DNA from: Candidatus Aminicenantes bacterium
GTDB taxonomy: Bacteria; Acidobacteriota; Aminicenantia; Aminicenantales; JAFGBC01
Direction of reading: 5' to 3'
Assembly: GCA_963702005.1 (NCBI GenBank)
Contig: OY969696.1
Location: 713,680-777,679 of the forward strand
DNA length: 64,000 nt
Both the position numbers and the translations under genes were made by a program. Under the pieces are notes generated by a model. It was not told the DNA's origin. It saw only the letters and a program-made list of their open reading frames with translations, and did no database searches. Positions 1 through 64,000 of this stretch are shown piece after piece (the stretch's first letter is position 1; every line of letters starts with the position of its first letter).

Positions 1-21
1 ACGAAGTATTTGTAAAAGACC

Positions 22-51
22 GGGGTCAAACCTACACTTTGTCACAAAGTG
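22..51. repeat. REP-like palindromic element (ggggtcaaacctacaCTTTGTcaCAAAGtg), inverted orientation, copy 1 of 4
   Basis: Sequence read directly. It is the reverse complement of the copies at 1074-1105, 4043-4071 and 63411-63433 and contains the palindrome CACTTTGT-CA-CAAAGTG. Confidence 0.7.
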
Positions 52-75
52 CAACTTAAGGAAGAAAAGGCGGTT

Positions 76-1014
76 TTATTTCGTCAGATTCTTTGTGATT
101 TCTTCAACAGCCTGACGGAGAACGTTGTTCTCACGAATGAGTGTTTTCATTCGGATTGAAATTTTCGCGATGCCGGATTGGCTGAGGTTGAAATAGTCGG
201 CCACGTCCTTGAGTGAATACCCCGCTTTCTTGCCTGCAATCCATATGACCGCATCTCTATTGAATTTGTTGTTCCGTCCCAAGACTCGATCCGATTCCGA
301 TTGAATCCGGTTCAGCGGGGGCTTTTCTATCAAACTCCGCAAAGCCGGAAGCTCCCGGTCTTTATGACGATCTGGATTTATCCGGCTCGTGATTTTCTCG
401 ACAAACTCAGGGCACCCCAGGATGGCCGTGCGTATGAAGTCCTGGCGGAGAGATTCGGGATTTCGGCCGGCTTGGCTCAGGACGAAAGAAGCGTAGAGGC
501 GTCTGGCTTGGGTTCTGTCTTGGCTGAATAGCCCGAGAACGAACTCGATTTTCAGCCAGGGAGGTGGTTTTCGAAGTCCGACATAGTCTCTATAGCTCGA
601 CCAGCAATATTGATCCGGCAGCTCCGCTATATCGGCGCGGACGGGATTTAAATGAATATAACTGGTAAGCAGTTGGGCGTAGGATTCCGCTTCGATCAAG
701 ATGCTTTTAAAACGGCCCTGGAAGAGGTGACCCACTCGTTTCTGCCTCTTGTTGAGATAAATGGAATAAGCGGAATTGATAAACTGCATGATTTGCGAGA
801 GGTTGCCTCTGGGCGTCTCGATCATGAAATGAAAATGATTCTCCATGAGGCAATAGGCGTGGAACTGTGCGGCATGCGTCTCGTAAGCCTCTTCAAGGAA
901 ATCCAGGAAGCGCAAATAATTCAAATTGTTGAAAAAGATCGGTTGTTTCTGATTCCCCCTGGAGGTTACATGATAAAAAGCGCCTTCGTATTCAATCCTG
1001 AACTGTCGTGCCAC
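76..1014 (-). CDS. REP-associated tyrosine transposase (RAYT, IS200-like Y1 HUH transposase) with C-terminal DnaA-C-like HTH
   Basis: ORF translation has the motifs FYHVTSRGN and YCLMENHFHFM (HUH/Y1 transposase fold) and a C-terminal segment AGYSLKDVADYFNLSQSGIAKI that resembles a DnaA C-terminal HTH. It is flanked by inverted REP copies. Confidence 0.75.
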   Translation of the reverse strand: MARQFRIEYEGAFYHVTSRGNQKQPIFFNNLNYLRFLDFLEEAYETHAAQFHAYCLMENHFHFMIETPRGNLSQIMQFINSAYSIYLNKRQKRVGHLFQGRFKSILIEAESYAQLLTSYIHLNPVRADIAELPDQYCWSSYRDYVGLRKPPPWLKIEFVLGLFSQDRTQARRLYASFVLSQAGRNPESLRQDFIRTAILGCPEFVEKITSRINPDRHKDRELPALRSLIEKPPLNRIQSESDRVLGRNNKFNRDAVIWIAGKKAGYSLKDVADYFNLSQSGIAKISIRMKTLIRENNVLRQAVEEITKNLTK

Positions 1015-1073
1015 ATGAATAGAGACTTGAGTCCCCGTCGATCTTTCTCACGATCGGATCTACGCTTGAATTA

Positions 1074-1105
1074 CACTTTATGACAAAGTGTAGGTTTGAC
1101 CCCGG
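1074..1105. repeat. REP-like palindromic element, copy 2
   Basis: cactttatgacaaagtgtaggtttgaccccgg has the same core as 22-51 in opposite orientation, forming a REP-RAYT-REP unit. Confidence 0.7.
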
Positions 1106-1695
1106 TCGACGTCTTTAGACAAAATCCCGGCTTTTTAAGGTCTTTATTTATGAAGAGAGCGCGTTCCGCTCGGTGTATCATAAAGACGGCTTTGAGGCCG
1201 GACGTAAAAGTGGATTTAGGAAGGATCTACGACCGGTTCGGGGAGAGGATGTTCCATTATCTGTCTGTCAAGCTCGGCTCGGCCCAGGACGCCGAGGACG
1301 TCCTCCAAGAGGTCTTTTATCGCTTGCTGAAGAATCCCTTAAGGCTCCGGCTCGTGCGCGATCAGGCCGCCTACATCTTCCGGACGGCCCGCAACGAGGC
1401 CCTTAGGTTCTTGGGCGGGAAAATCCGCGATCGGAAGATCTCCAGCCGGGCGCTCGAGCTCCAGGGCGTCATTAGGGAGTCCCTGACCGGGGTCGGCCGG
1501 GACGAGGAAGACAGCGCGGCCCGCGCTTTAGCGGGAATCCCCGAGGAACAGCGTGAGGTCATCATCCTCAAGATTTTCGAGGAGTTGACCTTCAAAGAGA
1601 TCGCTTCCGTTTGCGGCATTTCCATCAATACGGCGGCCAGCCGTTACCGGTACGGATTGGAGAAGCTCCGCGAGATCCTGGAGGAGAGACGATGA
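1096..1695 (+). CDS. ECF-type RNA polymerase sigma factor (sigma-70 family group 4). The true start may be the internal Met near 1150.
   Basis: Sigma region 2 and 4 character (DAEDVLQEVFYRLL; C-terminal LTFKEIASVCGISINTAASRYRYGLEKLR HTH). The stop overlaps the next start (ATGA). Confidence 0.7.
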   Translation: MTPVDVFRQNPGFLRSLFMKRARSARCIIKTALRPDVKVDLGRIYDRFGERMFHYLSVKLGSAQDAEDVLQEVFYRLLKNPLRLRLVRDQAAYIFRTARNEALRFLGGKIRDRKISSRALELQGVIRESLTGVGRDEEDSAARALAGIPEEQREVIILKIFEELTFKEIASVCGISINTAASRYRYGLEKLREILEERR

Positions 1696-2114
1696 ACGAT
1701 GTTCGTAAGACCGAGGAATTTCTGGAAAGGTTCCAGCGGAAGCCCGCGCCTCCCGGCCTGCGGGCGAAGCTCCTGGAGAGGGCCGGGCAGAGGAGGAGGG
1801 ATTCAAGGCTGCTTGGTCCGGCGGGCTGGGGAGTGCTCGGCGCGAGCCTCGTCCTGTTAACGCTGGCCTGGGCTTGCGACGGCTTACTATCTAAGCCCCT
1901 GGATCGACGGGTGTCGTCTGCTCTGGGCCGGTCCGGTTCCGAGCGGAATCCGGAAGAACAAGCCTGGAGTGAGCTAGAGAATGAGGTCCGTTTATCGAAC
2001 GCCGACCTTAAAATGTCTCCTTGGCTGGTCCGTCCGCCTGACGGCGAGAACAGCGTCGATCGGGAAACGATTCTTCTGCTCAAAACGATGAAGGAGGATT
2101 TTGATGAGCTCTAA
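1692..2114 (+). CDS. Putative anti-sigma factor (single-pass membrane protein)
   Basis: Translationally coupled to the ECF sigma gene (ATGA overlap). One predicted TM segment (GWGVLGASLVLLTLAWA). The size is typical for an anti-sigma factor. Confidence 0.45.
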   Translation: MNDVRKTEEFLERFQRKPAPPGLRAKLLERAGQRRRDSRLLGPAGWGVLGASLVLLTLAWACDGLLSKPLDRRVSSALGRSGSERNPEEQAWSELENEVRLSNADLKMSPWLVRPPDGENSVDRETILLLKTMKEDFDEL

Positions 2115-3414
2115 AACAGTGAGAATTCTGGCTCGGATCGGGGTTGGGGCGCTGGCCCTTCTCGCCGTCGGCCTCGCCCTTCGCGCCGTCCTTAATTATT
2201 CCTACGGAAAGAAGCTGGAGTCTTTGCTTGCGGAGATGAAAGCGTCCGGGGCGCCCATGACGCCTAAGGACGTAGAGCCGACCTGCCCGGCCGGGGATAA
2301 CGGCGCCCCTCTCTGGAATGCGGCCTCGGCCCTGCTGAATCTGGAGAACGAGGATAGAAGCCTCCTGGCCAACGGCTTCCTGGCTCTGAGATCTCGAAAC
2401 GTGCCGGGTAACGATCTCAGGAGTTCCCTGGAATCGATCATCGCCAAGAATCAAAAAGCCATTCAGATGCTGTTGGAGGCGTCCCGGAAGCCTTGCTTCA
2501 AAGACGAGGAAAAATGGCTGGATCCCAACAGGGACGGCTTCGCCGCCCGCTTGGTCAAAATCATCGGCGCCTCGAGGCTTTTGGCGCTGGACTCCGTTCT
2601 TAAGGCGGAGCAAGGCCGTAGCGAGGAGGCCGTCGCCGAGTGCCTGGCCGGCTTTCGCCTGATGAGAAGCGGCTTGGAGGACGCCTTCATGATCAACGAC
2701 CTCGTTTTGGTGGCCTGTGCCAAGCAGCTCGTTCTTGCCCTGCAGGTCATCGCTTCGGGTCGGGAGCTTCCCGCTCCCCTTCTGTCACAGATCATCGCCG
2801 AACTCGACGGCTCGGTATGGCATGACGGCATGATCCGGGCTTTGCGTATCGAACGCTTATTAATCCAGGACCACGGTCTTCGGGCGATTCGGGGGGAGGA
2901 GAAAAGCTCTTGGTCATGGCTTCTCCGGCCCATCATAAAATCCGAAATTATCTGGATGTCGTCTGTTTGGGACCGGATTATCCGGGACGCGCAGCGCCCT
3001 TATTATGAGAGCGATGGGCTGCGTCCTGCCATGGAGGATATCGAGAAGGACACTCCTTGGTATTTTCGGATGGCCGGGCTCCTCATCCCGAATGCGGCGT
3101 CCTTTGTTTTAAAAGAAGCAACCCTCGAAGCCCTTCTGGATGTAACCCGCCTGGGGATCGCCTGCAAGATCTACAAGGCCAAACACGGCGTTTTCCCGGA
3201 TTCGTTGACTCAGCTCGTCCCCGCCGTCCTGCCGGACCTCCCCGTAGATCCGTTCAGCGGGAAACCCTTCGTTTATAAAAAATCCGACTCCGGCTTCATC
3301 CTCTACAGCCTGGGGTCGAATAAAAAGGATGACGGCGGACGGGAAACCTGGGACATCACCCAATTAGTTATGGACAAGGATGACGACTGGGCTTGGCGCG
3401 AAACGGCCCGCTGA
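2101..3414 (+). CDS. Hypothetical membrane-anchored protein (third gene of the ECF sigma operon)
   Basis: 437-aa ORF with an N-terminal TM helix (ILARIGVGALALLAVGLAL). I recognised no family; coding-like composition. Confidence 0.5.
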   Translation: MMSSKTVRILARIGVGALALLAVGLALRAVLNYSYGKKLESLLAEMKASGAPMTPKDVEPTCPAGDNGAPLWNAASALLNLENEDRSLLANGFLALRSRNVPGNDLRSSLESIIAKNQKAIQMLLEASRKPCFKDEEKWLDPNRDGFAARLVKIIGASRLLALDSVLKAEQGRSEEAVAECLAGFRLMRSGLEDAFMINDLVLVACAKQLVLALQVIASGRELPAPLLSQIIAELDGSVWHDGMIRALRIERLLIQDHGLRAIRGEEKSSWSWLLRPIIKSEIIWMSSVWDRIIRDAQRPYYESDGLRPAMEDIEKDTPWYFRMAGLLIPNAASFVLKEATLEALLDVTRLGIACKIYKAKHGVFPDSLTQLVPAVLPDLPVDPFSGKPFVYKKSDSGFILYSLGSNKKDDGGRETWDITQLVMDKDDDWAWRETAR

Positions 3415-3439
3415 GCCGGACCCCTCCTTGAATTGCACG

Positions 3440-4040
3440 AAAGCTTTACAGGCTGCCCCGTGGCTTGCCACGGGGTGGAATGTATGCCTTGCCGAGGGGG
3501 TGATAAGGGGGACCGGAAAGTCCCCCTTATCCACAAAGGCCCTTGCTCGGGAGTGTGGTAAAGTATATGGGTGACGCTGAAACGGACGAGTCATTCGGTC
3601 TACGACACGTCCTACCATCTGGTCTGGTGTCCGAAGTACCGGAAGAAGATTTTCGAGCGGGTGGAAGTCCGGGAACGAGCGAAACAGATCGTGGGAGAGA
3701 TTTGCGAATCGTACGATATTGAAATCATCGAGATGGAAATTACCGAAGATCATATTCATTTGCTAGTATCATTTCCGCCATCGCGATCGATCGGGGAGGT
3801 CGTCAGGATCATAAAGAGCATGAGTGGGAGGGGGTTGTTTCGCGAGTTTGCGGGCTTGAAAAAGAAGCTGTGGGGCGGGGAAGTGTGGGAGGACGGATAT
3901 TTCGCAAGGACGGTCGGAGACCGGATGACGAGGGATGTGATCGCGAAGTACATCGTCAGTCACCGAGAACTGGAGCAAGGGCCTGCGCAGCTGGCCTTGA
4001 AGCTGCGCTCCTAATGCCCCGCGGCTTGCCGCGGGGATCT
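3440..4040 (+). mobile_element. IS200/IS605-family insertion sequence (tnpA only) with subterminal hairpins
   Basis: Left-end hairpin ccccgtggcttgccacgggg (about 3457-3476) and right-end hairpin ccccgcggcttgccgcgggg (about 4017-4036) flank the tnpA ORF. Confidence 0.65.
3571..4014 (+). CDS. tnpA: IS200/IS605 family transposase TnpA (Y1 HUH)
   Basis: Motifs YHLVWCPKYRKKIF and HIHLLVSFPP (HUH). The size of 147 aa is typical for TnpA. Confidence 0.85.
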   Translation: MTLKRTSHSVYDTSYHLVWCPKYRKKIFERVEVRERAKQIVGEICESYDIEIIEMEITEDHIHLLVSFPPSRSIGEVVRIIKSMSGRGLFREFAGLKKKLWGGEVWEDGYFARTVGDRMTRDVIAKYIVSHRELEQGPAQLALKLRS

Positions 4041-4042
4041 TT

Positions 4043-4071
4043 ACTTTGTGACAAAGTGTAGGTTTGACCCC
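4043..4071. repeat. REP-like palindromic element, copy 3 (abutting the IS200 right end)
   Basis: actttgtgacaaagtgtaggtttgacccc; same core as 1074-1105. Confidence 0.7.
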
Positions 4072-4079
4072 GAGCAGGA

Positions 4080-6290
4080 TCAGCGGAACAGGCCGGCCAG
4101 GTAGGGGCCGAGGCCGGTCTGCGTCGCGATCTTGAGCGCTTCCTCGGGCGGAACCGGACTTTTCCGGCGCAACGACTCGAGGATGCGGATGATGGAGTAA
4201 GCGACTTCGGCCGTCTGTCCCGCTTCTTTCCTCTTCGTCTTGAGATAGCCGATGGCGTCGAACAAGACGGCGTTGGCCTCCCCGTAGCCGACGGGCTTCC
4301 GGCGGCCGTAAAGGCGGACCCATTGGGGTTGGCTCAAAACGTCGTTGACGTGCATCAGGATGAGCGAGGTCGCCCGGCCGATCAGCTTGAGGTTGCTCGG
4401 GCTGACGTTGACCATCGTGTTCCCGATGACCCTGCCCAGCCGGGCCATGACGGCCGTCGAGTGGGCGTTGAGGAGCATTTTGAGCCCGACCTGCTCCCCG
4501 AGCCGGAGCGGGTCATCCTCGGTCTCGGCCGCGATCTGAACGAAAGGCGAGGACTTGGACAAAAGGCCCTTCTGGACCAGGGCCTCGCGGAGCCCGGCCG
4601 CACCTTGAACGGATCCGCCGGCCAGGATGAGGGCCGTCCCGGCGTCCTTTTTCGCGAAGAGTCCGAGGAACGCGCGGGAAGGAGACGTTTCATTCTTCAA
4701 CTCCTCGACCTCCGGTCCGAGAGCGATGGCAACCCCAAGGTCGTCCCGGCCGGGCCCCCGCTTGACGATGTTCGGCTCGGCGAATGAGAAGTCGTATTGG
4801 TACTGCTGATCGTCGCCGGCCCGCTTCAGGCTTTCCAGCGCGGCCGTCCGCAGGTAAGGATCCTCGATCTCCTCCTCGAACGGCTTTTGATAGAGGCCGG
4901 CCGAGAGTCCTCGAAATGGCCTCCCTAAAAATGCCCTCCAAGCGGCCCCCAGATCCGGCGCCGGAGTCCAGACCTGGATCCAGCATTTCCGCTTCGGCTC
5001 GTAGACGGTATCAAGGGGATAGAGCCGGAAGGTCGGGCTTCGTTCCGTGCCGTCTATGAAGACGGTGATCAGGCCGTCTGCGGCGAAATAAGTCGAGAAG
5101 CGGCCGGCGGCGTAGGCGTCGGATTCGCGCAACGTGAGGTCCGCCAGCGCCGGGATGCTCGATTGGACCGCCTCGTGGAGAGGGGCGAACCTCAGGAGCC
5201 TGTCGCTGAGTGGCGTCTCGTCCAAGGCAAAGCCGAGCCTCGCCATCTCCTTGGGCGCCAGGACCGTCCTCAGAGCCCTGTCCAGGGCGGTTTCCAGGAC
5301 CGTCCCGATGACCCAGGTTTCGATCGTCGTGGCCTGCATTCGGGTCGAGCCCGTGATGGCCTGGGGGCCGGTCGTCAGGTTGATCTTGGTGATGCCCGGG
5401 TCCTGGAGGACTTTCCGGCTCCGTTCGAGAGGGAGGAGCTTATCGTCGGGGTTGTTGTAGATGAAGTACAGGCTGAACCGGCTTTCGCCGGCGTCGACGG
5501 CTCCCGGCGCCGTCCAGTCTCCGCGCGCGGCCAGGATGGTCCCGATGACCGACGAGGTCTCCCCGCCCTCCGTGACGCAGATGACGACATCGCCTTTTTT
5601 GATCCCTCGGTCCCGGAGCTGGAGCCGGCCGATGAGTTGAAGATCTTCGAAGCCTTCGAGAGAGCTGATCAGGGCCCGGTCGCCGCCCGTCATCTCTCCG
5701 ATCAGGCGCCCCTCGGCATCCCCGCCGAAGCGGGCTCCGAGCTTGGCCCCGACCTTGGTTTCGGCCGCGGCCTTCCTCCAGAACGGCCTCCACAGGCCGC
5801 TTTCCATCTGCTTGGCCAGCCGGCCCGTGGCGCCGCAGCCGTAGATGTAGACGGAGCGGCCTTGGAGGAGGGCTCCCTCGACGGCCCGGGCCATCTGCTC
5901 GAGCCCGGCCGGGTCGGCGGCGAGGCTGTCGAGCTTGTCGACGATGTCCTGGTCGACCGAGACGATCATCCGGAGTCCGGCCGCCGCGTCCTTTCCGACC
6001 CGCTCGCTCAGGTTCCACGTCTTAGGATGCCGCTGCTCGGTCAGAAGGTCGTGGAGCTGGAATTGGGTTTTGTTCTGGACGTAGTCGATCGATTCGGCCG
6101 AGGCCTCGATGCCCAGGAATTTGAGGAGGCTCGTCTCGACCGAAGGCGGAGCCGTCTGTTCCTGGCCTCGCCCGGCCGCCAGGAAACCCGGCCGGCCCGG
6201 AGCGCAGACGAAGAGGGCGAGAATCAGCAACGAACCCAGGATGCGGGCGGTCCGGACGGCGCCCTCCTCATCCGTACTGATGCTGGTCAT
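4080..6290 (-). CDS. Exported protein with SIS (sugar isomerase, MurQ/GckR-like) domain motifs
   Basis: N-terminal signal peptide. Motifs IYGCGATGRLAKQ and DVVICVTEGGETSSVIGT resemble SIS-fold proteins. 736 aa. Confidence 0.4.
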   Translation of the reverse strand: MTSISTDEEGAVRTARILGSLLILALFVCAPGRPGFLAAGRGQEQTAPPSVETSLLKFLGIEASAESIDYVQNKTQFQLHDLLTEQRHPKTWNLSERVGKDAAAGLRMIVSVDQDIVDKLDSLAADPAGLEQMARAVEGALLQGRSVYIYGCGATGRLAKQMESGLWRPFWRKAAAETKVGAKLGARFGGDAEGRLIGEMTGGDRALISSLEGFEDLQLIGRLQLRDRGIKKGDVVICVTEGGETSSVIGTILAARGDWTAPGAVDAGESRFSLYFIYNNPDDKLLPLERSRKVLQDPGITKINLTTGPQAITGSTRMQATTIETWVIGTVLETALDRALRTVLAPKEMARLGFALDETPLSDRLLRFAPLHEAVQSSIPALADLTLRESDAYAAGRFSTYFAADGLITVFIDGTERSPTFRLYPLDTVYEPKRKCWIQVWTPAPDLGAAWRAFLGRPFRGLSAGLYQKPFEEEIEDPYLRTAALESLKRAGDDQQYQYDFSFAEPNIVKRGPGRDDLGVAIALGPEVEELKNETSPSRAFLGLFAKKDAGTALILAGGSVQGAAGLREALVQKGLLSKSSPFVQIAAETEDDPLRLGEQVGLKMLLNAHSTAVMARLGRVIGNTMVNVSPSNLKLIGRATSLILMHVNDVLSQPQWVRLYGRRKPVGYGEANAVLFDAIGYLKTKRKEAGQTAEVAYSIIRILESLRRKSPVPPEEALKIATQTGLGPYLAGLFR

Positions 6291-6777
6291 CGAGGATGTC
6301 TCCTTCGCGCCAGGACTTGGCCCAGTCCTCGACCTTGGAGACGAGGAAGCGTCCGTCGGCCGTGGAGCAGACCACTCGGATCAGGCCCGCGTTGATGAGC
6401 ATTTTCTTGCAGATGAAGCAGGGGAAGGCGTCGATGACCGCCCCGCTCTCCGGGACGGTCCCGAAAATATACATGTCGCCGCCCAGGAGGCTCACGCCGG
6501 CCCGGGCCGCGTTGATGATGGCGTTCTGCTCGGCGTGGACGCTCCGGCACAGCTCGTAGCGCTGGCCGTGGGGAATGCCGAGCTTATCGCGAAGGCAGGA
6601 GCCGTGCTCGAGACTGTCGCGGGTTTTGCGGGGAGCCCCGGCGTAGCCGGTCGAGACGATCTGGTCGTCGCGGACGATCAGGGCGCCGATCGAACGCCGG
6701 TAGCAGGTGCTGCGGCGGGCGACCTCCCGGGCGATCCCGAGATAGTACTCGTCCTTGGAGATCCGTGGAGCCGTCAT
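6268..6777 (-). CDS. dCMP (deoxycytidylate) deaminase
   Basis: Zinc-binding motifs HAEQNAI and PCFICKKML (CDA fold, ComEB/dCMP deaminase family). Confidence 0.8.
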   Translation of the reverse strand: MTAPRISKDEYYLGIAREVARRSTCYRRSIGALIVRDDQIVSTGYAGAPRKTRDSLEHGSCLRDKLGIPHGQRYELCRSVHAEQNAIINAARAGVSLLGGDMYIFGTVPESGAVIDAFPCFICKKMLINAGLIRVVCSTADGRFLVSKVEDWAKSWREGDILDDQHQYG

Positions 6778-7319
6778 GCGAACACCTCCAGCTTGCGATA
6801 TAGGTTCTCGAGCGTGCCGTCGTTGATGACGAGGGCATCGGCGAGCTCCCGGCAGCGCCGGAGTTGCTGGCCGGTCGGCGAGCCCTCCATCTCCTCACGC
6901 TCTTTGGCGATGAACTCGTCCAAGGTCCGGGCCGATTCGTCCCGCCCCCGCTTCCGGACGCGCTCGTAGCGGACCTTGACCGGCGCGTCAACGGCCAGGA
7001 GGCGGAAGTCCGGCCGGGTTCGGAAAAAGGCGATCTCATCGGGATTCCTGATGCTGTCGATGACCGATCGCCCCGCGAGGACGGCCATGATCCGGCGGGC
7101 CAGGACGTCGGCGCCCTGGGAGGCTCGAAGGGCGTTCCCGATCCGGATGAGGTTGTCCCTGGTGACGGCTTCGCCCCGGGCCGAGAGCTCGGCGCGGAGG
7201 ACGTCGGACAGGGAGTGGTAGGCGAAACCCTTCCGGATGAAATAGGCGGCGACCTCGCCCTTGCCGGCTCCGTTGGTTCCGGTCAGGCCGATCAGACGAA
7301 CGTCCGGCTTGTCGATCAT
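6774..7319 (-). CDS. P-loop nucleoside/nucleotide kinase-like protein
   Basis: Walker A motif GLTGTNGAGKG. 181 aa. Overlaps the dCMP deaminase gene by 4 nt (operon). Confidence 0.5.
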   Translation of the reverse strand: MIDKPDVRLIGLTGTNGAGKGEVAAYFIRKGFAYHSLSDVLRAELSARGEAVTRDNLIRIGNALRASQGADVLARRIMAVLAGRSVIDSIRNPDEIAFFRTRPDFRLLAVDAPVKVRYERVRKRGRDESARTLDEFIAKEREEMEGSPTGQQLRRCRELADALVINDGTLENLYRKLEVFA

Positions 7320-7337
7320 GGATTCATCGGCGATGTT

Positions 7338-8129
7338 TTATCCGGCCGGGTCGCTCCCGGTCGCGCCCTTGCCGGCTTTGCGCGCCCGGCGCTCCTTCCG
7401 TTCTTTTCCGAACAGGAAGGCGATTAGAATGCCCAGGGCGTAGAGGATCAGCATGGGGAGGGCGAGAATCGTCTGGTTGACCGGATCGGGAGTCGGCGTG
7501 ATGACGGCGGCGATGATGAAGACGGCCAAGATCGCATACTGGAAATTCTTGAGCATCCAGCGCGACGTCACGATCCCCATTCGCGACAGGAAGAAGATCA
7601 GGGTCGGCGTCTCGAAGACCGCCCCGATGCCCAGCAGGAGTTTGATGATCAGGCCGAAATATTCGTCCACCTTGATGACGGCCTGAAAATCCCGGCCCAT
7701 CTGGAGGAAAAAGCGGCAGGCGTAGGGGAAGACGATGAAATAGCCGAACAGAGCTCCCAGCAGGAAGAACGCCGTCGTGAACAGGACGAACGGCAAGACG
7801 TATTTCTTTTCTTTTTGGTAAAGGCCGGGGGCGATGAAGTACCAGAGCTGGAGGAAGACGACGGGCGCAGCCAGGAATGCCGCCGTCAGGAAGGCGACCT
7901 TCATGTAAAGGACGAACGGCGCCGTCAGGGCCGTGAAGGCCAGCTTCTGTCCGGGGGGCAGATATTTGGTGACCGGCCGGGCCAGGATGGTGAAGATGTC
8001 CTTGGCGAAGATCGCGCTGGGGATGACGGCGATGACGATCGCGATGAGCGCGTAAAAAATTCTTTTGCGGAGATCCTCGAGGTGCTCGAGGAAGGTCATC
8101 TCGTCAGGAGGTTTTTTGGCCTTCCCCAT
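7338..8129 (-). CDS. tatC: Twin-arginine translocase subunit TatC
   Basis: N-terminal FLEHLEDLRKRI motif. Six predicted TM segments. The size is typical for TatC. Confidence 0.8.
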   Translation of the reverse strand: MGKAKKPPDEMTFLEHLEDLRKRIFYALIAIVIAVIPSAIFAKDIFTILARPVTKYLPPGQKLAFTALTAPFVLYMKVAFLTAAFLAAPVVFLQLWYFIAPGLYQKEKKYVLPFVLFTTAFFLLGALFGYFIVFPYACRFFLQMGRDFQAVIKVDEYFGLIIKLLLGIGAVFETPTLIFFLSRMGIVTSRWMLKNFQYAILAVFIIAAVITPTPDPVNQTILALPMLILYALGILIAFLFGKERKERRARKAGKGATGSDPAG

Positions 8130-8430
8130 CCGCCTGATCGTCCTTCTTAGGGGAGTCTCCGACGGGGCGTGGGGAATCCTCCCCGGCGAGGGCCGTCGGG
8201 ATGCTCTTAATGTCCTGGAAATCCTTGCGGAGGTCGTCCGCGACGCCCTTGATCTCCGAGGCTTGAATCTCGTCCTCGATCCGCCCCCGGATCTCCTCCG
8301 AGGTTTTCTTGAACTCTCTCATGGCTTTGCCCAAGGATTTCCCGACTTCGGGGAGCTTCTTCGGTCCGAAGACAAGCAGGGCGACGGCCAGGATGATTAA
8401 AAGTTCCGGAATACCGATGCTGCCGAACAT
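8104..8430 (-). CDS. tatA: Twin-arginine translocase TatA/TatB family protein (start at internal Met MFGSIGIPELLIIL)
   Basis: N-terminal TM helix plus amphipathic helix (FGPKKLPEVGKSLGKAMREFKK), characteristic of TatA/E. Confidence 0.75.
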   Translation of the reverse strand: MFGSIGIPELLIILAVALLVFGPKKLPEVGKSLGKAMREFKKTSEEIRGRIEDEIQASEIKGVADDLRKDFQDIKSIPTALAGEDSPRPVGDSPKKDDQADGEGQKTS

Positions 8431-8529
8431 GTTTCGCTCTCGTGACAACAGCCACTATAAACCCTCGTTTTCCCGAAGTCAATACGGGCGGCCGCCGGCG
8501 ACTTTACAAGGCGCGGCCCCTTTGGTAAG

Positions 8530-10119
8530 ATGTTCATTCAACGGCGACCCATGACAAAGAAACTCGCGCTGACGGCGGTCCTGCTCGCCTCCTTCCTCCA
8601 CCTGGCGGCCGGGGGGAAGGGCGATTGGACCGCGGCCGTCGATAAGGCGGAATCGATCGCCGCCCTCGTCGAGAAGAACTATGTCCAGCCTCTGGAGCCC
8701 CAAAAGCTGGCCTTCGCCTCGATCCGGGGCGCCCTGGAAACCCTGGACCCCCACTCCTATTTTGTGGACCCGGAGATGCGTTCCCGGATGACGGAGGAAT
8801 ACACCGGGAAGTTCTACGGGCTGGGGATCCAGATCACAAAGCAGGAGGACCGGCTGGTCGTCATCGCCTGCATCGAGGGGACCCCGGCCTCGCGGCTGGG
8901 CATCCAGCCGGGGGACGTCATCGCCACCATCGACGGCGAAAGCACCAAGCCATTGACCAGCTTCGACGCCATGCAGAAGCTGCGCGGTCTCAAGGGGACC
9001 AAGGTCACCATCACGATCGTCCGCGAAGGCTTCGCCGAGCCGTTCGAGCTCACCGTCATCCGCGAGGAGATCCCCCTTCGCAGCGTCTCCTACGCCTTCC
9101 TGCTCGACGAAAAGGTCGGCTATATCTACCTCAGGTCGTTCAGCGAAACGACGGTCCCCGAGGTCGAGGCCAAGATAAGCGAGCTCCTGGCTCAGGGCAT
9201 GGAGAGCCTCATCCTGGATCTTCGCTGGGACCAGGGCGGCCCCTTTTTCCCGTCCCTGGAGCTGGCCGACGAGTTCTTGCCGAAAGGTTCGCTGATCGTG
9301 TCCATCCGGGGCCGCAACAAGGGCTACGACCGCGAGTTCCGGGCCCTCCGGGACGGCCAGCATGAACGGCTTCCGCTGGTCGTCCTGGTCAATCAAATCA
9401 GCGCCAGCGCTTCGGAAATCGTGGCCGGGGCGATCATGGACAACGACCGCGGCCTTATCGTCGGCGAGGACTCTTGGGGCAAGGGGCTTGTCCAGACCGT
9501 TTTCATGCTCGGGCCGAACAGGGACATGGCCGTCGCCCTGACCACGGCGAAATATTACACGCCGAGCGGCCGCTCAATCCAGCGGGACTACAGCCGGATC
9601 GAGGACTACTACATGAACACGGGAGTTCCCGTCGAATCGCGCGAGGTTCGCTTCACGTCGCGGGGCCGCAAGGTCCTCGGCCAGGGCGGCATCACGCCCG
9701 ACTATAAAGTCCCGCTGACCCTGAAGGCCTTGACAGCGGAGTTGACCTTCCGCGGGGCCTTTTTCAGCTACGGCCGCAAGTTCGTCGCCCACCAGACCCC
9801 CCTGTCCAAATCTTACATCCTTCCCCAAGATAAGGGGACGCCCGAGGAGGCGGCCGGCCGGACGATCGTTCTGGACAAGTCCTTCACGGCCGGACCCGAG
9901 GTCGTCAACGATTTCAAGGACTATCTCCAGTCCCTGAAGATCGAATACAGCCCCGAGAGGTTCGCCGAGGCCGAGGACGAAATAAAAAAGGAGATCGAGC
10001 GCGAGGTCGTGTCCTCTGCCTGGAACCTCGAGGAGGGGATGCGGGTTTACCGGCGGAAGGACCCCGTCGTCCAAAAGGCCATCGCGGCTATGCCCGAAGC
10101 CGCCGGGTTCCTCCGCTGA
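8530..10119 (+). CDS. Carboxyl-terminal processing protease (S41 family, Ctp/Prc)
   Basis: Signal peptide; PDZ domain (GLGIQI...GIQPGDVIATIDG); S41 catalytic region (VLVNQISASASEIVAGA...GKGLVQT). Confidence 0.8.
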   Translation: MFIQRRPMTKKLALTAVLLASFLHLAAGGKGDWTAAVDKAESIAALVEKNYVQPLEPQKLAFASIRGALETLDPHSYFVDPEMRSRMTEEYTGKFYGLGIQITKQEDRLVVIACIEGTPASRLGIQPGDVIATIDGESTKPLTSFDAMQKLRGLKGTKVTITIVREGFAEPFELTVIREEIPLRSVSYAFLLDEKVGYIYLRSFSETTVPEVEAKISELLAQGMESLILDLRWDQGGPFFPSLELADEFLPKGSLIVSIRGRNKGYDREFRALRDGQHERLPLVVLVNQISASASEIVAGAIMDNDRGLIVGEDSWGKGLVQTVFMLGPNRDMAVALTTAKYYTPSGRSIQRDYSRIEDYYMNTGVPVESREVRFTSRGRKVLGQGGITPDYKVPLTLKALTAELTFRGAFFSYGRKFVAHQTPLSKSYILPQDKGTPEEAAGRTIVLDKSFTAGPEVVNDFKDYLQSLKIEYSPERFAEAEDEIKKEIEREVVSSAWNLEEGMRVYRRKDPVVQKAIAAMPEAAGFLR

Positions 10120-10163
10120 ACCGGGACCGAGGGGGCCGGGATGCTCGACCGTTCGGAGCCGTT

Positions 10164-10631
10164 TTGGACATGGAGGCCGAGATGAAAATCGTCCTGGCAT
10201 CGGATCATGCCGGGTATGACTTGAAGATGGGAATCGCGGACTTCCTGGCCGGGCGGGAGATCGAGATCCTCGACGTCGGCTGCGGGCCGGGGGAGTCCGT
10301 CGACTACGTCGATTTCGGGGCCAAGGCTGCGGCTAGTCTCGCTCGGGGGGAGCAGAACCTGGCGATCCTCTTCTGCGGGACGGGTATGGGCATGGCCGTC
10401 GTCGCCAATAAGTTCAAGGGCGTCCGGGCGACCCCGTGCTGGAGCGTCTATACGGCCGAGATGAGCCGGAAGCACAACGACGCCAATTGCCTGACGATGG
10501 GCGGGCGCGTCCTGAGCCTTGAAGAAGCCAAGGCCATCGTCACCACCTGGCTGAGGACGGCTTTCGAGGGTGGGCGCCACGGCCGGCGGGTCGATAAAAT
10601 CCGCCTCCTGGAAAGCGGAAACTTCAAATGA
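10164..10631 (+). CDS. rpiB: Ribose-5-phosphate isomerase B (RpiB/LacAB family)
   Basis: MKIVLASDHAGYDLK and CGTGMGMAVVANKFKGVRA motifs. Confidence 0.8.
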   Translation: MDMEAEMKIVLASDHAGYDLKMGIADFLAGREIEILDVGCGPGESVDYVDFGAKAAASLARGEQNLAILFCGTGMGMAVVANKFKGVRATPCWSVYTAEMSRKHNDANCLTMGGRVLSLEEAKAIVTTWLRTAFEGGRHGRRVDKIRLLESGNFK

Positions 10632-12112
10632 TCCGAGACGCGTCCGCCGCGGAGCAGGGCAGGGAGGCAGACATGGCGGCGCTGCGCGCAAAGATGGAGA
10701 CGCTGGTCGGCAGGATCGAAGACAACAACGTCTGGCGTCAGGCGGATTCTTTCAACCTCATTCCGTCCGAGTCAACTCCGTCCCTTCTCGTCAAAATGTG
10801 CGAAATTTCTGACCCGTCGGGCCGCTACGCCGAGCACAGGACCATGAAGGGCGAAGAGGTCTATTTCTATCAAGGCACCGACTTCATCCGGGACGTCGAG
10901 GTCGAGGCGCAGAAAGAGCTGGCGGCCTTCTTCGGCTGCCGGGACCTCGAACTCCGGCCCATCTCAGGCCAGATGGCCAACGAGGTCGTCTTCAAGGGGC
11001 TGGTCCGGTTCCTCAACCGGAACAAGCCCCCCGGGTCCCAGCCCCGCAAGCTGCGGCTCGTCCTCAACAACGATCTCAACAAAGGCGGCCACCTGAGCGC
11101 CCAGCCGATGGGCGCCCTGTTCAATTACGTCGAGGAAGATCCCGGGACGGGCAAGGAGCGGGTCATCCATTTCCCCGTCTTGAAGGATAATCCCTACAAG
11201 GTCGATGGCGCGGCCCTCGCCGAGCTCTTGGAGGGTCCGAGGCCGGAGCTCATCGTATTCGGGAAGAGCATGTTCATCTATGCCGAGCCGGTCCGGCTCG
11301 TGGCCGAGATCGTCAAGAGCTGGACCGAGCGTCCCCTCCTCATGTTCGACATGGCCCACGTCCTGGGTCTGTATGGCGCATTCCAGACGCCCCTGGCCGA
11401 GGGCGCCGACATCGTGACCGGGAGCACCCACAAGACGTTCTTCGGTCCCCAGCGGGGGGTCATCGCCGGCAGCTTCCCCAAGGAGAGCCCCCTCCATTCG
11501 TTCTGGCTGGACGTCAAAGGCCGCGCCTTCCCCGGCTCGACCTCGAACCACCATCTGGGCACGCTGCTCGGTCTGCTGGCCGCCGCCTACGAGATGAACG
11601 CCTTCAAATCCGAGTTCGCGGAGAAGGTCCGGGCCAACGCCAAAGCCTTCGCCCGCGCCCTTAAAGACGAGGGCGTCCCGGTCGAAGGCGACCCGGCGGA
11701 CGGCTACACGGAGACGCACCAGGTCCTCATCCGGGTCAAGGCCTTCGGGTCCGGCCAGGTGATCGCCCGCCGGCTCGAGGAGAACAATATCCTGACCAAC
11801 TACCAGGCCCTCCCGGACGACGAGACCTTTTTGGCCTCGAGCGGCATCCGGCTCGGCGTTCAGGAAATGACGCGGTTCGGGATGGAGGCCGAGGATTTCG
11901 ATACGCTGGCGGGATTGATGGCGGACTGCATCGTTCGCGATAAAAGCGTCAAAAACGAGGTCCGGGCCTTCCGCCGGAACTTTCTGGAGATGCGATACTG
12001 TCTTCCCGAGCGGGAAGCGGCCGGCTTAGCCGCCCGCGTTCTCCGCAGCGTATTCCCCCAGGGCGGCGTCGTGGAGGCCCTGATCGACGGGCTCCGCAAG
12101 GCCGGCCGTTGA
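10628..12112 (+). CDS. Serine hydroxymethyltransferase-family PLP enzyme (divergent GlyA-like)
   Basis: FNLIPSESTPSLLV matches the SHMT N-terminal motif LxLIASEN. GSTHKTFFGPQRGVIAG matches the SHMT PLP-lysine motif TTHKTLRGPRGG. Confidence 0.55.
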   Translation: MIRDASAAEQGREADMAALRAKMETLVGRIEDNNVWRQADSFNLIPSESTPSLLVKMCEISDPSGRYAEHRTMKGEEVYFYQGTDFIRDVEVEAQKELAAFFGCRDLELRPISGQMANEVVFKGLVRFLNRNKPPGSQPRKLRLVLNNDLNKGGHLSAQPMGALFNYVEEDPGTGKERVIHFPVLKDNPYKVDGAALAELLEGPRPELIVFGKSMFIYAEPVRLVAEIVKSWTERPLLMFDMAHVLGLYGAFQTPLAEGADIVTGSTHKTFFGPQRGVIAGSFPKESPLHSFWLDVKGRAFPGSTSNHHLGTLLGLLAAAYEMNAFKSEFAEKVRANAKAFARALKDEGVPVEGDPADGYTETHQVLIRVKAFGSGQVIARRLEENNILTNYQALPDDETFLASSGIRLGVQEMTRFGMEAEDFDTLAGLMADCIVRDKSVKNEVRAFRRNFLEMRYCLPEREAAGLAARVLRSVFPQGGVVEALIDGLRKAGR

Positions 12113-12152
12113 GGGGCGGGAGGGCGGCGGACTCGAACAAGGGAGGACGAGG

Positions 12153-13433
12153 ATGAGAGTCTTGATCATAGGCTCCGGGGGCCGGGAGCACGCCCTAGCC
12201 TGGAAGATCAGCCAGAGCCCGCTCCTCAAGAAGCTCTTTTGCGCCCCGGGCAATCCCGGGACGGCCCAAGTCGCCGAGAACGTCCCCATCCGCGAAACGG
12301 ATCTTCCCGGCCTGGCCGAATTCGCCAGCCGGGAGAGGATCGACCTAACGGTCGTGGGTCCCGAGCTGCCCTTGACGATGGGAATCGCGGACGAGTTCGA
12401 GTCTCAGGGGCTGCGGATCTTCGGCCCGTCCAAGAAGGCGGCCGAGCTCGAGGGGAGCAAGATCTTCGCCAAGCAGTTCATGGAGCGGCACCGGATCCCG
12501 ACGGCCCGCTTCAAGATCGCCGAGACGGACGACCAGGCCATGAAGATCCTCAACTCGGGCGCGTTCAGCTTTCCCCTCGTCATCAAGGCGGACGGTCTGG
12601 CCGGCGGCAAGGGCGCCGTCGTCTGTCCGAACATGAAGAAGGCCGAGGAGACGATCCAGTCGATCATGGTCAAGAAGCAGTTCGGCGAGGAGAACACCCG
12701 GGTCGTCATCGAGGAGTTCCTGCGCGGCCGCGAAGCTTCCTTCATCGTCATCTCCGACGGGACCCAGGTCCAGCCCCTCGTCACGGCCATGGACCACAAG
12801 GCCGCGTACGAGGGTGACCGGGGCCCGAACACGGGCGGGATGGGCGCCGTCTCGCCGTCGCCCTTCATCACCAAGGAGCTCTTCATGCAGGTGGCGAGTT
12901 CCATCATCTTCCCGACCATCACCCGGATGCTCGAGGAGGGCCGGCGCTTGCGGGGCGTCCTCTACGCCGGCCTGATGCTGACCGACCAGGGACCCAAAGT
13001 CCTCGAGTTCAACTGCCGGTTCGGAGATCCGGAAACCCAGGCCCAGCTCCTCAGGATGGAAAGCGACTTCCTGGAAATCCTCCTTTCGGCCGTGTTCGAG
13101 AACGTCCTGAGCCGCAAAGTCCGCTGGAGCGCCAAGGTATCCGGTTGCGTCGTCCTGGCCTCGGGCGGCTATCCCCTCCGCTACGAGACGGGAAAGCCGA
13201 TCGAGGGCCTTGAGCAAGCCGAAGCCATCCCCGGCGTCACCGTCTTTCATGCCGGGACCCGGATGGAAAACCGAGCGCTGCTGACGAACGGAGGCCGGGT
13301 CCTCAACGTCTGCGCGCTCGACACGAACCTGGCCGGGGCCATGGACAAAGCCTACGAGGCCGCTTCGGCCGTCCGCTTCGAAGCCATGCATTATCGCCGC
13401 GATATCGGCTGCGAACGGGAGGAGGCGGAATGA
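12153..13433 (+). CDS. purD: Phosphoribosylamine--glycine ligase
   Basis: MRVLIIGSGGREHALAWK N-terminus; ATP-grasp body; size matches PurD. Confidence 0.9.
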   Translation: MRVLIIGSGGREHALAWKISQSPLLKKLFCAPGNPGTAQVAENVPIRETDLPGLAEFASRERIDLTVVGPELPLTMGIADEFESQGLRIFGPSKKAAELEGSKIFAKQFMERHRIPTARFKIAETDDQAMKILNSGAFSFPLVIKADGLAGGKGAVVCPNMKKAEETIQSIMVKKQFGEENTRVVIEEFLRGREASFIVISDGTQVQPLVTAMDHKAAYEGDRGPNTGGMGAVSPSPFITKELFMQVASSIIFPTITRMLEEGRRLRGVLYAGLMLTDQGPKVLEFNCRFGDPETQAQLLRMESDFLEILLSAVFENVLSRKVRWSAKVSGCVVLASGGYPLRYETGKPIEGLEQAEAIPGVTVFHAGTRMENRALLTNGGRVLNVCALDTNLAGAMDKAYEAASAVRFEAMHYRRDIGCEREEAE

Positions 13434-13921
13434 AGGTCGTCATTTTTCTGGGCAGCGAATCCGATTTCGACGTCATCCAGGAAGCCCTGGAGGTCCTCAA
13501 GGAGTTCGGCGTCCCCTTCCGGCTCGAAGTCAGCTCGGCCCACCGCAGCCCGGAGCGGACCTTGCGCCTTGTCCGGGAGACGGAGGCGGCCGGGGCCGAG
13601 GTCTACATCGCCGTGGCCGGGAAGGCGGCTCATCTGGCCGGCGCCGTGGCCGCCCAAACCGTCCGCCCCGTCATCGGCGTGCCCGTCGACAGCGCCGCCC
13701 TGAGCGGTCTCGACGCCCTCCTCTCGACCGTCCAGATGCCGAAGGGCATCCCGGTCGCGACGATGGGGCTCGGCAAAATGGGCGGCACGAACGCCGCGCT
13801 GCTGGCGATCGCCATCCTGAGCCTGAGCGATCCCGGCTTGAAGGACAAGCTCCTCGCCTACCGGGCCCGGATGGCCGCCCAGGTCGAAGCGGGCTCGGCC
13901 AAGCTCCGGCGGAAGTTATGA
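13430..13921 (+). CDS. purE: N5-carboxyaminoimidazole ribonucleotide mutase
   Basis: VVIFLGSESD...SSAHRSPER...YIAVAGKAAHLAG motifs. Start overlaps the purD stop. Confidence 0.9.
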   Translation: MKVVIFLGSESDFDVIQEALEVLKEFGVPFRLEVSSAHRSPERTLRLVRETEAAGAEVYIAVAGKAAHLAGAVAAQTVRPVIGVPVDSAALSGLDALLSTVQMPKGIPVATMGLGKMGGTNAALLAIAILSLSDPGLKDKLLAYRARMAAQVEAGSAKLRRKL

Positions 13922-13988
13922 CCCGTTCGCCGATACTAACCCCCGCTTTTCAAAGCGGGGATGAGAAGCGAGGCTCAGGGTTAACCCC
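13922..13988 (+). repeat. Conserved ~65-nt structured intergenic element, copy 1 (hairpin ccccgcttttcaaagcgggg + gagaagcgaggctcagggttaa)
   Basis: About 85% identical to 28570-28632; both lie immediately 3' of a + strand gene stop. Confidence 0.5.
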
Positions 13989-14034
13989 CTACAAGACCGG
14001 GCAATCATGTCGGGGAGTTGAGGGGTTGACCTCC

Positions 14035-15273
14035 GTCCTCATTCACAACTTCGGCTGCCGGGTCAATCAAGCCGAGGCCTTCGGCTGGGCGGAAGAGCTC
14101 CAGAGCCGCGGGCTGAGACTTGAAAAGGACATAGCCCGGAGCGACCTCGTCGTCGTCAACACCTGCACCCTGACGAATCGGGCCGAGAGCGATGTCCGCC
14201 GCTACCTGCGCCGGGTGACGCGACTCAACCCGTCCGCCCGCCTCGTCCTGACCGGTTGTTCGGTCGCGTTGGACCGTGCGCGCTTCGAAGGGGGACCGCA
14301 GGTCTGGCTGGTCGTTCCCAACGAGGACAAGGCGCATCTCGCGGACCGGGTCCTGGCTTTGGTCGGCGCGGCCCCGGCGCGGCCGATCGAGCCTTTCCGG
14401 TCACGCGCCCTGATCAAGATCCAGGACGGCTGTGATTTTCGTTGCGCCTTCTGCATCATCCCGGCCGTCCGGGGCGGAGGACGGAGCCTCGCGGCCGCCG
14501 AAATCCTGTCCAAGGTCCGGGGTTTCGCGGAGCGGGGCTTCGCCGAGGTCGTCCTTTCCGGAGTTCAGCTGGGCTCGTACGGGACCGACCTCGTCCCGCG
14601 AACGTCCCTCCTCGAACTCCTGGAGACGTTGGAGAAGGCGGCGGGCGGAATCCGCCTCCGGCTGAGTTCGCTCGATCCAAGGTTCATGACGGCCGGGCTC
14701 CTGGATTTCTTCGCGGCGAGCAGGGCCGTCTGTCCCCATTTCCATCTTTCCCTCCAGTCCGGCTCGGACACGGTCCTGGAGAGGATGGGCCGGCGGATCG
14801 GCGCCACCCGTTATTGCGAAATCCTGACGCGGCTGGCGGAGGGCGTGCCGGGCGCGGCGCTGGGCGCGGACATCATCGTAGGGTTTCCGGGCGAGACCGA
14901 GGAAGAATTCGATCGGACCCGCCGCTTCGTCGAGGCCTCGCCGCTGACATACCTCCATGTCTTTTCTTATTCGCCGCGGGCCGGGACGCCGGCCGCCGTC
15001 CTCCCCCAGTTGGATGCGAAGGTCAAGAAGCGGCGTTCGGCTTCCCTGCGAGCCCTTGCCAAGGACAAGAATCTCGCTTTCCGTCGAACGTTTGTAGGGC
15101 GGGAATCCGAGGCCGTCGTCATCAAGCGCGGCGGCGCCCTGGGCGAAGTCCTCACTCCGAATTACATCAAGGTTCTCGTCGCTGGCGGACTCCCCCAAGC
15201 CGGGGCCTGTGTCCGGGTCCGGATCAGCCGCGCAACTCCCGCCGTGACCGAGGGACGCGTTTGCCCGCCCTGA
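14035..15273 (+). CDS. mtaB: tRNA methylthiotransferase (MiaB/MtaB/RimO radical-SAM family, MtaB-like). Start uncertain, likely TTG near 14035.
   Basis: IKIQDGCDFRCAFCIIP radical-SAM CxxxCxxC motif; N-terminal MTTase domain (IHNFGCRVNQ); C-terminal TRAM-like region. The 5' part of the annotated ORF overlaps the conserved intergenic element, so the true start is downstream. Confidence 0.75.
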   Translation, partial: VLIHNFGCRVNQAEAFGWAEELQSRGLRLEKDIARSDLVVVNTCTLTNRAESDVRRYLRRVTRLNPSARLVLTGCSVALDRARFEGGPQVWLVVPNEDKAHLADRVLALVGAAPARPIEPFRSRALIKIQDGCDFRCAFCIIPAVRGGGRSLAAAEILSKVRGFAERGFAEVVLSGVQLGSYGTDLVPRTSLLELLETLEKAAGGIRLRLSSLDPRFMTAGLLDFFAASRAVCPHFHLSLQSGSDTVLERMGRRIGATRYCEILTRLAEGVPGAALGADIIVGFPGETEEEFDRTRRFVEASPLTYLHVFSYSPRAGTPAAVLPQLDAKVKKRRSASLRALAKDKNLAFRRTFVGRESEAVVIKRGGALGEVLTPNYIKVLVAGGLPQAGACVRVRISRATPAVTEGRVCPP

Positions 15274-16940
15274 CCAAGATCCATCGTCTTCCCGCGGCGG
15301 TCGCTCAGAAGATCGCGGCCGGTGAAGTCATCGAGCGGCCCGCGTCGGTCGTCAAGGAGCTCGTCGAGAACGCTCTCGACGCCGGCGCCCGCGAAATCCG
15401 GATCGAGCTCCAGGACGGCGGGAAGTCCATGATCCGTGTCCAGGACGACGGGCAGGGGATGGGGCGCGAAGACGCCCTTCTCTGCTGCGAACGGCACGCC
15501 ACCAGCAAGCTCGCCGACGAAGAGGACCTGGCCCGGATCGCGACCCTGGGATTCCGGGGCGAAGCGCTGGCCAGCATCGCGGCCGTGGCCGGGGTCGTTC
15601 TCAAGACGTCGGACGATACGGGCCGTCCCGGAACGGCCGTCGAGCAGGAAGCCGGCGAACAAATAAGCGTTTCCGACATTCCCTTTCCGCGGGGGACCAG
15701 CGTCGAGGTCAGGGACCTTTTCTTCAACCTGCCGGCCCGCCGCAAGTTCCTCCGGTCCGGATCGTCCGAACTGACGGTCATCGCCAAACAGATGACGCTC
15801 GTCGCTCTCGGCCGTCCCGGCGTCCGCTTCCATGTTCTCCACGGCAAGCGGGAGGTCCTGAACGCTCCGGCCGTGGCCGGCCTACGAGAGCGGGTGTTCC
15901 AGCTCTTCGGGAAGACCGTTCTCGACCGGCTCGCCGAAGTCAACTTTGAGGAGGGAGGCTGCCGGCTCAGCGGGCTCGCTTCGCGCCCGCCCCAAGGCAA
16001 GGCGGACCGGGCTCACCAGTTTTTCTTCGTGAACGGCCGGCCGGTCCGCGACCGCCTCCTCCAGGCGGCCCTCAACCAAGGATACCGGGGGCTCCTGGAA
16101 AAAGATTCTTACCCCGAGGCCTTTTTATTCTTGACGCTTCCCTTCGAGGAGGTGGACGTCAACGTTCATCCGGCCAAATCCGAGGTCCGTTTCAAGGACT
16201 CCCAGAGGGTTTTCGCCGCGGTCGTTCGGGGGCTCGAGACGTCGCTCCGGCGAGGTCCCAGGATCAAGGAAATGATCCCGGAGCGGGCCGGAACGCTTAG
16301 GGTCGAGGAAAGCCGCCAGGACTCTCTGTTCGGAGCCCCCGAGCCCGGCCCGTCCGGGTCCGAAAGGCCGCTCTTTCCCCAAGTTCTAGGACAGTTCCTG
16401 ACGACCTACATAGTCGCGGCGGCCGAGGAAGGCGTCTATATTATCGATCAGCACAACGCCCATGAGCGGATCCTGTTCGACCGCTTCAAGGAGGCCAAAG
16501 GCCGCGGCCGTCTGCCCCGGAAAACGGCTCTCCTCCCGGTTCTTGTCGAGCTTTCCCCCGCTCAGATCTTGAGCCTGGAAGCGGAAAGAGAATCCCTGGA
16601 CGAAACGGGCTTTCGGGTCGAGGAGATGGGAGGACGAACCGTCGTCCTCAAGGAATACCCCGACCTGTTCGGTCCCGACGGGGCCAGAGAGGCCTTCTTG
16701 GCCGTCCTCGAGGAGATGGGAAAGGACCAAACCGGGGACCGGCTGGATCGGATCCTAAGGACATTGGCCTGTAAATCGGCCATCAAGGCCGGAGAGCCGC
16801 TTCTTCGGGAGAAGATGGAGTATCTCGTAGCTGAACTTTTCCGGCTTGAAGACAGGGCGCTCTGTCCCCACGGCCGCCCGATCATGATCTTGATCGAAAG
16901 AGGCCAGGTCGAAAAGGGCCTCAAGAGACACCCAAATTGA
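15261..16940 (+). CDS. mutL: DNA mismatch repair protein MutL (probable TTG start overlapping the mtaB stop)
   Basis: LPAAVAQKIAAGEVIERPASVVKELVENALDAGA (GHKL ATPase N-terminus of MutL); C-terminal dimerisation domain. The long ORF from 14442 is an upstream open-frame artefact overlapping mtaB. Confidence 0.85.
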   Translation: MPALTKIHRLPAAVAQKIAAGEVIERPASVVKELVENALDAGAREIRIELQDGGKSMIRVQDDGQGMGREDALLCCERHATSKLADEEDLARIATLGFRGEALASIAAVAGVVLKTSDDTGRPGTAVEQEAGEQISVSDIPFPRGTSVEVRDLFFNLPARRKFLRSGSSELTVIAKQMTLVALGRPGVRFHVLHGKREVLNAPAVAGLRERVFQLFGKTVLDRLAEVNFEEGGCRLSGLASRPPQGKADRAHQFFFVNGRPVRDRLLQAALNQGYRGLLEKDSYPEAFLFLTLPFEEVDVNVHPAKSEVRFKDSQRVFAAVVRGLETSLRRGPRIKEMIPERAGTLRVEESRQDSLFGAPEPGPSGSERPLFPQVLGQFLTTYIVAAAEEGVYIIDQHNAHERILFDRFKEAKGRGRLPRKTALLPVLVELSPAQILSLEAERESLDETGFRVEEMGGRTVVLKEYPDLFGPDGAREAFLAVLEEMGKDQTGDRLDRILRTLACKSAIKAGEPLLREKMEYLVAELFRLEDRALCPHGRPIMILIERGQVEKGLKRHPN

Positions 16941-17037
16941 CACCCCCCGGCCGTTTTGTTAAGATGGGCTGGCTCGCGAGACAGGGTCGGCCGGATCCGG
17001 GTCGTTTCTCGAAATGCCATCGCCTCCGCCGCGGGAC

Positions 17038-17112
17038 CGGGGAGTAGCGCAGCCTGGTTAGCGCGCCTGCCTTGGGAGCAGGAGGTCGTCGGTTCAAATC
17101 CGATCTCCCCGA
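17038..17112 (+). tRNA. tRNA-Pro (anticodon TGG)
   Basis: Manual cloverleaf: 7-bp acceptor CGGGGAG/CTCCCCG, D-stem GCGC, anticodon loop CTTGGGA, T-loop TTCAAAT. CCA is not encoded. Confidence 0.8.
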
Positions 17113-17177
17113 TTGTACTTCAAGGCAGGCGGCCGGGCGATCACGCGCCGAACGGCCGCGAGCTGGTCTGGCCTTAA

Positions 17178-17251
<74 letters not shown>

Positions 17252-17535
17252 TTCTCCCTCCTTCTTATAAGTGACAATAATTGCCCAGAGAGTGCGTGCC
17301 CGAGGATTCTATATAGCCTTTGAAGGTGAGGCGCTTCACCAAAAATTCACCTTGCCAATCCCCCTGAGGGGTGATTGACGCCTGCCAAGGGCTGGGATAG
17401 GTTTGAAAAGCGTCAGACAATTTTTGGCTTGGATGAAGCAGGCATCGAGAAAAGAGCCAGAGAAGACCGTCTTGTTAGTAGAGGCGAAAAGCTTGACGAA
17501 AATTGTCAGGGTAAGTCCTAAGCGACGGAGTCGAG

Positions 17536-19260
17536 ATGGCGTCTAACTTAGGGGAACTCCTGCTCCGCGAAAAGGCGATCACGGCCGAACAGCTCAGGTC
17601 CGCCCTCGAACACGAACGAAAACACAGCCTTCCGCTCGGGACATCCCTGGTCAGCCTCGGCTTAATCTCCGAAGAGGAGATCGCTCAAGCCCTGAGCCGG
17701 CAGCTCGGCTACCCGTTCATCGACCTCGACCAGTTCGAGGTCTATCCCGACGTCATCAACCTCATTCCCGTCGAGATCGCCAAGAAATACATGATCATGC
17801 CGATCCACCGGATCCGTTCCTTCCTGACCCTGGCCATGGTCGACCCGACCGACCTCGAGATCACCGAGGACATCCGGTTCCGGACCGGGCTCAGCATCCA
17901 GCCGGTCATCGCCTCGGAGTCGGGGGTCCTGAGCGCCATCAACAAGTATTACGGGACGTCGAGCGACATCCGGGTCAAGAAGATCATCGACGACATCGAG
18001 CTGGCCCAGGATACGACCGTCAACATCATCGAGGAGGAGAAGGAAGACTACACGATCGAGGAGCTCGTCCACTCGACCGAAGAGGCCCCGATCATTACCC
18101 TCGTCAACACGATCTTCATCGACGCCATCAAGAAGGGGGCCAGCGACGTTCACTTCGAGCCCTACGAGAAGACCTTCCGGATCCGCTACCGGATCGACGG
18201 CACCCTCTACGAAGTCCAGAGCCTCCCGCTCAAGTTCAAGAACCCGGTCGTGTCCCGGGTCAAGATCTTATCCAACATGGACATCGCCGAGAAGCGGCTC
18301 CCCCAGGACGGCCGGATCCGGATGCGGGCCAAGCTCGAGAACGGCGGCCGCAAGGAAGTCGACCTCCGCGTCTCGGCCCTGCCGACCATGTTCGGCGAGA
18401 AGGTCGTCGCCCGTATTTTGGATAGGGAGATGCTCAAGCTCGACCTGACCGAGCTCGGGTTCGAGCCGGAGTCCCTCGAGGTTTTCCAGGAGGGCATCCG
18501 CCGGCCCTGGGGTATCATCCTGGTCACCGGGCCGACCGGGAGCGGCAAAACGAACACCCTTTACTCGGCCATCCAGAACCTCAATACGGTCGAGAAAAAT
18601 ATCCTGACGGCCGAGGACCCGGTCGAGTTCTACTTGTCCGGGATCAACCAGGTCAACATCAAGGAAGAGATCAAGCTCGATTTTCCGACCTGCCTCCGCT
18701 CCTTCCTCCGTCAGGACCCGGACATCATGCTCGTGGGCGAGATGCGCGACCACGAGACGGTGGACGTCGCCATCAAGGCCGCGTTGACCGGCCACCTCGT
18801 CTTCTCGACCGTCCACACCAACGATGCCGCGAGCACGGTCACCCGTCTCGTCAACATGGGGATCGAGCCCTTCCTGGTCGCCGATTCGGTCTTCCTGATC
18901 GTCGCCCAGAGGCTGGTCCGGCGCCTGTGCAAGAAGTGCGCCATCGACCACAGGATGCCGCCCCATGCGCTCGAGGAGACGGGGTTCACTTCGGAGGAGG
19001 CGAGCCGGGCCCGGGTCTTCAAGCCCAAGGGCTGCGAGGGCTGCAATAACACCGGCTACAAAGGCCGAATCGCGCTTTACGAAGTCCTGCGAGTCACCGA
19101 CGATATCAAGGACATGATCCTCAACCGGGCGCAGTCCAAGGACATCAAGAGAAAGGCCATTGAGCAGGGGATGCTGACCCTGCGCCGGAGCGGCATCATC
19201 AAGATCCTGAACGGCATCACCTCCATGGAGGAGGTCTTGCGGGAGACGATCCGAGACTAG
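17536..19260 (+). CDS. pilB: Type IV pilus assembly ATPase PilB (GspE family)
   Basis: N-terminal GSPII domain; Walker A GPTGSGKT; tetracysteine motif (CKKC...CEGC). Confidence 0.9.
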   Translation: MASNLGELLLREKAITAEQLRSALEHERKHSLPLGTSLVSLGLISEEEIAQALSRQLGYPFIDLDQFEVYPDVINLIPVEIAKKYMIMPIHRIRSFLTLAMVDPTDLEITEDIRFRTGLSIQPVIASESGVLSAINKYYGTSSDIRVKKIIDDIELAQDTTVNIIEEEKEDYTIEELVHSTEEAPIITLVNTIFIDAIKKGASDVHFEPYEKTFRIRYRIDGTLYEVQSLPLKFKNPVVSRVKILSNMDIAEKRLPQDGRIRMRAKLENGGRKEVDLRVSALPTMFGEKVVARILDREMLKLDLTELGFEPESLEVFQEGIRRPWGIILVTGPTGSGKTNTLYSAIQNLNTVEKNILTAEDPVEFYLSGINQVNIKEEIKLDFPTCLRSFLRQDPDIMLVGEMRDHETVDVAIKAALTGHLVFSTVHTNDAASTVTRLVNMGIEPFLVADSVFLIVAQRLVRRLCKKCAIDHRMPPHALEETGFTSEEASRARVFKPKGCEGCNNTGYKGRIALYEVLRVTDDIKDMILNRAQSKDIKRKAIEQGMLTLRRSGIIKILNGITSMEEVLRETIRD

Positions 19261-19270
19261 GAGGCGGCCG

Positions 19271-20389
19271 ATGGCCATTCCGATCCAAGAGTTGCTCAAG
19301 ATTTGCGTCGACGAAGATTCCAGCGACCTCCACATCACCACCTACGTCCCGCCCCGCATCCGGGTCCACGGCACCCTCCGCTCGATCGAGCATCCGCCCC
19401 TGACGCCGGCCGAGACGAAGCAGCTCGTCTACAGCATCCTGTCCGACAAGCAGAAGAAGACCTTCGAAGAAAAGCTCGAGCTCGATTTCTCGTTCGGAAT
19501 CAAGGACCTGGGCCGATTCCGGGTCAACGTCTTCATGCAGAAGGGCTCGGTGGCGGCCGCCTTCCGCCGCTTCCTGCCGACGATGTGGAGCTTCTCGCAG
19601 CTCGGCATTCCCCAGCGGATCGCCCAGCTGTGCTACCTCCCACGCGGCCTCATCCTGGTCACCGGCCCGACCGGCTGCGGGAAGTCGACCTCGCTCGCCT
19701 GCATGATCGACCACATCAACCACGAGCGGCCCGTCCACATCGTCACGATCGAGGACCCGATCGAATATTATTTTTCGCCCAAGAAGGCCATCATCAACCA
19801 GCGGGAGCTCCTGGTCGACACCCTGTCCTACGCGAACGCGCTGCGCTCCGTCCTCCGCGAAGATCCCGACGTCGTCCTGGTCGGCGAGATGCGGGATTTG
19901 GAAACGGTCGAGGCGACCCTCCGGGTCGCCGAGACGGGCCACTTGACCTTCTCGACCCTTCACACCAACTCAGCCTCGGAGACGATCTCGCGGATCGTCG
20001 ACATCTTCCCCAGCCAGTACCAGAGCCAGGTCCGGATCATGCTGTCCATGACCCTCGAGGCCGTCTTGACCCAAGCCCTCCTCCCCCGGGCCGACGGGAA
20101 GGGGCGGGCCTTGACCATGGAGATCCTCATCCCCAACCCGGCCATCCGGAACCTGATCCGGGAGAATAAAATCCACCAGATCTATTCGGCCATGCAGATG
20201 GGCCAAGAGAAGTTCGGGATGCAGACCTTTAATCAATCCCTGGCCAACCTCTACACCAAGGGGATCATCACCCTGGACACGGCCATGAGCGTCACCTCCT
20301 TCCCCGAGGAGCTGACGGATATCCTCCAGCGCCGGGAGGGCCTCAAGGCCGGATCGGGCGGCGCGACGGCGGGGACCGGCCGAAAGTAA
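19271..20389 (+). CDS. pilT: Twitching motility ATPase PilT
   Basis: GPTGCGKST Walker A. 372 aa. PilT-type C-terminus. Confidence 0.9.
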   Translation: MAIPIQELLKICVDEDSSDLHITTYVPPRIRVHGTLRSIEHPPLTPAETKQLVYSILSDKQKKTFEEKLELDFSFGIKDLGRFRVNVFMQKGSVAAAFRRFLPTMWSFSQLGIPQRIAQLCYLPRGLILVTGPTGCGKSTSLACMIDHINHERPVHIVTIEDPIEYYFSPKKAIINQRELLVDTLSYANALRSVLREDPDVVLVGEMRDLETVEATLRVAETGHLTFSTLHTNSASETISRIVDIFPSQYQSQVRIMLSMTLEAVLTQALLPRADGKGRALTMEILIPNPAIRNLIRENKIHQIYSAMQMGQEKFGMQTFNQSLANLYTKGIITLDTAMSVTSFPEELTDILQRREGLKAGSGGATAGTGRK

Positions 20390-20413
20390 CGAGAGGCGAA
20401 AAAGGGGACAACC

Positions 20414-21616
20414 ATGCCACTCTACAGCTGGAAAGGCACGAACAGGTACGGGGACGAAGTCCAGGGCGAGCGAATGGCGGCTACCCAGGATGAACTCCTC
20501 AGGACGCTCCAGAAAGAGCAGATCACGGTCTCGAACGTCACCATTAAAAGGCGGGGCTTCTCGATCCCCTTTATTAAGCGGGAGAGGGTCAAGCTCAAGG
20601 AGTTGGCCATCTACAGCCGCCAGCTCTCGGTCCTGATCGACGCCGAGCTCCCCCTCATCCAGAGCCTCAACATCCTGACCGAGCAGACCCGAAACAAGTA
20701 TTTCAAGGGGATCATCGCCCAGGTCCGGGAGGACGTCGAGGCCGGCTCTTCCTTGAACCAAGCCAAGCGCAAGCATCCCAAAGCCTTCGACGACCTCTAC
20801 TGCAACCTGATCGCTTCGGGCGAACAGAGCGGCTCCCTCGACATCATGCTCCGCCGGCTCTCGGAATTCATCGAGAAGATCGTCCGCCTCCGGTCCAAGG
20901 TCCGCCAGGCCATGATCTACCCCGCCGCCATCATCACTTTCGCGATCGTGGTTGCCATCTTCCTCCTCTGGAAGGTCATCCCCATCTTCGCCTCCATCTT
21001 CCAGGAGCTCGGGGCGTCCCTTCCCTTCCTGACCGTCATCGTCATGAAGCTGAGCAATTTTACCCAGAACTATATCGTTTTCATCTTTCTGGGGCTGATC
21101 GGCCTCGTCTTCTCATTCCGTTATTTTCGGAACTCGCCCCGGGGCCGGGTCATCGTCGACCGGACCCTCCTCCGCATCCCCCTCGTCGGCAAGATCCTGG
21201 AGAAGGTCGCCGTGTCGCGGATTACCCGGACGTTGTCGACCCTCCTCTCGGGCGGCGTCTCCATGCTCGAGAGTCTCCGGATCACCTCGAGCACGGCCGG
21301 GAACGTCATCCTCGAGGGCTGGGTCATGGAATCCCGCCGCCTGGTCGCCGAGGGCAAGAGCCTGACCGACGGCCTCCGCGAGGCCGGGGCCTTCCCGTTC
21401 ATGATGACCCAGATGGTCAGCGTCGGCGAAGCGACCGGAACCCTGGACGAGATGCTCAGCAAGCTGGCCGATTTCTACGACGAGGAAGTGGACACTTCGG
21501 TCGCCTCGATGCTGTCGATCCTTGAGCCCGTCATGCTCATTCTCGTCGGCGGACTCGTCGGGTCGCTGGTCATATCCATGTACCTCCCCATCTTCAGCCT
21601 CCTCCAGCAGTTCTAA
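20414..21616 (+). CDS. pilC: Type IV pilus inner-membrane platform protein PilC (GspF family)
   Basis: Two GspF repeats. 400 aa. Follows pilB and pilT. Confidence 0.85.
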   Translation: MPLYSWKGTNRYGDEVQGERMAATQDELLRTLQKEQITVSNVTIKRRGFSIPFIKRERVKLKELAIYSRQLSVLIDAELPLIQSLNILTEQTRNKYFKGIIAQVREDVEAGSSLNQAKRKHPKAFDDLYCNLIASGEQSGSLDIMLRRLSEFIEKIVRLRSKVRQAMIYPAAIITFAIVVAIFLLWKVIPIFASIFQELGASLPFLTVIVMKLSNFTQNYIVFIFLGLIGLVFSFRYFRNSPRGRVIVDRTLLRIPLVGKILEKVAVSRITRTLSTLLSGGVSMLESLRITSSTAGNVILEGWVMESRRLVAEGKSLTDGLREAGAFPFMMTQMVSVGEATGTLDEMLSKLADFYDEEVDTSVASMLSILEPVMLILVGGLVGSLVISMYLPIFSLLQQF

Positions 21617-21637
21617 GCCCGGCCGGAGCCCGGCGCC

Positions 21638-22918
21638 ATGAAGATAGACAGGAAGAGCATTCTTTGGCTCATCATTCTCCGTCTCGTCATCATGGTGACC
21701 CTTCTGCTTTCGACGATCATCATCCAGTCGGCCGCCCCCTTCTTCATGCCGATCATTCCTTTTTACATCCTCGTCCTCGCCTCGCTCCTCATGTCGGCGG
21801 GCTATTTCTTCCTTTACCGCGTCTCGCGGAACACGACCTTTCAAGCCTATCTTCAGATCATCCTGGACCTCTTCCTGATCACGGGCCTCGTCTACATCTC
21901 GGGCGGATTGTCCGGGTCGTTCTACTTCCTGTACGTTTTTGTCATCCTGGCCGGCGGGGTCATCCTGCCCAAACGGGCGGCCTACCTGGTCGCCGCCCTG
22001 GCCGGGATTTGGTTCGGGATGATGGTCGACGGCATCTACTACGGCCTCATCCCGAGCTTGAACCCCGATCAGGGCGGGAAAATCGCGCCCGGTTATGTCC
22101 TGTTCACGGTGTTGATGGCCTGGGCCGTCTTCTTCGTCGTCGCCTTCCTGATCGACCACCTGATGCGGAAGCTCCGCCTGGCCGGGGAGAATCTTCGCCT
22201 GGCCCAGAAAGAGCTCGAGATCAAAGAACGCTTGGCCGCCGCCGGACAGCACGCGGCCACCCTGGCCCATGAGATTCGCAACCCTCTGGCCGCCATCGCC
22301 GGCTCGGTCCAGTTCCTGAGGGGGGAGCTCAGTCTCAACCGGGAACAGGGGCGCCTCATGGACATCGTCCTCAACGAGTCGAACCGGGTCTCGCAGACGA
22401 TCGAGCAATTCTTGACCCTAGCCTCTCCTGAGCGAGTCGCCTTCACGGTCCTGAACCTTTCCGAGCTTTTCCAGGAGACGCTGACCATCCTCCGGGCGGG
22501 CGGCGAGTTGGACGGCGGGATCCGGATCGAAGGGAACTTCACGGAGGGCGGCGTCTATTACTATGGAAACAGCAACCAGTTCAAGCAGATTTTATGGAAT
22601 CTGACCAAGAACGCCGTCAAGGCCATGCCCCAGGGCGGAAGCCTGACGATCGACTTCCTGCGCCCCCGGGAGACCGAGCTCCAGATTCGGTTCTCCGACA
22701 CGGGGCGAGGCATGACCGACCAGGAACGGGCCCGCATGTTCCTGCCCTTCCAGTCCGGGTTCGATACGGGCTGGGGCTTGGGCATGGCCCTCGTCCGGCG
22801 GATCGTCGAAGACTATGAGGGGACGATCGACGTCGTCTCGAGTCCCGGCCGGGGGACCGTCATCTCGATCATCCTGCCCGTCCGGGGGAGAGCGGCCCGC
22901 GAGGCGGCCGCTTCCTGA
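21638..22918 (+). CDS. pilS: Sensor histidine kinase (PilS-like)
   Basis: Six N-terminal TM helices; HisKA (ATLAHEIRNPLAAI); HATPase_c (GWGLGMALVRRIV). Confidence 0.75.
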   Translation: MKIDRKSILWLIILRLVIMVTLLLSTIIIQSAAPFFMPIIPFYILVLASLLMSAGYFFLYRVSRNTTFQAYLQIILDLFLITGLVYISGGLSGSFYFLYVFVILAGGVILPKRAAYLVAALAGIWFGMMVDGIYYGLIPSLNPDQGGKIAPGYVLFTVLMAWAVFFVVAFLIDHLMRKLRLAGENLRLAQKELEIKERLAAAGQHAATLAHEIRNPLAAIAGSVQFLRGELSLNREQGRLMDIVLNESNRVSQTIEQFLTLASPERVAFTVLNLSELFQETLTILRAGGELDGGIRIEGNFTEGGVYYYGNSNQFKQILWNLTKNAVKAMPQGGSLTIDFLRPRETELQIRFSDTGRGMTDQERARMFLPFQSGFDTGWGLGMALVRRIVEDYEGTIDVVSSPGRGTVISIILPVRGRAAREAAAS

Positions 22919-22925
22919 GGATGCC

Positions 22926-24335
22926 ATGGAAACGATCATCATCCTCGACGACGAGAAGAGCATCGTCGAGCTGTTGACCATGGTCTTCGGCAAGGAGGGC
23001 TACGCCGTCAAGTCCTTCGTCCCCTCGGCCCGGGTCATGGACAGCCTCGAGAAGGAGGATTTCGACCTCCTCATCACCGACATCCGGATGCCCCAGATCA
23101 GCGGGATGAAGATCCTCAAACACATGCGGGCGGCCAAGCCGGATGTCCCGGTCATCGTCATCACGGCCTACGGCAGCATCCCCCAGGCCGTCGAGGCCCT
23201 CAAGGAAGGAGCCCTCGACTACGTCGTCAAGCCCTTCAATATGGATGAGCTCAAGATCATCGTCCAGAACGGCCTCGAAAAAAAGCGGCTCAAGGATGAG
23301 AACGTCCTCCTCAAGAAAGACCTCCAGGAAATCTACAGCTTCGAGCAGATGATCGGGAAGAGCAAGGTCATGAAGGAGATCTACACGCTCATCGAGAAGA
23401 TCGCGACGACGGACTCGACCGTCCTCATCTCGGGCGAGAGCGGGACGGGCAAGGAACTGGCCGCCCGGGCCCTTCACTTCCAGAGTCGGCGCCGCAACGG
23501 CTCGTTCGTCTCCTTGAACTGCGCGGCCCTTCCCGAGAACCTCCTCGAATCGGAGCTGTTCGGCCATATCCGGGGGGCCTTCACCGGAGCGGTCGTCGAC
23601 AAGCGCGGCATGTTCGAGGTCGCCCAACGGGGGACTTTGTTCCTGGACGAGATCGGGGAAACGACGCCCTGGACGCAGGTCAAGATCCTGCGGGCCCTCC
23701 AGGACCGGAAGATCCGCCGCGTCGGCGGGACCGAGGAGATCCCGATCGACGTCCGGATCATCTGCGCCACCAACCTGGACCTCAAAAAAAGAATCGAGGA
23801 GGGCAAGTTCCGGGAGGAGCTCTTCTACCGGATCAACGTCATCTCGTTCGAGATGCCCGCCCTGCGCCGGAGGATCGAGGACATCCCCCTCCTCGTCTCC
23901 CACTTCCTCCAGAAGTATTGCCAGCGGATGAACAGGCGCATGAAGCGGGTCGCGCCCGAGGTCATCGGCTTATTCGAGGCCTACGGCTGGCCCGGCAACG
24001 TCCGGGAGCTTGAAAACGCCGTCGAGAGGATCGTGGCCATCGAGGATCGGGAGACGATCACCCCGACCTGTCTGTCGCCCGAGATCCTCCATCCCGGCCA
24101 GCCGGCCGAAGCGCCGACCGGGCTCGAGGCCGGCTTCAACTTGACGGCCCACATCGACGAGATCTCCAAGAGGTACCTCCTCCAGGCCCTCCAGGCGGCA
24201 GGATCCAACTTGAAAAAGGCGGCCGACCTGCTCGGCCTCAGCTACCGCTCCCTCCGCTACCTGATCGACAAATACGGCCTCAAAGACCATCCGGAAGAGC
24301 CCCAGGCGGGGAAGACCGCGGAGGGGGCCAGATGA
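22926..24335 (+). CDS. pilR: Sigma-54-dependent response regulator (NtrC family, PilR-like)
   Basis: REC domain (IIILDDE...DIRMP); AAA+ sigma-54 activator (GESGTGKELAARALH, GAFTGA); C-terminal Fis-type HTH. Confidence 0.85.
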   Translation: METIIILDDEKSIVELLTMVFGKEGYAVKSFVPSARVMDSLEKEDFDLLITDIRMPQISGMKILKHMRAAKPDVPVIVITAYGSIPQAVEALKEGALDYVVKPFNMDELKIIVQNGLEKKRLKDENVLLKKDLQEIYSFEQMIGKSKVMKEIYTLIEKIATTDSTVLISGESGTGKELAARALHFQSRRRNGSFVSLNCAALPENLLESELFGHIRGAFTGAVVDKRGMFEVAQRGTLFLDEIGETTPWTQVKILRALQDRKIRRVGGTEEIPIDVRIICATNLDLKKRIEEGKFREELFYRINVISFEMPALRRRIEDIPLLVSHFLQKYCQRMNRRMKRVAPEVIGLFEAYGWPGNVRELENAVERIVAIEDRETITPTCLSPEILHPGQPAEAPTGLEAGFNLTAHIDEISKRYLLQALQAAGSNLKKAADLLGLSYRSLRYLIDKYGLKDHPEEPQAGKTAEGAR

Positions 24336-24440
24336 CCAAATATCGGCACGTTGAGACATTTATTGTCACAATGCAGAAGGGAAGAAGGATTCCGAAGTTT
24401 TTAAAATTAGATTTATCAACGAGTTACGTTATATTGCTTT

Positions 24441-24456
24441 TGGCACGGGGATTGCA
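24441..24456 (+). promoter_or_regulatory. Sigma-54 (RpoN) promoter TGGCAC-N5-TTGCA upstream of pilA
   Basis: Exact -24/-12 consensus, tggcacggggattgca, about 77 nt upstream of the pilA ATG. It follows a PilR-type activator gene and lies in an unusually AT-rich spacer. Confidence 0.75.
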
Positions 24457-24532
24457 TAAAATAGGTGCGTCTGCACTGATTCTAAATAGTATCCTTGCTC
24501 GATGAGAAGTCAGCAAGGAAAAGGAGGTTTCA

Positions 24533-25096
24533 ATGTTTAAGCGGATGAGAGGATTCACCCTCATCGAGCTGCTGATCGTCGTCGCGATCATCGGGATTCT
24601 GGCCGCTCTCCTTATCCCCAACGCCATCACGGCCATCCAGAAGGCCAAGCAGAAGAGCACCATGAAGGACATCAACACGATGTCGACCGGATGCGCCGAC
24701 TACATCACGGACCATGGCTCTTGGGATGCCTTCACCCAGGACGGGCAGCTGACGGCCAACAACGAGTGGTTGCAAGCCATCGCGCCCTTCTACGTCAAGA
24801 TCCTTCCCGTGGGCGACGGCTGGGGCAACGGGTTCTATGTCTATGTCGGCCAGACCGCTGTCCAGGGCAACGGCGCCATCACCAGCCTGAACTCCGGGGA
24901 CGTGGGCGAGGATGACTTCGTCTGCGCTTCGGCCGGCCGCGACAAGACGCTCGAGGGCTTTGCTTTCGATGAGACCAATCCCGAGAGCGGTTTCTACGAA
25001 GTCAACAGCCTCGCCGATTTCCAGAACGACCTGGTTCAGTGGAGCGGCTCTTGGGTTCGTTGCCCCAGAATCGCTCGGGCCATCGCGGGCACCTGA
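24533..25096 (+). CDS. pilA: Type IV major pilin PilA
   Basis: Class III signal and N-methylation motif MRGFTLIELLIVVAIIGILAA. Confidence 0.9.
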   Translation: MFKRMRGFTLIELLIVVAIIGILAALLIPNAITAIQKAKQKSTMKDINTMSTGCADYITDHGSWDAFTQDGQLTANNEWLQAIAPFYVKILPVGDGWGNGFYVYVGQTAVQGNGAITSLNSGDVGEDDFVCASAGRDKTLEGFAFDETNPESGFYEVNSLADFQNDLVQWSGSWVRCPRIARAIAGT

Positions 25097-25132
25097 TCCT
25101 GAACTGATCGCAGTCTGAAGACAGGCCAAACG

Positions 25133-25170
25133 GAAGGGGCGAACCGCCCAGGGCGGTTCGCCCCTATTTT
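25133..25170 (+). terminator. Rho-independent terminator after pilA
   Basis: ggggcgaaccgcccagggcggttcgcccc followed by tatttttttacc. Confidence 0.75.
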
Positions 25171-25193
25171 TTTACCCCGATCTTAATCTCGGC

Positions 25194-27147
25194 TTAGAAT
25201 CCCCGCTCGGGGAGGATATCGTAATACTTCTTAGGGTTGTATCCGCTGTCCATCATCCTGCGCCGGATCCGGTCGGCCTCTTTACGGAAGCCGAGCTTGA
25301 AGTAGCAGGACAGAAGCCGGTTGAGAAGCGTATCCCGCCAGAGGGGGTCCGTTTCGACCTGAAGGGCCGCCTCGTAGGAATAGGCGGCCCTTCGGTAATC
25401 GAGCCCCTTCATATAGGCGAGGCCGCGCTCGATGAGATGGGGGACGTCCCAGGCCGTCCAGTCCGCGGAACGAGCCACCTCGTCGAGAAAAGACTGGAAG
25501 TCTTTAGAGTAGAGCTTAAACAGATCTTGGGGGCGACCGACGAGCCGGACCCGGCCCCGTCGGTCCGGATTGAAGATCAAGGGCGGGCCGGCCGATACGG
25601 CTGAGCCGCTTCGCTCCAGGGGGATTAGCAGGCCGCGCTCCAGAGTTCCTAGATAGATGAAGAAGCGGCGGTCCGGGTGGCAATCCAGGAGACGGACGTT
25701 GTCGGCGCCCTGGTCTCGGGCGTAAATAATGTCGGCTTTAAGGTCGGGATCATTGAAGAGAAACCCCGAGCTCCAAACTCCGGCCGGATAGAACCGGCTC
25801 GGCGAACGGAGGATGCGCATGAATACGACGGCCCGCCCAAGGGAAAGCGAGCGGAGGGTGCGGCCGATGGCCGGGGACGTGCCGGCCAGGTCGTGACCGA
25901 TCGTGTCCAGGGGATAGCCCGAATCTTTGGGCCATATCCAGCGTGGGAAACGGACGAAGAAACCGTGGCCGATGAAGAGAATGAGGAGGCCGGCCGTCAG
26001 GGCTTGGACCGCCCGGGGCTTGAGCCCCCCTCCCGAGCGGAGGAAGCGCTGGAATTCGAGAACGCCGCGCGCGCTGAGGAGAACGAGAAGGACGACGGTC
26101 TCGAACATGAGCCTGGGCCCGAGGGCGATAAGCGTTCCCCAGAAGAAGAAAAGGCCGACGAGCATCGAGAGAATCCCCGAGGCCAGGAGCAGGTCTTTGC
26201 GTCGCTCCTCGGCGGGGCGCTTGAGAACGACCAAGGGGAGAAGCGCCCACAGGGACGAGAGGGGCCATCCGAACAAGTCCCGGTTGAGCGCCTTGAGATA
26301 GGCGAAGATATTGTCCCAGCCCTGCAGCATGGTGAAGGCAGTGCCGGCCAAGCCCGTGTTTCCGAAGCCGGGAAGGATCTTGTCGCCGAATACGACCGAA
26401 TATCCCATCCTGAACGGAGAACCGTTGGTGATCTGATTGTAGGCGCCCAGGACGGCGATGAAGAAGGCCGCCCCGCCGGCGGCGGCCAGGATATTTCCCG
26501 CTCGCGACTTCAGCTCGGGCAGGGTCTTCCAGGCGTAGCTGAGAAGAAAAAGGAAGCCCGAAAATGAGGGCATTGTAAGGACGAATCATGATCATGAAGC
26601 CGAGACCGACTCCGGCCAGGAGCCCGTTGAGGAGGGTCGGCTTTGAAAGCGAGCGGATGAAAAAGACAAGGAACAGGGACGCGAAAAAGAGGCTGCTGGT
26701 GTGGTTCATGAAGCTCGAGGACATCAGCAGAAACCAGATCGAGGCTGCGCCCAGGACGGCCGCCAGGGTTCCGGTTCGGCGGTCATAAAGCTCTACGCCC
26801 AACGCGTAGAAAAGGAGGATGGTAAGGGCCGCCAGCAGGGGGTTGACTATCCAGGGCGCGCCCAGGATGATGCCGATGGCCAGCAGGAGGGGATAGCCCG
26901 GCGTGTACATGCTGTACCAGCGGCCGTTGTTGATCGTGTGCGGGAAGGCAAAAAAATCCCTGGCGCAGGGCGATGGGGCGTAGAGGCGGCCCGACGCGAA
27001 CAGACGGGCCTGGAACAGATAATCGATCTCGTCGTGGATACGGGGCGTGTGTTCGAAAACGACCCAGGAGAAGACGTTGCTGAAAATGAGCACGAAGGCG
27101 GCGGCCGCCAGGACCGGCCAAGGGATCTTATTCCATCCGTGAACCAT
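25194..27147 (-). pseudogene. GT-C fold glycosyltransferase (family 39/83, ArnT/PMT-like) with TPR-like C-terminal region, interrupted by a frameshift near 26570-26600
   Basis: Two overlapping ORFs (25750-27147 and 25194-26573) in different frames. The first reads as protein only for its N-terminal ~190 aa, with an HDEIDY loop motif and multiple TM helices. The second continues the membrane protein. The junction is at an A/T homopolymer run (gaaaaaggaagcccgaaaatgaggg). Confidence 0.6.
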
Positions 27148-27277
27148 CGGTCCCTTTATAGTTCAAATCCGTATCCGTTTCAATCCCCTTCGCGGGATCC
27201 CACGGACGTAAGTCCGTGGAGCTTCAGGCCGGAGTCGCCGGCGCGGTCATTTGTGCTATAATCAAAAACCGGACCCG

Positions 27278-27979
27278 ATGAGAACGATCGTTTGTCTTGG
27301 CGTCTATGTGCTGGCCGTCCTGATCATCATTCCCTTTCTCCTCGTTTGCTTTGTCTTCGGGCTGCGGGAGCCGGTCGCGGCGGCCGGGAAGGCGGCCCTC
27401 AAGCTGGGGCGGCCCATCCTCGGCCTCAAGCTCAAGGTCGCGGGCCTGCAACGCCTCGACCCGGGGACGCCCTACGTTTACATGGCCAATCACCTGAGCT
27501 TACTGGACGGGCCGATCCTGTTCGCCGTCATCCCCCGCCTGGTCCGGGTCATCCTCAAGAAGGAAGTCTTCCGGATTCCGGTCATCGGCCAGGGCATGCG
27601 CTTCGTCGATTTCGTGCCCGTCGACCGTAAGGGCTTCAAGGCCGGGAAGAAGAGCATTGAAAGGGCCGTCCGGCTCATGGCTGAGCGGAGATATTCTTTC
27701 CTCGTCTTTCCGGAGGGGACGCGGAGCCGGGACGGGCGCCTCCAGGCCTTCAAACGGGGGGGATTTTTCCTGGCGCTGGCTGGCGGCGCCCCGATCGTCC
27801 CCATCACCATTCGGGGCAGCTACGAGCTCATGCCCCGCGGCCGATTCTTCGTCAAGAAGGGCCCCGTCGGGGTCGAATTCCATGAACCCGTACCGGTCGC
27901 AGGATACGGGCCGGAAACCCTGTCCGCCCTCGTGGACAGGATTAGGGACATCATCCGATCAGAGGGAGGGGAGGATTAG
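27278..27979 (+). CDS. plsC: 1-acyl-sn-glycerol-3-phosphate acyltransferase
   Basis: NHLSLLDGP (HxxxxD) and FPEGTRS motifs; N-terminal TM. Confidence 0.8.
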   Translation: MRTIVCLGVYVLAVLIIIPFLLVCFVFGLREPVAAAGKAALKLGRPILGLKLKVAGLQRLDPGTPYVYMANHLSLLDGPILFAVIPRLVRVILKKEVFRIPVIGQGMRFVDFVPVDRKGFKAGKKSIERAVRLMAERRYSFLVFPEGTRSRDGRLQAFKRGGFFLALAGGAPIVPITIRGSYELMPRGRFFVKKGPVGVEFHEPVPVAGYGPETLSALVDRIRDIIRSEGGED

Positions 27980-27981
27980 CG

Positions 27982-28545
27982 ATGAACTACATGGCGGCGA
28001 TCGAAAACCTGGGCCTGGTCGCTCAGGGCTTTTTCGAGACCAAGCAGGGACCGTTTGAAAAGGTCGTCGACGTCTGCGTCCGGAGTCTGCTGGCCGGGGG
28101 GAAGATCCTTCTGTTCGGGAACGGCGGGAGCGCCGCCGAGGCCCAGCATTTCGCGGCCGAGCTCGTCAACAAATTCTACCGGATCCGCTCCGCCCTGCCC
28201 GCCCTGGCCTTGACGACGGACGGCTCGATTTTGACCTCGATCGCCAACGACAGCTCCTACGACAAAGTTTTCAGCCGCCAGGTCGAGGCCCTGGGGATGC
28301 CCGGGGATGTCGCCATCGGCCTTTCGACGAGCGGGACGTCGGCCAATGTCGTGGAGGGGCTGCGCACGGCCAAGGCGAGGGGCCTGGTGACCGTGGCCTT
28401 GACCGGGAAGGGCGGCGCCGAGATGGCCGAGCTCGCCGACCATCTCCTCGACGTGCCCAGTAAAACGACTCCCCGCATCCAGGAGGTTCATCTGATCATC
28501 CTGCACCTTCTGGCCGAGCTGCTCGAGGAGAGACTTTCGAGTTGA
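27982..28545 (+). CDS. gmhA: D-sedoheptulose-7-phosphate isomerase (phosphoheptose isomerase, SIS domain)
   Basis: ILLFGNGGSAAEAQHFAAEL and DVAIGLSTSGTSANV motifs. 187 aa. Confidence 0.8.
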   Translation: MNYMAAIENLGLVAQGFFETKQGPFEKVVDVCVRSLLAGGKILLFGNGGSAAEAQHFAAELVNKFYRIRSALPALALTTDGSILTSIANDSSYDKVFSRQVEALGMPGDVAIGLSTSGTSANVVEGLRTAKARGLVTVALTGKGGAEMAELADHLLDVPSKTTPRIQEVHLIILHLLAELLEERLSS

Positions 28546-28569
28546 GATAGGCGGGAGGGCCGGCTCACC

Positions 28570-28632
28570 CGTTCGCCGACGCTACCCCGCCATGAAAGGC
28601 GGGGACGAGAAGCGTGGCTCAGGGTTAAACCT
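28570..28632 (+). repeat. Conserved ~65-nt structured intergenic element, copy 2
   Basis: cgttcgccgacgctaccccgccatgaaaggcggggacgagaagcgtggctcagggttaaacc; homologous to 13922-13988. Confidence 0.5.
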
Positions 28633-28689
28633 GATCAAGCCCAGCCTTGCAGTACACACGAACCGGGAACGGTTCGTGGGTGCCGGCAT

Positions 28690-28911
28690 TCAGCACTCAT
28701 AAGCCGTAAACGGCTTATGAGTACAGTCGCTCCAATGCCTGTAATGCGCGGTTCCCACAGAATTGAGTCCATGGAGCTCCGGGCCGGCGAGCAGCCTTGC
28801 AGCACTCATGACCCATAAACGGGCCATGAGTACTGCGAAACGCCTGCACTCATGACCCATAAACGGGCCATGAGTACTGCGAAACGCCTGCACTCATGGC
28901 TTCCATGAGTG
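28690..28911. repeat. Array of about four hairpin-containing ~44-nt repeats (two perfect tandem copies at 28802-28845 and 28846-28889) between convergent genes
   Basis: Unit gcactcatgacccataaacgggccatgagtactgcgaaacgcct, with variants cagcactcataagccgtaaacggcttatgagtac and cactcatggcttccatgagtg. Each contains a ctcatg...catgag stem. Confidence 0.7.
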
Positions 28912-31263
28912 TCGAGGGTTTGACTTTCCGGAGGTCACGATCTCCTTGATTTTATCGGCGCCGGCGACCCCGCTGTTGAGCCAGATACAAACGGTTTTTT
29001 CCAGAAGCTTCCGGAAGAACGCCCTGTGCGCTTCCAGCCTGTCGGGCGTCCCCGGAAGAAGGTGGGGGTTGAAGAAAGGCTGGTTCCTGGACGGCGTCAG
29101 GTGTTTCCCCGCTCCCGAGGTCTCGCCGGTTTCAAGGATGCGGAGGGCCTCTTCGGCCGGAAGCGTGACGGCCTCGGGCGAGAAGGCGTCTCGGCGCAGG
29201 ATGAACAGCCAGCGGAGGGTGGTTCGTTTGGCGTAGGCCGCGCTACCGCCCAGCCAATGGGGGTCGAGGAGGGCGTGGGCGTCTTTGGAGGCTTTGTAGC
29301 AGAACCCCGTCCCCCGGTCGAGCCGGCATTCCTGGAGCCGCTGGCAGTCCGCGTCCTGACAGTCCTCCTTGCGGATGATCACGTTCTCGCACTTGGAATT
29401 GTCGAAGAGGGAGGCGAGCCGGGGGAAAGCCTCGACAGCCGCGGTCGGGAGATAGAGCTTGCGCTCGACGTTGTCCGATTGGGGTTCGCCGTCGCTCATC
29501 CGGACGAAGGCGAGGTCGGTCGCGTGGAGCCGGAAGCGGGGGTCTCCGAGGAGTCCGAAGAAAAGCTCGGTCTTGGCGGTCCCCTTGGGGCCGATCAGGA
29601 TGAGCCCCTTCCCCCCGCAATCGGCCGCCATGCCGCGGACGGACTGCGCGCCCGACAGCCGTTCCGCGATGTCGGCGACCAGGCCGAGGGCCAGGCTCCG
29701 GAGCGGACCGTAGCCGTCGCTGTTGACGAGGACGCCCGTCTGAGTTTCGGCGTTGGTGAAGGCGCGCGGCTCCCGGCCCGGAATCCCGTCGACGGCATAG
29801 ATGACGGCGTGGGGTTTCACGTCGGCGTCCAGCTGGGCCGGCGACCAGTTGTCCATCCAGAAGTCGTAGAGATGGGCGACGTTGGTCCGGAGCCGAACGA
29901 TCAGGCCGTTGATGTTCGCGTTCCACTCGAAATCGCGGCCGGGACCGAGCCGGCTCTCCGCCTCGGCGACCAGGCCTTCGCGGACCGGAAGCGGAACGGC
30001 CGCTTCGACGGGGACGGGCTTCCGGACCCGGGTCAGGACGTTGTCGAGGGCGATCCGCTTGACCTTCTTGGCCGCCCTGAGCCTGGACATGGCTTCGACG
30101 ATGCGGTCCATGCCCTTCTCCAGGTTCTCCATGGACGTCGCGTAGGAGAAGCGGATGTAGTCATCCGCCCCGAAGGCGTCGCCCGGGATAAGGGCGACCC
30201 GGGCCTGCTTGAGGAGATAGTACGACAGCCCGTACGAGTTCCGGATCGCCAAGCCGTCGCATTCCTTGTCGTAGTAGGCCGAGACGTTGGGAAACAGGTA
30301 GAACGCGCCCTGGGGCTTGAAGCAGGAGACCTGGGGGACGGCCTGAAGGCGCATCAGGCAGTAATTCCGGCGACGCTGGAATTCGGCGACCATCCGCGAG
30401 ACCTCATGCTGAGGTCCGGCCAAGGCTTCCACGCTCGCCTTTTGGGAAATCGAGCAGGCGTTGGACGTGCTGTGGCTTTGGATCTTGGCCATTCCGGCGA
30501 TGACGTCGGCGGGTCCGGCCGCGTAGCCGATCCGCCAGCCCGTCATCGAATAAGCCTTTGAGACGCCGTTGATCAGGATCGTCTTTTTCTTGACGGCCTC
30601 GCCCAGGGCGGCGAAGCTCGTGAACTTGAATTCGTCGTAGACGAGGGCGGCATAGATCTCGTCGGCGATGACATAGATGTCCTCGTCCTTGATGACCGCG
30701 GCCAGGGCCTCGAGCTCCTCCCGGCTGTAAGCGGCGCCGGTCGGGTTCGAGGGGTTATTGAGGAGGAGGGCCTTGGTCGCCGGCGTGATGGCGGCCTTGA
30801 GCTCCTCGGCGGTCAGCCGGAATCCGTTCTCCTCGCGAGTCGGGACGATGACCGGCTTCCCCAGGGCCAGGGCGACGGATTCGGGATAGGTCACCCAGTA
30901 GGGCGCCGGGATGATGACTTCGTCGCCTTCATTGACGAGAGCCTGGATAAGATGGTAGAGGGAGCTTTTTGCGCCGGAGGACACGATGACCTGATTCATC
31001 TCGTATCCGAGCCCGCAGTCCTCCTTGAGCCGGGCCAGGACGGCCTTCTTGAGGGCCGGAATCCCCTCGTTCTCGGTGTACTTGGTGAAGTTCTGCTCGA
31101 TGGCCTTGATGCCGGCCGCCTTGACGTTGGCCGGGGTCGGGAAGTCGGGTTCGCCCAGGCTCAGGTCGACGACGTCGATGCCCTCGGCCTTCATGGCCAT
31201 GGCCTTGGCCGAGATCTTCAGGGTCGGGGATGATCCGATCTTGCTGGCCTTGTCGGAGATCAT
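28894..31263 (-). CDS. Bifunctional-looking protein: N-terminal class I aminotransferase (aspartate aminotransferase family) fused to a C-terminal P-loop (HprK-C/PEPCK-like) domain of unknown function
   Basis: N-terminal 400 aa: LSLGEPDFPTP, NNPSNPTG, SKAYSMTGWRIGY (the PLP lysine motif of AspAT). C-terminal ~390 aa: GKGLILIGPKGTAKTELFFGLL Walker-like loop plus a Cys-rich segment (CQDADCQRLQEC). Confidence 0.6.
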   Translation of the reverse strand: MISDKASKIGSSPTLKISAKAMAMKAEGIDVVDLSLGEPDFPTPANVKAAGIKAIEQNFTKYTENEGIPALKKAVLARLKEDCGLGYEMNQVIVSSGAKSSLYHLIQALVNEGDEVIIPAPYWVTYPESVALALGKPVIVPTREENGFRLTAEELKAAITPATKALLLNNPSNPTGAAYSREELEALAAVIKDEDIYVIADEIYAALVYDEFKFTSFAALGEAVKKKTILINGVSKAYSMTGWRIGYAAGPADVIAGMAKIQSHSTSNACSISQKASVEALAGPQHEVSRMVAEFQRRRNYCLMRLQAVPQVSCFKPQGAFYLFPNVSAYYDKECDGLAIRNSYGLSYYLLKQARVALIPGDAFGADDYIRFSYATSMENLEKGMDRIVEAMSRLRAAKKVKRIALDNVLTRVRKPVPVEAAVPLPVREGLVAEAESRLGPGRDFEWNANINGLIVRLRTNVAHLYDFWMDNWSPAQLDADVKPHAVIYAVDGIPGREPRAFTNAETQTGVLVNSDGYGPLRSLALGLVADIAERLSGAQSVRGMAADCGGKGLILIGPKGTAKTELFFGLLGDPRFRLHATDLAFVRMSDGEPQSDNVERKLYLPTAAVEAFPRLASLFDNSKCENVIIRKEDCQDADCQRLQECRLDRGTGFCYKASKDAHALLDPHWLGGSAAYAKRTTLRWLFILRRDAFSPEAVTLPAEEALRILETGETSGAGKHLTPSRNQPFFNPHLLPGTPDRLEAHRAFFRKLLEKTVCIWLNSGVAGADKIKEIVTSGKSNPRHSWKP

Positions 31264-31292
31264 GGCAGACTATTCCGTCGGAGTCCGGGCCC

Positions 31293-32708
31293 TCAGCCGG
31301 CTTTCTCGCCTTTCTTAGGCTCGGGCGTGAGCTTGTCCTTGAGGAACTTCTGGAAGTCGACCCCGGTCAGGGTTTTGACGACCTCGGGCATTTGGGCCAG
31401 GATCTGGCCGACCTGGGCCGTCAGCTTGGTCGTGCCTAATTCTTTGTCTCCGCCGACGATAACGATCTTGTCGACCTTGGACAGGGGCTCGGCGATGGAC
31501 TTGGCGAGCTGGGGCAGGACGCGGAGGTACATTTCGAGCAGGGCCGCATCGTTGTATTGCTTCCAGGCCTTGGACTTCTCGACCATGGCCTCGGCTTCGG
31601 CCAGGCCCTTCTGGCGGATCTTATCGGCCTCGATCCCGCCCTCGAGCCGCAGGGCCTCGGCCTTGCCGCGGGCTTCGGCCTGGATCCGGAACTCCTCGGC
31701 CTCGGCCTCGGCCCGGATCTGGTACTTGCGGGCGTCGGCCGTCCGGATGACGCTCGCTTCGAGTTCCTTCTCCTTGCGGCTGATCTCGAGGGTTTCGATC
31801 TGGATGGCCTGCTCCTTCTCGATGATCAGGACCTTGGCCTCCTCCTTCTTGATCTCCTGGTTGAGCCGATGGCGCTCGAGCTCGTAGGCGAAGTCGGCCT
31901 GGGCCTTTTTCTGGTTGACGGCGGTTTGGGACTCGGCTTTCTTGGCCTCGTTCTCCCACTGGGCCTTGGCGATATGGGCGTCGGACTGGAGGCGGGCGAC
32001 CTCGGCTTCCTTACGGGCCTGGCTGGACCGGATGACGGCCTCTTTCTCCGTCTCGGCCTCGGCGACCGCGGCGTCGCGCTTGGCGGCCGAGATGAGGGGC
32101 CGGGATAGGGAGTCGATATAACCCTGGGTGTCGCTGATCCCCATCAGGGAGAAGGACATCAGGGTCAGGCCCATCCGGGACAGGTCGTGAAGGGCGGCCT
32201 GGATGACGCGGTTTGCAAACTCTTGCCGTCCCCGATAGATTTCTTCGACGCTCATCGTCCCGATGACCTCGCGCATCTTGCCCTCGAGGATCGCCATCGA
32301 GATGTGACGGATGCCGTCTTTGCCCAGGCCGAGAAACTGTTCGGCGGCCAGGCGAATGCCCTGGTCCGAGGAGTCGACCTTGAGCTGGGCAACCCCTTCG
32401 GCCATGACCGGGACGCCGCCGTGGGTCAGGACCTCGGGCGTCTTGATCGTGAGGGGGATGACCTCCAGGGGCAGGACGTTGACGATCTCCAATAAGGGCC
32501 AGACAAAAGTCCCTCCGCCCAGCCGGCAACGGTAGCCGACCTTGCGCTTGGCGCCGTCCGGTCCGACGACCGTCCGTTTCCGGCCGCCCGAGACGATCAG
32601 GGCCTCGTTGGGGCCGACCTTCCGGTACTGTTTGGACATGACGAGGGCGATCAGGATCAGGACGACGAGTATGATACCGGCGATGATAAGCTTGGCTACG
32701 ATGGTCAT
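31293..32708 (-). CDS. Flotillin-like SPFH/band-7 family protein
   Basis: N-terminal TM helix, SPFH domain and a long EA-rich coiled coil, typical of FloT/YuaG. Confidence 0.8.
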   Translation of the reverse strand: MTIVAKLIIAGIILVVLILIALVMSKQYRKVGPNEALIVSGGRKRTVVGPDGAKRKVGYRCRLGGGTFVWPLLEIVNVLPLEVIPLTIKTPEVLTHGGVPVMAEGVAQLKVDSSDQGIRLAAEQFLGLGKDGIRHISMAILEGKMREVIGTMSVEEIYRGRQEFANRVIQAALHDLSRMGLTLMSFSLMGISDTQGYIDSLSRPLISAAKRDAAVAEAETEKEAVIRSSQARKEAEVARLQSDAHIAKAQWENEAKKAESQTAVNQKKAQADFAYELERHRLNQEIKKEEAKVLIIEKEQAIQIETLEISRKEKELEASVIRTADARKYQIRAEAEAEEFRIQAEARGKAEALRLEGGIEADKIRQKGLAEAEAMVEKSKAWKQYNDAALLEMYLRVLPQLAKSIAEPLSKVDKIVIVGGDKELGTTKLTAQVGQILAQMPEVVKTLTGVDFQKFLKDKLTPEPKKGEKAG

Positions 32709-32804
32709 GACAACCTCCTAAACGCGTCTCCCCGTGACGAGAAGAAACCTAATCTATTCTAAACCTGCCCCGTTCGTCAAGCGACCGGCCCGGACGGCCC
32801 CGCC

Positions 32805-33548
32805 TCATCCGTAGGCCATGAACAGGATGCTTTTCTTCTTGAGGATCTCCCGCTGGGCCTGGATGAGCTTGGCGATCCCATCGTCGGCCAGCTTGAGAAG
32901 GTTTCCCAGCTCCTTGCGGGTGAAGGGGTTCCGCTCGGCGCCGGCTTGGATCTCCACGAGCTGGCCCCGATCGGTCTCGACGACGTTCATGTCCAAGTCG
33001 GCCCGGGAATCCTCGCCGTAGTCCAGGTCGAGGAGGGTCTGGCCGGCCACGATCCCGACGCTGACCCCGGCGACCAGGTGGCGGAGGGGCATCTGGTCGA
33101 TGACCTTGTCGTCCATCATCTTCTTAAGGGCCAGGGCCAGGGCGACGCAGCCGGCCGTGACCGAAGCCGTCCGGGTCCCGCCGTCGGCCTGGATGACGTC
33201 GCAGTCGACGATGATCGTCCGTTCCCCCAGGACGGAAAGCTCCGTGACCGATCTCAGGACCCGCCCGATCAGGCGCTGAATCTCCTGGCTGCGTCCCGAC
33301 ATCCGCCCCTGGTTCCGCTCCCGCTGGGTTCGTTTTTCGGTCGAGCGGGGAAGCATGGAGTACTCGGCCGTGACCCAGCCCTGTCCGCTGCCCTTGAGGA
33401 AGGGCGGGACCTTATCGTCGACCGAAGCGGCGGCCACGACCCTCGTCTTCCCGACCTCGATATAAGCCGACCCCTCGGCAAAGTCGAGGTAGTCCGTCTT
33501 GATCCTGAAAAGCCGGAGCTCGTCGTCGGCCCGGTTGTTGAGTCTCAT
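32805..33548 (-). CDS. rph: Ribonuclease PH
   Basis: DGRTRTASVTAG-like motif (ADGGTRTASVTAG). 247 aa. RNase PH fold signature. Confidence 0.85.
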   Translation of the reverse strand: MRLNNRADDELRLFRIKTDYLDFAEGSAYIEVGKTRVVAAASVDDKVPPFLKGSGQGWVTAEYSMLPRSTEKRTQRERNQGRMSGRSQEIQRLIGRVLRSVTELSVLGERTIIVDCDVIQADGGTRTASVTAGCVALALALKKMMDDKVIDQMPLRHLVAGVSVGIVAGQTLLDLDYGEDSRADLDMNVVETDRGQLVEIQAGAERNPFTRKELGNLLKLADDGIAKLIQAQREILKKKSILFMAYG

Positions 33549-33569
33549 GACCGTCCTTCCTTCGCGCCG

Positions 33570-34466
33570 TCAGGGCGCTCCGGCCGGCCGCGACTTCCAG
33601 CGATTGTGAAACCAGAGCCACTGGGCCGGCCGCTCGCTTATCTCGGCCTCGATAATCTTAGTGCAGAGCTGGGTTATTTTCAACACGTCCCGGTCGAAGT
33701 CGCCCTCGGAACGGACCCGGACCGGAGGATGGATCTTCAGGCGGTAGCCGCGCGGCGGGTCGGACGCGCAGAAGACGGGGAGGAGGGGGGCGCGGGTCCT
33801 GAGATGGAGGGCGGCCAGGGCCGGGGTCGTGGCGGCGGCCTTGCCGAAGAAGTCAACGAACACGGCCTGGCTGCGGAGGACGTTCTGGTCGATGAGAATG
33901 GCCACCATCTCGTTTCGACGTAGGGCCTGGAGGATCGGCCGCGACGCCCATGTCTTGTAGATAACCTCGGCGCCGAGCGCGGCGCGGACGGCGGCCAACT
34001 CCTTTTCCAAGAGCGCGTTATCGAGTGCGCGGGCCACGACCTTGAGCCGTCCCCGCCGAGAGATCGAGGCGGCTCCGACCTCCCAATTTCCGAAATGGGC
34101 CGTGAAGAGTAAAACCCCTTTCCCTTCCCCGAGGGCGGCATCGAGATGCTCGGCGCCCTCGACCGAAATGCGCTTGGCGACTTCGTCGGGTCCGAGCTCG
34201 GCCAGCTTGAGGATGTCGAACAGGATCGCGCCGAAATGCCGGAAGGAAGCGCGGGCGATCCGGTCGCGCTCGGGGACGGCCAGATCTCGGCCGAAGGCCG
34301 TCCGGAGGTTGTCCTTGGCGAGCCGGCGATGCCGGGCGTCCAGGCCGTAGGCCAGCAGGCCGAGGCCGCGGCCAAGAGCCAAGCAGATCGGCCTGGGCAG
34401 GATACGGATGAGGCCCCTCAAGGCCCTGAAGGCTAATAACTCGAACGGGCTTCGCTTTTGGGCCAT
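33570..34466 (-). CDS. Lipid A biosynthesis (Kdo2)-lipid IVA acyltransferase (LpxL/HtrB family)
   Basis: TAHFGNWE (HX4D-type acyltransferase motif) and ILIDQN motifs. 298 aa. Confidence 0.7.
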   Translation of the reverse strand: MAQKRSPFELLAFRALRGLIRILPRPICLALGRGLGLLAYGLDARHRRLAKDNLRTAFGRDLAVPERDRIARASFRHFGAILFDILKLAELGPDEVAKRISVEGAEHLDAALGEGKGVLLFTAHFGNWEVGAASISRRGRLKVVARALDNALLEKELAAVRAALGAEVIYKTWASRPILQALRRNEMVAILIDQNVLRSQAVFVDFFGKAAATTPALAALHLRTRAPLLPVFCASDPPRGYRLKIHPPVRVRSEGDFDRDVLKITQLCTKIIEAEISERPAQWLWFHNRWKSRPAGAP

Positions 34467-34469
34467 GAT

Positions 34470-35465
34470 TCAGGTCCGCGGAAAGAAGGGCTTCAAGGCC
34501 GTCTTGACCCGCTCGAAAAATCCGCTCTCGAGCTCGATCCTGATCTTGAGGGCGAAGACGGGAAGCCCCGCCAGGAGTTCGCCCGGGGGATCAAGCTTGA
34601 CGGCGTCTTTTTCGGTCGTGACCGCAAGTTCCGCCCCCGATTCTTCGTACGCAGCGCGGAGGTTCTTTCGGCCGGGCGGCGGATAGCTGAAATGGTCGGG
34701 AAAGGCGAGGCGGCGCCGGATGAGGGCCCCCGATTGCTCCAAAAGCTCGAAGAACCGCTCCGGCCCGGCAATACCGCAGAAGGCCAATACCTTTTTCCCG
34801 TTAAGCCGGTTCGCCGGGAGCGTTTCCTTCCCGTCCAAGCTCACGAGCCCGTCGGGACGGACCCGATAGGGCAGAACCTTTTCCGGCGCCAAGAGTTCGT
34901 CGGCTTTGCCGAGCCGGAGGCGGTTTCGGACGAGGACCAGATCGGCTCTTTTCAGGGAGGAGAGAGGTTCCCGGAGGATCGGGGACCCCGCCGGGTTGAC
35001 CAGGACGATATCCAGATCGCGGTGAAGGCGGCGGTGCTGGAAGCCGTCGTCGAGAACCGCGACCTGAAATCCCATTTCTCGAGCCTTCCGGCAGGAGTCG
35101 AGGCGGCGCTTGCCGACGAAGACCCCCGCTGCGGGAAGCTTGCGGGCGACCAGGGCGGGTTCGTCGCCGCCCTCCCGCCAGCCGGCCGGGAGTCCCTTGC
35201 CGGCCGACACGACCCCCCCAGGTCCTTCCCAGCGGCCTTTATACCCCCTGGAGATAAGCGCGGGCCTTAGGCCGAGGCCGAGGAGCCAGGACAGCAGCTC
35301 TATGGCCAGGGGTGTCTTTTCCGTTCCTCCGAACGAGATATTTCCGACGCTGATAACGGGAATGGAGGACCGGGCCGGCCGCCTGATGCCCCAGGCGTAG
35401 AGCCTGTTCTTGATCCGGCAGCCAGTCTGGTGAAGGAAGGAAAAGAGACCCCGAAGAACGACCAT
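34470..35465 (-). CDS. lpxK: Tetraacyldisaccharide 4'-kinase
   Basis: VISVGNISFGGTEKTP matches the LpxK P-loop GNLTVGGTGKTP. 331 aa. Confidence 0.8.
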   Translation of the reverse strand: MVVLRGLFSFLHQTGCRIKNRLYAWGIRRPARSSIPVISVGNISFGGTEKTPLAIELLSWLLGLGLRPALISRGYKGRWEGPGGVVSAGKGLPAGWREGGDEPALVARKLPAAGVFVGKRRLDSCRKAREMGFQVAVLDDGFQHRRLHRDLDIVLVNPAGSPILREPLSSLKRADLVLVRNRLRLGKADELLAPEKVLPYRVRPDGLVSLDGKETLPANRLNGKKVLAFCGIAGPERFFELLEQSGALIRRRLAFPDHFSYPPPGRKNLRAAYEESGAELAVTTEKDAVKLDPPGELLAGLPVFALKIRIELESGFFERVKTALKPFFPRT

Positions 35466-35579
35466 TCAGAGGGGACTATACATCATTCCCCTCCCTGATT
35501 CAACCGATCCCGGCCCTTTACATCTCGCTTGTATTTTCCTATAATACGTCGGTAGTTTTTCGTTGAACGAGGAGGAACT

Positions 35580-36446
35580 ATGAGGAGTAAGGCACTTATC
35601 GCGCTTCTCGCCGTCGGGATGGCGCTCACCTTCATCTCGTGCCAGAAAAAGGCCAAGGTCGAGGGCGTCGATCTGGCCGTCAGCTTCGCCGATCAGCCCC
35701 TGACCGACAACCTGATGACGAACGTCACCTACGCCTGGAAGACGGCCGCGGGCTTCAAGAAGATGTCCCAGGACTTCATGGTTTTCGTCCACTTTTGGCA
35801 CAACAACAACCTTCTGGTCCAAGACGATTATAGCCTTGAGGTTCCGACGACCAAATGGGAGCCCGGGAAGGAATACAAGACGACCCGGCGGATCTACATC
35901 CCCCGCTTCATAGACGAATTCGATCCCCAGTTCAAAGGCCAGGAAAACTTGGTTCTGGCCGTAGGCCTCTATAATCCCTATGACCGGACCGGCAAGTCCG
36001 AGCTCGAAGTCTACCGCAAGAAGCTCGATGTCCTACCGCCCCCCGTCGACACGCCCGAAATCATCTACGAGGACGGCTGGTACGACAAGGAGACCAACGC
36101 CGAAGCCGCCCTCAAGGAATGGCGCTGGACCGGCAAGGAAGCCAAGTGCCTGATCGATAATCCTCACCGCGACGCCCTTCTCGTCATCCAGGGCGGGGTC
36201 AACCTCGAGGCCGTGCCGGGCCAAAAGATCATCTTCAAGATCAACGACACGGTCCTTGATGAGTTCGCCCCTTCCTCGAGCGCCTTCGACAAGACCTACC
36301 GGATTAAAAAGGAAGCGCTCGGCGACAAAGACGACTTCGTCCTGACCATAGGCGTCGATAAAACCTTCGTCCCCGGAAAAATCTTTCCCCAAGCGGGAGA
36401 TCAGAGGGAATTGGGCGCCCAGGTCTCTTTCATCTATTTCCGCTGA
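35580..36446 (+). CDS. Hypothetical lipoprotein
   Basis: Signal peptide with lipobox (LTFISC). I recognised no family. Confidence 0.6.
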   Translation: MRSKALIALLAVGMALTFISCQKKAKVEGVDLAVSFADQPLTDNLMTNVTYAWKTAAGFKKMSQDFMVFVHFWHNNNLLVQDDYSLEVPTTKWEPGKEYKTTRRIYIPRFIDEFDPQFKGQENLVLAVGLYNPYDRTGKSELEVYRKKLDVLPPPVDTPEIIYEDGWYDKETNAEAALKEWRWTGKEAKCLIDNPHRDALLVIQGGVNLEAVPGQKIIFKINDTVLDEFAPSSSAFDKTYRIKKEALGDKDDFVLTIGVDKTFVPGKIFPQAGDQRELGAQVSFIYFR

Positions 36447-36464
36447 GCTGAATCGACTTTTAAG

Positions 36465-36506
36465 GCCGGCCTCCCGCCCGGAGCGGGAGCCGGCTTTTTT
36501 TTATCT
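36465..36506 (+). terminator. Rho-independent terminator
   Basis: ggccggcctcccgcccggagcgggagccggc followed by tttttttt. Confidence 0.75.
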
Positions 36507-36588
36507 CAGGCAAGACAAGACAAGATGAATGGAAAACAAGTCGGCGATAAAGGGCGAATAAGCTTAAAAACCTTGAAGGTCAGCGGAT

Positions 36589-37167
36589 TCAGAGAGGCGG
36601 CGCGTTCTCTTTCCCGACCCGGGCGATATAGTCGTCGAGCTCTTTTTTAACGGCGTTTTCTTCCCCCCGGGCCTTTTCCATCTTGTCGAAGGTCAGGGCG
36701 ATCTCCTGTTGGATCGTATCCCGGGGCGTCATATCATCGAGGCTGTAAAATTGCTGCCAGAGGGCGGCTATTTTCAGCTCCAAGAGGTCGGCGTATTCCT
36801 TAGCCTGGGCGTATCTGGCCTCGAGGTTGGTCCGATAGCCGTCCGCCATCCCGGGAATCGCGCCCGGTTCCGAATCCAAGGGAGGCCCGTTAAGAGCCTG
36901 CTCGGCCTCTCCCTGGCGATATTCCGTGGACTGCTCCCCTTCAGGGGCGGATTGGCCCGCCGTTTCCGTCTGGGGCGGGGCCGGCGGAGTTTCCAACCCG
37001 GCCTTCTTCTTATTTTTGCCCAAGTCGGCATTCGTTATGGCGACGGGCCGTTTTCCCTTGAGGCCGTCGCGACGTTCCTTCTCCTTCTTGGAGAGCTCGG
37101 ACAGGCTTTGGGCGGCAAGGATCGAAACAAGGAATAGGGGCAGGATCAGCATAATAAACGCTTTTTT
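36589..37167 (-). CDS. Hypothetical secreted protein (start at MKKAFIMLILPL)
   Basis: Signal peptide; low-complexity basic/acidic middle region; coding-like. Confidence 0.5.
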   Translation of the reverse strand, partial: KKAFIMLILPLFLVSILAAQSLSELSKKEKERRDGLKGKRPVAITNADLGKNKKKAGLETPPAPPQTETAGQSAPEGEQSTEYRQGEAEQALNGPPLDSEPGAIPGMADGYRTNLEARYAQAKEYADLLELKIAALWQQFYSLDDMTPRDTIQQEIALTFDKMEKARGEENAVKKELDDYIARVGKENAPPL

Positions 37168-37229
37168 CATTCCCATATCGCCTATAGAAATTATAGGCAT
37201 GCCTCCGGTCTTTGTCAATCCGCCCCGCG

Positions 37230-37314
37230 AATTCGGGGGACACACGACTTAATTCCGGACTCCTTCTTTATCGACAATAGCAGCTTGAGAATTAAGTCGT
37301 GTGTCCCCCGAATT
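37230..37314. repeat. Perfect 26-bp inverted repeat (aattcgggggacacacgacttaattc / gaattaagtcgtgtgtcccccgaatt) with a 33-nt spacer, overlapping the comEC stop codon
   Basis: Read directly: left arm 37230-37255, right arm 37289-37314. Confidence 0.8.
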
Positions 37315-39684
37315 TTCATGGGTGCGGATGGAGACGGACCGGCCGTCAGCCGTGATCTCGACGGCGCCGTCAAGGTCGGTCCGGTACAAGCGCACGCTGG
37401 CGTTTCTATACCTGGCCAAGACGTCCTCATTGGGCAGGCCGTAGCGGTTGCCGCTCCCTACCGACAGGACTGCGATTTGGGGCCGGACCGCCTCTAAAAA
37501 AAGCGGGGAGCTCGAGGACCGGCTTCCATGGTGGGGGATCTTTAGAACCAGGCTGGCCAGATCGGGAAAGGCCTTGACGATGCCTTCCTCGGCCGCCGTG
37601 CCGACGTCGGCTGCCAGCAGGCAGGAAAAACCGGTCATTTTAAGCCTTAGGACCATGGATAGGTCGTTGTCAGCCGGAGCCGTTTCAGGAAGCGGCTCCG
37701 CCGGATGAAGGACTTCGACCAGGACGGCCCCTTCTCGAAGAGTCTTCCCCCTCGACCAAACGGTCTGCACGGTTCCGGGCGAGAGAAGCCGTTTGAATTC
37801 CGCGTAGGAAGGATCGCCGGCCGACCGGACCGCTTCATGGAACTCCTTGACCTTGAAGTTGCGGACCACGGCTTTGAGTCCTTCCAGGTGATCGGGATGG
37901 GCGTGGGTCAGGACAACATGGTCGAGGGTCTTGATCCCCTTCCTCCACAGGAAGGGCGAGACGATCCGCTCTCCGATGTCGAATCCGTCCCCCGGGATGC
38001 CCCCTCCGTCCACGAGCATCTTCCTGCGGCCGGGGAATTCGACCAGGATGGAGTCGCCCTGGCCGACGTCGAGGAAGGTGATCCGCAGCCCGGGCGAGTA
38101 AGCCGGCGGGAACGGATAGGTGACGATGAGGATGAAAAAAACCGCGAACCCGGTTAAAATCGCGGCCTTGGCCCTCTTGCTTTTCAGGGGCGCCAGGAGG
38201 GCCAGAAGCAGGAGGTAATAGGCGATGATGAGAAGGGGATGGGGCGCGGGGATGCGGTAGGACATGAAATGGACCGGGTCGAGGAGGCCGGCGATCCAAA
38301 CGAACCCTTTCAAGCCGAACCGGAGGGCGGCGGCCAGCCACCCGGCCAGCGCAGTTGAGACAAAGGCCGTCAGGAAAAAGACGTAACCGGCCGCCATCAG
38401 TGCGGCGACCAGGGGGATGGCCGGCAGGTTGAGGAGGAAAGATGAGAACGTGACTCGGTTGAACGATGCCGCGATGACGGGAAGGACTCCGAGCTGGGCC
38501 GCCGTCGTCAGGGCCGTCATTTCCCCGAGTTTGAATGGGAGACGAGGCATCCGCTTGAGGAGAGGCTTGTAGAATAAAAGAATGCCTAAGGTGGCGAGAT
38601 AGGTCAGCTGAAACCCGGCGTCGAAGACCTGGAAGGGATTGAAGAGGAGGATGGCCAGGGCGCTGGCCGCGATCGTGTTGAGGAGGTGGACGTCCTTCCA
38701 GAGGAGCTTCCCGATGAAGAAGGCGGCGGCCATGACCGTGGCCCTGACGACCGATGCGTTTCCTTCGACGAGAAGGGCATAGCCGGCCAGAATCACGGTC
38801 AGGATTAGGTAGGAGGGGCGGGGAGAGACGCGAATGAGGCGGAGCAGGAAAAAGAGCAGGACCGCGATAATCCCGATATGGGCGCCCGAGATGGCCAGGA
38901 GATGGTAGAGCCCGGAGCGCTGGAGGACGAGGTTGACGGATTCGTCGAGACGTCCCCTCTCGCCGATGAGCAACGCCTCGAGAACGCCCCCTTCGGTCGA
39001 GAGGCCGGGCGGAGGGCCTTCGCCGAAATGCGCCTCGACCTTGCGTTGGAGGGCTTGCCGGGCCGATGAGATGGGCCCGAAGAAAAACGCCCAGGGTCCG
39101 GTCCCGATCTTCTTGACGAGAAGAGGGCTCTTGGAGAAGGCCGAGGCGTGGATCTTCCGGTTGCGCAGGATCCGGAGGTAGGGAGGAACCCTGAAGTTTC
39201 GGTCGGACGATGATACGCCGAGCTGGGCCGAAACCATGATGCGATCGCCGGTCCGGAGGGGAGGGAGCGGGTTCTCGGCCGAGAACGGAACGGTAACCCT
39301 CAAGGTTCCGCTGACGGCCGACTTGTCCGTCCCGGCCACGACCTCATCGACCTTGAGGTATAGCGTATCTTTGTCCTTGCCCCTTCCCGGCGATTGGGTC
39401 AAGGTTCCGTAGAAATCCGCAAACGCCGCGAGACGCAGCCGGTGCAGGCCGTTTTCCTCGTAGTTGCGCTCCTGCCAGACGAAGAGCAGCCCGCCCAGGA
39501 CGAGCGAAGCGGCCCAGATCATCCCCAGGCAGGCCTTGTCCTTCTTTCGCCAAGAAAAAATCCAGGCCGCGGCCAGGGAAACGCCCAGGGCGCCGGCCCA
39601 AGCTTGGAGGGGAAGAGGAACGGATGAGGCCGTCACGATTCCGAGAACGACGGCCGCCGCGACGAAGAGAAGGGGGAAAGCCAT
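37249..39684 (-). CDS. comEC: DNA internalisation-related competence protein ComEC/Rec2
   Basis: Multi-TM competence domain plus C-terminal metallo-beta-lactamase domain (VLTHAHPDHLEGL). 811 aa. Confidence 0.8.
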   Translation of the reverse strand: MAFPLLFVAAAVVLGIVTASSVPLPLQAWAGALGVSLAAAWIFSWRKKDKACLGMIWAASLVLGGLLFVWQERNYEENGLHRLRLAAFADFYGTLTQSPGRGKDKDTLYLKVDEVVAGTDKSAVSGTLRVTVPFSAENPLPPLRTGDRIMVSAQLGVSSSDRNFRVPPYLRILRNRKIHASAFSKSPLLVKKIGTGPWAFFFGPISSARQALQRKVEAHFGEGPPPGLSTEGGVLEALLIGERGRLDESVNLVLQRSGLYHLLAISGAHIGIIAVLLFFLLRLIRVSPRPSYLILTVILAGYALLVEGNASVVRATVMAAAFFIGKLLWKDVHLLNTIAASALAILLFNPFQVFDAGFQLTYLATLGILLFYKPLLKRMPRLPFKLGEMTALTTAAQLGVLPVIAASFNRVTFSSFLLNLPAIPLVAALMAAGYVFFLTAFVSTALAGWLAAALRFGLKGFVWIAGLLDPVHFMSYRIPAPHPLLIIAYYLLLLALLAPLKSKRAKAAILTGFAVFFILIVTYPFPPAYSPGLRITFLDVGQGDSILVEFPGRRKMLVDGGGIPGDGFDIGERIVSPFLWRKGIKTLDHVVLTHAHPDHLEGLKAVVRNFKVKEFHEAVRSAGDPSYAEFKRLLSPGTVQTVWSRGKTLREGAVLVEVLHPAEPLPETAPADNDLSMVLRLKMTGFSCLLAADVGTAAEEGIVKAFPDLASLVLKIPHHGSRSSSSPLFLEAVRPQIAVLSVGSGNRYGLPNEDVLARYRNASVRLYRTDLDGAVEITADGRSVSIRTHENSGDTRLNSQAAIVDKEGVRN

Positions 39685-39687
39685 GCG

Positions 39688-41019
39688 CTAAGAGCCGATT
39701 TTGGAAGGGGCGGGCTCGACCCTGCTTTGGAGCTCGAGGCCGTCGAGAACGAGATGGCAGAGGAGCTTGATGGCCAGGGGGAGACTACGTTCGTCGGGGT
39801 TGAACAAGGCGCTGTTGAGAGGGGCCGCGCTCGAGAGTCGCGGATTCCGGACGCCGAGGAGGAAGAAGAAGCCGGGAGCCTTCTGGGTGTAGAAGCCGAA
39901 ATCGTCCGAGATCGTCTGGGGGATGAGCGGAAGGACGTTGTCCTGTCCTTGGAGATCGACCAGGGTCGGCAGGAGGCTTCGAACGAGGTCGGCCAGGTTG
40001 ACGACGGGAGGGATCACCGGCTTGATATCGAAGGCATAATCCGCGCCGAAGGGAGTCACGACGCCCCTGACGATGCTTTCGATCAGGCGGGGCATCCGGC
40101 GCCGGTTGGCCTCGCTCAGGGTTCGGACCGTGCCCTCCAGCACCGCCTTGTCGGCGACCATCCCGGCGCTCGTCCCGCCTTCGATAAGGCCGACCGTCAG
40201 GACGATTGGGTCCTGAGGATCGGCCGTCCGGCTGGCGATGGACTGGAGGGCGACGACGATTTGGGCGGCCAGGACGATCGCGTCGATCCCTTCATAGGGG
40301 CGGGCGCCGTGGGCCGTCCGGCCCTTGACGGTGATTTGGAACCAGTCGGCGCCGGCCAGGACGGGGCCGCTCGAGACGAAGACTTGTCCGAGCTGCTCGG
40401 GCCAGACATGAAAGCCGACGATGGCCCTGACGGTCGGGTTTTCGAGAACGCCCTCGGCGATCATGGCCGCCGCCCCCGATTCGCCCCCGTCCGTTCCTCC
40501 CTCAGAGGCCGGCTGGAAGATGAACTTGACGTTTCCCGGAATGATATCCTTAAGGCCGGCCAGGACCATGGCCGTCCCCAGGACGGCCGAGATATGGATA
40601 TCGTGGCCGCAGGCGTGCATGATGCCGGGATTCAGGGATTTATAAGGAAGGTCATTGGCCTCCTGGATGGGGAGGGCGTCCAGGTCGGCCCGCAGGGCAA
40701 GCGTGCTCCCGTGGTCGCGGCCCCGGAGAAGGGCGACGACGCCGGTCTTGGCGACGCCGGTCTTGACTTCGAGGCCGAGCGAGACGAGCTTGGCCGCGAC
40801 GAGCTTGGCCGTCTCGACTTCCTCCCCGGCCAGCTCGGGATTCATATGAATGAAGCGGCGGATCTTGATGATTTCGGCCCGGCCTCGCTCGACGGCCTCG
40901 TCGATCCGCTGGGCGGTCGGCTTGTCGACGGCCCGGGCCGGTCCGGCCGCGAGGGCGCACACGGCCAGGGCCGATAGCATGGACGGAAGAATCGCCGCCG
41001 CTTTCCCATTCCCTCTCAT
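39688..41019 (-). CDS. M20 family amidohydrolase (aminoacylase/hippurate hydrolase-like), exported
   Basis: Signal peptide; HACGHD metal-binding motif; M20D-like size. Confidence 0.75.
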   Translation of the reverse strand: MRGNGKAAAILPSMLSALAVCALAAGPARAVDKPTAQRIDEAVERGRAEIIKIRRFIHMNPELAGEEVETAKLVAAKLVSLGLEVKTGVAKTGVVALLRGRDHGSTLALRADLDALPIQEANDLPYKSLNPGIMHACGHDIHISAVLGTAMVLAGLKDIIPGNVKFIFQPASEGGTDGGESGAAAMIAEGVLENPTVRAIVGFHVWPEQLGQVFVSSGPVLAGADWFQITVKGRTAHGARPYEGIDAIVLAAQIVVALQSIASRTADPQDPIVLTVGLIEGGTSAGMVADKAVLEGTVRTLSEANRRRMPRLIESIVRGVVTPFGADYAFDIKPVIPPVVNLADLVRSLLPTLVDLQGQDNVLPLIPQTISDDFGFYTQKAPGFFFLLGVRNPRLSSAAPLNSALFNPDERSLPLAIKLLCHLVLDGLELQSRVEPAPSKIGS

Positions 41020-41083
41020 AGACGCCTCTTGCGCCGCCCGGTGGCCCGGGCGGAATCCGAAACCGAAGCCGGACGCGCCGGCG

Positions 41084-41404
41084 CTATTTGGGCTCGTCCT
41101 TGGCGGGGCCCGGGGTCTTGGTCATCTCGTCGCGCTTTTTCTCGATGAAATCGCGGATGGCCTCGACGCCGTCCTGGGTCTTTTCCTTCACATACTGGAC
41201 GCCCTTCTCGGCCTCCCGGGCGATCTTCTCGTAGTTCTCCTTGGCCTTTTCGCCGGTCTTGACGGCTTGCTCCTTGAGCTTCTTCCGGGTCTCCTTGCCG
41301 CTGGCGGGGGCGAACAGGACGCCGAGCACGAAGCCGGCGGCGGCCCCGATCAGGAACGAAACGGCGACTTCAAGGGCGCCCGACCCTTTGTGATCGTCTG
41401 CCAT
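41084..41404 (-). CDS. YtxH-like protein
   Basis: N-terminal TM (LIGAAAGFVLGVLFAPASGKETRKKL) followed by a charged helical region. Confidence 0.55.
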   Translation of the reverse strand: MADDHKGSGALEVAVSFLIGAAAGFVLGVLFAPASGKETRKKLKEQAVKTGEKAKENYEKIAREAEKGVQYVKEKTQDGVEAIRDFIEKKRDEMTKTPGPAKDEPK

Positions 41405-41405
41405 T

Positions 41406-41765
41406 TCACTTCTCCTTTCGCTTCTTGAATTGCTGCCACCCCATGCGAAGGAGCGGGAAGAGGAACGGCCACCACTTCGAGGAGGGGCGGATGACTTTGG
41501 TCGTCACGAACAGGGCGATCTCCGAAGCGGACTCCGTCATCTTCCGGGTGGCTTGGATGGTCCCGGCCAGGTCCTCGACGGCCAGGTTGACCTTGCGCTC
41601 GGTCTCCTGGAGGTTCCGGAGGAGGGCCGTCGCCTCGGCCATGGCTTTTTGGGCCTCCCGGGCCGTCCGGCTGAGCTGGAGGAAGAGCCGGGCCAGGAAG
41701 GCGAGGGCCACGACGGCCGCGACGGTCAAGACCAGCCACAGGGCCTGGCTGAGGGTGATCTGCAT
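41406..41765 (-). CDS. DUF948-like membrane protein
   Basis: N-terminal TM plus coiled coil. Commonly paired with YtxH. Confidence 0.5.
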   Translation of the reverse strand: MQITLSQALWLVLTVAAVVALAFLARLFLQLSRTAREAQKAMAEATALLRNLQETERKVNLAVEDLAGTIQATRKMTESASEIALFVTTKVIRPSSKWWPFLFPLLRMGWQQFKKRKEK

Positions 41766-41811
41766 GGTAACCTCAAAAATAGACCAAAAAGGGGGGCTTT
41801 GTCAATCGACG

Positions 41812-42429
41812 TCAGACGGCAGGCTCGGAAGGGACCGGTGTTTTTTTGCCGGGCGGCCAGAGCACCTTGTTGAGGCCGGTCAGGCCGAAGGCGGCCTCCA
41901 TCCGTTCCAGGAGGTTGGGGTATAGGCCCTCGGCTCCGGCCTTGACCGCGTCCTCCCACTCGGCGAGGAGCTCGGAAACCTCGAAGTCGTGCCCCTTGCG
42001 GCCGAGATGCTGGAGGCCCCGCAGGGCCTGCCAGTGGGTGATCATGATAAGGGCCAGGGCGCCGAAGAAGACGTTGGGGCCGGGGAGAAGCGTGGCCAGG
42101 CCGCTCAAGGGGAGGAGCAGGGTTTCTCCGACGAGGAGCAGGATATGGCGGGTCCGCTGCTTCTGGAGGAACAGGAAGAAGCGGAAGCGGACCTTCTTAT
42201 CCTCGGTCCGGGCGGAGACGAGGATGCGGACCGAAGGACCCTCGAGCCGGGCGACCCGGGCCAGGGCCTGCTCCTGACGCAGGGAGCGCTGAGGGAGGAG
42301 GAGAAGCTTGGCTTTGGCTTTGTCCCAAAGCCTTCGCCAGCGGGTGGTACGGACTTCGATCGGCCGAACGGGCTCGGTCGAGAAGAAGCTGTACTTATGG
42401 CCGGCGTCTCGGACGAAGAAGAATGTCAT
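41812..42429 (-). CDS. Hypothetical membrane protein (real start at MTFFFVRDAGHKY; the upstream Arg-rich ORF part is an artefact)
   Basis: Coding-like only from the internal Met. Two predicted hydrophobic helices. Confidence 0.4.
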   Translation of the reverse strand: MTFFFVRDAGHKYSFFSTEPVRPIEVRTTRWRRLWDKAKAKLLLLPQRSLRQEQALARVARLEGPSVRILVSARTEDKKVRFRFFLFLQKQRTRHILLLVGETLLLPLSGLATLLPGPNVFFGALALIMITHWQALRGLQHLGRKGHDFEVSELLAEWEDAVKAGAEGLYPNLLERMEAAFGLTGLNKVLWPPGKKTPVPSEPAV

Positions 42430-42470
42430 GCATTCTCTGGTACGCGCCGCCGCCGCGAAAGTTGGCCGGC

Positions 42471-44505
42471 TCAGAAGCTCCGCGCGCAGATCCCGCCGCC
42501 CGCGGTCCCGACGTAGATCTTGCGGGCGGCGCCGTCGACCTGGATCGAGTTCACGCTCTTGACCGGCAGGTCGCCGGAGAGGTCCGTCCAGGTCGCCCCC
42601 TTGTCGGCGCTGTGCCAGAGGCCGTTCCAGTTCCCGACAAAAAGCTCGTTCGGATTGAGCTTGTTGACGGCCAGGCAATCGCCGGAATAGGGCGCGTTGG
42701 CGAGCTTGGTCCAGGAGCCGCCGCCGTCCGTGGAGGCGAAAATGCCTTCCCACCCGGTCGCGGCATAGACCGTGGCGGGAGAGCCGCCGGACACGGCCAG
42801 GGCGTCGATCGGGCACCCGGTCGAGGGCGGGCTCAACGAGGTCCAGTTGGCCCCGCCGTCCGTGCTTTTATGCAGGACCGGCGAGCCGGAGGAGGTCGTG
42901 CCGGCGACATAGATCGTCCGGGTATTGGAGGGGTCGAACGCGGCGGCGCAAGCCTGGCTGTTTTCATCGGTCCGAATCCGGACCTGGGTCCAAGTCAGGC
43001 CGCCGTCGGTCGAGATGAAAACGCCCATGTAATTTTTGCCGCCGACCACGATGTATCCCGCCGCCAGGACGCGGTTGGGAACGGCCGGGTCGACGACCAG
43101 GATCAGCCCCTGGCAGCCGGCGCCGGGAAGAAGCTGTTGAAAGTTGGCGCCTCCGTCTACAGACCTGTAGACGCGGGGGGTGCTTCAGCCGTAGGTCGAG
43201 AGATAAACCCGGTTCGGGTCCGCGCTGGGGACGGCCAGGTCGGCGATGTTGTCGCTCCCCAGGAAATCGGGGAGCTTCGTCCAGCTCGCGCAGGCGTTCG
43301 CGCTCTTGAAAACCCCGACCGACGTCGCCGCCGCGTACGCCGTGGCCGGAGCGATCGCCGAGGACGAAGAGCCGGGCATCCGGAACCCCCCGATGTTCGT
43401 CGCCAGGATCCCCGCCTGGGACGGCAGGAAGGTTTTCCCGGCGCTGGTGCTTTTAAAGACCCCCGCCGTCGCGGAGACGTGAACCGTGCTTCCCGAGATC
43501 AAGACCTTCGACGCGAGTCCGGCGAAGCCGGTCCCGCATTTGGTCCAATCCGTTCCGCCGTTCGTGCTCTTCCAGACTTCCTTGGACCCGCCGCCGTACA
43601 CGATGCTGGGATGGACCTTGTTCGAAGGCCAGGGACTCCAGGTAAGCGATATAAGACGGGCTGTTCTGCTTCTTCCAAGTGGTCCCGGAGTTGGCCGATA
43701 TCGCCACCCCCGCTACCGTGTTTTGGTAGGACACCAAGATCCGGGAGGGATTCGAGGGGTCGATGGCGACCGTGTAAGCATAGTTGACTATGGTGTGGAG
43801 ATCGTTCATGAATGCGGGCGTGACGTTCTTCCAGGCCCCCCCGCCGTTCGTGGAGCGGAAGACGCGGGCGCGATAATTCGAGCCGTCGTAGAAGTACCCG
43901 CAGAAGAAAATGGTGGACGGATTCTTGGGGGAGATGGCGATATCGCGGCCGTAGGCGTAGCTCGACGTCGCCTCCATCGTCTTATGGCTCCAGGTTTGGC
44001 CGCCGTTCGTCGTCATGAAGACGGCGAGGCATGTCTTCCAACTGGACGTGTCATAGGTATAACTCCCCGCGACGAAAATGACCTTGGGATTTTGGGGGTT
44101 GATGGCGATCCTCCCGGAATAGCCCTGCCGGTATTGGCCGAACGGAAGCTTCGTGAAGGTCGACCCTTGATCGACCGATTTATAAAGTCCGTCCGAGGCC
44201 AGGATATAGATCGTCCGCGGATTTTTAGGGTCCAGGACGAAATCGTAAGCGTAATCGCCGAGGATGGACTTGAGGGTCCAGCTCTTGCCGTTGTTGACGG
44301 ACCGGTACACCAGCCCGCGCTCGGACACCGCATAAAGCTCGGAGGGCGATTTGAGGTTGCGGGCGATGCCCATGATGTTGCCGCCGGTGGGGCCGAGCTG
44401 GGTCCAGACCGCCGCTTGATCCACAGGGCGGGCGGCGCGCATGCCGGGGCCGCCGATGAGAAGGGCGCCAAGGATTGCCCAGATATAAACGGCCGGTCTT
44501 TTCAT
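42471..44505 (-). pseudogene. BNR/Asp-box repeat beta-propeller protein, paralog D: frameshift near 43450-43600 plus in-frame TGA at 43185-43187
   Basis: Three ORF pieces (43453-44505, 43185-43601, 42471-43049) with a signal peptide and repeated S-x-D-x-G-x-T-W motifs. The last two pieces are in the same frame, separated by one TGA. Confidence 0.6.
43154..43187 (-). other. In-frame TGA plus SECIS-like hairpin (CGUCUACA-GGUC-UGUAGACG) of paralog D
   Basis: The hairpin starts 11 nt 3' of the UGA on the coding strand. The loop is GGUC. It is coded by VYRSVD using the rare codons GUA, AGG and UCU. Confidence 0.6.
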
Positions 44506-44547
44506 TCTCCCTCCTCCGGAAAAATCCGCATTTTCCCTTCTCGGCCA

Positions 44548-44575
44548 TTATAGCGGGGGGTGTCCCGGCGGTCAA
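44548..44575 (-). promoter_or_regulatory. Sigma-70-like promoter of paralog D (TTGACC-N17-TATAAT)
   Basis: The same arrangement is conserved upstream of paralogs A, B and C. Confidence 0.45.
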
Positions 44576-44644
44576 CAGAGGTTGAGGCTCGGCGTCCGAG
44601 CCGCTGGGAGGCGACTGGTCGTCACCCCGGCGCCGGCCCGCTCC

Positions 44645-46666
44645 CTAAAACGTCCGCTTCCAGATGCCTCCACCTTGGGTCCCGACGTAGAGGGTGTGGT
44701 TCGTCGCGTTGAAAACGAGCTGATTTACGTACGGAACGGGCAGTCCCTGGCTGACGTCGGTCCAGGTCAGGCCCCGGTTCTGGCTGTAAAAAACGTTCTG
44801 GTTGTTTCCGACGAACACTTGGTTGGGATTGTTCTTGTTGACGGCCACGGCCCGGAAACCGTAGCTGTATGTTGTGAAGGTGCACTTGGTCCAGGAGGTC
44901 CCGCCGTTCGCACTCCGCCAGAGCTCACTGTTGGTCCCGACATAGACGATATTCGAGTCCTGGGGATCGACGGCGATCGCCTGGGGCGGGTATTGAATCC
45001 CGTTCGTGATCGCGGTCCAGTTGACCCCCCCATCCGCGCTCCTATACACGAGAGCGCTAGAGTTGGAGGTATATCCGCCGACGTAGAGGATGTTCGCGTC
45101 GCCCGGCGCGACCGCCACCACGGTCGATTGGCTGCCCTCTTGGGTGCTGATCCGGATGGGCGTCCAGTTCGTCCCCCCGTCCTTGGAGACGACGATTCCC
45201 ATCGACGTGACGCTCCCTTGTTTGACTGATCCGGTAATGATAAGTTGGCTGAAGTTCTGGGGATTCGCGTAGAGGCTTCCGTATCGGCACTCGTAGAGAT
45301 CGTAAATCTGTTGGAACGTCCGTCCTCCGTCTACAGACCTGTAGACGAATTCGCCCTGCGGTCAGCCGCTGGGCTTGACATAGATGGTATTGGGATTCGT
45401 GGGGTGAACGACGATGCTGGCGACGAGCGTGCTGCCCACGAATGTTCCGCAGGTCGTCCAGGCCGATCCCCCATTGGCCGTCTTAAAGAGGGCATATCCC
45501 GTGATCCCGGCGTAGATGGTGCTCGGCGAAGAAGGCGAGACGCCTAAAGCCGCGATGTTCGAGCCGCGGATGCCGGCGTGGCTGGGATTCCAGGTGGAGC
45601 CGCCGTTCTTGCTCAGGAAAATCCCAACCTGGCTTGCCAGGTGGACATTGGACCCGGCGGCCAGGATTATGCGGCTCTCTCCATGGATGCCGTCGCTGTA
45701 AGCTTTCCAGGTGATCCCGCCGTCCGTGCTCTTGAGGACGCTGTAGACGTAATCGAGCTCGCCTCCGGCATAAAGGATCTTGGAGTTGGCGGAATCGGCC
45801 GTGATGGAGTACACATACGTGATCCCTGGAGTCTGTTGGGCCTTCCAGCTTCCGCCGGCGTTCGTCGTCCGGGCGATGCCGTTGTTGTGGGCCACCCAGG
45901 CTTTTTTCGGGTCGTGGGCGTCTACATAGATGGCGTTACAGGCGGGATAGGTTCCGTCGAAAATCGCGGCGCCGCCGACGCTCGTCCAGGTGCTTCCTCC
46001 GTTCTTCGAAACGTAGGCGCGGCCGGTATCGACGCTGTTCTTATAGTCGTAGCCGCATAGATAAATGTAATTGGGGTTGGCCTTGGCAAAAACGACGTCA
46101 TATCCATAGCCGGAATCGGCCGAGTTCGGGAACCTCTTGACGGTCCAAGACGCGCCGCCGTTCGTCGTTTTAGCGACGGCGATATCGCTTTTGTAGTTCA
46201 CGTTGTCATACCGGTATGACCCGGCGATCATAATGATCTGGGGATTGGCCGGGTGGACGGCGATCCGGCCGTACCAGCCGGTAAATCCGGCCGGGAATGC
46301 GCGAACCGTGAAATTTTTGCCCTTGTCCGTGCTCTTGTGAAGATAGCCGTAGCTGAGGACGTAGATCGTGCTCGGGGTCTTGGGATCGACAGCGAGGTCG
46401 TAGATCGCCTGGGAGACGATGGATTGGCGCGTCCAGCTCGCGCCGCTGTTCGTGGATCTCCAAACCTGACTCGGCCAGCTCGAGCTCGCGGCATAGAGCT
46501 CGGCCGCCGACTTGGGATTCCGGGCCAGGCCGCGGATATCCCCTCCGTAGGGGCCGACCGGGGTCCAGGAACCGGCCCGGTCGGGCCGCTCGATCGGGGC
46601 GGAGCCGCGCCCGAAGAGGAAGACGGCGCACAGGACCGCCAGGATGATGACGACGGCTTTTTTCAT
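44645..46666 (-). CDS. Secreted BNR/Asp-box repeat beta-propeller protein, paralog A; single in-frame TGA at 45362-45364 (candidate selenocysteine or read-through)
   Basis: The N-terminal ORF (signal peptide MKKAVVIILAVLCAV) ends at TGA. The next 53 codons have no stop and read PQGEFVYRSVDGGRTFQQIY, a canonical BNR motif. They are in the same frame as the C-terminal ORF 44645-45202. Confidence 0.65.
45328..45364 (-). other. In-frame TGA plus SECIS-like hairpin (CGUCUACA-GGUC-UGUAGACG) of paralog A
   Basis: Perfect 8-bp stem with GGUC loop, 14 nt 3' of the UGA. Confidence 0.6.
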
Positions 46667-46708
46667 AGGCCCTCCTCCGGGGTTCGAGCTCGTTGCATCC
46701 GTGACCGG

Positions 46709-46738
46709 ATTATAGGCAATTTCCCGCCCGGCGGTCAA
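46709..46738 (-). promoter_or_regulatory. Sigma-70-like promoter of paralog A (TTGACC-N18-TATAAT); RBS GGAGGAGGG before the ATG
   Basis: ttgaccgccgggcgggaaattgcctataat on the coding strand. Confidence 0.45.
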
Positions 46739-46762
46739 TACAAAGGGTTGAAGGGGGGCTGC

Positions 46763-48784
46763 TTAAAACGTCCGCTTCCAGATGCCTCCACCTTGGGTCC
46801 CGACGTAGAGGGTGTGGTTCGTCGCGTTGAAAACGAGCTGGGCTACGTACGGAACGGGCAATCCCTGGCTGACGTCGGTCCAGGTCAGGCCTCGGTTCTG
46901 GCTGTAGAAAACGCCCTGGCTGGACCCGACAAACACCTCGTTGGGGTTGTTGTTGTTGACGGCCACAGCATCGAAATTGTAGGCGTTGGTCGGGAACGTG
47001 CATTTCGTCCATGAGGCCCCGCCGTTCGAACTCCGCCAAACTTCCCAAAAGGTCCCAACATAGACGATGTTCGGATCCTGGGGATCGATGGCGATAGATT
47101 GGGGCACGTATTGGATTCCGTTCGTGACGGAGGTCCAGTCAACCCCTCCGTTCACGCTCTTATAGACAAGCCCGGTATAGGTAGCGCTCTGGCCGCCGAC
47201 ATAGAGGAGGTTAGCGTTGCTGGGCGCGACCGCCGCGACGTTCGATTGGCTGCCGTCCTGGCTGCAGATTTTGACCGGCGTCCAACTCGACCCCCCGTTC
47301 GTCGAGAACACGATTCCCATCGAGGTTACGCCCCCCTGCTTGACCGAGCCCGTGATCAGGAGGAAGTTGATGTTCTGGGGGTTCGCGTAAAGGTTTCCGT
47401 ACCGGCATTCGTAGAGATCGTAAATCTGCTCGAATTTCCGTCCTCCGTCTACAGACCTGTAGACGAATTCGCCCTGGGGTCAGCCGCTGGGCTTGACGTA
47501 GATGGTGTTCGGGTTCGAGGGATGGACGACCACGCTGGCGACGAGATCGCTGCCGTAGAATTCGGTACAGGGCGTCCAGGCGGAACCCCCGTTGACCGTC
47601 TTGAGCAGAGCGTAGCCTTGGATTCCGGTGTAAATCGTGTTCGGCGAGGAAGGGGCGATGGCGAAGGCTTTGATATTTGCCGCCCGGATTCCGTTGTGGC
47701 CGGGGTTCCAGGTCGTGCCGCCGTTCTTGCTCAAGAAGATTCCCGCTTGCGTCGCCTGGTGGACCTTGGAGCCGGCGGCCAATATTTGGCGACATTCTCC
47801 GTAGAGGCCGGTGCTCGAAGCCTTCCAGGCATTACCCCCGTCGGTGCTCTTGAGGCTGCTGTAGACCAAATTGTACTTGCCGCCCGCGTAGAGGATATTC
47901 GGGTTGGAGGAATCGGCCGCGATGGCCGTAACATGCGTGATCTGGGGCGTCTGCTGGGCCTTCCAGCTCCCGCCGGCGTTCGTGGTCCGGGCGATGCCGC
48001 TGTCATGGCCCACCCAGGCTTTTTTCGGGTCGCGGGGATCGACGTGAATGGAGTAGCAGGCAGGGTAGCTGTTGTTGAAGACGGCCGACGAGCCGACGCT
48101 CGCCCAGGTGCTCCCGCCGTTCTTGGAAACGAAGACCCGCGCGGCTGTGACGCTGTTTTTCTGATCATACCCACAGAGATAAATGTAATTGGGGTTGCTT
48201 TTGGCGAATACGATGCCGCGGCCATAACCATAGTCGGTCAGATTGGAAAGTCTTTTGAGCGTCCAGGTCGCGCCGCCGTTCGTCGTCTTGGCGACGGCGA
48301 TTTCGGAATGCCAATCGGCGGTGTTGTAATAATAAGACCCGACGACCATGATAATCTTGGGATTAGCCGGGTGGACGGCGATCCGGCCGTTGTAGGACTG
48401 GAAATCGTCCGGGAACCGATGGTTCGAGAAGGTCTTGCCTTTATCCGTGCTCGTGTAGAGATAACTTTCGCTGAGGAGGTAAATCGTGCTCGGGGTCTTG
48501 GGGTCGATGGCGAGGTCGTAAATCCATTGCATGACGATCGATTGGCGCGTCCAGCTGGCGCCGCTGTTCGTGGATCTCCAAATCTGGCTCGGAGAACTCG
48601 AGCTCACGGCGTAGAGTTCGGCCGCCGACTTGGGATTCCGGGCCAGGCCTTGGATATCCCCTCCGTAGGGGCCGAGCGGGGTCCAGGAACCAGCCCGGTC
48701 GGGCCTGTCCGCCGGGCCGGGGCTGCGCCCGAATAGAAAGACGGCGCACAGGACCGCCAGGATGATGACGACGGCTTTTTTCAT
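46763..48784 (-). CDS. Secreted BNR/Asp-box repeat beta-propeller protein, paralog B; in-frame TGA at ~47480-47482
   Basis: Same architecture as paralog A, about 85% identical. The N-terminal and C-terminal ORFs are in the same frame, 53 codons apart. Confidence 0.65.
47445..47482 (-). other. In-frame TGA plus SECIS-like hairpin of paralog B
   Basis: cctccgtctacagacctgta on the plus strand gives the coding-strand GUCUACA-GGUC-UGUAGAC hairpin. The exact base coordinates are ±1. Confidence 0.55.
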
Positions 48785-48826
48785 GGGCCCTCCTCCGGGG
48801 TTCGAGCTCGTTGCATCCGCGACGGG

Positions 48827-48856
48827 ATTATAGGCAATTTCCCGGCCGGCGGTCAA
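48827..48856 (-). promoter_or_regulatory. Sigma-70-like promoter of paralog B
   Basis: ttgaccgccggccgggaaattgcctataat. Confidence 0.45.
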
Positions 48857-48963
48857 GAAACCGCGGTAAAAAGGCCATCCTCAGAACTTCCTCCACCAGA
48901 TCCCCGCCCCCTCGGTCGCGGCAAAAACTCTCCGGCCGGCCGCGGAATCGGCGTCAGCGCCGA

Positions 48964-51000
48964 TTAAAAATCCCTCCGCAGAATGCCGCCCCCCGATGTT
49001 CCGACGTAGACCTGGCGGGCGGCGCCGTCGATCTCTATCGATGTCACGCCCCTGACGGGAAGACCCTCCGAAATGTCCGTCCAGGTTGCTCCTTTGTCGT
49101 TGCTGTAGGAAAAGAAGCTCCAGTTCCCCGCGAATATTTCGTTTGGGTTGGACTCATTGATGGCGATGCAATTGCATCCCCAGGGGCCGTTCTCGAGCTT
49201 GGTCCAGGTGTCCCCGCCGTTCGTGGAGACGAAAATACCCGCCCAGGAGGTTCCCAGATAGATCGTGCCCGAGACGCTCGGATCTACGGCGATGGCCTCG
49301 ATCCTGGCTGAGGACGAGGGAGGAGTCAGCTCGGTCCAGCTCGCGCCCCCGTCCGTGCTCTTGTGCAGGGCCGGGGCATAGGAGGATTTATAGCCGGCGA
49401 CATAGATCGTATTCCTGTTCGAAGGGTCGAACGCCGCGACTTCCAGGCAGCTGCCCGTATCGTTCCTGATCTTGATTTGTTTCCAATCGGATCCGCCGTC
49501 CGTCGACAGGAAAATCCCCATTACATATTGACTGCCGCTGACGACATATCCTCCCGCTATGATGTGCTTCGGATCCGCGGGATCGGTCAGGAGGATGAGT
49601 CCTTGGCAGCCGGCTCCGGGCAGAAGTTGCTTAAAGCTTTTGCCTCCGTCTACGGAACTGTAGACGCGGGGGTTGCTTCAGCCGTAGGTCGAGAGGTAGA
49701 CCCTGTTCGGGTCCGCGTTCGGAACGGCGAGATGAGCGATGCTGTCGCTTCCCGCGAAATTGCCGAGCTTCGCCCAGCTCCTGAAGCCGTTCTCGGTTCT
49801 AAAGATGCCGTAATTGGTGACCGCGGCATAGGCTGTGTTTGCGGAGGCGGCGCTCGCCGATGAGCGGGGATATTGGAAATCCGCTATTTCGGCGGCTTGA
49901 ATTCCCGCGTGGGAGGCTTTAAAAGAGCGGCCCGCGTTCGTGCTCTTGAAGACGCCCGCCGTGGACGTGACCTGAAGCGTATTCCCCGAGGCAATGATCC
50001 TCGATACGGTGCCGCAGAGGACGTTCGAGAATGGCGTCCAATGATGTCCGCCGTCCTTGCTTTGATAGATCGTTTTATAGGCTCCTCCGTAGAGGACATT
50101 GGGATTGGTTTTGTCGAGGGAAAGGGACTGGATATTATAAAGGCTCTGAGGATTCGTCTGGTTCTGCCAACTGACCCCGGCGTCGGCCGTAAAGGCCACT
50201 CCGCCATAATACGGGACGAACAATCTCGCGGCGTTCGAGGGGTCGACGGCGACGGCGTAGGCCTGGCCGTAAAATCCCGAGCCCGCGTTCATGAAGGCGG
50301 GAGTGATGTCCTTCCAGGTCCCGCCCGTATTCGTGGAGCGGTAGATGCGGGCGATGCAGCCCGTGCCGGCCCAATAATAGCCGCAGAAATAGACCGTGGA
50401 CGGAGCCTGGGCGGGAATGACGATGTCGCGCGCGCAGCCCGAATCCGAAGTCGTGTCCATCGTCTTCTGGGTCCAGCTTTTGCCTCCGTTCGTCGATTTG
50501 AAGACGGCCAGGCACGATTTGTTGGCGCTTGAATTGGTGGTATAGCTTCCCGAAACGAAGACGATATTCGGATTTTGGGGGTGGACCGCGATTCGGCCCA
50601 GAAAGGCGTATCGATGGCCGCCGAGCGGGAATTTCGTGAATGTTGTTCCTCTATCGGCGGACTTATAGAACGCTTCCGAGGATAGGACATAGACTGTCCG
50701 CGGATTCTTCGGGTCCAGCGCTATATCGGAAGCATCGATGTCGAGGTGGGACTGGCGTGTCCAACTCCCGCAGCCGTCGGCTGACCGGAAGACTTGCCCC
50801 TGCTTGGTTAGGACGTATAGTTCGCTCGGAGATTTCGGGTGGCGCGCGATGGAGATGATATTTCCGCCGTTCGGCCCGAGTCCGGTCCAGACCGAAGCGG
50901 CCTCCGGAGACGACGATGGAGAGGGCTCCGGTCCGCGAAGGCGGCCGTAGAGCACGGCGGCGCAGAAGACGGCTAAGATGACCCCCATGGCTTTTTTCAT
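48964..51000 (-). CDS. Secreted BNR/Asp-box repeat beta-propeller protein, paralog C; in-frame TGA at 49678-49680
   Basis: N-terminal ORF (MKKAMGVILAVFCAAVLYG signal peptide) and C-terminal ORF in the same frame. The read-through sequence is SNPRVYSSVDGGKSF. Confidence 0.65.
49647..49680 (-). other. In-frame TGA plus SECIS-like hairpin of paralog C (CGUCUAC-AGUUCC-GUAGACG; the loop differs from GGUC)
   Basis: Hairpin 11 nt 3' of the UGA; 7-bp stem conserved; loop variant. Confidence 0.5.
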
Positions 51001-51041
51001 GGACCCTCCGTCGGAAGCCGCGTTCCTTTTATCCTGGCTGA

Positions 51042-51071
51042 ATTATAGGGAATTCTCCGCCCGGCGGTCAA
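51042..51071 (-). promoter_or_regulatory. Sigma-70-like promoter of paralog C
   Basis: ttgaccgccgggcggagaattccctataat. Confidence 0.45.
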
Positions 51072-51140
51072 GAAACCGCGGAAAAAAGCCGTTCTCTCCT
51101 CTTGACAAGCCGCGGGGGTTTCAATAACTTAGGTAAAGCC

Positions 51141-51707
51141 ATGAGAACCAAGACAGTCCTATCCACCCTGTTCTTTTTCGCGGTTTTCTGCCTTTTGTCC
51201 TCGGCCCTCGCCTCGGCCCAGCTCGAAGTCCCCAAGGTCGTGACCGCGCGGGCCGTCTTGTCCAAGAGCGCAGTCCACGCCGGTGAGACGGTCAAAATCG
51301 CCGTCGTCCTCAAGATCGAGAAGGGCTGGCACATCAACTCGGATGATCCCGGCGACGAGTTCCTGTTCCCCTCGTCCCTCGCCCTTGACGAGGTCGCCGG
51401 CTTCGAGGTCAAGGCTTTGGCCTTCCCCAAGCCCAAGCAGGCCAAGTTCGAGTACTCCGACTTCGAGCTCCGCGTCTACGAAGACGAGGCCGTCGTGGGG
51501 GCGCTCCTCCAGGTCGCGGAGAGCGTTAAAGCCGGCGCCTACAGCCTGACGGGAGTGTTCAAGTACCAGGCCTGCAACAATACGTCGTGCATTATGCCCC
51601 AGGACCTCCGCCTCGAGATCCCGGTCGAGGTCGTGGCGGCGGGCGTCGAGACCAAGGACGTCGAGCCCGACCTCTTCGCCAAGATCGAATTCAAGGACAA
51701 AAGCTGA
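51141..51707 (+). CDS. Exported DsbD-N-terminal (alpha-domain)-like protein with C-x4-C pair
   Basis: Signal peptide. KYQACNNTSCIMPQ resembles the redox Cys pair region of the DsbD alpha / thiol:disulfide interchange N-terminal domain. Confidence 0.4.
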   Translation: MRTKTVLSTLFFFAVFCLLSSALASAQLEVPKVVTARAVLSKSAVHAGETVKIAVVLKIEKGWHINSDDPGDEFLFPSSLALDEVAGFEVKALAFPKPKQAKFEYSDFELRVYEDEAVVGALLQVAESVKAGAYSLTGVFKYQACNNTSCIMPQDLRLEIPVEVVAAGVETKDVEPDLFAKIEFKDKS

Positions 51708-51753
51708 GGCGCGGGCCGCGATCGGAGGCTCGGTCGGCTCCGAACGGAGACGC

Positions 51754-53163
51754 ATGAAAGAATCTCTTTTTCGGCTGATCCCATCTGTGGACGCCCTCCT
51801 CAATCATCCGGAGGCGCGCCGGCTCGCCGAGGCGTACGGGCGGCCCTTGGCCTTGGACGCCGTCCGCGACGAGCTCGAGGCGGTCCGGGCCGAAATCCAA
51901 ACGGCCGGCGCCGCATCATCCTTGGCCGAGAAAGACCTTGCCCCGGAGGCCTTGCTCGACCGAGTCCGGGCGCGGCTCGAGCGGAAGCTCGCCCCCTCGC
52001 TGGGACGCACGATCAACGCGACCGGGATCGTCATCCATACCGGGCTGGGGCGGGCCGTCCTGGCTCCCGAGGCGCGGGAGGCCCTGGCGCGCGTGTCCCA
52101 AGGATACTCGCAGCTCGCCGTGGATCTTGAGACAGGTCAGCGCGGCCATCGCGACGTCCATTACGCCTCCCTTCTCCGCGAGCTGACCGGCGCCGAGGCC
52201 GGTTTCGCCGTCAACAACAACGCCGCGGCGACCGTCCTCCTTCTCAACACCCTGGCCAAAGGCAAGGAGGTCATCCTCTCGCGCGGCCAGCTTGTCGAGA
52301 TCGGGGGTTCGTTCCGGATGCCCGACGTCATGGAGACGTCGGGGGCCGTCCTGCGCGAGGTCGGGACGACCAACAAGACCCATCTCCGCGACTACGAGGC
52401 GGCGATCTCGGACCGGACCGGCATCCTCCTTCGCGTCCACCACTCGAACTACCGGATCATGGGCTTCGCCGAGGAGCCGGGGATCGAGGAGCTGGTCGAG
52501 CTCGGCCGCAAGCACGGCCTCCCCGTCGTCGACGATATCGGAAGCGGGGCGCTGGTTGACCTCAAAGATTACGACCTCGAGACCGAGCCACTCGTCCAGC
52601 GGAGCGTCCGGGCCGGCGCCGACGCCGTCTGCTTCTCGGGCGACAAGCTCATCGGCGGGCCCCAGTCGGGGATCATCGTCGGCAGGGCCAAGGTCGTCGG
52701 GCGCGTCAAGAAAAACCCGCTGGCCCGCGCTTTCCGGATCGGGAAGCTGACCGCGGCCGCCCTCGAAGCGACCCTCAAGCTCTTCCTGGACCCGGACCGG
52801 CTGAGGGACCGGCATCCCGTCTACCGGATGCTGGGGCTGGACGCGAAGGAGATCGAACGGCGGGCGCGCGCCGCGTCGGATACGCTGGCGCTCGGCCTGG
52901 CCGGGCGGGCCCGCGTTTCGGTCGTAGAGGACCGGTCCCAGGTCGGAAGCGGCTCGGTCCCGGTTGAGACCCTCCCGACCTTCGTCCTCAAAATCGAATC
53001 CGCGTCTCTTCCGGCCGAGGAGCTGGCCCGCCGGCTGCGGCGCGGCGCCCCGCCCGTCTTCGGCCGCGTCCACAAGGACGCGCTCCTTCTCGACTTTCGG
53101 ACCGTCTTCCCCGAAGAGGACGGCATCGTCATCGACGCCGTCCGGGCGGCCGTCGAACCTTAA
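51754..53163 (+). CDS. selA: L-seryl-tRNA(Sec) selenium transferase (selenocysteine synthase)
   Basis: [18 protein letters not shown] matches the SelA PLP-lysine motif SGDKLLGGPQAGII. 469 aa. Confidence 0.85.
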
Positions 53164-53178
53164 GGGAGAGAACCGGCC

Positions 53179-54384
53179 ATGGTCGACCTCGAAAAGCGCC
53201 GCCGGATCATGGGGCGCTCCATCAAGCTCGGGCACTGCATCTGCAACCCCAAGGACCCCTGTCCCTGCGACCTGTTCAAGCGGAAGAACGTCTGCCTCTG
53301 CGCGGGCGAGCGCGAAGAGGAGGCGGCCGAGGACGTCGCCCTGACCAAGCTCGTCGAGAACGCGGGCTGCGCCTCCAAGGTCTCCCAGGAATTTCTCAAA
53401 CAGGCCCTCGAGGGGCTGCCCGCCGTCTTCGACCCGCGGGTGCTCGTCAGCTCCTCGACTTGCGACGACGCCGGGATCTTCAAGCTCAACAATACGACCG
53501 CGCTCGTCCAGACGGTCGACGTCTTCTCGCCCTGCGTCGACGACCCCTACGTCTTCGGCCAGATCGCCGCGGCCAACTCCGTGAGCGACGTCTATGCCAT
53601 GGGCGGAAAACCCCTGACGGCCCTGTCCATTATCGGATTCCCCTCGGACCGGCTCTCGCCCCGGATCATGAACAAGATGCTCCAGGGCGGAATCGACAAG
53701 CTCGGCGAGGCCGGGGTCCCCGTCCTAGGCGGCCACAGCATCAAGGACGCCGAAGTCAAATTTGGGTTCGCCGTCACCGGGGTCGTCCGGCCCGATCGCA
53801 TCCTGACCAACGACAAGGCCCGGCCCGGGAACGTCCTTGTCCTGACCAAGCCGATCGGGACGGGGCTGGCCTGCTTCGCCCAACAGCTCGGGAAGGCGGA
53901 CGCGGCGCTCCTCGAGGCGACCGCCCGCTCCATGACCGAGCTCAACGGCCCCGCCGCCGAGGAGGCCGTCAGAGCCGGCGTGCGGGCCGCGACCGACGTG
54001 ACCGGATTCGGTCTCCTCGGCCACTTGGCCGAGATGGCTGTCCAGAGCCGGGTCACGGCCGAAATCTGGGCCGAGGAAGTGCCCCTGTTCAAGGGCGTCC
54101 TCGACCTCGCCCGCAAGGGGGTCGTCTCGGGCGCCGTCGAGCGGAACCGGGAATACGCGATGCGCTTCGTGACCAAGGCCCCGGACGTCGGCGAAGAGTG
54201 GGAGGCGGTCCTCCTCGATCCCCAGACCTCGGGCGGTCTTCTTCTTGCCGTTTCCCGGGCGCGCGCGGCCGGGCTCCTCAAGAGGCTCGCGGCGCGGGGG
54301 ATCGCGTCGGCGCGGATCATCGGGCGCATCGCAGAGTCGTCCGAGGGAGCGATCCGTGTCCGACTCCGGCCGGAGGGTTCTTAA
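53179..54384 (+). CDS. selD: Selenide, water dikinase (selenophosphate synthetase), Cys-type, with a Cys-rich ~45-aa N-terminal extension
   Basis: [11 protein letters not shown] corresponds to the SelD active-site (G)C/U motif. PurM-like body (DDAGIF...GGHSI...). The extra N-terminus is [26 protein letters not shown]. Confidence 0.85.
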
Positions 54385-54395
54385 GGGGAGAGGTC

Positions 54396-56319
54396 ATGGC
54401 CGGGCTCGACAAAGACCACGTCATCTTCGGCACGGCCGGCCACATCGACCACGGCAAGAGCTCGCTGGTCAAGGCCCTGACCGGGACCGATCCCGACACG
54501 CTTCCTGAAGAAGAAGCTCCGGGGGATGACGATCGAGCTCGGGTTCGTATTCCTGGACCTCCCCGACTACGAGAAGCAGATCGTCTTCATCGACGTCCCC
54601 GGCCACGAGCGGTTCGTCAAGACGATGGCGGCCGGGGCCTCGAACATCGACGCCGCCCTCCTGGTCATCGCCGCCGACGAGGGCGTATCGGTCCAAACCC
54701 GCGAGCACTTCGACATCCTCCGTCTCCTCGACGTCCCGCTCGGGATGGTCGTCCTGACCAAGGCCGACCTGGTCGACGCGGACCGGATGGCCGAAGTCCG
54801 CGGCGACGTCGTCCGTTTCGTCGCGGGCTCCTTCCTCGAGGGCGCTCCCCTTCTGGCCGTCTCGTCCGTGACCGGCGCCGGGATCCCCGAGCTCAAAGCG
54901 GCCCTGGTTGAGATGGGGCGGAAAGTGCGGCGGCGGAGCGACACGGGCTTCTTCCGGATGCCGGTCGACCGCGTCTTCACCATCCAGGGCTTCGGCACGG
55001 TCGTGGCGGGAACGGTCCTGGGCGGCGCGGTCGGCGTCGGCGACCGGATCGAGGTTTTTCCCGATCGGCTTCCGGCCCGGGTCCGGGGCGTTCAAGTCCA
55101 CGGCCGCGGCGCCGAGCGGAGCGGGATCGGGACACGGACGGCCCTCAACCTGATGGACGTCAAGAAGGAGGATCTGCGGCGGGGACAATGCGTCGCCGCG
55201 GCCGGCAGCCTGACGCCGACCAACCGGCTCGACACGGAGCTTCTCTTGCTGGCCGACGCCGGCAAGGAGCTCAAGCACCGCGAGCGGGTCCGCCTCCACG
55301 TCGGGACGGACGAGGTCATCGCCCGAGTCGTCCTTCTCGACCGGGCCGCGGTCCAGCCGGGCGAGAAGGGCTTTGTCCAGTTCGTCCTAGAGGCGCCGAC
55401 CGTGGCGCTTCCCGGCGACCGGTTCGTCATCCGGACCTTCTCGCCGCTGATGACGATCGGAGGAGGCCGGGTCCTCGACCCGACGCCGGGCCGGCACAAA
55501 CGGTTCGACGATCAGGTCATCCAGGGGTTGGGCCGGCTCGAAGGGAGCCTCGACGAGGTCGTCGAACAGCTTTTAGTCAAGGCCCGTTTCGCGCCCCAAT
55601 CTCTGAGCGAGCTGGAGTTGAGCCTGGGCGGCCGCGCCAAGGAGGTCAAGGAATCCGTCGCCGCGCTCGTCGCGGCGGGGAAGACCGTCGCCGTCCCGTT
55701 CGAGAAGGAGGAGCGCTACCTTCACGCCGGCGCCGCGGCCGAGCTCGCCGGGAGGCTCGTCGGACTCGTCAAGGACTACTTCGAGAAGTTCCCCCACAAG
55801 CTGTCGATGCCCCTCGGCGACCTCCGCTCCCAGTTCCTGAAGCTGAGCGAGGCGGCCGTCTTCCGGAAACTCCTGGAGGAGCGGGCGGCCCAAGGCGCCT
55901 TGGACGCCCAGGGGACCGAGGTCCGCCTCCCCGAGCGCGGCGTTCGGATGACGGCCCGCGAGCAGGAACTGGCCCGCCGGATCGAGGAGGCCTATCTCAA
56001 GGCCGGCTACGACAGTCCGCTCGATGACGAGCTGTGCCGGACGTTGGGCGCCGAGCCGCCCCTGTTCGAGAAGGTCCTGTTCAGCCTCTACGACCAGAAA
56101 AAGCTGATCCGTCTCAACCCCAAGGTCACCTACCACGTCGATACGGTCGCCAGCATGAAGGCGCTCGTCCAGGAGCACCTCAAACGGAAAGGGGGCATCA
56201 CGATCGCGGAGCTCCGGGATACGATCAAGCTTTCGCGCAAGTACGCGCAGGCCGTCCTCGAGTATTTCGACCGGGTCGGGTTGACCCGGCGCGTCGAGGA
56301 CCGCCATGTGCTAAAATAG
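54396..56319 (+). CDS. selB: Selenocysteine-specific elongation factor SelB, with an apparent +1 frameshift at the GAAGAAGAAG run (~54505-54520)
   Basis: Frame 0 from ATG 54396 reads [39 protein letters not shown] (SelB G1 motif). Frame 1 from 54514 reads [15 protein letters not shown]...DVPGHERF and carries the remaining G-motifs and the C-terminal winged-helix SECIS-binding domains. Confidence 0.8.
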
Positions 56320-56331
56320 ACGACGACCCGC

Positions 56332-56427
56332 GGGAGGGTATAGGTTCCGGTGGGCCTTCTGGACTTCAAATCCAGCACGGGGCCGTGAAACGTCCCGGGT
56401 GGGTTCAACTCCCACACCTTCCCGCCA
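56332..56427 (+). tRNA. selC: tRNA-Sec (selC), anticodon TCA
   Basis: 96 nt. 8-bp acceptor stem (GGGAGGGU/ACCUUCCC, one G·U). Anticodon loop CUUCAAA. Long extra arm. T-loop GGGTTCAACTCCCAC. CCA encoded. Lies 12 nt after the selB stop. Confidence 0.85.
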
Positions 56428-56455
56428 CAGCCTCTCTCAGGGGGTAGGGGGGAGC

Positions 56456-56860
56456 TCATCCGGCCAGAAAACGGGCCGGGGACAGGGCCGTGTCGGGGAA
56501 GCTCTTGAGGAGGGCCTTGTCCGTCGTGACCAGGCGGACGTCCAGTCCCCGGGCGAGCGCGACGAACTCGCAGTCGTAGGCGGAGCATTCCGATCCGGCC
56601 GCCAGGCTCAACACGTCGAAGGAATCCACGGCGAACTCGTTGCCCTTCATCAGGGACTCAGCTTCCTTCATAATCCGGGCCGCGTCATCCAGCCCGAAGA
56701 ATCTCTTTCCGAGGCAGGCGGCCAGGACGCTCCGGAATTCGCTCCGCCATAGAGGGGGAGCCGCCCAGATCGGATCCTTGCGCAAAACCTTTTCGGCCGC
56801 GCCGCTGTGCTCCCCTTTGATGAACAGATAGGCGACCAGGTTCGTGTCGACGGCGATCAC
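56456..56860 (-). CDS. vapC: PIN-domain toxin VapC
   Basis: MIAVDTNLVAYLF... PIN acidic residues. 134 aa. Overlaps the upstream antitoxin gene by 4 nt. Confidence 0.75.
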   Translation of the reverse strand: MIAVDTNLVAYLFIKGEHSGAAEKVLRKDPIWAAPPLWRSEFRSVLAACLGKRFFGLDDAARIMKEAESLMKGNEFAVDSFDVLSLAAGSECSAYDCEFVALARGLDVRLVTTDKALLKSFPDTALSPARFLAG

Positions 56861-57102
56861 GGGCGCCCCCGTCGCTTGGCCCGGTCGATAAAGTCTTGGT
56901 CCAGGACGCGGCCGGCGGTTTTATTCCTAAGGACCCGTGCTCTGGCCAGGACATCGTCCGGCTCCAGGCGGCGGGCGGTCAAGGTCTCCTCGAAGATCGA
57001 GAGGATTTCGCCGTTGATGCTCCGGCGGTTCCGACCCGCCCGGGCCCTGATCTTGTCGAACAGCTCCTGGGGGATATTCTTGACGGTGAAGTTCGCTGGC
57101 AT
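56857..57102 (-). CDS. vapB: Antitoxin (ribbon-helix-helix/Arc-like, VapB/FitA-type)
   Basis: MPANFTVKNIPQELFDKIRARA, typical of the RHH antitoxin N-terminus. Coupled to vapC. Confidence 0.65.
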   Translation of the reverse strand: MPANFTVKNIPQELFDKIRARAGRNRRSINGEILSIFEETLTARRLEPDDVLARARVLRNKTAGRVLDQDFIDRAKRRGRP

Positions 57103-57223
57103 CGCTCCGGACCGTTGGTTGTAATCTGGTTCCATTATGGTTCTTTCAAGACTAAAAGTCAATACGGATCTCCAGCGGTTGTCGATCTCCGGGAGATGTC
57201 CTCTTCAGGAATGACGCTTCGAG

Positions 57224-58585
57224 TCAGGGGGCCGTCTCGCCGCCAAGGTAGCTTCCGACGATCTCCCGCCCCGCCCGCATCAGCTCGTGGATCCAGGAGT
57301 AGGCGAAGCGGCCGCCGCGGCCGGCGAGCCTCAGGTTGCCGAACCGCCCCAAGTAGGAGAGGACGGTCTCGACGTTCTTCGCGCTCTCCCTCTCCAGGAT
57401 GGGATAGGCATGAGAGAGCCGGCTGACCTCGGCGTCGATCGGATCGCCGCTTCCGAGCCAGCCGATATTGCGGAGGAGCGACGCCGTGCGCTCGACCAGG
57501 GACCCGTCCCCTGAATTCCAAATTTCGTCCCCCCGCTGGCAGGGGATCTCGGCGACGAGCGAAGTCCTGCCGGCGGGCGCCATGCGCGCGCTCCGGTTCT
57601 TCGGTTCATAGACCCGCGTGAACGGGAATTCTTTGTCCGGGAAATAAACGGTCGCCGCCTTCGTCACGGAATCGCAGCCGAGAAACAGGGCGACCAGGAC
57701 GAGATCCCTGAAGCGCAAGAGAGAGGCGCTCCGCAGGACTCCGTCGGGCGGCCGGGGCGCCATCATCCGGATGAATTCGGGGAGCGGGAGGGAGCTTATA
57801 AACTCGTCGGCTTGGACGGTTGCGCCGCCCCCGGTTTCGACGGCCATAATCCGTACGCCGTCGTGGATGACCCGCGTCACGGGAGCGTTTGTCCGGATTC
57901 GCTCCTTTCCGCAGAATTCGACCAGACGCTCGGCGAGGGCGCCGATACCCGGACGCGGATAATAAAAAGAGCCGTCGACGTGCTTGGTGCCCGCCTTCCG
58001 GCCCAGGAAGGCCTCGATCAGGACGGTGCCAAGGGTCAGCCCGTTCATGCGCCGGCCGGAGACCTCGGGAGACAGCTGCCGGCAGGGGACGCCCCAAAGC
58101 TTCTCGGAATAATTCAACAGGAAGCGCTCGCTGATCGTGTCGCCGTACTTGTTCCGGGCGAACGACTCGAAGTCGTCGCTCCGCCGGGCGGCTTTGAGCC
58201 GGCCGGACATGACCTGGACCCCGGATGAAAGGAAGGCCGCGGGACCCAGGCTCCTCATCAAGTTGAGCGGCAGGAAGGGGAAGTCGATCAGGATCCCCCG
58301 CCGGTAGATCTTGCTGGGGACGTGGATCATTTCCAGCTCTCCGTCAAGCAGGGATCGAATCTCCGCCGTCGCTACGGGGTCCTTGTCGTGAATGCGGTGC
58401 GCCCCCGTGTCGTACAGGAATTCCGTATGCTTCAGGGTCCGGGCGTTTCCCCCGCAGCGATCGCGGGCTTCGAGGACGATGAAGGGCAGTCCATTCTTCC
58501 TGGCGTAAAAGGCCGCCGACAGTCCGGCGACTCCGCCGCCCAAGATGGCGATCAGCCCCGGCCTTTGTCTCCGTCCGTCCTGCAT
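57224..58585 (-). CDS. FAD-dependent oxidoreductase (amine oxidase/protoporphyrinogen oxidase-like)
   Basis: Rossmann motif IAILGGGVAGLSAAFYA...VLEARDRCGG. 453 aa. Confidence 0.65.
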   Translation of the reverse strand: MQDGRRQRPGLIAILGGGVAGLSAAFYARKNGLPFIVLEARDRCGGNARTLKHTEFLYDTGAHRIHDKDPVATAEIRSLLDGELEMIHVPSKIYRRGILIDFPFLPLNLMRSLGPAAFLSSGVQVMSGRLKAARRSDDFESFARNKYGDTISERFLLNYSEKLWGVPCRQLSPEVSGRRMNGLTLGTVLIEAFLGRKAGTKHVDGSFYYPRPGIGALAERLVEFCGKERIRTNAPVTRVIHDGVRIMAVETGGGATVQADEFISSLPLPEFIRMMAPRPPDGVLRSASLLRFRDLVLVALFLGCDSVTKAATVYFPDKEFPFTRVYEPKNRSARMAPAGRTSLVAEIPCQRGDEIWNSGDGSLVERTASLLRNIGWLGSGDPIDAEVSRLSHAYPILERESAKNVETVLSYLGRFGNLRLAGRGGRFAYSWIHELMRAGREIVGSYLGGETAP

Positions 58586-58688
58586 TGTCGCCCCGCAGCT
58601 CCCTTGCTTGGGACGCCTTGCGCTCGTTCGTTTGACAATAGATGATAGACGGCCCGCGGCGAGTTGTCAAACGCGTCCCGGACTCAGC

Positions 58689-61154
58689 TTATCGTATGGT
58701 CACGGTCGCGGGCGGGCCCTCGCGGCCCGTTTCCGGATCGACCGCGACAAGCCGGTACGTGTAGGCCTTGGTCTTGTCCACGCCGCGCTCCCGATACTCG
58801 AATGTCGCCGCGTCGAGCGAAGCGACGAGGCGCGGCGTCGTCCCCTCGACCAGGTAGAGCCGGTAGGTCAGCCCGGCGTCGTTGGCAGGATTCCGCCGCC
58901 AGTTCAGGACGTTGACGTACTCGACGAAGAGGAGCGAGCGGTTTTCTTTCTTCGTGCCTTTGAAGTCGAGCGGTTCGTAGATGGTCCGCTGGAATTCGGC
59001 CCGGACGGCCAGGTCGCGGTCGACGGTGACGGTCAAGGGATTCGTCGTCCCCGATGCGTCTCCGCTCCAACCCATGAAATGATAGTTCGAGGCCGCCGTC
59101 GCCGTGATGGTCACTTGACTTCCCGGGCTATGTTTATAGGTTCCGGGAGCGGGCGTCGTCGTGCCGCCCGAGGTCGCGCTGATGACGAGGGCGTACTGGC
59201 CGCCCGGCCGGATTTGGCAGAGGCCTCCGCCCGGGGTCGCGGCGACGAGCGTGCCGGTCCCCTTGACGAAGTCGAGGGCGCTGACCGTTTTCACGATCAG
59301 GCCCAGGCTGTAATCGGACCAGGAACTCCCGAAATCCACGCTCTTCCGGACGCCGGCCCAGCCGCCCGCGTAAACCTGGTTGGGGAGGGCCGGATTGACC
59401 GCGATGGCCGTCGTCGAGGCGGTCAGGCAATGGGTCCAGGTCGCGCCGGAGTCCTCGCTGCGGAAGACGCCGTCGTCGGACGCGGCGTAAATACGGAAGG
59501 GCGAGACGGGATCGAGGACGAGGGCGGTGATGGGAGCCGAAAATACGTTGGTCCCCAGCCCCGTCCAGGTTTCGCCTCCGTCCGATGTCCGGCAAACCGA
59601 GCCCAGGCTGTTCTGAGTGCCTCCGACATAGATGATCTGCTCGTTCGTAGGATGCACCGCGATGGCGCAGACCATCCCGGGATCGGGCAGGAGCTTGGAC
59701 GCCCAATTGGCCCCTCCATCCGTCGAGATATACAAGGTGACATTGCTGCCCGGCGGACTGCCTCCCGCGTAAAGATGATCGAAGTTCTGGGAATGAACGA
59801 CCAGAACATCGAGCTGGCCCTGCTGCAACAGGCTCGTCCAGCTGTTGCCTCCATCTACAGACCTGTAGATGTAGTCTCCGGACCCTCAGCCCTGGCCGGG
59901 CGCGATCATATAAACGGTCCGGGGGTTGCCGGGATCGACGGCCGCGATATAACCCTGATCGTCGCAGCTGTAAAAATAGGGGAGGAGGGACCAGGTCCGG
60001 CCGAAGCTGTCGCTCCGATAGAATCCGCAGTTGGAAACATTGGCATAAAGGACGTTGGGGTAAGAGGCCGGTACATAGAAGGACGGGACCCGGCAGGCCC
60101 GAACCCCGGTTTGACTGGCCGCCCAGGTCGCGCCCGCGTCCGTGCTGCGGTAGACTCCGGCGTCCGAGCCGAAGAAAACCGAGCTTCCCGCCACGGCCAT
60201 GCGGCGGCAGTCGCCGAGAAGACCCGTTTCGGCGGACGTCCAGTCGATGCCGCCGTCCGTGCTCTTGTAGACCCTTTTCTGATAGCCGGCATAGAGGACG
60301 GAGGAATTCGCCGGGTCGATGGCCAGCCCGTAAGCGCAGCTGGTGTTGGCGCTGCTCTGCCAGGTCTGTCCCGAGTCCGAGGAGCGATAGACGCCCCCTT
60401 CGGTCGCGGCGAAGACCCGGGAGGGATTGTTCGGATCCGTTGCCAGGTCGTAGATCTGGGTTGAGAGCCCGCCCGTGATGTCTTGCCAGGAATCGCCGCC
60501 GTTCGTCGTCCGGTAGACGAAGAATTTAGCCGTCGTGGCGGTCCGGTAAATCCCGCTGACATAAATGACGGCCGGATTCCCGAAATTGACGCAGAGGCTG
60601 TGGCTCTCGGCGAGATCCGCGCCGGGCGAGATTCGCTTGGACGTCCAGGTTTGGCCGCCGTCCGTCGTGCGGGCTAATCCGACCGAGGCCGTCTCGGACG
60701 TTATCTGGCCGAGGATGAACAGGCTGTCGGGATCGCTGGGATGGGCGGCCAGCCGTTCGAAGCTGGTGAAGCCGCGCGGATTCGTGAGCTGCGTCCAGGA
60801 CGAGCCGCCGTTTCGGGATTTGAAAAGGGAGAGCCAGCTCATGGCATAGAGGCCGCCGCTTCCCGGAGGGCCGAAGGCGAGGTCCGTGATGGGATCATTG
60901 AATAACCCGATCCTCTTCCAGGTTTTGCCTTCGTTCGCGCTCCGGTAGACCTGGGCCGGCGTCGAATCGAAGACGGCCATGAGATCGTTGGCGTTCGCGG
61001 GATTCACGGCCAGGTCGCGCAGGCCGCCGCCGTCGGGACCGATCGATTTCCAAGCGGGGTTGTCCGCCCCGGCCGGCCGCGGCCGGGTTGGAGCGGCGGG
61101 AGGGCCGAGGATGAGCGCGGCTATCAGGATCGAGAATCCAATTCCTTTTTTCAT
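58689..61154 (-). CDS. Secreted BNR/Asp-box repeat beta-propeller protein, paralog E; in-frame TGA at ~59886-59888
   Basis: N-terminal ORF (signal peptide MKKGIGFSILIAALILG) and C-terminal ORF 58689-59828 in the same frame, 19 codons apart. Read-through reads GSGDYIYRSVDGGNSW. Confidence 0.65.
59853..59888 (-). other. In-frame TGA plus SECIS-like hairpin of paralog E (AUCUACA-GGUC-UGUAGAU)
   Basis: 7-bp stem with GGUC loop, 14 nt 3' of the UGA. Coordinates ±1. Confidence 0.55.
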
Positions 61155-61371
61155 AAAAACACCCTCCGCCTGGAATCAGCAGGGTCCGAATCTGATTCCC
61201 GATTATTTTATATAGGAGGGCGGTCGGGGAGTCAACCTTTCGACACCCATAGCCGTTTCCGGCTTAGTATGAGTGCTGCAAGGCTGCTCCCCGGCCCCGG
61301 ATTGATTTGTGGAAGCTTTTCTGGTAAACAAGGGAGACAGGAACCGACATCGCGGGAAGGAGGTAGGGCTC

Positions 61372-63354
61372 ATGCAGGCTTGGAAGCGCCGATTCCCGGC
61401 GGCCCTCATCAAGATCCTGATCCTCGGCGCGCTCGCCTTTCTTTCGGTCAAGCCGGCCGCCGCCCAGAATCCGATCGACTTTACCCTCAAGGACGCGGAC
61501 GGCAATGACGTCCACCTCCGCGACTTCCTGGGCAATAAGGTCGTCCTGGTCGATTTCTGGGCGACCTGGTGCGTCCCCTGCGTCAAGGAGCTGTCCCACT
61601 TCCAGCGCTTCTACGAGTCCTATAAGGACAAGGGTTTGGTCGTCCTGGCCATTTCCGAGGACGGCCCCGAGACCGTGGCCATGGTCAAGCCCTTCCAGCG
61701 GCGCTACAAGTACACCTTCACCATCCTCCTCGACTCCGAATCCAAGGTCCTGGCCCTCTACAACCCGAGGGTCGTCTTGCCCTACACGCTCCTCATCGGC
61801 CGCGACGGCCGGATCGCCAAGATCCACCAGGGCTACAGCCTGGGCGACGAGAAAATGCTCGAGCAGGAGATCGTCGAGCTTCTCGAGCCCAAGGCGGAAG
61901 TCAAGGCGAGCCGGATGTCGCTGAGCGCCAGCGAATCCTTCCTGTACCGCCATTTCACCGACAAGGATTATGTCGACGACTCGCGCGAGGGCCGGCCCAA
62001 CCAAATCCTCAACAAGTTCGACCTGACCCTTAACGCGGGCGATCTCCTGGTCGGGATCAGGGCCGACGCGAACCTCGACTTCTCGCCGATGCGGCACGAT
62101 TACAGCCTGGCCAAGCGGTTCGTCGAGTTCAACAAATGGAACTTCAGCCTGCGGGCCGGGGATTTCTATTACTCGGTGGGGCGGGGGCTCGCCTTCAGCC
62201 TGCTCAAGATCTTCGAGAAGGAGGGCCTCGAGTACATCATCGACACGACCATCGAGGGCGGGAAGCTCAGCTACGGCGGGAACAAGTTCGAAGCCTGGGG
62301 GGGCTGGGTCGAACGCGAGCGGACGTCGCGGGAGGCGCCGATCGTCCGGGACCTGGTCGGGGGGCTGAGCGTCGGGACCCGCGTCTTGAGCTTCGCCGAC
62401 GTCAACCTCAACGTCGTCGGGGCGCGGCTCGAGCCGGGCTCCGCGTTGGGGAGCCGGAACGTCTCCATGGAAACCCTGACCTTCTCGGCGGCCAAGATCG
62501 GCAATTTCGCCAAGTTCTACGGCGAGGGCCTCCTCATCCAGAAGGAAAAATTCTATGTCCCGAACACGATCTACGGCCACGGCGTTTATCTCGAGTCGGG
62601 GCTGTTCTTCGGGAACCTGACTCTTTTATTCGAGTTCAAGGATTACCAGGACCTCGACTTCGAATACAACCGGCCGCCCCTGCTTGAGAGCGAGCAGCTG
62701 GCCGTCGTCGCCAACCAGTTCGTGACCTCGGCCAAGGACTCGACCGGCGCCGCGATCCGGGCCGATTGGTATTTCCCGGGGGCCTCGACCCTTCTCTTTG
62801 CCAAGGGCAGCTGGATCGACGACCTGCCCGGCCACTTTCCGCGGACGATCACCCATTTTTTCGGGGGCGTCGAGAAGAAGTTCAAGGAGACGGGCTGGCT
62901 GACCCTGATCGGCGGCTACCGAAACGAGCAGGCGAGCTCCCTGGTTTTTTACTATACGGCGGGCCGGACCTTCCATTGGCAGGGGAATCTCAGCTATCCC
63001 CTGACCAGGCGTCTGAGCCTCGAGCTCGACATCGAGGCCAAGGACTTCGACGGAACGGTCCCCTTCGGAGGGAGGTTTACCGATTATTTCGAACGGCGCT
63101 CGTACCTGTCCTTGAGCTACTCCCCCCGTCTCATCCTGACCGTCCTCTACGACCGGACGGACGACCCCGAGATCCTGGCCGTCAAGAACAAGAAGGATTG
63201 GTGGGGGACGCAGCTCGAGATCAAACTATCCCACGCCAAGTCGATCCGGATCTTCTACGGGTCCAACAAGGGGGGCGTCAAGTGCGCGGGCGGCGTCTGC
63301 AAATTCTTCCCGCCCTTCGAAGGGTTGAGGATCGACGGCGTCCTTAGGTTCTGA
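61372..63354 (+). CDS. TlpA/ResA-like thioredoxin (WCVPC) fused to a ~500-aa C-terminal domain ending in Phe (outer-membrane beta-barrel-like)
   Basis: Signal peptide; VVLVDFWATWCVPCVKE thioredoxin-fold active site. The C-terminal region has alternating-hydrophobic strands and ends ...GLRIDGVLRF. Confidence 0.55.
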   Translation: MQAWKRRFPAALIKILILGALAFLSVKPAAAQNPIDFTLKDADGNDVHLRDFLGNKVVLVDFWATWCVPCVKELSHFQRFYESYKDKGLVVLAISEDGPETVAMVKPFQRRYKYTFTILLDSESKVLALYNPRVVLPYTLLIGRDGRIAKIHQGYSLGDEKMLEQEIVELLEPKAEVKASRMSLSASESFLYRHFTDKDYVDDSREGRPNQILNKFDLTLNAGDLLVGIRADANLDFSPMRHDYSLAKRFVEFNKWNFSLRAGDFYYSVGRGLAFSLLKIFEKEGLEYIIDTTIEGGKLSYGGNKFEAWGGWVERERTSREAPIVRDLVGGLSVGTRVLSFADVNLNVVGARLEPGSALGSRNVSMETLTFSAAKIGNFAKFYGEGLLIQKEKFYVPNTIYGHGVYLESGLFFGNLTLLFEFKDYQDLDFEYNRPPLLESEQLAVVANQFVTSAKDSTGAAIRADWYFPGASTLLFAKGSWIDDLPGHFPRTITHFFGGVEKKFKETGWLTLIGGYRNEQASSLVFYYTAGRTFHWQGNLSYPLTRRLSLELDIEAKDFDGTVPFGGRFTDYFERRSYLSLSYSPRLILTVLYDRTDDPEILAVKNKKDWWGTQLEIKLSHAKSIRIFYGSNKGGVKCAGGVCKFFPPFEGLRIDGVLRF

Positions 63355-63410
63355 AGCCGGGAACGGGCCGGACGTTATCGCCTATCCGTTCCAGGGGGGA
63401 TTTGAAAAAG

Positions 63411-63433
63411 TGACAAAGTGTAGGTTTGACCCT
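63411..63433. repeat. REP-like element, copy 4 (partial palindrome)
   Basis: tgacaaagtgtaggtttgaccct. Confidence 0.6.
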
Positions 63434-64000
63434 CACAAGTATTTTTGGATGATGTTATCGACCTCGGCTTTGATGTAACCCTCCCGCTTGTAGCGGATGG
63501 TCCGGTTCCGGTCCATGATGTGGGGGAGGGGGATCGAATTCCGCCGGAATTGATCATAGATGGCGTGGCTGTTGTCGTCCAGGACCGGGAAGGTCAGTTT
63601 ATAAGTCTCGGACCAGGTCTTGGCGCTCCCCTCGATGACGCATAGGATGTACATGAATCCCTTGCCCTTGAGGCTCTGATAGAAGGACTCGGCCGTTTCG
63701 GCCTTCTCCCGGCAGGGGCCGCACCAGTCGGCCGAGAAATCGAGCAGGATGACCTTGCCGTGGTAGGCCGAGAGAGTCACGTCGGCGCCGTTCTGGTCCT
63801 TGGCAGTGAAATCGAGGGCGATAGACCCTTCCTCGGTCCCGTAGGTCGCGGCCGAGGCCGTGAAGGCCAGGTCGCTCCGCGAAGCCGACCCGACCTCATA
63901 GTCGGAGGGGCTGAAGGCGTAGCCGAGCCGCGAAGGCGTGATGATGTACCCTCCGCCGGGAAGATCGCTGAAGCTGAACCGTCCGTCGCTTCCCGTCGTC
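63433..64000 (-). CDS. TlpA-like thiol:disulfide oxidoreductase (WCGPC), 5'-partial at the window edge, with an upstream beta-sandwich-like extension
   Basis: ILLDFSADWCGPCRE motif. The open frame continues upstream of the listed Met to the window end (…LDFTAKDQNGADVTLSAYHGK). Confidence 0.6.
   Translation of the reverse strand, partial: TTGSDGRFSFSDLPGGGYIITPSRLGYAFSPSDYEVGSASRSDLAFTASAATYGTEEGSIALDFTAKDQNGADVTLSAYHGKVILLDFSADWCGPCREKAETAESFYQSLKGKGFMYILCVIEGSAKTWSETYKLTFPVLDDNSHAIYDQFRRNSIPLPHIMDRNRTIRYKREGYIKAEVDNIIQKYL

Follow-up and report, generated by a model that had tools for sequence, protein, structure and literature searches.

The REP-RAYT (REPtron) systems and REPINs (Nunvar 2010, PMC2817692; Bertels & Rainey 2011, PMC3116915; Ton-Hoang 2012, PMC3333891) provide the reference for a locus that we analysed in a 64,000-nt stretch of Aminicenantes DNA (the window). 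As in REP-RAYT systems, the gene here is flanked on both sides, in inverted orientation, by an extragenic palindrome that is also dispersed elsewhere, one syntenic locus is held over long divergence, and the N-terminal domain of the encoded protein has the E. coli RAYT as its top fold match; as in REPINs, doublets of the palindrome make long hairpins. However, at 312 aa against 165 the protein has twice the length of the E. coli RAYT, and it scores slightly below the NCBIfam equivalog cut-off. The canonical 5'-GTAG-hairpin of REPs is absent; GTAG is found instead at the hairpin's 3' foot, and a conserved tail of 10 nt comes after it.

TIRtrons, with their TIRYT proteins (Di Nocera et al. 2013, PMC3733652), are equivalent to TnpA-Y1 subclass 2.1 (Quentin et al. 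2018, PMC6006769), and a sharply defined TIRYT/subclass 2.1 protein group has been described in the phylum Acidobacteria (PMC3733652; PMC6006769). The locus shares with them a long Y1 protein, extended at the C terminus by an HTH-like region and encoded within long terminal inverted repeats with a GGGG[AT][CG]A[CG]-like start (here GGGGTCAA); such repeats show partial self-complementarity in some cases, and their singlets and dimers may make up families of moderate abundance. Judged by these described features, the RAYT and its repeats fit the TIRtron, or subclass 2.1, variant of REP-RAYT. By contrast, the last motif position is A here and C or G in TIRtrons, the host phylum is Aminicenantes, and the repeat has a clear hairpin and REPIN-like doublets, whereas Quentin et al. 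report subclass 2.1 genes to have no REP-like sequences nearby (PMC6006769).

A second Y1 element at the locus differs in nothing essential from the IS200 group, for which IS608 is the paradigm of guide-directed cleavage. It carries tnpA only, lacks terminal inverted repeats but has subterminal hairpins, and lies 3' of a short target that was not duplicated on insertion. The 4 nt 5' of each hairpin co-vary with the target and with the right-end tetranucleotides. Interruption of a REP hairpin by an IS is also known from IS1397, ISKpn1, IS621 and ISPpu9 (Tobes & Pareja 2006, PMC1525189). However, those elements have a demonstrated REP preference and belong to the IS3, IS110, IS4, IS256 and IS5 families (PMC1525189), whereas the IS200 element here represents one REP insertion, observed once. 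IS200 itself is only occasionally REP-associated, in 1 of 25 cases in S. Typhimurium LT2 (PMC1525189).

The RAYT gene and its repeats

As can be seen in Table 1, the RAYT gene lies on the minus strand. Its product has an intact N-terminal HUH-Y1 nuclease domain (H60-F-H62 and Y119-IHLNP), with the HUH motif and catalytic tyrosine invariant across 12 homologues, and a helical C-terminal domain of ~85 aa that is HTH-like or DNA-binding-like. The protein matches NCBIfam REP_Tyr_transpos with an E-value of 4e-22 and 78.7 bits, 1.3 bits short of the curated cut-off of 80, and scores just 14 bits on the NCBIfam IS200 model. Its best PDB fold match is 4ER8, the structure of E. coli RAYT bound to REP (PMC3479197), with a TM score of 0.75; for the C-terminal domain the top TM matches are to DnaA domain IV (0.65-0.67, with non-significant E-values). 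More than 7,300 homologues were found, mostly of about 310-350 aa and many named RayT by JGI. The gene lies between a SIS-domain gene, its conserved neighbour in relatives, and, in relatives, a radical-SAM gene (the window begins at the left repeat). Adjacency of SIS and RAYT genes in L011, L018, L104-106 and L110-112, with SIS protein identity down to 60%, indicates that the RAYT gene is a long-standing resident. The small hairpin upstream of its start codon has GAGAAA in its loop on the gene strand, and the stem, read by eye, differs among relatives with complementarity kept (CCAT/ATGG in L011, CTAT/ATAG in L018, CCGT/ATGG in L103); it may serve to regulate the gene.

Table 1 Features of the locus and of the distant repeat copy (window coordinates)
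Feature	Position	Strand	Description
Left terminal inverted repeat / REP copy	18-60	-	3' of RAYT stop; minus-strand sequence CTTAAGTTGCACTTTGTGACAAAGTGTAGGTTTGACCCCGGTC
RAYT/TIRYT gene	76-1014	-	312 aa; Pfam Y1_Tnp 8.9e-13
Small hairpin	1039-1056	-	Between right repeat and RAYT start codon; stem CGATC/GATCG
DR1	1054-1104	+	Right terminal inverted repeat / REP (1065-1107) plus 11 inner nt (CGGATCTACG...)
ECF module	1150-3414	+	ECF sigma / 140-aa / 437-aa genes
ECF-type sigma-70 factor	1150-1695	+	181 aa from ATG at 1150; Pfam Sigma70_r2, r4_2
140-aa protein, anti-sigma position	1692-2114	+	One predicted membrane helix
Membrane-anchored 436/437-aa protein	2101-3414	+	Third gene of module
DR2, left part	3415-3438	+	GCCGGACCCCTCCTTGAATTGCAC; directly 3' of TGA of 437-aa gene; ends in IS200 target TGCAC
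IS200/IS605-family element	3439-4044	+	606 bp; tnpA only
IS200 left end	from 3439	+	Begins GAAAGCTTTACAGG
IS200 left-end hairpin	3456-3475		
IS200 5'-UTR hairpin	3502-3531		
IS200 tnpA	3571-4014		Pfam 5e-40; NCBIfam transpos_IS200 146 bits (cut-off 55)
IS200 right-end hairpin	4017-4036		
IS200 right terminus	4040-4044		TTTAC
DR2, right part	4045-4072	+	TTTGTGACAAAGTGTAGGTTTGACCCCG
SIS-domain protein	4080-6290	-	736 aa; MurQ-like matches; synteny anchor
Degenerate solo copy	63411-63433	+	3' arm and tail only (GTGACAAAGTGTAGGTTTGACCCT)

The 21-mer ACAAAGTGTAGGTTTGACCCC has four matches in the window versus 0.00 expected (100 dinucleotide shuffles), exact at 22-42 (-), 1083-1103 (+) and 4051-4071 (+) and with one mismatch at 63413-63433 (+). 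The initial annotation had described a REP-RAYT-REP unit, and the Y1_Tnp ORF is indeed flanked by a 43-nt inverted repeat (18-60 / 1065-1107, 91% complementary); the outer end of each copy reads GGGGTCAAACCTAC, and an 8-bp hairpin makes up the inner part. In the left repeat, the hairpin CACTTTGT-G-ACAAAGTG is followed by GTAG and the tail GTTTGACCCC, with a predicted ssDNA fold of -6.0 kcal/mol; the corresponding value for DR1 is -6.2 kcal/mol (z -2.7), and copy 1073-1103 carries a single substitution within the palindrome (CACTTTaTGAC). In most hairpin-bearing copies the 5' arm has T[AG]CAC at its foot, in the two variants CTACAC and TTGCAC. At repeat ends there are also unexplained tandem duplications. 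The copy reported beside the TlpA genes is present, with its one mismatch, between convergent TlpA/thioredoxin-like genes, and its final base is base 1 of the stop codon of the minus-strand gene (63433-63435); it is, however, a 3' arm and tail for which fold prediction gives no hairpin.

The sequence belongs to a real REP family, as had been supposed, and is no local coincidence. The MAG PFL55, from a related Aminicenantes, contains 17 exact 20-mer matches over 12 contigs, and ~36 recognisable copies lie within the 86 kb of its DNA that we fetched, arranged as singlets and as doublets that are 42-nt perfect palindromes. Head-to-head doublets (predicted fold -21.5 kcal/mol, z -9.9) form 19-bp hairpins. 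Beside RAYT homologues with 44-51% amino acid identity in L104, L110 and L107, the outer end recurs as GGG(G)TCAAA(C/G)CTAC.

The IS200 element

The ends of the IS200 element were set by comparison with about 60 relatives, in which its GC-rich end hairpins (CCCCGYGGCTTGCCRCGGGG; folds of -10.1 and -11.2 kcal/mol) are kept. Joining 3415-3438 to 4045-4072 yields an intact repeat with no target duplication, and the rebuilt 43-mer of DR2 folds like other copies (-6.0 kcal/mol, z -3.2). The insertion point lies in the 5' arm of the DR2 hairpin, 3' of TGCAC. In L103, DR2 is uninterrupted and the alignment shows no IS200 at the same site, and the IS200/repeat junction is identical in the independent assembly L017. 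By these alignments, the IS200 element is a later insertion into the repeat. The contact between a third repeat copy and the IS200 right end, as annotated initially, is thus real, but the element was inserted inside that copy, and the bases 4043-4044 ("AC") that had been assigned to the repeat belong to the IS terminus. The element is not at the 3' side of the REP, the side suggested for checking, and it does not bracket the ECF operon, as had been proposed; the true bracket is the repeat that it interrupts. In L017, a contig break inside the IS200 element suggests several copies.

The target agrees with the element's own guide. With a pairing rule derived from this data set (positions 1-2 antiparallel, 3-4 in register), guide and target co-varied at 53 of 59 left ends (shuffled mean 9.7, maximum 18) and at 52 of 59 right ends (shuffled mean 32, maximum 41). 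The left-end guide in the window, GCTG, predicts the target GCAC, which is the observed flank; it is unique among the 59 copies, the nearest relatives having GTTG.

We considered whether the REP is instead part of the IS200 end, such that two Y1 transposases use the same REP, as the initial annotation had it. Both enzymes are Y1/HUH, the repeat touches the right end of the IS, and the IS-terminal TAC mimics the CAC of the repeat. However, the element's end hairpins are unrelated to the AT-rich REP hairpin, none of the about 60 related copies examined, all with the same ends, sits in or adjoins this REP, the L103 repeat is intact without the IS, and the left part of the repeat is found on the opposite side of the element; we give this explanation next to no credence. 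It is somewhat less improbable, though still unlikely, that the REP foot is a preferred target of IS200 in this lineage, with REPs as habitual landing sites and a guide that was once GTTG (target ACAC) and has become GCTG (target GCAC), matching both foot variants. The unique guide, its GTTG relatives, the prevalence of T[AG]CAC at repeat feet and the several copies suggested by the L017 break would fit such targeting, and REP feet account for only 2 of 172 GCAC sites, or 2 of 19 TGCAC sites, in the window. Against it, this is one observation selected for its coincidence, the chance is about 10% if the target is TGCAC, the four relatives that target ACAC lie outside REPs, and in Salmonella only 1 of 25 IS200 copies is REP-associated (PMC1525189).

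Presence and absence of the ECF module

The sigma factor scores 62.6 bits on TIGR02937 (sigma70-ECF; cut-off 42.9), and its gene is also called in L017. The 140-aa protein, a putative anti-sigma factor assigned by position only, has no family match in Pfam or NCBIfam, and the 437-aa protein matches neither database. The latter has 67 homologues, of which those with a named source are all from Aminicenantes except one, the weakest (Armatimonadota). In each of the five contexts that we looked up, its gene comes after those for the sigma factor and the 140-aa protein, and the three-gene order is common to L101, L103, L113 and L116.

The module is bracketed by the ~50-nt direct repeats DR1 and DR2, each consisting of the right repeat plus 11 inner nt. 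In the close relatives L011 and L018, window segments 16-1107 and 4043-5474 are contiguous: the module is absent and one full repeat copy is kept. The order in L103 is RAYT-DR1-ECF-DR2-SIS, with 50 identical nt shared by DR1 and DR2, and in L101 it is radical SAM-ECF-SIS, with RAYT and DR2 both absent. In deeper relatives, including L104 and L110, the SIS gene and RAYT are directly adjacent with no module, and the more distant module homologues looked up lie at other loci. The early suggestion of REP-mediated rearrangement or an accessory islet was thus essentially right, in that the ECF operon lies within direct repeats and is polymorphic in presence among relatives. We read it as a gained module, flanked by repeats, that was lost again, probably by recombination between them. 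The SIS tree is ((L018, L011, L103), W), L101, then L104 and L110, where W is the window, and it conflicts with the RAYT tree, ((W, L011), (L103, L018)). This disagreement argues for recombination or transfer across the locus, which would blur the order of gain and loss. In addition, the L011 junction has a second partial tail (AGGTTTGACCC repeated) and would match a textbook single crossover only if DR2 had carried such a duplication beforehand, and the L101 state, with neither DR2 nor RAYT, requires extra steps.

Other histories of the module appear less probable. L011 and L018 might never have had it, SIS-RAYT being ancestral as in deep relatives, and transfer and homologous recombination having spread the DR1-ECF-DR2 allele among the window, L103 and L101. 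The lack of the module in the deep outgroups L104 and L110 and the discordant trees speak for this history. However, the SIS protein of module-bearing L103 is 90-92% identical to those of L011 and L018 (on 115 aa only, although L011 and L018 share 90% over 467 aa), ECF-module identities (84% between the window and L103, 69% between either and L101) parallel the SIS tree, and L011 keeps its second repeat tail at the SIS stop, where L103 has DR2; on balance we doubt it. More doubtful again is an actively mobile cassette, in which RAYT would cut both directly oriented repeats, like IS608 TnpA at its ends, and release a circle, made up of the module and one repeat, that could reinsert at another repeat. 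The same-strand repeats around the module, the full repeat copy retained in the two relatives without it, the L103 repeats that are 100% identical over 50 nt yet differ from those of the window, and the tandem duplications at repeat ends are what such a cassette might leave. Nevertheless, direct repeats of 50 nt suffice for ordinary recombination or slippage, the module was seen at no other repeat, and its looked-up distant homologues have no RAYT/Y1 gene called nearby. We know of no precedent for RAYT-driven movement of kilobase cargo.

Three probable layers at one locus

The observed anatomy, family memberships, empty site, repeat family, synteny and presence/absence pattern are, we think, quite likely to reflect three stacked layers of single-strand-DNA (Y1/HUH) element biology. 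If it acts like E. coli TnpA-REP, RAYT would bind and cut the repeats in single-stranded DNA, and so maintain and spread them, while its gene stays put. The ECF module would have been gained in this sub-lineage between the right repeat of RAYT and the SIS gene, with a second direct repeat copy, including 11 nt of RAYT-side sequence, just past it, and would have been lost again in two close relatives, most likely through recombination between the ~50-nt direct repeats; we infer the direction and mechanism of these changes, and the origin of the second copy. An unrelated IS200 element would have entered the 5' arm of that second repeat afterwards, at the tetranucleotide that its guide specifies. 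Collectively, the locus is a tidy example of kinds of element that are already known.

A RAYT-type gene and its repeat family

The initial annotation had described a REP-RAYT-REP unit and an IS200 element sharing one palindrome on either side of an ECF sigma factor operon. This observation is real, and the locus is explained by known element types: a RAYT-type gene flanked by REP/TIR repeats together with their repeat family, an ECF module and an IS200 element. The repeat copies were confirmed at four intergenic positions (4 of 4), three carrying the exact 21-mer ACAAAGTGTAGGTTTGACCCC and the fourth a single mismatch; no copies are expected in the window by chance. The inverted copies said to flank the RAYT gene likewise proved correct, as 43-nt arms that are 91% complementary. 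A RAYT gene lies between inverted repeat copies in the same way in L011 (from the MAG PFL55), L018 (a JGI contig) and the relatives L103, L104 and L110. Read outward from the gene, an arm comprises about 8 nt (CTTGAATT), an 8-bp hairpin ((G/A)CACTTTGT-G-ACAAAGTG(T)), GTAG and the tail GTTTGACCCC. GTAG thus stands at the 3' foot of the hairpin, in the order hairpin, GTAG, GTTTGACCCC, which the opposite strand shows as CTAC at its 5' foot. As single-stranded DNA the hairpin of a singlet is modest (-6 kcal/mol, z about -2 to -3), and the fourth copy is without the 5' arm and has no predicted hairpin. No repeat doublets (REPINs) were found in the window itself, and an Rfam search with window positions 1-4100 and the other repeats returned no family.

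We found that the product of the RAYT gene is a Y1/HUH protein of the RAYT class with the HUH motif and the catalytic tyrosine. The 312-aa ORF matches Pfam Y1_Tnp (8.9e-13). It scores 78.7 bits against NCBIfam REP_Tyr_transpos (E 4e-22), 1.3 bits short of the equivalog cut-off of 80, and just 14 bits, far below that score, against the NCBIfam IS200 model. H60-F-H62 and the catalytic Y119 (YIHLNP) are invariant across 12 homologues with identities down to 43%. The top PDB fold match of an AlphaFold model (pLDDT 75.5) was 4ER8 (TM 0.75 on target), the E. coli RAYT bound to REP (PMC3479197), which ranked ahead of the IS608 and ISDra2 transposases. Because a PDB sequence search yielded a spurious match only, the fold search was needed to reveal this relationship. 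A separate model of the final 88 residues (pLDDT 85) shows a five-helix domain whose best matches, to DnaA domain IV (1J1V, 3PVP; TM 0.65-0.67), were non-significant (E 0.35-0.74). In Pfam the C-terminal 130 aa gave solely a sub-threshold HTH_3 hit (E 0.056), and Bac_DnaA_C (PF08299) is precomputed in 9 of the 120 listed homologues. Homologues of the protein number more than 7,300, most of them about 310-350 aa long, and many bear the JGI name 'REP element-mobilizing transposase RayT'. Exact-sequence look-ups returned no match for the 312-aa RAYT or the 147-aa IS200 TnpA; the 282-aa call of RAYT (P0001) led to L017, an independent assembly of the same strain.

Two further features of the gene were noted. 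A hairpin with GAGAAA in its loop lies between the right repeat and the RAYT start; its stem varies in sequence yet stays complementary in L011, L018 and L103, and it may be a regulatory element. The PFL55 homologue is 91% identical over residues 1-244, after which about 33 residues are missing and the sequence continues in another frame. Its C-terminal domain is disrupted, reflecting either a pseudogene or an assembly error.

A scan for the exact 20-mer, covering one genome per species, returned 20 copies, 17 of them on 12 contigs of the Aminicenantes MAG PFL55 and 3 in a Victivallaceae MAG. About 36 recognisable copies are present in 86 kb of PFL55 loci, themselves chosen for carrying the repeat, as singlets, doublets with short spacers and perfect 42-nt palindromes. 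The palindromes, GGGGTCAAACCTACACTTTGT(G/C)ACAAAGTGTAGGTTTGACCCC, form a 19-bp hairpin when folded (-21.5 kcal/mol, z -9.9). The outer end also accompanies distant RAYT homologues: GGGGTCAAACCTACACAAT in L104 (48% identity), GGGTCAAACCTACTCTTTTGACAAA in L110 (51%), with doublets on both sides of the gene, and GGGGTCAAAGCTACACATTTGACA at a different locus, L107 (44%). We checked the Victivallaceae matches as a possible transfer, and the common part was the outer 21 nt only. The wider occurrence of this outer end, beside distant RAYT homologues, may account for these matches too.

Several side observations concern these repeats. The MAG D100SM.bin.29, a Victivallaceae genome from a different phylum, holds 3-4 copies of an element in which the outer 21 nt GGGGTCAAACCTACACTTTGT are joined to another inner sequence, TACTTTTGAGCT. 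A Vsr-like endonuclease ORF lies between two of these copies, and the 8-kb loci fetched from this MAG showed no RAYT. In 7 of 47 repeat copies, the repeat outer end and the first flank bases are spanned by tandem duplications 8-15 nt long with a period of up to 19 nt (for example TTTGACCCCGAAGA twice); among random 55-mers from the same loci, 2.4% have a duplication of any such kind. The duplications may be traces of repeat insertion or rejoining. A second repeated element of about 115 nt has an internal hairpin, ccccgcttttcaaagcgggg, and is 83-91% identical between the window and PFL55. It lies between two inverted REP/TIR copies in L003 and L007, like a miniature RAYT unit; it has no adjacent REP in the window and no Rfam match.

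Coordinates of features in the window and in loci of other genomes
Feature	Position	Remark
RAYT gene	76-1014 (-)	
Exact repeat copies	22-42 (-); 1083-1103 (+); 4051-4071 (+)	
Fourth repeat copy	63413-63433 (+)	
Inverted arms around RAYT	18-60 / 1065-1107	
Hairpin 5' of RAYT	1039-1056	
ECF module	1150-3414 (+)	
Direct repeats around the module	1054-1104; 3415-3438 + 4045-4072	second copy split by IS200
IS200 element	3439-4044 (+)	606 bp
IS200 TnpA ORF	3571-4014 (+)	
IS200 subterminal hairpins	3456-3475 / 4017-4036	-10.1 / -11.2 kcal/mol
SIS gene	4080-6290 (-)	
Repeat doublets (REPIN-like)	L008 2367-2407; L007 5436-5477; L015; L010	
PFL55 RAYT	L011 1519-2434	
Victivallaceae element copies	L002 3776-3795, 4728-4745; L004 722-741; L016 6780-6799	
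Tandem duplications	L003 1410-1450; L003 1221 (-); L007 5898 (-); L011 1412-1450 (-); L012 2152, 2936; L002 3778 (-)	
About 115-nt element	window 13916-14030, 28567-28642; L003 1297-1411; L007 5930-6041; L011 6644-6703	
C-terminal stretch of 437-aa protein	3180-3360	PVDPFSGKPFVYKKSDSGFILYSLGSNKKDDGG
Palindromic repeat family GCACTCATGACCCATAAACGGGCCATGAGTAC	28693-28889; 61269-61297	sequence-unrelated to REP; three units at 28.7-28.9 kb, tandem-like spacing
Adjoining 29-nt stretch	28781-28809	inverted match at 61.27 kb, 97% complementary
Perfect 26-nt inverted repeat AATTCGGGGGACACACGACTTAATTC	37230-37255 / 37289-37314	33-nt spacer
Paralogous gene array	42400-51100; 59300-61200 (-)	rich in internal repeats; duplicated blocks, 2118-nt period
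Signal-peptide/upstream regions in the array	46607-46700; 48725-48818; 50941-51034	first two near-identical; third copy 70%
Selenocysteine tRNA	56332-56423	73.8 bits
Ordinary tRNAs	17038-17112; 17178-17251	

An IS200 insertion within one repeat copy

The second Y1 gene encodes an IS200 TnpA (Pfam Y1_Tnp, 5e-40; NCBIfam transpos_IS200, 146 bits against a cut-off of 55). It has more than 1,700 homologues, several of them at 85-96% identity and some labelled Aminicenantes. A metagenome scan for relatives yielded 80 loci with about 60 distinct copies that carry both end hairpins (CCCCGYGGCTTGCCRCGGGG), and their alignment fixed the ends of the window element. Aligned copies start with GAAA(N)CCTTTGCAG on the left and end 8 nt past the hairpin on the right, with TTTAC in the window's subgroup. 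The two subterminal hairpins have the same orientation and are kept in the roughly 60 relatives; terminal inverted repeats are absent. When the flanks 3415-3438 and 4045-4072 are joined, they form GCCGGACCCCTCCTTGAATTGCAC|TTTGTGACAAAGTGTAGGTTTGACCCCG, an intact repeat with no target-site duplication. The uninterrupted repeat occupies the same site in L103 (81% identity with the window over RAYT and operon), right after the stop of the homologue of the 437-aa gene; it is also uninterrupted in L011. The repeat/IS junction is also present in the same-strain assembly L017, where the contig stops 22 nt inside the IS, the kind of break expected of a repeated element.

Target choice was consistent with guide sequences in the element. 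The left flank is TGCAC (3434-3438); in the nearest relatives it is TACAC at four independent sites and otherwise TTTAC. On the left, the flanking target varies together with the 4 nt 5' of the hairpin, and on the right the terminal tetranucleotide does so. A complementarity rule held for 53 of 59 left ends (mean 9.7 and maximum 18 in 1,000 trials with guides shuffled among copies) and for 52 of 59 right ends (shuffled mean 32, maximum 41); since these copies also served to derive the rule, the shuffle test speaks to covariation of the IS608 kind, not to exact pairing geometry. In the window element the left guide GCTG predicts GCAC and the right guide AATG predicts TTAC, and both were observed.

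The suggestion that the IS200 uses the same REP as the RAYT was not borne out: the element has its own ends, and none of the other copies among the roughly 60 relatives lies within this REP. Counted on both strands, the window holds 172 GCAC and 19 TGCAC sites, of which two are repeat feet; a preference of the element for REP feet seems unlikely. The IS200 is a secondary insertion into one repeat.

A repeat-bracketed regulatory module at a probably old RAYT locus

The RAYT gene directly follows the same SIS-domain gene (about 730 aa) in L011, L018 (RAYT 70%), L104-106 and L110-112 (RAYT 48-51%), with a radical-SAM/acetyltransferase/ATP-grasp gene cluster on its other flank. Identity of the SIS protein to that of the window declines along this series from 81% to 61%. 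This neighbourhood recurs in six distinct relatives with RAYT identities to the window of 48-81%, and a homologue at 44% sits at another locus (L107). Judged by comparison of these loci, the RAYT appears to be an old resident, and its syntenic persistence is in line with the vertical descent at one locus described for RAYTs (PMC5581495).

In the window and in L103, the ECF module lies between the SIS and RAYT genes. The initial annotation had proposed a REP-mediated local rearrangement or an accessory islet, and comparison with relatives essentially agrees: it is a repeat-bracketed module, polymorphic among L011, L018, L103 and L101. Window positions 16-1107 and 4043-5474 are contiguous in L011, where the junction has an extra partial repeat tail, and the equivalent regions are contiguous in L018, so 1108-4042 is an indel. 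L103 has the order RAYT, repeat, ECF sigma factor, 140-aa gene, 431-aa gene, repeat, SIS, and its direct repeats are identical over 50 nt (GCCGGATCCACGCTTGAATTGCACTTAGTGTCAAAGTGCAGGTTTGACCC). The direct-repeat unit combines the right terminal repeat with 11 nt from the RAYT side, and these 11 nt were not found beside other repeat copies. Homologues of the module at 43-44% identity occur at other loci, beside DUF5128 genes. The C-terminal stretch of the 437-aa protein may resemble the one conserved in type II secretion pseudopilins (GspG-like), a likeness that no profile match supported.

L101 and L102, whose SIS protein is 71% identical, have radical SAM, ECF module and SIS genes and neither RAYT nor repeat. 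L101 suggested an ancestral module joined later by the RAYT unit, an order we reversed because in L104 and L110, the deepest relatives, the arrangement is SIS-RAYT-radical SAM/acetyltransferase and the module is missing, in agreement with the SIS tree. That tree places L103 (represented by a 115-aa SIS fragment only) with L018 and L011, then the window, then L101, then L104 and L110. On the simplest reading of it, RAYT would be ancestral at the locus, and the common ancestor of L101 and the clade of the window would have gained the module beside the right repeat of the RAYT. The ancestor of the window and L103 would have had a second copy of the repeat; the module, lying between the two direct repeats, would have disappeared from L011 and L018, and the RAYT unit from L101. 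We also considered a composite transposon, with the operon as cargo between two Y1 elements, and rejected it because IS200 is missing from the same arrangement in L103, and L101 carries the module but neither Y1 element. The RAYT tree pairs the window with L011 (84.5% nucleotide identity) and L103 with L018 (83.9%), whereas in the SIS gene L103, L011 and L018 group together (92-96%), apart from the window (about 85%). This discordance makes recombination within the RAYT-SIS locus likely.

The direct repeats of about 50 nt around the module could have served as substrates for ordinary recombination or slippage, and enzyme-catalysed excision is a less likely alternative. A stronger proposal makes the RAYT a recombinase that excises and reinserts the module at the repeats, with the tandem duplications as its footprints; this activity would then explain why some close relatives have the module and others lack it but retain one full repeat copy. 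By analogy with IS608, whose left and right ends bracket the element, the two direct repeats likewise bracket the module; we consider this proposal very improbable. Ordinary recombination or slippage between the repeats is the preferred route.

By analogy with E. coli TnpA-REP and IS608 (PMC3333891, PMC3479197, PMC6006769), the RAYT enzyme itself would recognise the hairpin-plus-tail repeat in single-stranded DNA, cleave and rejoin it, and thereby sustain the singlets and doublets. The conserved double-stranded GGGGTCAAACCTAC end may be bound by the enzyme's HTH-like domain at the C-terminus. The IS200 would have inserted independently, by peel-and-paste, where a tetranucleotide matched its guide; this tetranucleotide coincides with the foot of the repeat hairpin.

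Relation to known systems and significance

By the features described for the class, the RAYT unit appears closest to TIRtron/TIRYT (Di Nocera et al., PMC3733652), which Quentin et al. (PMC6006769) equate with TnpA-Y1 subclass 2.1. Proteins of the class are long and have a C-terminus of the DnaA_C/HTH-like type; the terminal inverted repeats start GGGG[AT][CG]A[CG], and some members have dispersed repeat families with dimers (PMC3733652, PMC6006769). The window outer end GGGGTCAA fits 7 of the 8 motif positions, and the same end is found in L104, L110 and L107. The C-terminal HTH of the class is Bac_DnaA_C, HTH_23 or HTH_28-like; in Pfam the window protein itself gives the sub-threshold HTH_3 only. 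Compared with REP-RAYT systems, the canonical 5' GT[AG]G at the hairpin foot is absent from the window repeat as read, but doublets forming long hairpins are also seen in the PFL55 repeat family. The second element fits the IS200 group of IS200/IS605 in its TnpA, subterminal hairpins, target without duplication and guide tetranucleotides. Insertion into REPs is well documented for IS elements of other families; for IS200 the association on record is occasional only (PMC1525189).

The locus leaves current understanding unchanged. It provides a documented example, in an uncultured phylum, of a long-form TIRYT-like RAYT with its own hairpin-bearing repeat family and REPIN-like doublets, whereas Quentin et al. 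2018 found no REP-like sequences near genes of subclass 2.1 (PMC6006769), which this RAYT resembles most by its features. The relatives would represent natural before, after and lost-again states of a repeat-bracketed regulatory module, and the IS200 is a clean empty-site case of insertion inside a repeat at the tetranucleotide that its guide predicts. Collectively, these loci offer guidance for annotation and material for testing how Y1 enzymes shape intergenic DNA.

Follow-up and report, generated by a model that had tools for sequence, protein, structure and literature searches.

The window analysed here, a stretch of 64,000 nt from Candidatus Aminicenantes, contains five paralogous genes for exported double beta-propeller proteins (D, A, B, C and E), all on the minus strand (Table 1). 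Translation of this strand showed that A, B, C and E each form a single frame with one internal stop only, a TGA, which confirms that no other stop lies in the gap between the two ORFs. Read-through of the TGA leads directly into the sequence ...[VI]Y[RS]SVDGG... and completes an Asp-box, as the earlier note on this DNA had proposed. Its description of all five copies as an N-terminal and a C-terminal ORF in one frame held for these four genes but not for D. In D the N-terminal ORF (start 44505) leaves the frame at approximately 43621-43622 and stops at a TAA, so that neither the TGA nor the C-terminal ORF shares its frame. One inserted A (GAACAAGG versus G-ACAA) is indicated when D is aligned with paralog C and with four copies from metagenomes; D could be either a pseudogene or the result of an assembly indel. 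Paralog A, with a GGAGG upstream of its ATG at 46666, had Pfam matches to Sortilin-Vps10 and BNR, and orthologues of paralog E were present in metagenomic loci L015-L019. The N-termini, read by eye, resemble signal peptides, which suggests an extracellular location. Elsewhere in the window TGA is an ordinary stop codon, as stated before; it terminates many Pfam-supported genes, including those for the DsbD_N-like protein, an amine oxidase, a histidine kinase, a sigma-54 activator and TatA.

Table 1. Position of the propeller genes, their in-frame TGA codons and hairpins, and the neighbouring genes in the window.
Feature	Position	Strand	Remarks
Paralog D	42471..44505	-	A-like architecture, TGA and canonical hairpin; one extra A at approximately 43621-43622 shifts the frame
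D SECIS hairpin core	43155..43172	-	12 nt past UGA
D in-frame TGA	43185..43187	-	Shares its frame with the C-terminal two thirds of D
Paralog A	44645..46666	-	673 codons, exported tandem beta-propeller, proposed Sec (U) codon 435; single frame, one internal TGA
A SECIS hairpin core	45329..45346	-	GUCUACA-GGUC-UGUAGAC, 15 nt past UGA, codes V-Y-R-S-V-D
A in-frame TGA	45362..45364	-	Proposed Sec codon
Paralog B	46763..48784	-	673 codons, proposed Sec codon 435, 74% identity to A
B SECIS hairpin core	47447..47464	-	Identical to that of A
B in-frame TGA	47480..47482	-	
Paralog C	48964..51000	-	678 codons, proposed Sec codon 441
C variant hairpin	49648..49665	-	GUCUAC-AGUUCC-GUAGAC, 6 bp stem, 6-nt loop, 12 nt past UGA
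C in-frame TGA	49678..49680	-	
DsbD_N-like exported protein (C-x5-C)	51141..51707	+	Pfam PF11412, E 3.9e-10; directly upstream of selA
selA, selenocysteine synthase	51754..53163	+	TIGR00474, 562 bits; PF03841
selD, selenophosphate synthetase	53179..54384	+	TIGR00476, 364 bits; Cys type (ENAGCASK), Cys-rich N-terminal extension
selB, Sec-specific elongation factor	54396..56319	+	TIGR00475, 278 bits from model position 36; +1 A insertion
tRNA-Sec, anticodon UCA	56332..56427	+	ARAGORN; Rfam RF01852, 73.8 bits
Paralog E	58689..61154	-	821 codons, proposed Sec codon 423; extra C-terminal InlB-B-repeat-like domain (Flg_new_2) and tail
E SECIS hairpin	59853..59870	-	AUCUACA-GGUC-UGUAGAU; closing pair G-C to A-U, compensatory
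E in-frame TGA	59886..59888	-	
AhpC/TSA-type thioredoxin-fold protein (WCVPC)	61309..63354	+	From sequence; long C-terminal region; divergent from E

The genes for selenocysteine (Sec) synthesis and decoding adjoin the array, both in the window and in the independent metagenomic contig L011, where a DsbD_N-like gene also precedes selA. A complete selA-selD-selB-tRNA-Sec module had been described at this position. The selA, selD and tRNA-Sec genes are indeed intact, but selB as assembled is frameshifted: compared with the intact orthologue of L011, an additional A in GAAGAAGAAG (54507-54516) interrupts the gene and detaches the N-terminus with the P-loop (start 54396) from the remainder of the protein. 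The insertion is either an assembly error or real, and if real, Sec decoding would be off in this strain. The thioredoxin-fold gene divergent from paralog E resembles, in position and domain type alone, an AhpC-TSA/Redoxin and DUF6029 gene near the E-type orthologues in L015.

Directly 3' of the TGA we found an 18-nt hairpin with the apical G and U expected of a bacterial SECIS element, at a suitable distance from the UGA. The hairpin has a stem of 7-9 bp and a GGUC tetraloop, and starts 12 or 15 nt past the TGA; paralog C carries a loop variant, which is possibly weakened, and paralog E a variant of the closing pair. A SECIS search had been suggested in the earlier note; each TGA is followed at canonical distance by such a hairpin, with an altered loop in C. 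A search of Rfam gave no family matching the hairpin. The apex of the SECIS element of Escherichia coli fdhF (CA-GGUC-UG, CAGGUCUG) is the same as that of the hairpin found here. At 18 sites, from the window and six metagenomic loci, the spacing was only 12 or 15 nt; a spacing of 18 nt was rare and occurred in metagenomic copies.

The hairpin coincides with the codons GUC UAC AGG UCU GUA GAC, encoding V-Y-R-S-V-D of the next Asp-box. These codons were invariant in 16-18 of the 18 sites, while the adjacent Gly codons had two to four synonyms. AGG, TCT and GTA are seldom used by these genes (14%, 4.8% and 6.7%, respectively), giving a joint chance of about 1e-4 per site. A palindrome of 7/7 was present in 14 of 16 Sec-adjacent sites, versus none of the 232 other Asp-box sites in the same genes. 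The closing pair was G-C 60 times, A-U 18 times, A-C once and never G-U. Such covariation, together with six codons that are frozen while the flanking codons vary, points to selection on the hairpin at the RNA level.

Metagenomes were scanned with the hairpin alone as the pattern, leaving out the TGA. Of the 73 matches, 72 had an in-frame TGA 4-6 codons upstream, inside an open BNR frame, and these independent copies bear out the view that the TGA is not an artefact. The combination of UGA and hairpin was repeated in at least 66 distinct metagenomic contexts, and at least 70 distinct homologues conserved the UGA inside a frame that is otherwise continuous. Past the UGA, 57% of the single-nucleotide codon differences in 50 non-hairpin codons were synonymous, and the hairpin codons showed zero differences among 19 unique sequences. 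The protein is thus conserved downstream of the UGA, where it is also colinear with unsplit homologues, and the codon pattern suggests that purifying selection acts on these codons and that translation continues. Among the best 120 database homologues, 37 are fragments of 414-462 aa that end at the UGA site.

The alignment of homologues proposed earlier showed Cys at the Sec column in three proteins (P0022, P0025 and P0034). In P0022 and P0034 the codon is TGC and the hairpin is broken; P0027, which has no Sec, retains the hairpin peptide, encoded by AGA/TCC/GTG instead. In 18 of the 21 unsplit homologues the column holds a residue other than Cys (D, A, T, G, N, E, F, S, P or R), and in one close Sec/non-Sec pair the GGUGG loop is exchanged for QSTESH. 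Since most full-length non-Sec homologues lack a Cys there, the position is not a universally required catalytic residue. A conserved Cys is found approximately 23-29 residues upstream and/or 23-25 residues downstream in 70 of 71 Sec sites, and also in some non-Sec homologues. By propeller topology, these Cys positions would lie in neighbouring loops on the same face as the Sec. The earlier claim that the Sec lacks a redox motif is therefore valid for the linear sequence only.

An AlphaFold model was made of the Cys homologue P0022 (pLDDT 91.2), and strands were counted by DSSP. The model comprises 14 four-stranded blades, a GH74-like 7 + 7 arrangement of two seven-bladed propellers forming a cleft, and its best 25 PDB matches were all GH74 proteins (Foldseek E of about 1e-27, TM 0.62-0.65). 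Strand counting in this model of a Cys homologue assigns the Sec column to blade 2 of the C-terminal propeller, in the loop that joins strands 2 and 3. From the topology of propellers, this loop is predicted to be on the 'top', ligand-facing surface, beside the blade with the GH74 catalytic residue. GH74 xyloglucanases (2CN2/2CN3, 5FKQ, 7KN8, 6P2O) likewise consist of tandem 7 + 7-bladed BNR beta-propellers, with functional residues in strand 2-3 loops on one common face, but identity to the Sec family is only 16-18%. Their N-terminal catalytic Asp, identified by D-to-A crystal variants (2CN2 versus 2CN3; 5FKT versus 5FKQ), lies in the motif (R/A)(T/A)DIGG of blade 1. A second Asp presumably occupies the equivalent C-terminal turn, judging from GH74 pseudo-symmetry, the numbering of the catalytic residues and the GDLGG motif in 4LGN. 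The equivalent turns of paralogs A-E contain no Asp or xDxGG (the loops read AASSSWPSQ and AGITGYA). Because the catalytic Asp pair (xDxGG, between strands 2 and 3 of the first blade in each propeller) has no counterpart and the Sec is on another blade, we rejected a GH74 hydrolase.

Two other family assignments were rejected as well. NCBIfam model NF010237 (Ycf48/HCF136), which has a cut-off of 326, gave partial matches with scores of 47.2 and 50.1 bits; moreover, Ycf48 has only one propeller, with 7 blades and about 330 aa, unlike the 7 + 7 Sec family. The Sortilin Vps10 match (PF15902) consisted of 5-8 partial stretches, and the Vps10 domain of SorLA gave a TM-score of 0.25 to the 7 + 7 fold; Vps10 domains are 10-bladed propellers with a 10CC module. 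Both names are the labels assigned by Pfam and JGI, and the Pfam matches arise because these families share Asp-box beta-propeller blades with the Sec family. Model NF045728 (F510_1955 glycosylhydrolase, 246 positions) reached summed scores of 183 and 228 bits (cut-off 175) from five partial stretches, of which the best spans positions 70-191 of the model; this match is most likely repeat-driven.

Since the five genes and dozens of metagenomic relatives share the UGA and the SECIS hairpin, this looks like a real selenoprotein family. Each sequence-level feature of a bacterial selenoprotein that could be tested was present, with the selB frameshift as a qualification, so that the Sec interpretation is supported. 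None of the selenoprotein models in NCBIfam release 20 was matched by the propeller family, and an inventory from 2026, listing 119 families of prokaryotic selenoproteins, contains no such family, in agreement with the novelty claimed for it. From the sequence evidence, we consider it probable (roughly 85%) that the genes represent a previously uncatalogued family of exported selenoproteins.

It is unlikely, though worth weighing, that the family is genuine but the trait is decaying in this genome through a very recent loss, with selB inactivated, D a pseudogene and A, B, C and E expressed only as truncated, non-functional fragments. Both +1 A insertions lie within Sec-related genes (selB and D). 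Indels are not obviously frequent in the assembly, because in five further pairs of overlapping ORFs in the window each ORF turned out to be an intact gene of its own. However, frames, UGAs and hairpins are retained in A, B, C and E, the other Sec genes are undamaged, and both indels are single-base changes in A runs, typical of assembly errors, in a 4.3-Mb contig that may derive from long reads.

Local recoding of the UGA as Trp, Cys or Gly, or its decoding by a standard tRNA, would likewise yield a continuous polypeptide, but is very improbable given that TGA ends many ordinary genes here and that Sec machinery adjoins. In all but one of the copies scanned, moreover, the UGA is accompanied by a hairpin of the SelB type, which is strictly conserved, keeps a fixed spacing and decays once the codon is TGC. 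That each pair consists of two independent propeller genes, or of pseudogenes or sequencing artefacts, is hardly credible, even though public gene callers give two ORFs and D does contain a frameshift. No start codon occurs in the 19-53 codons that separate the TGA from the first possible start, and yet these codons are subject to purifying selection and encode strands of one blade. GGAGG precedes all five true starts and none of the five downstream ORFs (that of A has a weak AGGGAG approximately 10 nt upstream), and both the recurrence of the pattern in the metagenomes and the colinearity of unsplit homologues argue against two genes.

For the preferred reading, a family of exported selenoproteins, we propose that SelB-GTP-Sec-tRNA(Sec) binds the hairpin while the ribosome is on the UGA, so that Sec is inserted. 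The full-length product, of about 70 kDa (A-D) or 86 kDa (E), would be exported via its N-terminal signal peptide and is predicted to fold into two seven-bladed BNR beta-propellers in a GH74-like arrangement without the GH74 catalytic aspartates. If selenium or SelB were lacking, the ribosome would halt within the second propeller, leaving a non-foldable fragment. The least certain step is that the Sec would be the reactive centre, either redox-active or able to bind a soft metal or chalcogen; our leading guess is a site on the cleft face that is redox-active or reacts with chalcogens. The Sec probably pairs with the conserved Cys of a neighbouring loop, and the co-encoded exported DsbD_N-like and thioredoxin-fold proteins probably keep it reduced. 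More tentatively, and doubtful as a whole, the family may constitute a new class of selenoenzymes outside the cytoplasm, and with it the first selenoproteins of the beta-propeller type, in which the Sec on the cleft loop performs catalysis or captures a ligand. In Acidobacteriota/Aminicenantes-like sediment bacteria this class would have expanded to 4-8 paralogs at each locus, and it would be reduced by an exported DsbD_N-like protein dedicated to this role, whose gene would be co-transcribed with selA-selD-selB, and by neighbouring thioredoxin-fold proteins. If true, one propeller family would dominate the selenoproteome of these organisms and employ Sec in a setting other than the classical redox one of the thioredoxin fold.

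Exported or non-thioredoxin-fold bacterial selenoproteins include DsbA/DsbG-like proteins, TonB-dependent receptors of the FCYXU type, GSU2204 (an MtrB/PioB-like beta-barrel), ExtKL (a cytochrome) and SaoB/SaoC (PMC13188914, Table 1). These share with the propeller family a Sec outside the cytoplasm, in several cases without a classical CxxU/UxxC, and were also found via truncated ORFs and SECIS elements. None of them is a beta-propeller/BNR protein, and for none does that table describe tandem arrays with 4-8 paralogs per locus. In E. coli the SECIS element, a stem-loop of 17 nt, lies 11 nt from the UGA; G23 and U24 are positions of its apical loop, and SelB binds at U17 and G23 (PMC8659212). 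Unlike this element, the hairpin described here has a perfect stem without a bulged U17, overlies a structural Asp-box motif and belongs to a protein unrelated to formate dehydrogenase. As in the fdhF type, it is located directly 3' of the UGA, within the coding sequence, and the spacing is similar in order (11 nt in E. coli versus 12 or 15 nt here, rarely 18 nt in metagenomic copies).

The earlier note described five pairs of N- and C-terminal ORFs, each pair sharing one frame across a TGA. This description holds for the BNR beta-propeller paralogs A, B, C and E, whose ATG start codons have GGAGG upstream and whose N-termini, as read from the sequence, are signal-peptide-like (e.g. MKKAVVIILAVLCAVFLFG...). 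It does not hold for paralog D, in which the TGA is present but the initial ~290 codons are out of frame with the remainder of the gene. Alignment to C and four metagenomic copies pointed to one surplus A at ~43621-43622 (region 43610-43630), where D reads GAACAAGG and paralog C and the metagenomic copies read G-ACAA; the statement on D was therefore wrong in detail. TGA was also claimed to be a normal stop, making global reassignment unlikely. Indeed, it is the ordinary stop of many supported genes in the window, so that a reassigned genetic code is excluded.

Positions of the paralog genes, the Sec machinery and other features in the window
Feature	Position	Strand	Remarks
44-nt tandem repeat	28802-28898		perfect, 2.2 copies, 9-bp hairpin per copy
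791-codon gene	28894-31269	-	TGA stop overlapped by the 44-nt repeat
Paralog D	42471-44505	-	homologous TGA at 43185-43187; frameshifted
Paralog A	44645-46666	-	one frame, sole interruption TGA at codon 435
Paralog B	46763-48784	-	one frame, sole interruption TGA at codon 435
Paralog C	48964-51000	-	one frame, sole interruption TGA at codon 441
DsbD_N-like gene	51141-51707	+	exported protein, C-x5-C
selA	51754-53163		intact
selD	53179-54384		intact; Cys type
SelD N-terminal extension	53179-53330		~50 residues, Cys-rich (...CLCAG)
selB	starts 54396		starts with P-loop; frame shifts after ...LPEE
tRNA-Sec	56332-56427		intact
Toxin-antitoxin pair	56456-57204	-	PIN-domain toxin and FitA/Arc-like antitoxin
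Paralog E	58689-61154	-	one frame, sole interruption TGA at codon 423
Putative thioredoxin-fold gene	61309-63354	+	large protein (WCVPC), long C-terminal region; divergent from E

The sel module beside the array, previously taken to be complete, is intact except for selB. One surplus A in GAAGAAGAAG (54507-54516), where the intact orthologue on metagenomic contig L011 reads GAAG-AGAAG, puts the P-loop N-terminus out of frame with the other 597 codons. On L011 the paralog array likewise adjoins DsbD_N, selA, selD and selB; the SelD orthologue there (3444-5045) is 533 aa long and has an extra CMD (AhpD-like) domain. The indels in selB and D are of the same kind, single A insertions. Widespread assembly frameshifts were considered as their cause; five other suspicious overlapping ORF pairs in the window turned out to be separate genes. 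The indels may be assembly errors or may represent real, recent decay. They are the main caveat for this genome, and the family as such is unaffected.

The earlier note had called for a SECIS search, and a hairpin with a GGUC-type or AGUUCC loop was found after all five TGAs. This 18-nt element (GUCUACA-GGUC-UGUAGAC) lies 12 nt 3' of the TGA in C and D and 15 nt in A, B and E, and consists of a 7-bp stem, mostly lengthened by a C-G pair, and a GGUC tetraloop. The variant in paralog C has AGUUCC as a 6-nt loop, and a single metagenomic copy has GCC replacing GUC. A permissive Rfam scan of 42000-62000 matched tRNA-Sec and no SECIS family, and is uninformative for the hairpin. When the entire window was scanned for other SECIS-like sites (a TGA plus a hairpin of six or more base pairs with a G/U loop), 16 TGA sites were returned, and only the five paralog sites had a GGUC-type/AGUUCC hairpin within a BNR frame open on both sides. 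Four further matches open on both sides, at 28896 and 28852 (both in the 44-nt tandem repeat), 28692 and 55514, were rejected, having different loops (GTTTAT, GTTCCC, GCGT) and lying in no supported gene.

The hairpin codons (GUC UAC AGG UCU GUA GAC) encode V-Y-R-S-V-D of the next Asp-box, the BNR repeat motif, and the hairpin could in principle be a by-product of this peptide. Its codon usage argues otherwise. AGG, UCU and GUA are rare, making up 14%, 4.8% and 6.7% of their codon families in these genes (joint probability ~1e-4). The 7/7 palindrome was formed at 14 of the 16 Sec-adjacent Asp-box sites, the remaining two forming 6/7, versus none of 232 Asp-boxes elsewhere in these genes and in related ones. 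When 18 sites (window plus six metagenomic loci) were compared, the hairpin's six codons were the same in 16-18, and the flanking Gly codons used 2-4 synonyms. The non-Sec homologue P0027 encodes the same VYRSVD peptide with AGA/UCC/GUG, and in the Cys homologues P0022 and P0034, which have TGC at the Sec site, the hairpin is reduced to a relic of its 5' half. Taken together, these patterns show that the peptide alone does not account for the hairpin. As an example of dual coding, in which an RNA signal has become locked into a structural motif of the protein, the locus is very clean.

The JGI metagenome collection was scanned with the hairpin alone, using the pattern TCTACAGGTCTGTAGAYGGNG, which contained no TGA. 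Of 73 matches on 67 contigs, 72 had an in-frame TGA 4, 5 or 6 codons upstream, within an open BNR frame. Sediment samples of the JGI series Ga0299912, Ga0299915, Ga0315274 and Ga0316628 are among those in which the family occurs. The sole match without an upstream TGA (L082, 2517-2537) is an exact hairpin copy in a different BNR protein (...FISGDEKGGVYRSVDGGRNW...). Across 79 distinct contexts, the stem was closed by G-C in 60, A-U in 18, A-C in one and never G-U; a change at position 1 is non-synonymous (Val/Ile) and one at position 18 synonymous (GAC/GAU). Single-nucleotide codon differences in the 50 non-hairpin codons 3' of the UGA numbered 3041, of which 1742 (57%) were synonymous, and the hairpin codons showed zero differences among 19 unique A/B-type sequences, which indicates that the region 3' of the UGA is translated and that the hairpin is under RNA-level selection.

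The best 120 database homologues formed two groups, fragments of 414-462 aa (37 of the 120) and unsplit proteins of ~670 aa. The fragments cover 61-64% of A, which means that gene callers truncated them at the UGA; the contigs on which they lie (L009-L014) carry like tandem arrays of split and unsplit paralogs. Since public gene callers split each gene into two ORFs labelled 'hypothetical' or 'PSII assembly factor-like', the whole family is mis-annotated in metagenomes: the best 120 matches include at least 37 clusters (90% identity) that are truncated, and the JGI data at least 66 distinct contexts. The 18-nt hairpin offers a simple search handle for further members. The nearest named homologues came from Candidatus Aminicenantes and Acidobacteriota MAGs, and SelA matched 'Acidobacteriota bacterium' with 61% identity. 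A contig search with the A/B/C alignment, using N-terminal patterns, gave only eight loci, from MAGs of Acidobacteriota, Thermoanaerobaculales, Geobacteraceae and Pelobacter; these were seven full-length relatives (23-26% identity) and one 28-residue fragment, of no use for the Sec site.

The DsbD_N-like gene immediately precedes selA in the same orientation, with a counterpart in the matching place on the independent contig L011 (6535-7101), and could share a transcript with the Sec biosynthesis genes. E-type orthologues (L015-L019) show conserved proximity to thioredoxin-fold genes, and thioredoxin-fold and AhpC/TSA genes accompany E-type copies. On L015, the only contig long enough, the orthologue is also near an amine oxidase and selB. 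An AhpC-TSA/Redoxin+DUF6029 gene lies near it (15650-17632), and on L015 and L018 Redoxin/Thioredoxin, Fer4_5 and small OMP beta-barrel genes follow downstream. The toxin-antitoxin pair, situated between tRNA-Sec and the amine-oxidase gene in the window, is missing at the matching place of L015.

The earlier note had asked whether the UGA aligns with Cys or Sec in homologues. Cys does occur in the Sec column, in three of 21 unsplit homologues; the others have D, A, T, G, N, E, F, S, P or R, which points to Sec as a lineage-specific feature and not a universally required residue. The Cys (TGC) forms on L087 (P0022) and L088 (P0034) and the Thr (ACG) form on L089 (P0027) retain partial hairpin relics, e.g. 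GTCTACAGGTCC-ACG-GAC, which suggests an origin from ancestors with Sec. The Thr form has close relatives that do contain Sec, L059 and L020.

Among the distinct Sec sites for which the context sufficed, 70 of 71 had a Cys at -23 to -29 and/or +23 to +25; by topology these positions are in strand 4-1 loops, on the same face as Sec. The single exception, on the minus strand of L075 (hairpin at 776, minus-strand numbering), reads ...SVDCGSG-U-LGTPYNVYRSVDGG, a divergent C-x3-U site with an 18-nt spacer. Because the upstream Cys is also found in some non-Sec homologues, the flanking Cys as a partner of Sec is suggestive only. Based on these Cys residues and the nearby thiol-redox genes, the most likely putative role of Sec is redox activity or reaction with chalcogens or soft metals, possibly with formation of a selenenylsulfide.

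Pfam recognised pieces of Sortilin-Vps10, BNR and PSII_BNR in the paralogs, and no selenoprotein model was among their NCBIfam matches. Structure prediction for the Cys homologue P0022, not A itself, from 42 sequences (pLDDT 91.2, pTM 0.89) gave 14 four-stranded blades (7+7) by DSSP. Cys448, in the Sec column, is in the turn between strands 441-445 and 451-456 of the model, which places Sec in the predicted strand 2-3 loop of blade 2 of the C-terminal propeller. In propellers the strand 2-3 and 4-1 loops make up the ligand-binding face, with Asp-boxes on the opposite side. From this standard topology, Sec would point into the cleft between the propellers and lie one blade away from the catalytic position of GH74.

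All of the top 25 PDB matches to the model were GH74 xyloglucanases (E ~1e-27, TM 0.62-0.65, 16-18% identity). Their N-terminal catalytic Asp, the residue turned Ala in 2CN3 versus 2CN2 and 5FKQ versus 5FKT, lies in the strand 2-3 turn of blade 1; from GH74 pseudo-symmetry and residue numbering, the C-terminal catalytic Asp is presumably in the equivalent turn. Replacement of the latter by Sec was rejected, as the DSSP blade count gives blade 2, not blade 1; HMMER residue alignments to GH74 slipped by one blade from run to run. The corresponding turns of A-E lack an Asp, and A-E are therefore not GH74 hydrolases.

The family had been thought foreign to established bacterial selenoproteomes. 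In agreement, none of the 119 prokaryotic selenoprotein families and subfamilies tabulated in a 2026 review is a BNR, beta-propeller, GH74-like, Sortilin-like or Ycf48-like protein (PMC13188914). No such family is mentioned in the deep-Sep paper, the BSepDB paper or Haft's 2022 preprint, and literature searches that combined selenoproteins with BNR, beta-propeller or Aminicenantes gave no relevant result. The great majority of bacterial selenoproteins are redox enzymes of the cytoplasm or periplasm that have thioredoxin-like folds and CxxU/UxxC motifs; this family would extend the range to an exported beta-propeller scaffold with many paralogs. Since unrelated residues occupy the Sec loop position in most relatives, the family is a natural system for studying why Sec is gained or lost and its role outside the canonical redox motif.

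The apex of the E. coli fdhF SECIS, CAGGUCUG, is the same as here. In E. coli the 17-nt upper stem-loop is separated from the UGA by 11 nt; its apical loop contains G23 and U24, and U17 and G23 are named as SelB contacts (PMC8659212); in A-E the spacing is 12 or 15 nt. The recoding mechanism is entirely canonical, and what is unusual in the family is its fold, its export, its expansion into paralog arrays, the lack of a conserved Cys at the Sec site and the fusion of the SECIS with an Asp-box.

Follow-up and report, generated by a model that had tools for sequence, protein, structure and literature searches.

Organization of the locus

The window, a stretch of 64,000 nucleotides from a Candidatus Aminicenantes chromosome, carries an array of BNR/Asp-box propeller genes that lie on the same (minus) strand in the order C, B, A, D, with a fifth paralog, E, further along. 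Paralogs A (44645-46666) and B (46763-48784) both comprise 673 codons with a predicted selenocysteine (Sec, UGA) codon at position 435, and terminate with TAG and TAA, respectively. Paralog C (48964-51000) has 678 codons and its Sec codon at position 441, while paralog E (58689-61154) has 821 codons, the Sec codon at position 423, and a C-terminal Flg_new_2 (InlB B-repeat) domain. Paralog D (42471-44505) reads as 677 codons with Sec codon 440 after the removal of one extra A near 43620 (GAACAAGG), and is either a frameshifted pseudogene or the product of an assembly indel.

The Sec genes between C and E are encoded on the plus strand. A secreted protein with a DsbD_N domain (51141-51707; Pfam PF11412, E = 3e-10) is divergent from paralog C and directly upstream of selA for selenocysteine synthase (51754-53163; PF03841, E = 1e-142), which is followed by selD for selenophosphate synthetase (53179-54384; TIGR00476, 364 bits; a Cys form with an N-terminal extension rich in Cys), selB for the Sec-specific elongation factor (54526-56319; GTP_EFTU, SelB beta-barrel, and SelB winged-helix domains 2 and 3), and selC for tRNA-Sec with anticodon UCA (56332-56427; found by ARAGORN and by Rfam RF01852 with 73.8 bits vs a gathering score of 47). 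SelA, SelD, SelB, and tRNA-Sec are all encoded at 51754-56427, i.e., within the paralog cluster. A ResA/TlpA-like thioredoxin (WCVPC) fused to DUF6029 (61309-63354, plus strand) is divergent from paralog E, and at the related locus L163 it is likewise paired with an E-type paralog and selB. The genome contains at least six paralogs of the family, five of which surround selA-selD-selB-selC together with the DsbD_N and ResA-DUF6029 genes.

In-frame UGA codons and the downstream hairpin

Each paralog contains one in-frame stop, a TGA on the minus strand (D, 43185-43187; A, 45362-45364; B, 47480-47482; C, 49678-49680; E, 59886-59888), which falls in the same alignment column in all five. Across 23 distinct sequences, taken from the window and from loci L001, L002, L081-L089, L161, L163, and L164, with 30-70% amino-acid identity and from three phyla, the stop in this column is always TGA, never TAA or TAG, and homologues from WOR-3 and Fermentibacteria retain it. 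The public annotation for 37 of the top 120 database homologues is a protein of 414-483 aa whose last residue is precisely the Gly preceding this UGA, and no fewer than 18 clusters at 50% identity have their annotated ends there. The 238-398 codons after the UGA keep the frame, the GC3 bias, and the Asp-box repeats. The five BNR genes are the only ones in the window whose reading frame continues across a TGA; elsewhere TGA is the commonest true stop, thus there is no global recoding.

A hairpin of the type GUCUACA-GGUC-UGUAGAC, with a stem of 8-10 bp and a GGUC loop, lies about 14-18 nt downstream of the UGA. Its core is GTCTACAGGTCTGTAGAC in A (45329-45346, minus strand), and the corresponding cores lie at 43155-43172 in D, 47447-47464 in B, 49648-49665 in C, where the loop is AGTTCC, and 59853-59870 in E, where the stem is ATCTAC..GTAGAT. 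The motif occurs exactly five times in the window vs 0.02 expected. The 8-bp stem pairs in 19 of 19 sequences and the loop-closing pair in 18 of them, and E and L164 share a compensatory G-C to A-U change, although covariation is restricted to one or two pairs, the hairpin being almost invariant. The folds reach -12.5 to -15.2 kcal/mol, with modest z-scores (-1.4 to -2.3) in a GC-rich context. Among 124 columns with a conserved residue, the codon is invariant only for the TGA, for one Ile, and, inside the hairpin, for V(GTC), R(AGG), and V(GTA); in their codon families AGG, TCT, and GTA have shares of 13%, 8%, and 7% in these genes, and rare codons are frozen inside the hairpin across more than 20 homologues. 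The WOR-3 and Fermentibacteria homologues have a different downstream hairpin with a loop containing GG(U). A bacterial SECIS is expected to be a stable stem-loop right after the UGA whose small apical loop contains G (PMC1088965), and the hairpin has this structure; no matching family was found in Rfam.

Taken at face value, the TGAs could be genuine stops of split genes, pseudogenes, or a 434-aa protein, with occasional near-cognate read-through promoted by the hairpin and no Sec. Public annotations agree with this in giving the genes as proteins of 414-483 aa. The frameshift in D also shows some decay in the array, and Cys is absent from the site in most full-length homologues: it aligns to the Sec column in three of 26 non-Sec homologues (P0022, P0025, and P0034, the last in only one of two alignments and in a gapped, less certain region), whereas the other 23 carry D, T, A, E, G, S, or N there or their loop is shorter. 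Homologues with Cys in place of Sec are a mark of selenoprotein genes, and these three count weakly in favour of Sec, but such a paucity of them is unusual for a catalytic Sec. Nevertheless, we regard genuine termination as very improbable, since the stop is invariably TGA over that range of identity and phyla, the downstream codons keep frame, GC3 bias, and Asp-boxes, a product of 434 aa would break off within blade 9 of the 14 blades, the hairpin loop is identical to the SelB-binding core of fdhF, the synonymous sites of the hairpin are frozen, and selA, selB, selC, and selD adjoin the paralogs. In the selenoprotein reading, the UGA would be decoded as Sec by SelB bound to Sec-tRNA(Sec), with selA, selD, selB, and selC in the middle of the cluster supplying the decoding machinery.

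Promoters and ribosome-binding sites

The earlier note had described a TTGACC-TATAAT sequence upstream of A, B, and C, a variant at D, and a weaker one at E, each followed by a GGAGG-type ribosome-binding site, and both elements could be located at all five genes. The 30-mer TTGACCGCCGGGCGGGAAATTGCCTATAAT, for which shuffles predict 0 matches, lies upstream of A, B, and C on the minus strand as TTGACC-N18-TATAAT: without mismatch at A (46709-46738), with one mismatch at B (48827-48856), and with three, all in the spacer, at C (51042-51071). As A, B, and C arose by duplication, the common 30-mer counts as one observation, not three. Promoter D (44547-44575, minus strand) is TTGACC-N17-TATAAT, and TTGACCGCCGGG is common to the promoter regions of D and A-C. 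These four sites match 11 of the 12 consensus positions, whereas the weaker promoter-like site of E (61207-61235, minus strand), TTGACT-N17-TATAAA, matches 10. The end of the -10 hexamer is 41-42 nt from the ATG in A-D (42 nt in A) and 52 nt in E, if TATAAA is read as the -10; none of the paralog promoters has an extended -10 TG. The Shine-Dalgarno sequence, also on the minus strand, is GGAGGAGGG in A (46670-46678), B (48788-48796), and D (44509-44517) and GGAGGG in C (51004-51009) and E (61162-61167), and ends 3 nt before the ATG in A-D and 7 nt before it in E. GGAGG or better precedes only nine of the 41 other, crudely called genes of the window.

In the whole window, 14 sites match at least 10 of 12 positions vs 1.0 +/- 0.9 in first-order Markov simulations, and seven match at least 11 vs 0.15 simulated, four of these being the promoters of A-D. 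Near-consensus sigma-70 sites are thus about 14-fold commoner than simulated, and nearly all of them stand directly before genes, including tRNA-Pro. The promoter architecture recurs in 14 of 19 related BNR genes from other contigs (19 of 24 with the five of the window). There, TTGAC(C/G) or TTGATC and N17-18 (one N19) precede a -10 hexamer that lies 37-43 nt before the ATG and reads TATAAT in 12 of these 14 genes. Although the spacer sequence drifts between orthologous contigs, both hexamers, their 18-nt spacing, and the distance to the ATG persist, a phylogenetic footprint that supports real promoters. It is D, E, and the orthologous loci that provide independent support, not the A/B/C copies. 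We conclude that the sequence supports a near-consensus sigma-70-type promoter and a strong Shine-Dalgarno site for each paralog, which would let it start transcription and translation by itself.

The part of the spacer between the -35 and the -10 might have a function of its own. In A and B it contains the block GGAAATTGCC, in C GAGAATTCCC, and in orthologues GGAATTCCC, GAAATTCCC, or GGAATTCGC. Such a GGAATTCC-like block could be an operator, in which case the paralogs would be regulated together as a regulon, perhaps in response to selenium or redox state, instead of being constitutively highly expressed. In A, B, C, L003, and L081-L085 a near-palindromic GAATT core abuts the -10 while the remaining spacer varies, and B and C are 88% identical upstream of the -35. 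However, D, E, and several orthologues lack the GAATT motif, its conservation could reflect shared ancestry within the A/B/C-type lineage, and no regulator gene is evident beside the array. We consider an operator rather unlikely; it would be compatible with the selenoprotein array and would refine that explanation.

Transcription units and divergence of the paralogs

The claim that the paralogs are expressed independently is supported only in part, insofar as each has its own promoter; insulation between them is another matter. We found no canonical or convincing terminators between the copies, the stop codon of B is only 24 nt from the -35 of A, and the stop of D lies about 40 nt from the next gene. 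With no terminators between copies, the promoters, judged from the gene layout, most likely supplement read-through transcription rather than delimit insulated units.

The same layout would also fit a reading in which C, B, A, D, and the downstream genes form one mRNA from the C promoter and the internal copies of the 30-mer are inactive relics, i.e., by-products of tandem duplication and gene conversion. A and B are 92-95% identical in their 5' regions, and their dS drops from 0.6-1.5 in the middle of the genes to 0.16 at the 5' end and 0.28 at the 3' end, which speaks for gene conversion. On related contigs, moreover, some downstream tandem copies follow one another after short spacers and have no promoter at all. 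We agree that the promoters of A, B, and C resemble each other partly through common descent and gene conversion, the latter contributing to the close match between A and B. Relic hexamers would, however, decay as fast as the spacer, and this is not what D and E, with their diverged spacers and flanks, or the 14 genes of other organisms display; nor would relics account for the excess of comparable sites before genes throughout the window. A single transcript with dead internal promoters is therefore unlikely.

Diversification of the paralogs, also proposed earlier, was not borne out, as dN/dS among them is 0.27-0.6 (A-B 0.27, C-D 0.38), every 60-codon window of the A-B comparison stays at or below 0.5, and there is no sign of diversifying selection. 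The paralogs had been said to differ mainly in loops, which applies to indels but not to substitutions, identity being 41.7% in strand columns and 43.0% in non-strand columns.

Fold, export, and the predicted selenocysteine site

The AF2 model of the homologue P0022 has 14 blades with a pLDDT of 91, and its best Foldseek matches are GH74 xyloglucanases (TM 0.61-0.65, best about 0.64, E = 1e-26). Paralog A has 13 Asp-boxes (S-x-D-x-G-x-T-W at blade spacing), and the homologues match Pfam PF02012 and PF15902. The earlier suggestion that the paralogs are secreted is reasonable in view of their N-terminal signal peptides and a T9SS sorting tail in a relative. As part of our explanation, the five paralogs would be signal-peptide-bearing, GH74-like tandem beta-propellers of 14 blades. 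The F510_1955 glycosylhydrolase model (NF045728) scores 183 bits vs a cutoff of 175, summed over five repeat stretches for a model of 246 positions, a score that probably reflects repeat similarity, not equivalog membership.

Judged from the strand order in the model, the Sec probably sits in the B-C loop, between the second and third strand, of blade 9. A Cys always accompanies the Sec nearby; its position is U+25 in types A-D and U-23 in type E, and the Fermentibacteria relative has it in UGSC. The Cys at U+25 is present in 14 of 19 Sec proteins vs 2 of 26 non-Sec homologues (Fisher p = 6e-6, uncorrected for phylogeny), and the same strand order would place Sec and Cys close together. Their co-occurrence suggests an extracytoplasmic selenenylsulfide redox site or a soft-metal-binding site, which is the most likely chemistry of the Sec. 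The adjacent DsbD_N and ResA-like thioredoxin proteins could possibly keep the site reduced.

The UGA and SECIS had been missed in the earlier note, and the selenoprotein status changes what the strong expression signals drive. With good confidence, we interpret the locus as an array of UGA/SECIS-dependent selenoprotein propellers in which each gene has its own sigma-70 promoter and Shine-Dalgarno site that add to read-through. We speculate that strong promoters and Shine-Dalgarno sites would supply enough ribosomes for the inefficient recoding of UGA.

The inventories of selenoproteins from 2022 and 2026 list 87 (PMC9312934) and 119 families (PMC13188914), respectively, and Table 1 of neither contains a BNR, Asp-box, propeller, GH74, or Ycf48 entry. 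NCBIfam has no dedicated selenoprotein model for these genes, and the scan of it gave only the F510_1955, Ycf48, and BamI models. We are inclined, with somewhat less confidence, to see here an uncatalogued selenoprotein family of exported GH74-like tandem propellers with a single Sec in a loop of blade 9 and a co-evolving Cys, present in Aminicenantes, WOR-3, and Fermentibacteria. If this is true, the lineage may keep the Sec trait mainly for this propeller family and not for formate dehydrogenase or enzymes of the thioredoxin fold, and the site would be the first extracytoplasmic Sec-dependent chemistry, selenenylsulfide or soft-metal, on a propeller scaffold.

Comparison with known systems

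The expression signals resemble the canonical sigma-70 promoter, with five of six -35 positions matched by TTGACC, a spacer of 17-18 nt, all six -10 positions matched by TATAAT in A-D, and AGGAGG-type Shine-Dalgarno sites 3-7 nt from the start codon. The 18-nt spacer of A, B, and C is one above the optimum, and these three and their orthologues share the GAATT block in the spacer; otherwise there is nothing unusual about them.

The hairpin resembles the SECIS of E. coli fdhF (minimal element GGUUGCAGGUCUGCACC; the functional 17-nt SECIS is ggttgcaggtctgcacc, PMC3834832) in its location inside the reading frame, immediately 3' of the UGA, in the identical 8-nt core CAGGUCUG, in the GGUC apical loop with its closing A-U and C-G pairs, and in its reader, a SelB with winged-helix domains. 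It differs in its perfect stem of 8-10 bp without the bulged U, in the distance of the loop G from the U of UGA, which is 22-23 in fdhF but 26-27 in A, B, and E and 23-24 in C and D, and in encoding the first residues of an Asp-box (V-Y-R-S-V-D).

Like the GH74 xyloglucanases (PDB 7KN8, 5FKQ, 2CN3), the paralogs are secreted tandem seven-bladed BNR/Asp-box propellers, but identity is only 16-18%, and the GH74 enzymes have neither Sec nor Cys at the equivalent loop. GH74 enzymes have a pair of catalytic Asp residues, one per propeller; the N-terminal one, in the "YARAD-IGG" loop of blade 1, has no conserved counterpart here (the loop reads SSSWPSQ in A and TKQGQ in C), which speaks against assignment to the GH74 enzymes. 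Ycf48/HCF136 and sortilin-Vps10, the names that databases give these genes, share the Asp-box signature and matches to PF15902, PF14870, and PF02012. Ycf48, however, is a single propeller of seven blades and about 330 aa, the NCBIfam Ycf48 score is 47 bits vs a cutoff of 326, and the window has no photosystem context.

The exported selenoproteins used for comparison likewise combine Sec in an exported protein with standard UGA/SECIS decoding, often near thiol-redox genes. None of them has the BNR/Asp-box beta-propeller fold; here the Sec lies in a blade loop and its partner Cys is distant (U+25 or U-23) instead of forming a UxxC or CxxU motif, with the UGSC of one Fermentibacteria member as the exception, and the family has expanded to at least six paralogs in one genome.

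A predicted selenocysteine in the BNR paralogs

The five BNR/Asp-box beta-propeller paralogs, defined by a tblastn search of the window with one of them, all lie on the minus strand, namely D (42471-44505), A (44645-46666), B (46763-48784), C (48964-51000) and E (58689-61154). In each of them a single TGA stands in frame, its position homologous in all five, with the context ..YVKPSG*PQGEFVYRSVDGG.. in A and B, ..YLSTYG*S(N/T)PRVY(S/R)SVDGG.. in C and D, and ..APGQG*GSGDYIYRSVDGG.. in E, and beyond it the reading frame, the GC3 bias and the Asp-box repeats all persist. The main feature of the locus is a predicted selenocysteine (Sec, U) at this codon. A global reassignment of TGA (genetic code 4 or 25) is ruled out, since among the ordinary stops of the window TGA is the most frequent, ending about two-thirds of the called ORFs, and no window gene other than the BNR genes continues across it.

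Among the best 120 public homologues, 37 are annotated as proteins of 414-462 aa that end exactly at the Gly before the TGA, and at least 18 clusters at 50% identity end at the same Gly. The stop is TGA in every locus with retrieved DNA (23 distinct sequences, including the WOR-3 locus L001 and the Fermentibacteraceae locus L002). Cys occupies the Sec position in three homologues only, securely in P0022 and P0025 and in P0034 within a gapped alignment region; the remaining homologues carry D, T, A, E, G or S.

The terminal stops are TAG in A (44645), TAA in B (46763), C (48964) and E (58689), and TGA in D; selenoprotein genes may avoid a second UGA as terminal stop. In paralog D an additional A shifts the frame (43600-43640, minus strand; TTCGAACAAGGTCC), and TTCGACAAGGTCC restores ...LAFDKVHPSIVY..., matching C. 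This is either a young pseudogene with promoter, Shine-Dalgarno sequence (SD), UGA and hairpin intact, or an assembly indel. A distant BNR gene in locus L139 (about 4259, plus strand) is interrupted in frame by TAG at a comparable position in the blades (..HPNNPNIL*VGSVSGGVWKSTNAGASW..); pseudogene formation, an error or a further recoding event may lie behind it.

The putative SECIS hairpin

A hairpin, (C)GUCUACA-GGUC-UGUAGAC(G), lies 14-18 nt 3' of the UGA as a putative SECIS, the element for Sec insertion; the window has exactly five copies of its motif, one in each paralog, versus 0.02 expected. Pairing of the 8-bp stem is kept in 19/19 of the aligned sequences, and in 18/19 at the pair closing the loop, with a double change from G-C to A-U in the stem of E and of the related locus L164. 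Across 18 full-length genes the amino acid is conserved in 124 columns with a mean modal-codon fraction of 0.67, and invariant codons are limited to the TGA, the hairpin codons GTC (V), AGG (R) and GTA (V), and one Ile column; within their codon families, AGG, TCT and GTA account for 13%, 8% and 7% in these genes. The stem pairing, the compensatory change and the frozen rare codons are evidence for selection on the RNA structure of the predicted hairpin. Its modest folding z-scores are a weak point of this reading, as are the absence of an Rfam hit and the small number of homologues with Cys at the Sec position. No SECIS family was found on the hairpins with Rfam at gathering or permissive E-value thresholds, because Rfam holds no model that scores such short elements. 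The compact, nearly invariant candidate SECIS (CGUCUACAGGUCUGUAGACG) sits inside an Asp-box, so that RNA signal and protein motif would constrain each other.

Selenocysteine machinery and neighbouring genes

The tRNA-Sec gene (56332-56427) was identified by ARAGORN and Rfam, and selA, selD and selB lie directly 5' of it, which places the Sec machinery between C and E. This is the standard decoding system of bacteria. SelD, in its Cys form (NAGCASK; 53179-53340, plus strand), has an unusual Cys-rich N-terminal extension of about 50 aa before its TIGR00476 match, which begins at residue 55. Between tRNA-Sec and an amine-oxidase-like flavoprotein gene lies a pair consisting of a PIN-domain toxin and an RHH (FitA/Arc-like) antitoxin (56456-57162, minus strand) with its own TTGACT-N17-CATAAT site (57134-57162).

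Genes for DsbD_N and ResA-like thioredoxin proteins adjoin the paralogs, and the same neighbours occur in the related locus L163. One of the window genes encodes a ResA/TlpA-like thioredoxin (WCVPC) fused to DUF6029, a putative outer-membrane domain (61309-63354, plus strand), and a second redoxin (WCGPC; 63433-64000, minus strand) runs off the window end. L163 carries an E-type paralog in the same redoxin, DUF6029, amine-oxidase and selB neighbourhood. The loci L161 and L162 have in common the array and the downstream Mit_KHE1-like, YtxH, M20 peptidase and ComEC genes, and L003, from Aminicenantes, has a fragment of 76% identity together with the same promoter. At least one further truncated paralog, P0043, is present on the 4.31 Mb source contig, and PurD from the window shares 93% identity with proteins of Candidatus Aminicenantes. 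Elsewhere in the window, ordinary chromosomal context is represented by a cluster for the ATPase and platform of a type IV pilus/T2SS (PilB-, PilT- and PilC-like; 17536-21616, plus strand) and by a sigma-54-dependent response regulator (22815-24335, plus strand).

Promoters and expression

The earlier note assigned each paralog its own promoter and strong ribosome-binding site, and this was confirmed by the 30-mer it had described, a consensus scan and the SD positions. The 30-mer, for which no chance occurrence is expected in the window, was found on the minus strand upstream of A (46709-46738, exact), B (48827-48856, one mismatch) and C (51042-51071, three mismatches). The scan placed TTGACC-N18-TATAAT 5' of A, B and C and TTGACC-N17-TATAAT 5' of D, each matching 11/12 positions of the -35 TTGACA and -10 TATAAT hexamers, and TTGACT-N17-TATAAA (10/12) 5' of E. 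In all five paralogs an SD, GGAGGAGGG or GGAGGG, ends 3-7 nt before the ATG; GGAGG or better precedes only 9 of the 41 other, roughly called genes of the window. Over the whole 64 kb, 14 sites reached at least 10/12 versus 1.0 +/- 0.9 in Markov simulations and seven reached at least 11/12 versus 0.15, nearly all high-scoring sites lying directly 5' of genes, tRNA-Pro among them. This enrichment and position indicate that canonical sigma-70 promoters are used by the organism and that the scan is specific here.

As A, B and C are duplicates, their common 30-mer counts as a single observation. Independent support comes from D, which has only TTGACCGCCGGG and TATAAT in common with the A-C promoters, and from E, which retains the hexamers and spacing. 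A third line of support is the architecture TTGAC[CG] or TTGATC, N17-18 (one N19), TATAAT, 37-43 nt from the ATG, which was present in 14/19 related genes checked, or 19/24 with the window's five. Spacers between -35 and -10 differ among the related genes that keep it (L003, L081-L089 and L161), and some downstream tandem copies on these contigs are without a promoter.

The independent expression proposed earlier holds insofar as every paralog has its own promoter, but the genes are probably not insulated units. We found no canonical terminators between the paralog copies in the window; only 24 nt separate the B stop codon from the A -35, 18 nt the E stop from the -35 in the promoter of the following gene, and about 40 nt the D stop from the next gene. 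The paralog promoters are therefore best seen as probable internal promoters supplementing read-through transcription.

A near-palindromic GGAATTCC-like block lies directly 5' of the -10 in the A/B/C-type promoters (46715-46724, 48833-48842 and 51048-51057, minus strand) and in their orthologues in L003 and L081-L085, and is absent from the D and E promoters; it could be an operator. Just 5' of the SD, the 5'UTR of E has an 8-bp hairpin, GGAAUCAG...CUGAUUCC (61170-61200, minus strand), and that of D the hairpin GGAAAAU-GCGG-AUUUUCC (44520-44545, minus strand), stem-loops that could serve in mRNA stabilisation or in regulation.

Promoters and SDs alike are of textbook type, and the promoter finding alone is ordinary; the interest of the locus is what the promoters drive. 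For an uncultured phylum they yield an empirical sigma-70 consensus together with a typical length of the 5'UTR, and they would mark genes built for strong expression.

Divergence of the paralogs

Identity between A and B is 92-95% from the promoter through the 5'UTR to the signal peptide, 62-80% in the middle and 95-97% at the 3' end, and their dS falls to 0.16 and 0.28 at the two gene ends, which indicates gene conversion. The view that the family is under diversification was not borne out: dN/dS was 0.27 for A-B and 0.38 for C-D, with no 60-codon window above 0.5, and positive or diversifying selection was seen neither at gene level nor in these windows. Indels are concentrated in loops, as the supposed loop divergence would have it, but identity does not follow that pattern (strand 41.7% vs non-strand 43.0%).

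Protein fold and candidate partner cysteine

All paralogs start with a signal peptide (MKK and a hydrophobic stretch). A lipoprotein signal at the conserved Cys13 was rejected, the preceding residues A-V-L-C being a misfit to the lipobox. At the C-terminal end, L002 has a T9SS sorting domain and E a Flg_new_2 domain.

The Cys homologue P0022 was modelled in place of the window paralogs (pLDDT 91, pTM 0.89, 14 blades). The Sec-equivalent C448 falls between strands 441-445 and 451-456, i.e., in the B-C loop of blade 9. The best PDB matches of the model are GH74 xyloglucanases (TM about 0.64, 16-18% identity), whose N-terminal catalytic Asp is not conserved among the paralog family. Profile-to-PDB alignments with GH74 are out of register owing to the repeats; the idea of Sec as a replacement for the catalytic Asp of the GH74 C-domain was dropped, since the blade count puts Sec in blade 9, not 8.

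A candidate partner Cys is present in 19/19 full-length Sec proteins. It lies 25 residues after Sec (U+25) in 14/19 of them versus 2/26 non-Sec homologues (Fisher p = 6e-6, with no correction for phylogeny) and comes with a 3-residue insertion absent from the latter; four E-type proteins have it at U-23, and L002, a Fermentibacteria member, has UGSC (position 4230). The Sec/partner residues are 435/460 in A and 423/~400 in E. Given the partner Cys and the DsbD_N and ResA-like neighbours, also found in L163, an extracytoplasmic selenenylsulfide or metal-binding site would be the most economical hypothesis.

Comparison with known selenoproteins and SECIS elements

The BNR propeller family is missing from both the 87 prokaryotic selenoprotein families inventoried in 2022 (PMC9312934) and the 119 of May 2026 (PMC13188914), has no dedicated model in NCBIfam release 20, and our literature search found no paper connecting BNR or Asp-box proteins with selenocysteine. 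Every annotation pipeline cuts these secreted propeller proteins off at the UGA. With their recognition as selenoproteins, gene calls now split or truncated would be corrected by the hundreds in MAGs of Aminicenantes, WOR-3 and Fermentibacteria, the prokaryotic selenoproteome would gain a family outside both the thioredoxin fold and the cytoplasm, and the use of selenium would be tied to the extracellular biology of bacteria that are abundant in sediments and digesters.

In L001 and L002 the UGA is retained, with another hairpin farther 3', CAGACGG-(C/A)GG(G/U)U-CCGUCUG. By the published criterion (PMC1088965), a SECIS is a stable hairpin whose small apical loop contains G, a description that the paralog hairpin fits. 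The core of the paralog hairpin, CAGGUCUG, is identical to the core of the functional E. coli SECIS of 17 nt, ggttgcaggtctgcacc (PMC3834832).
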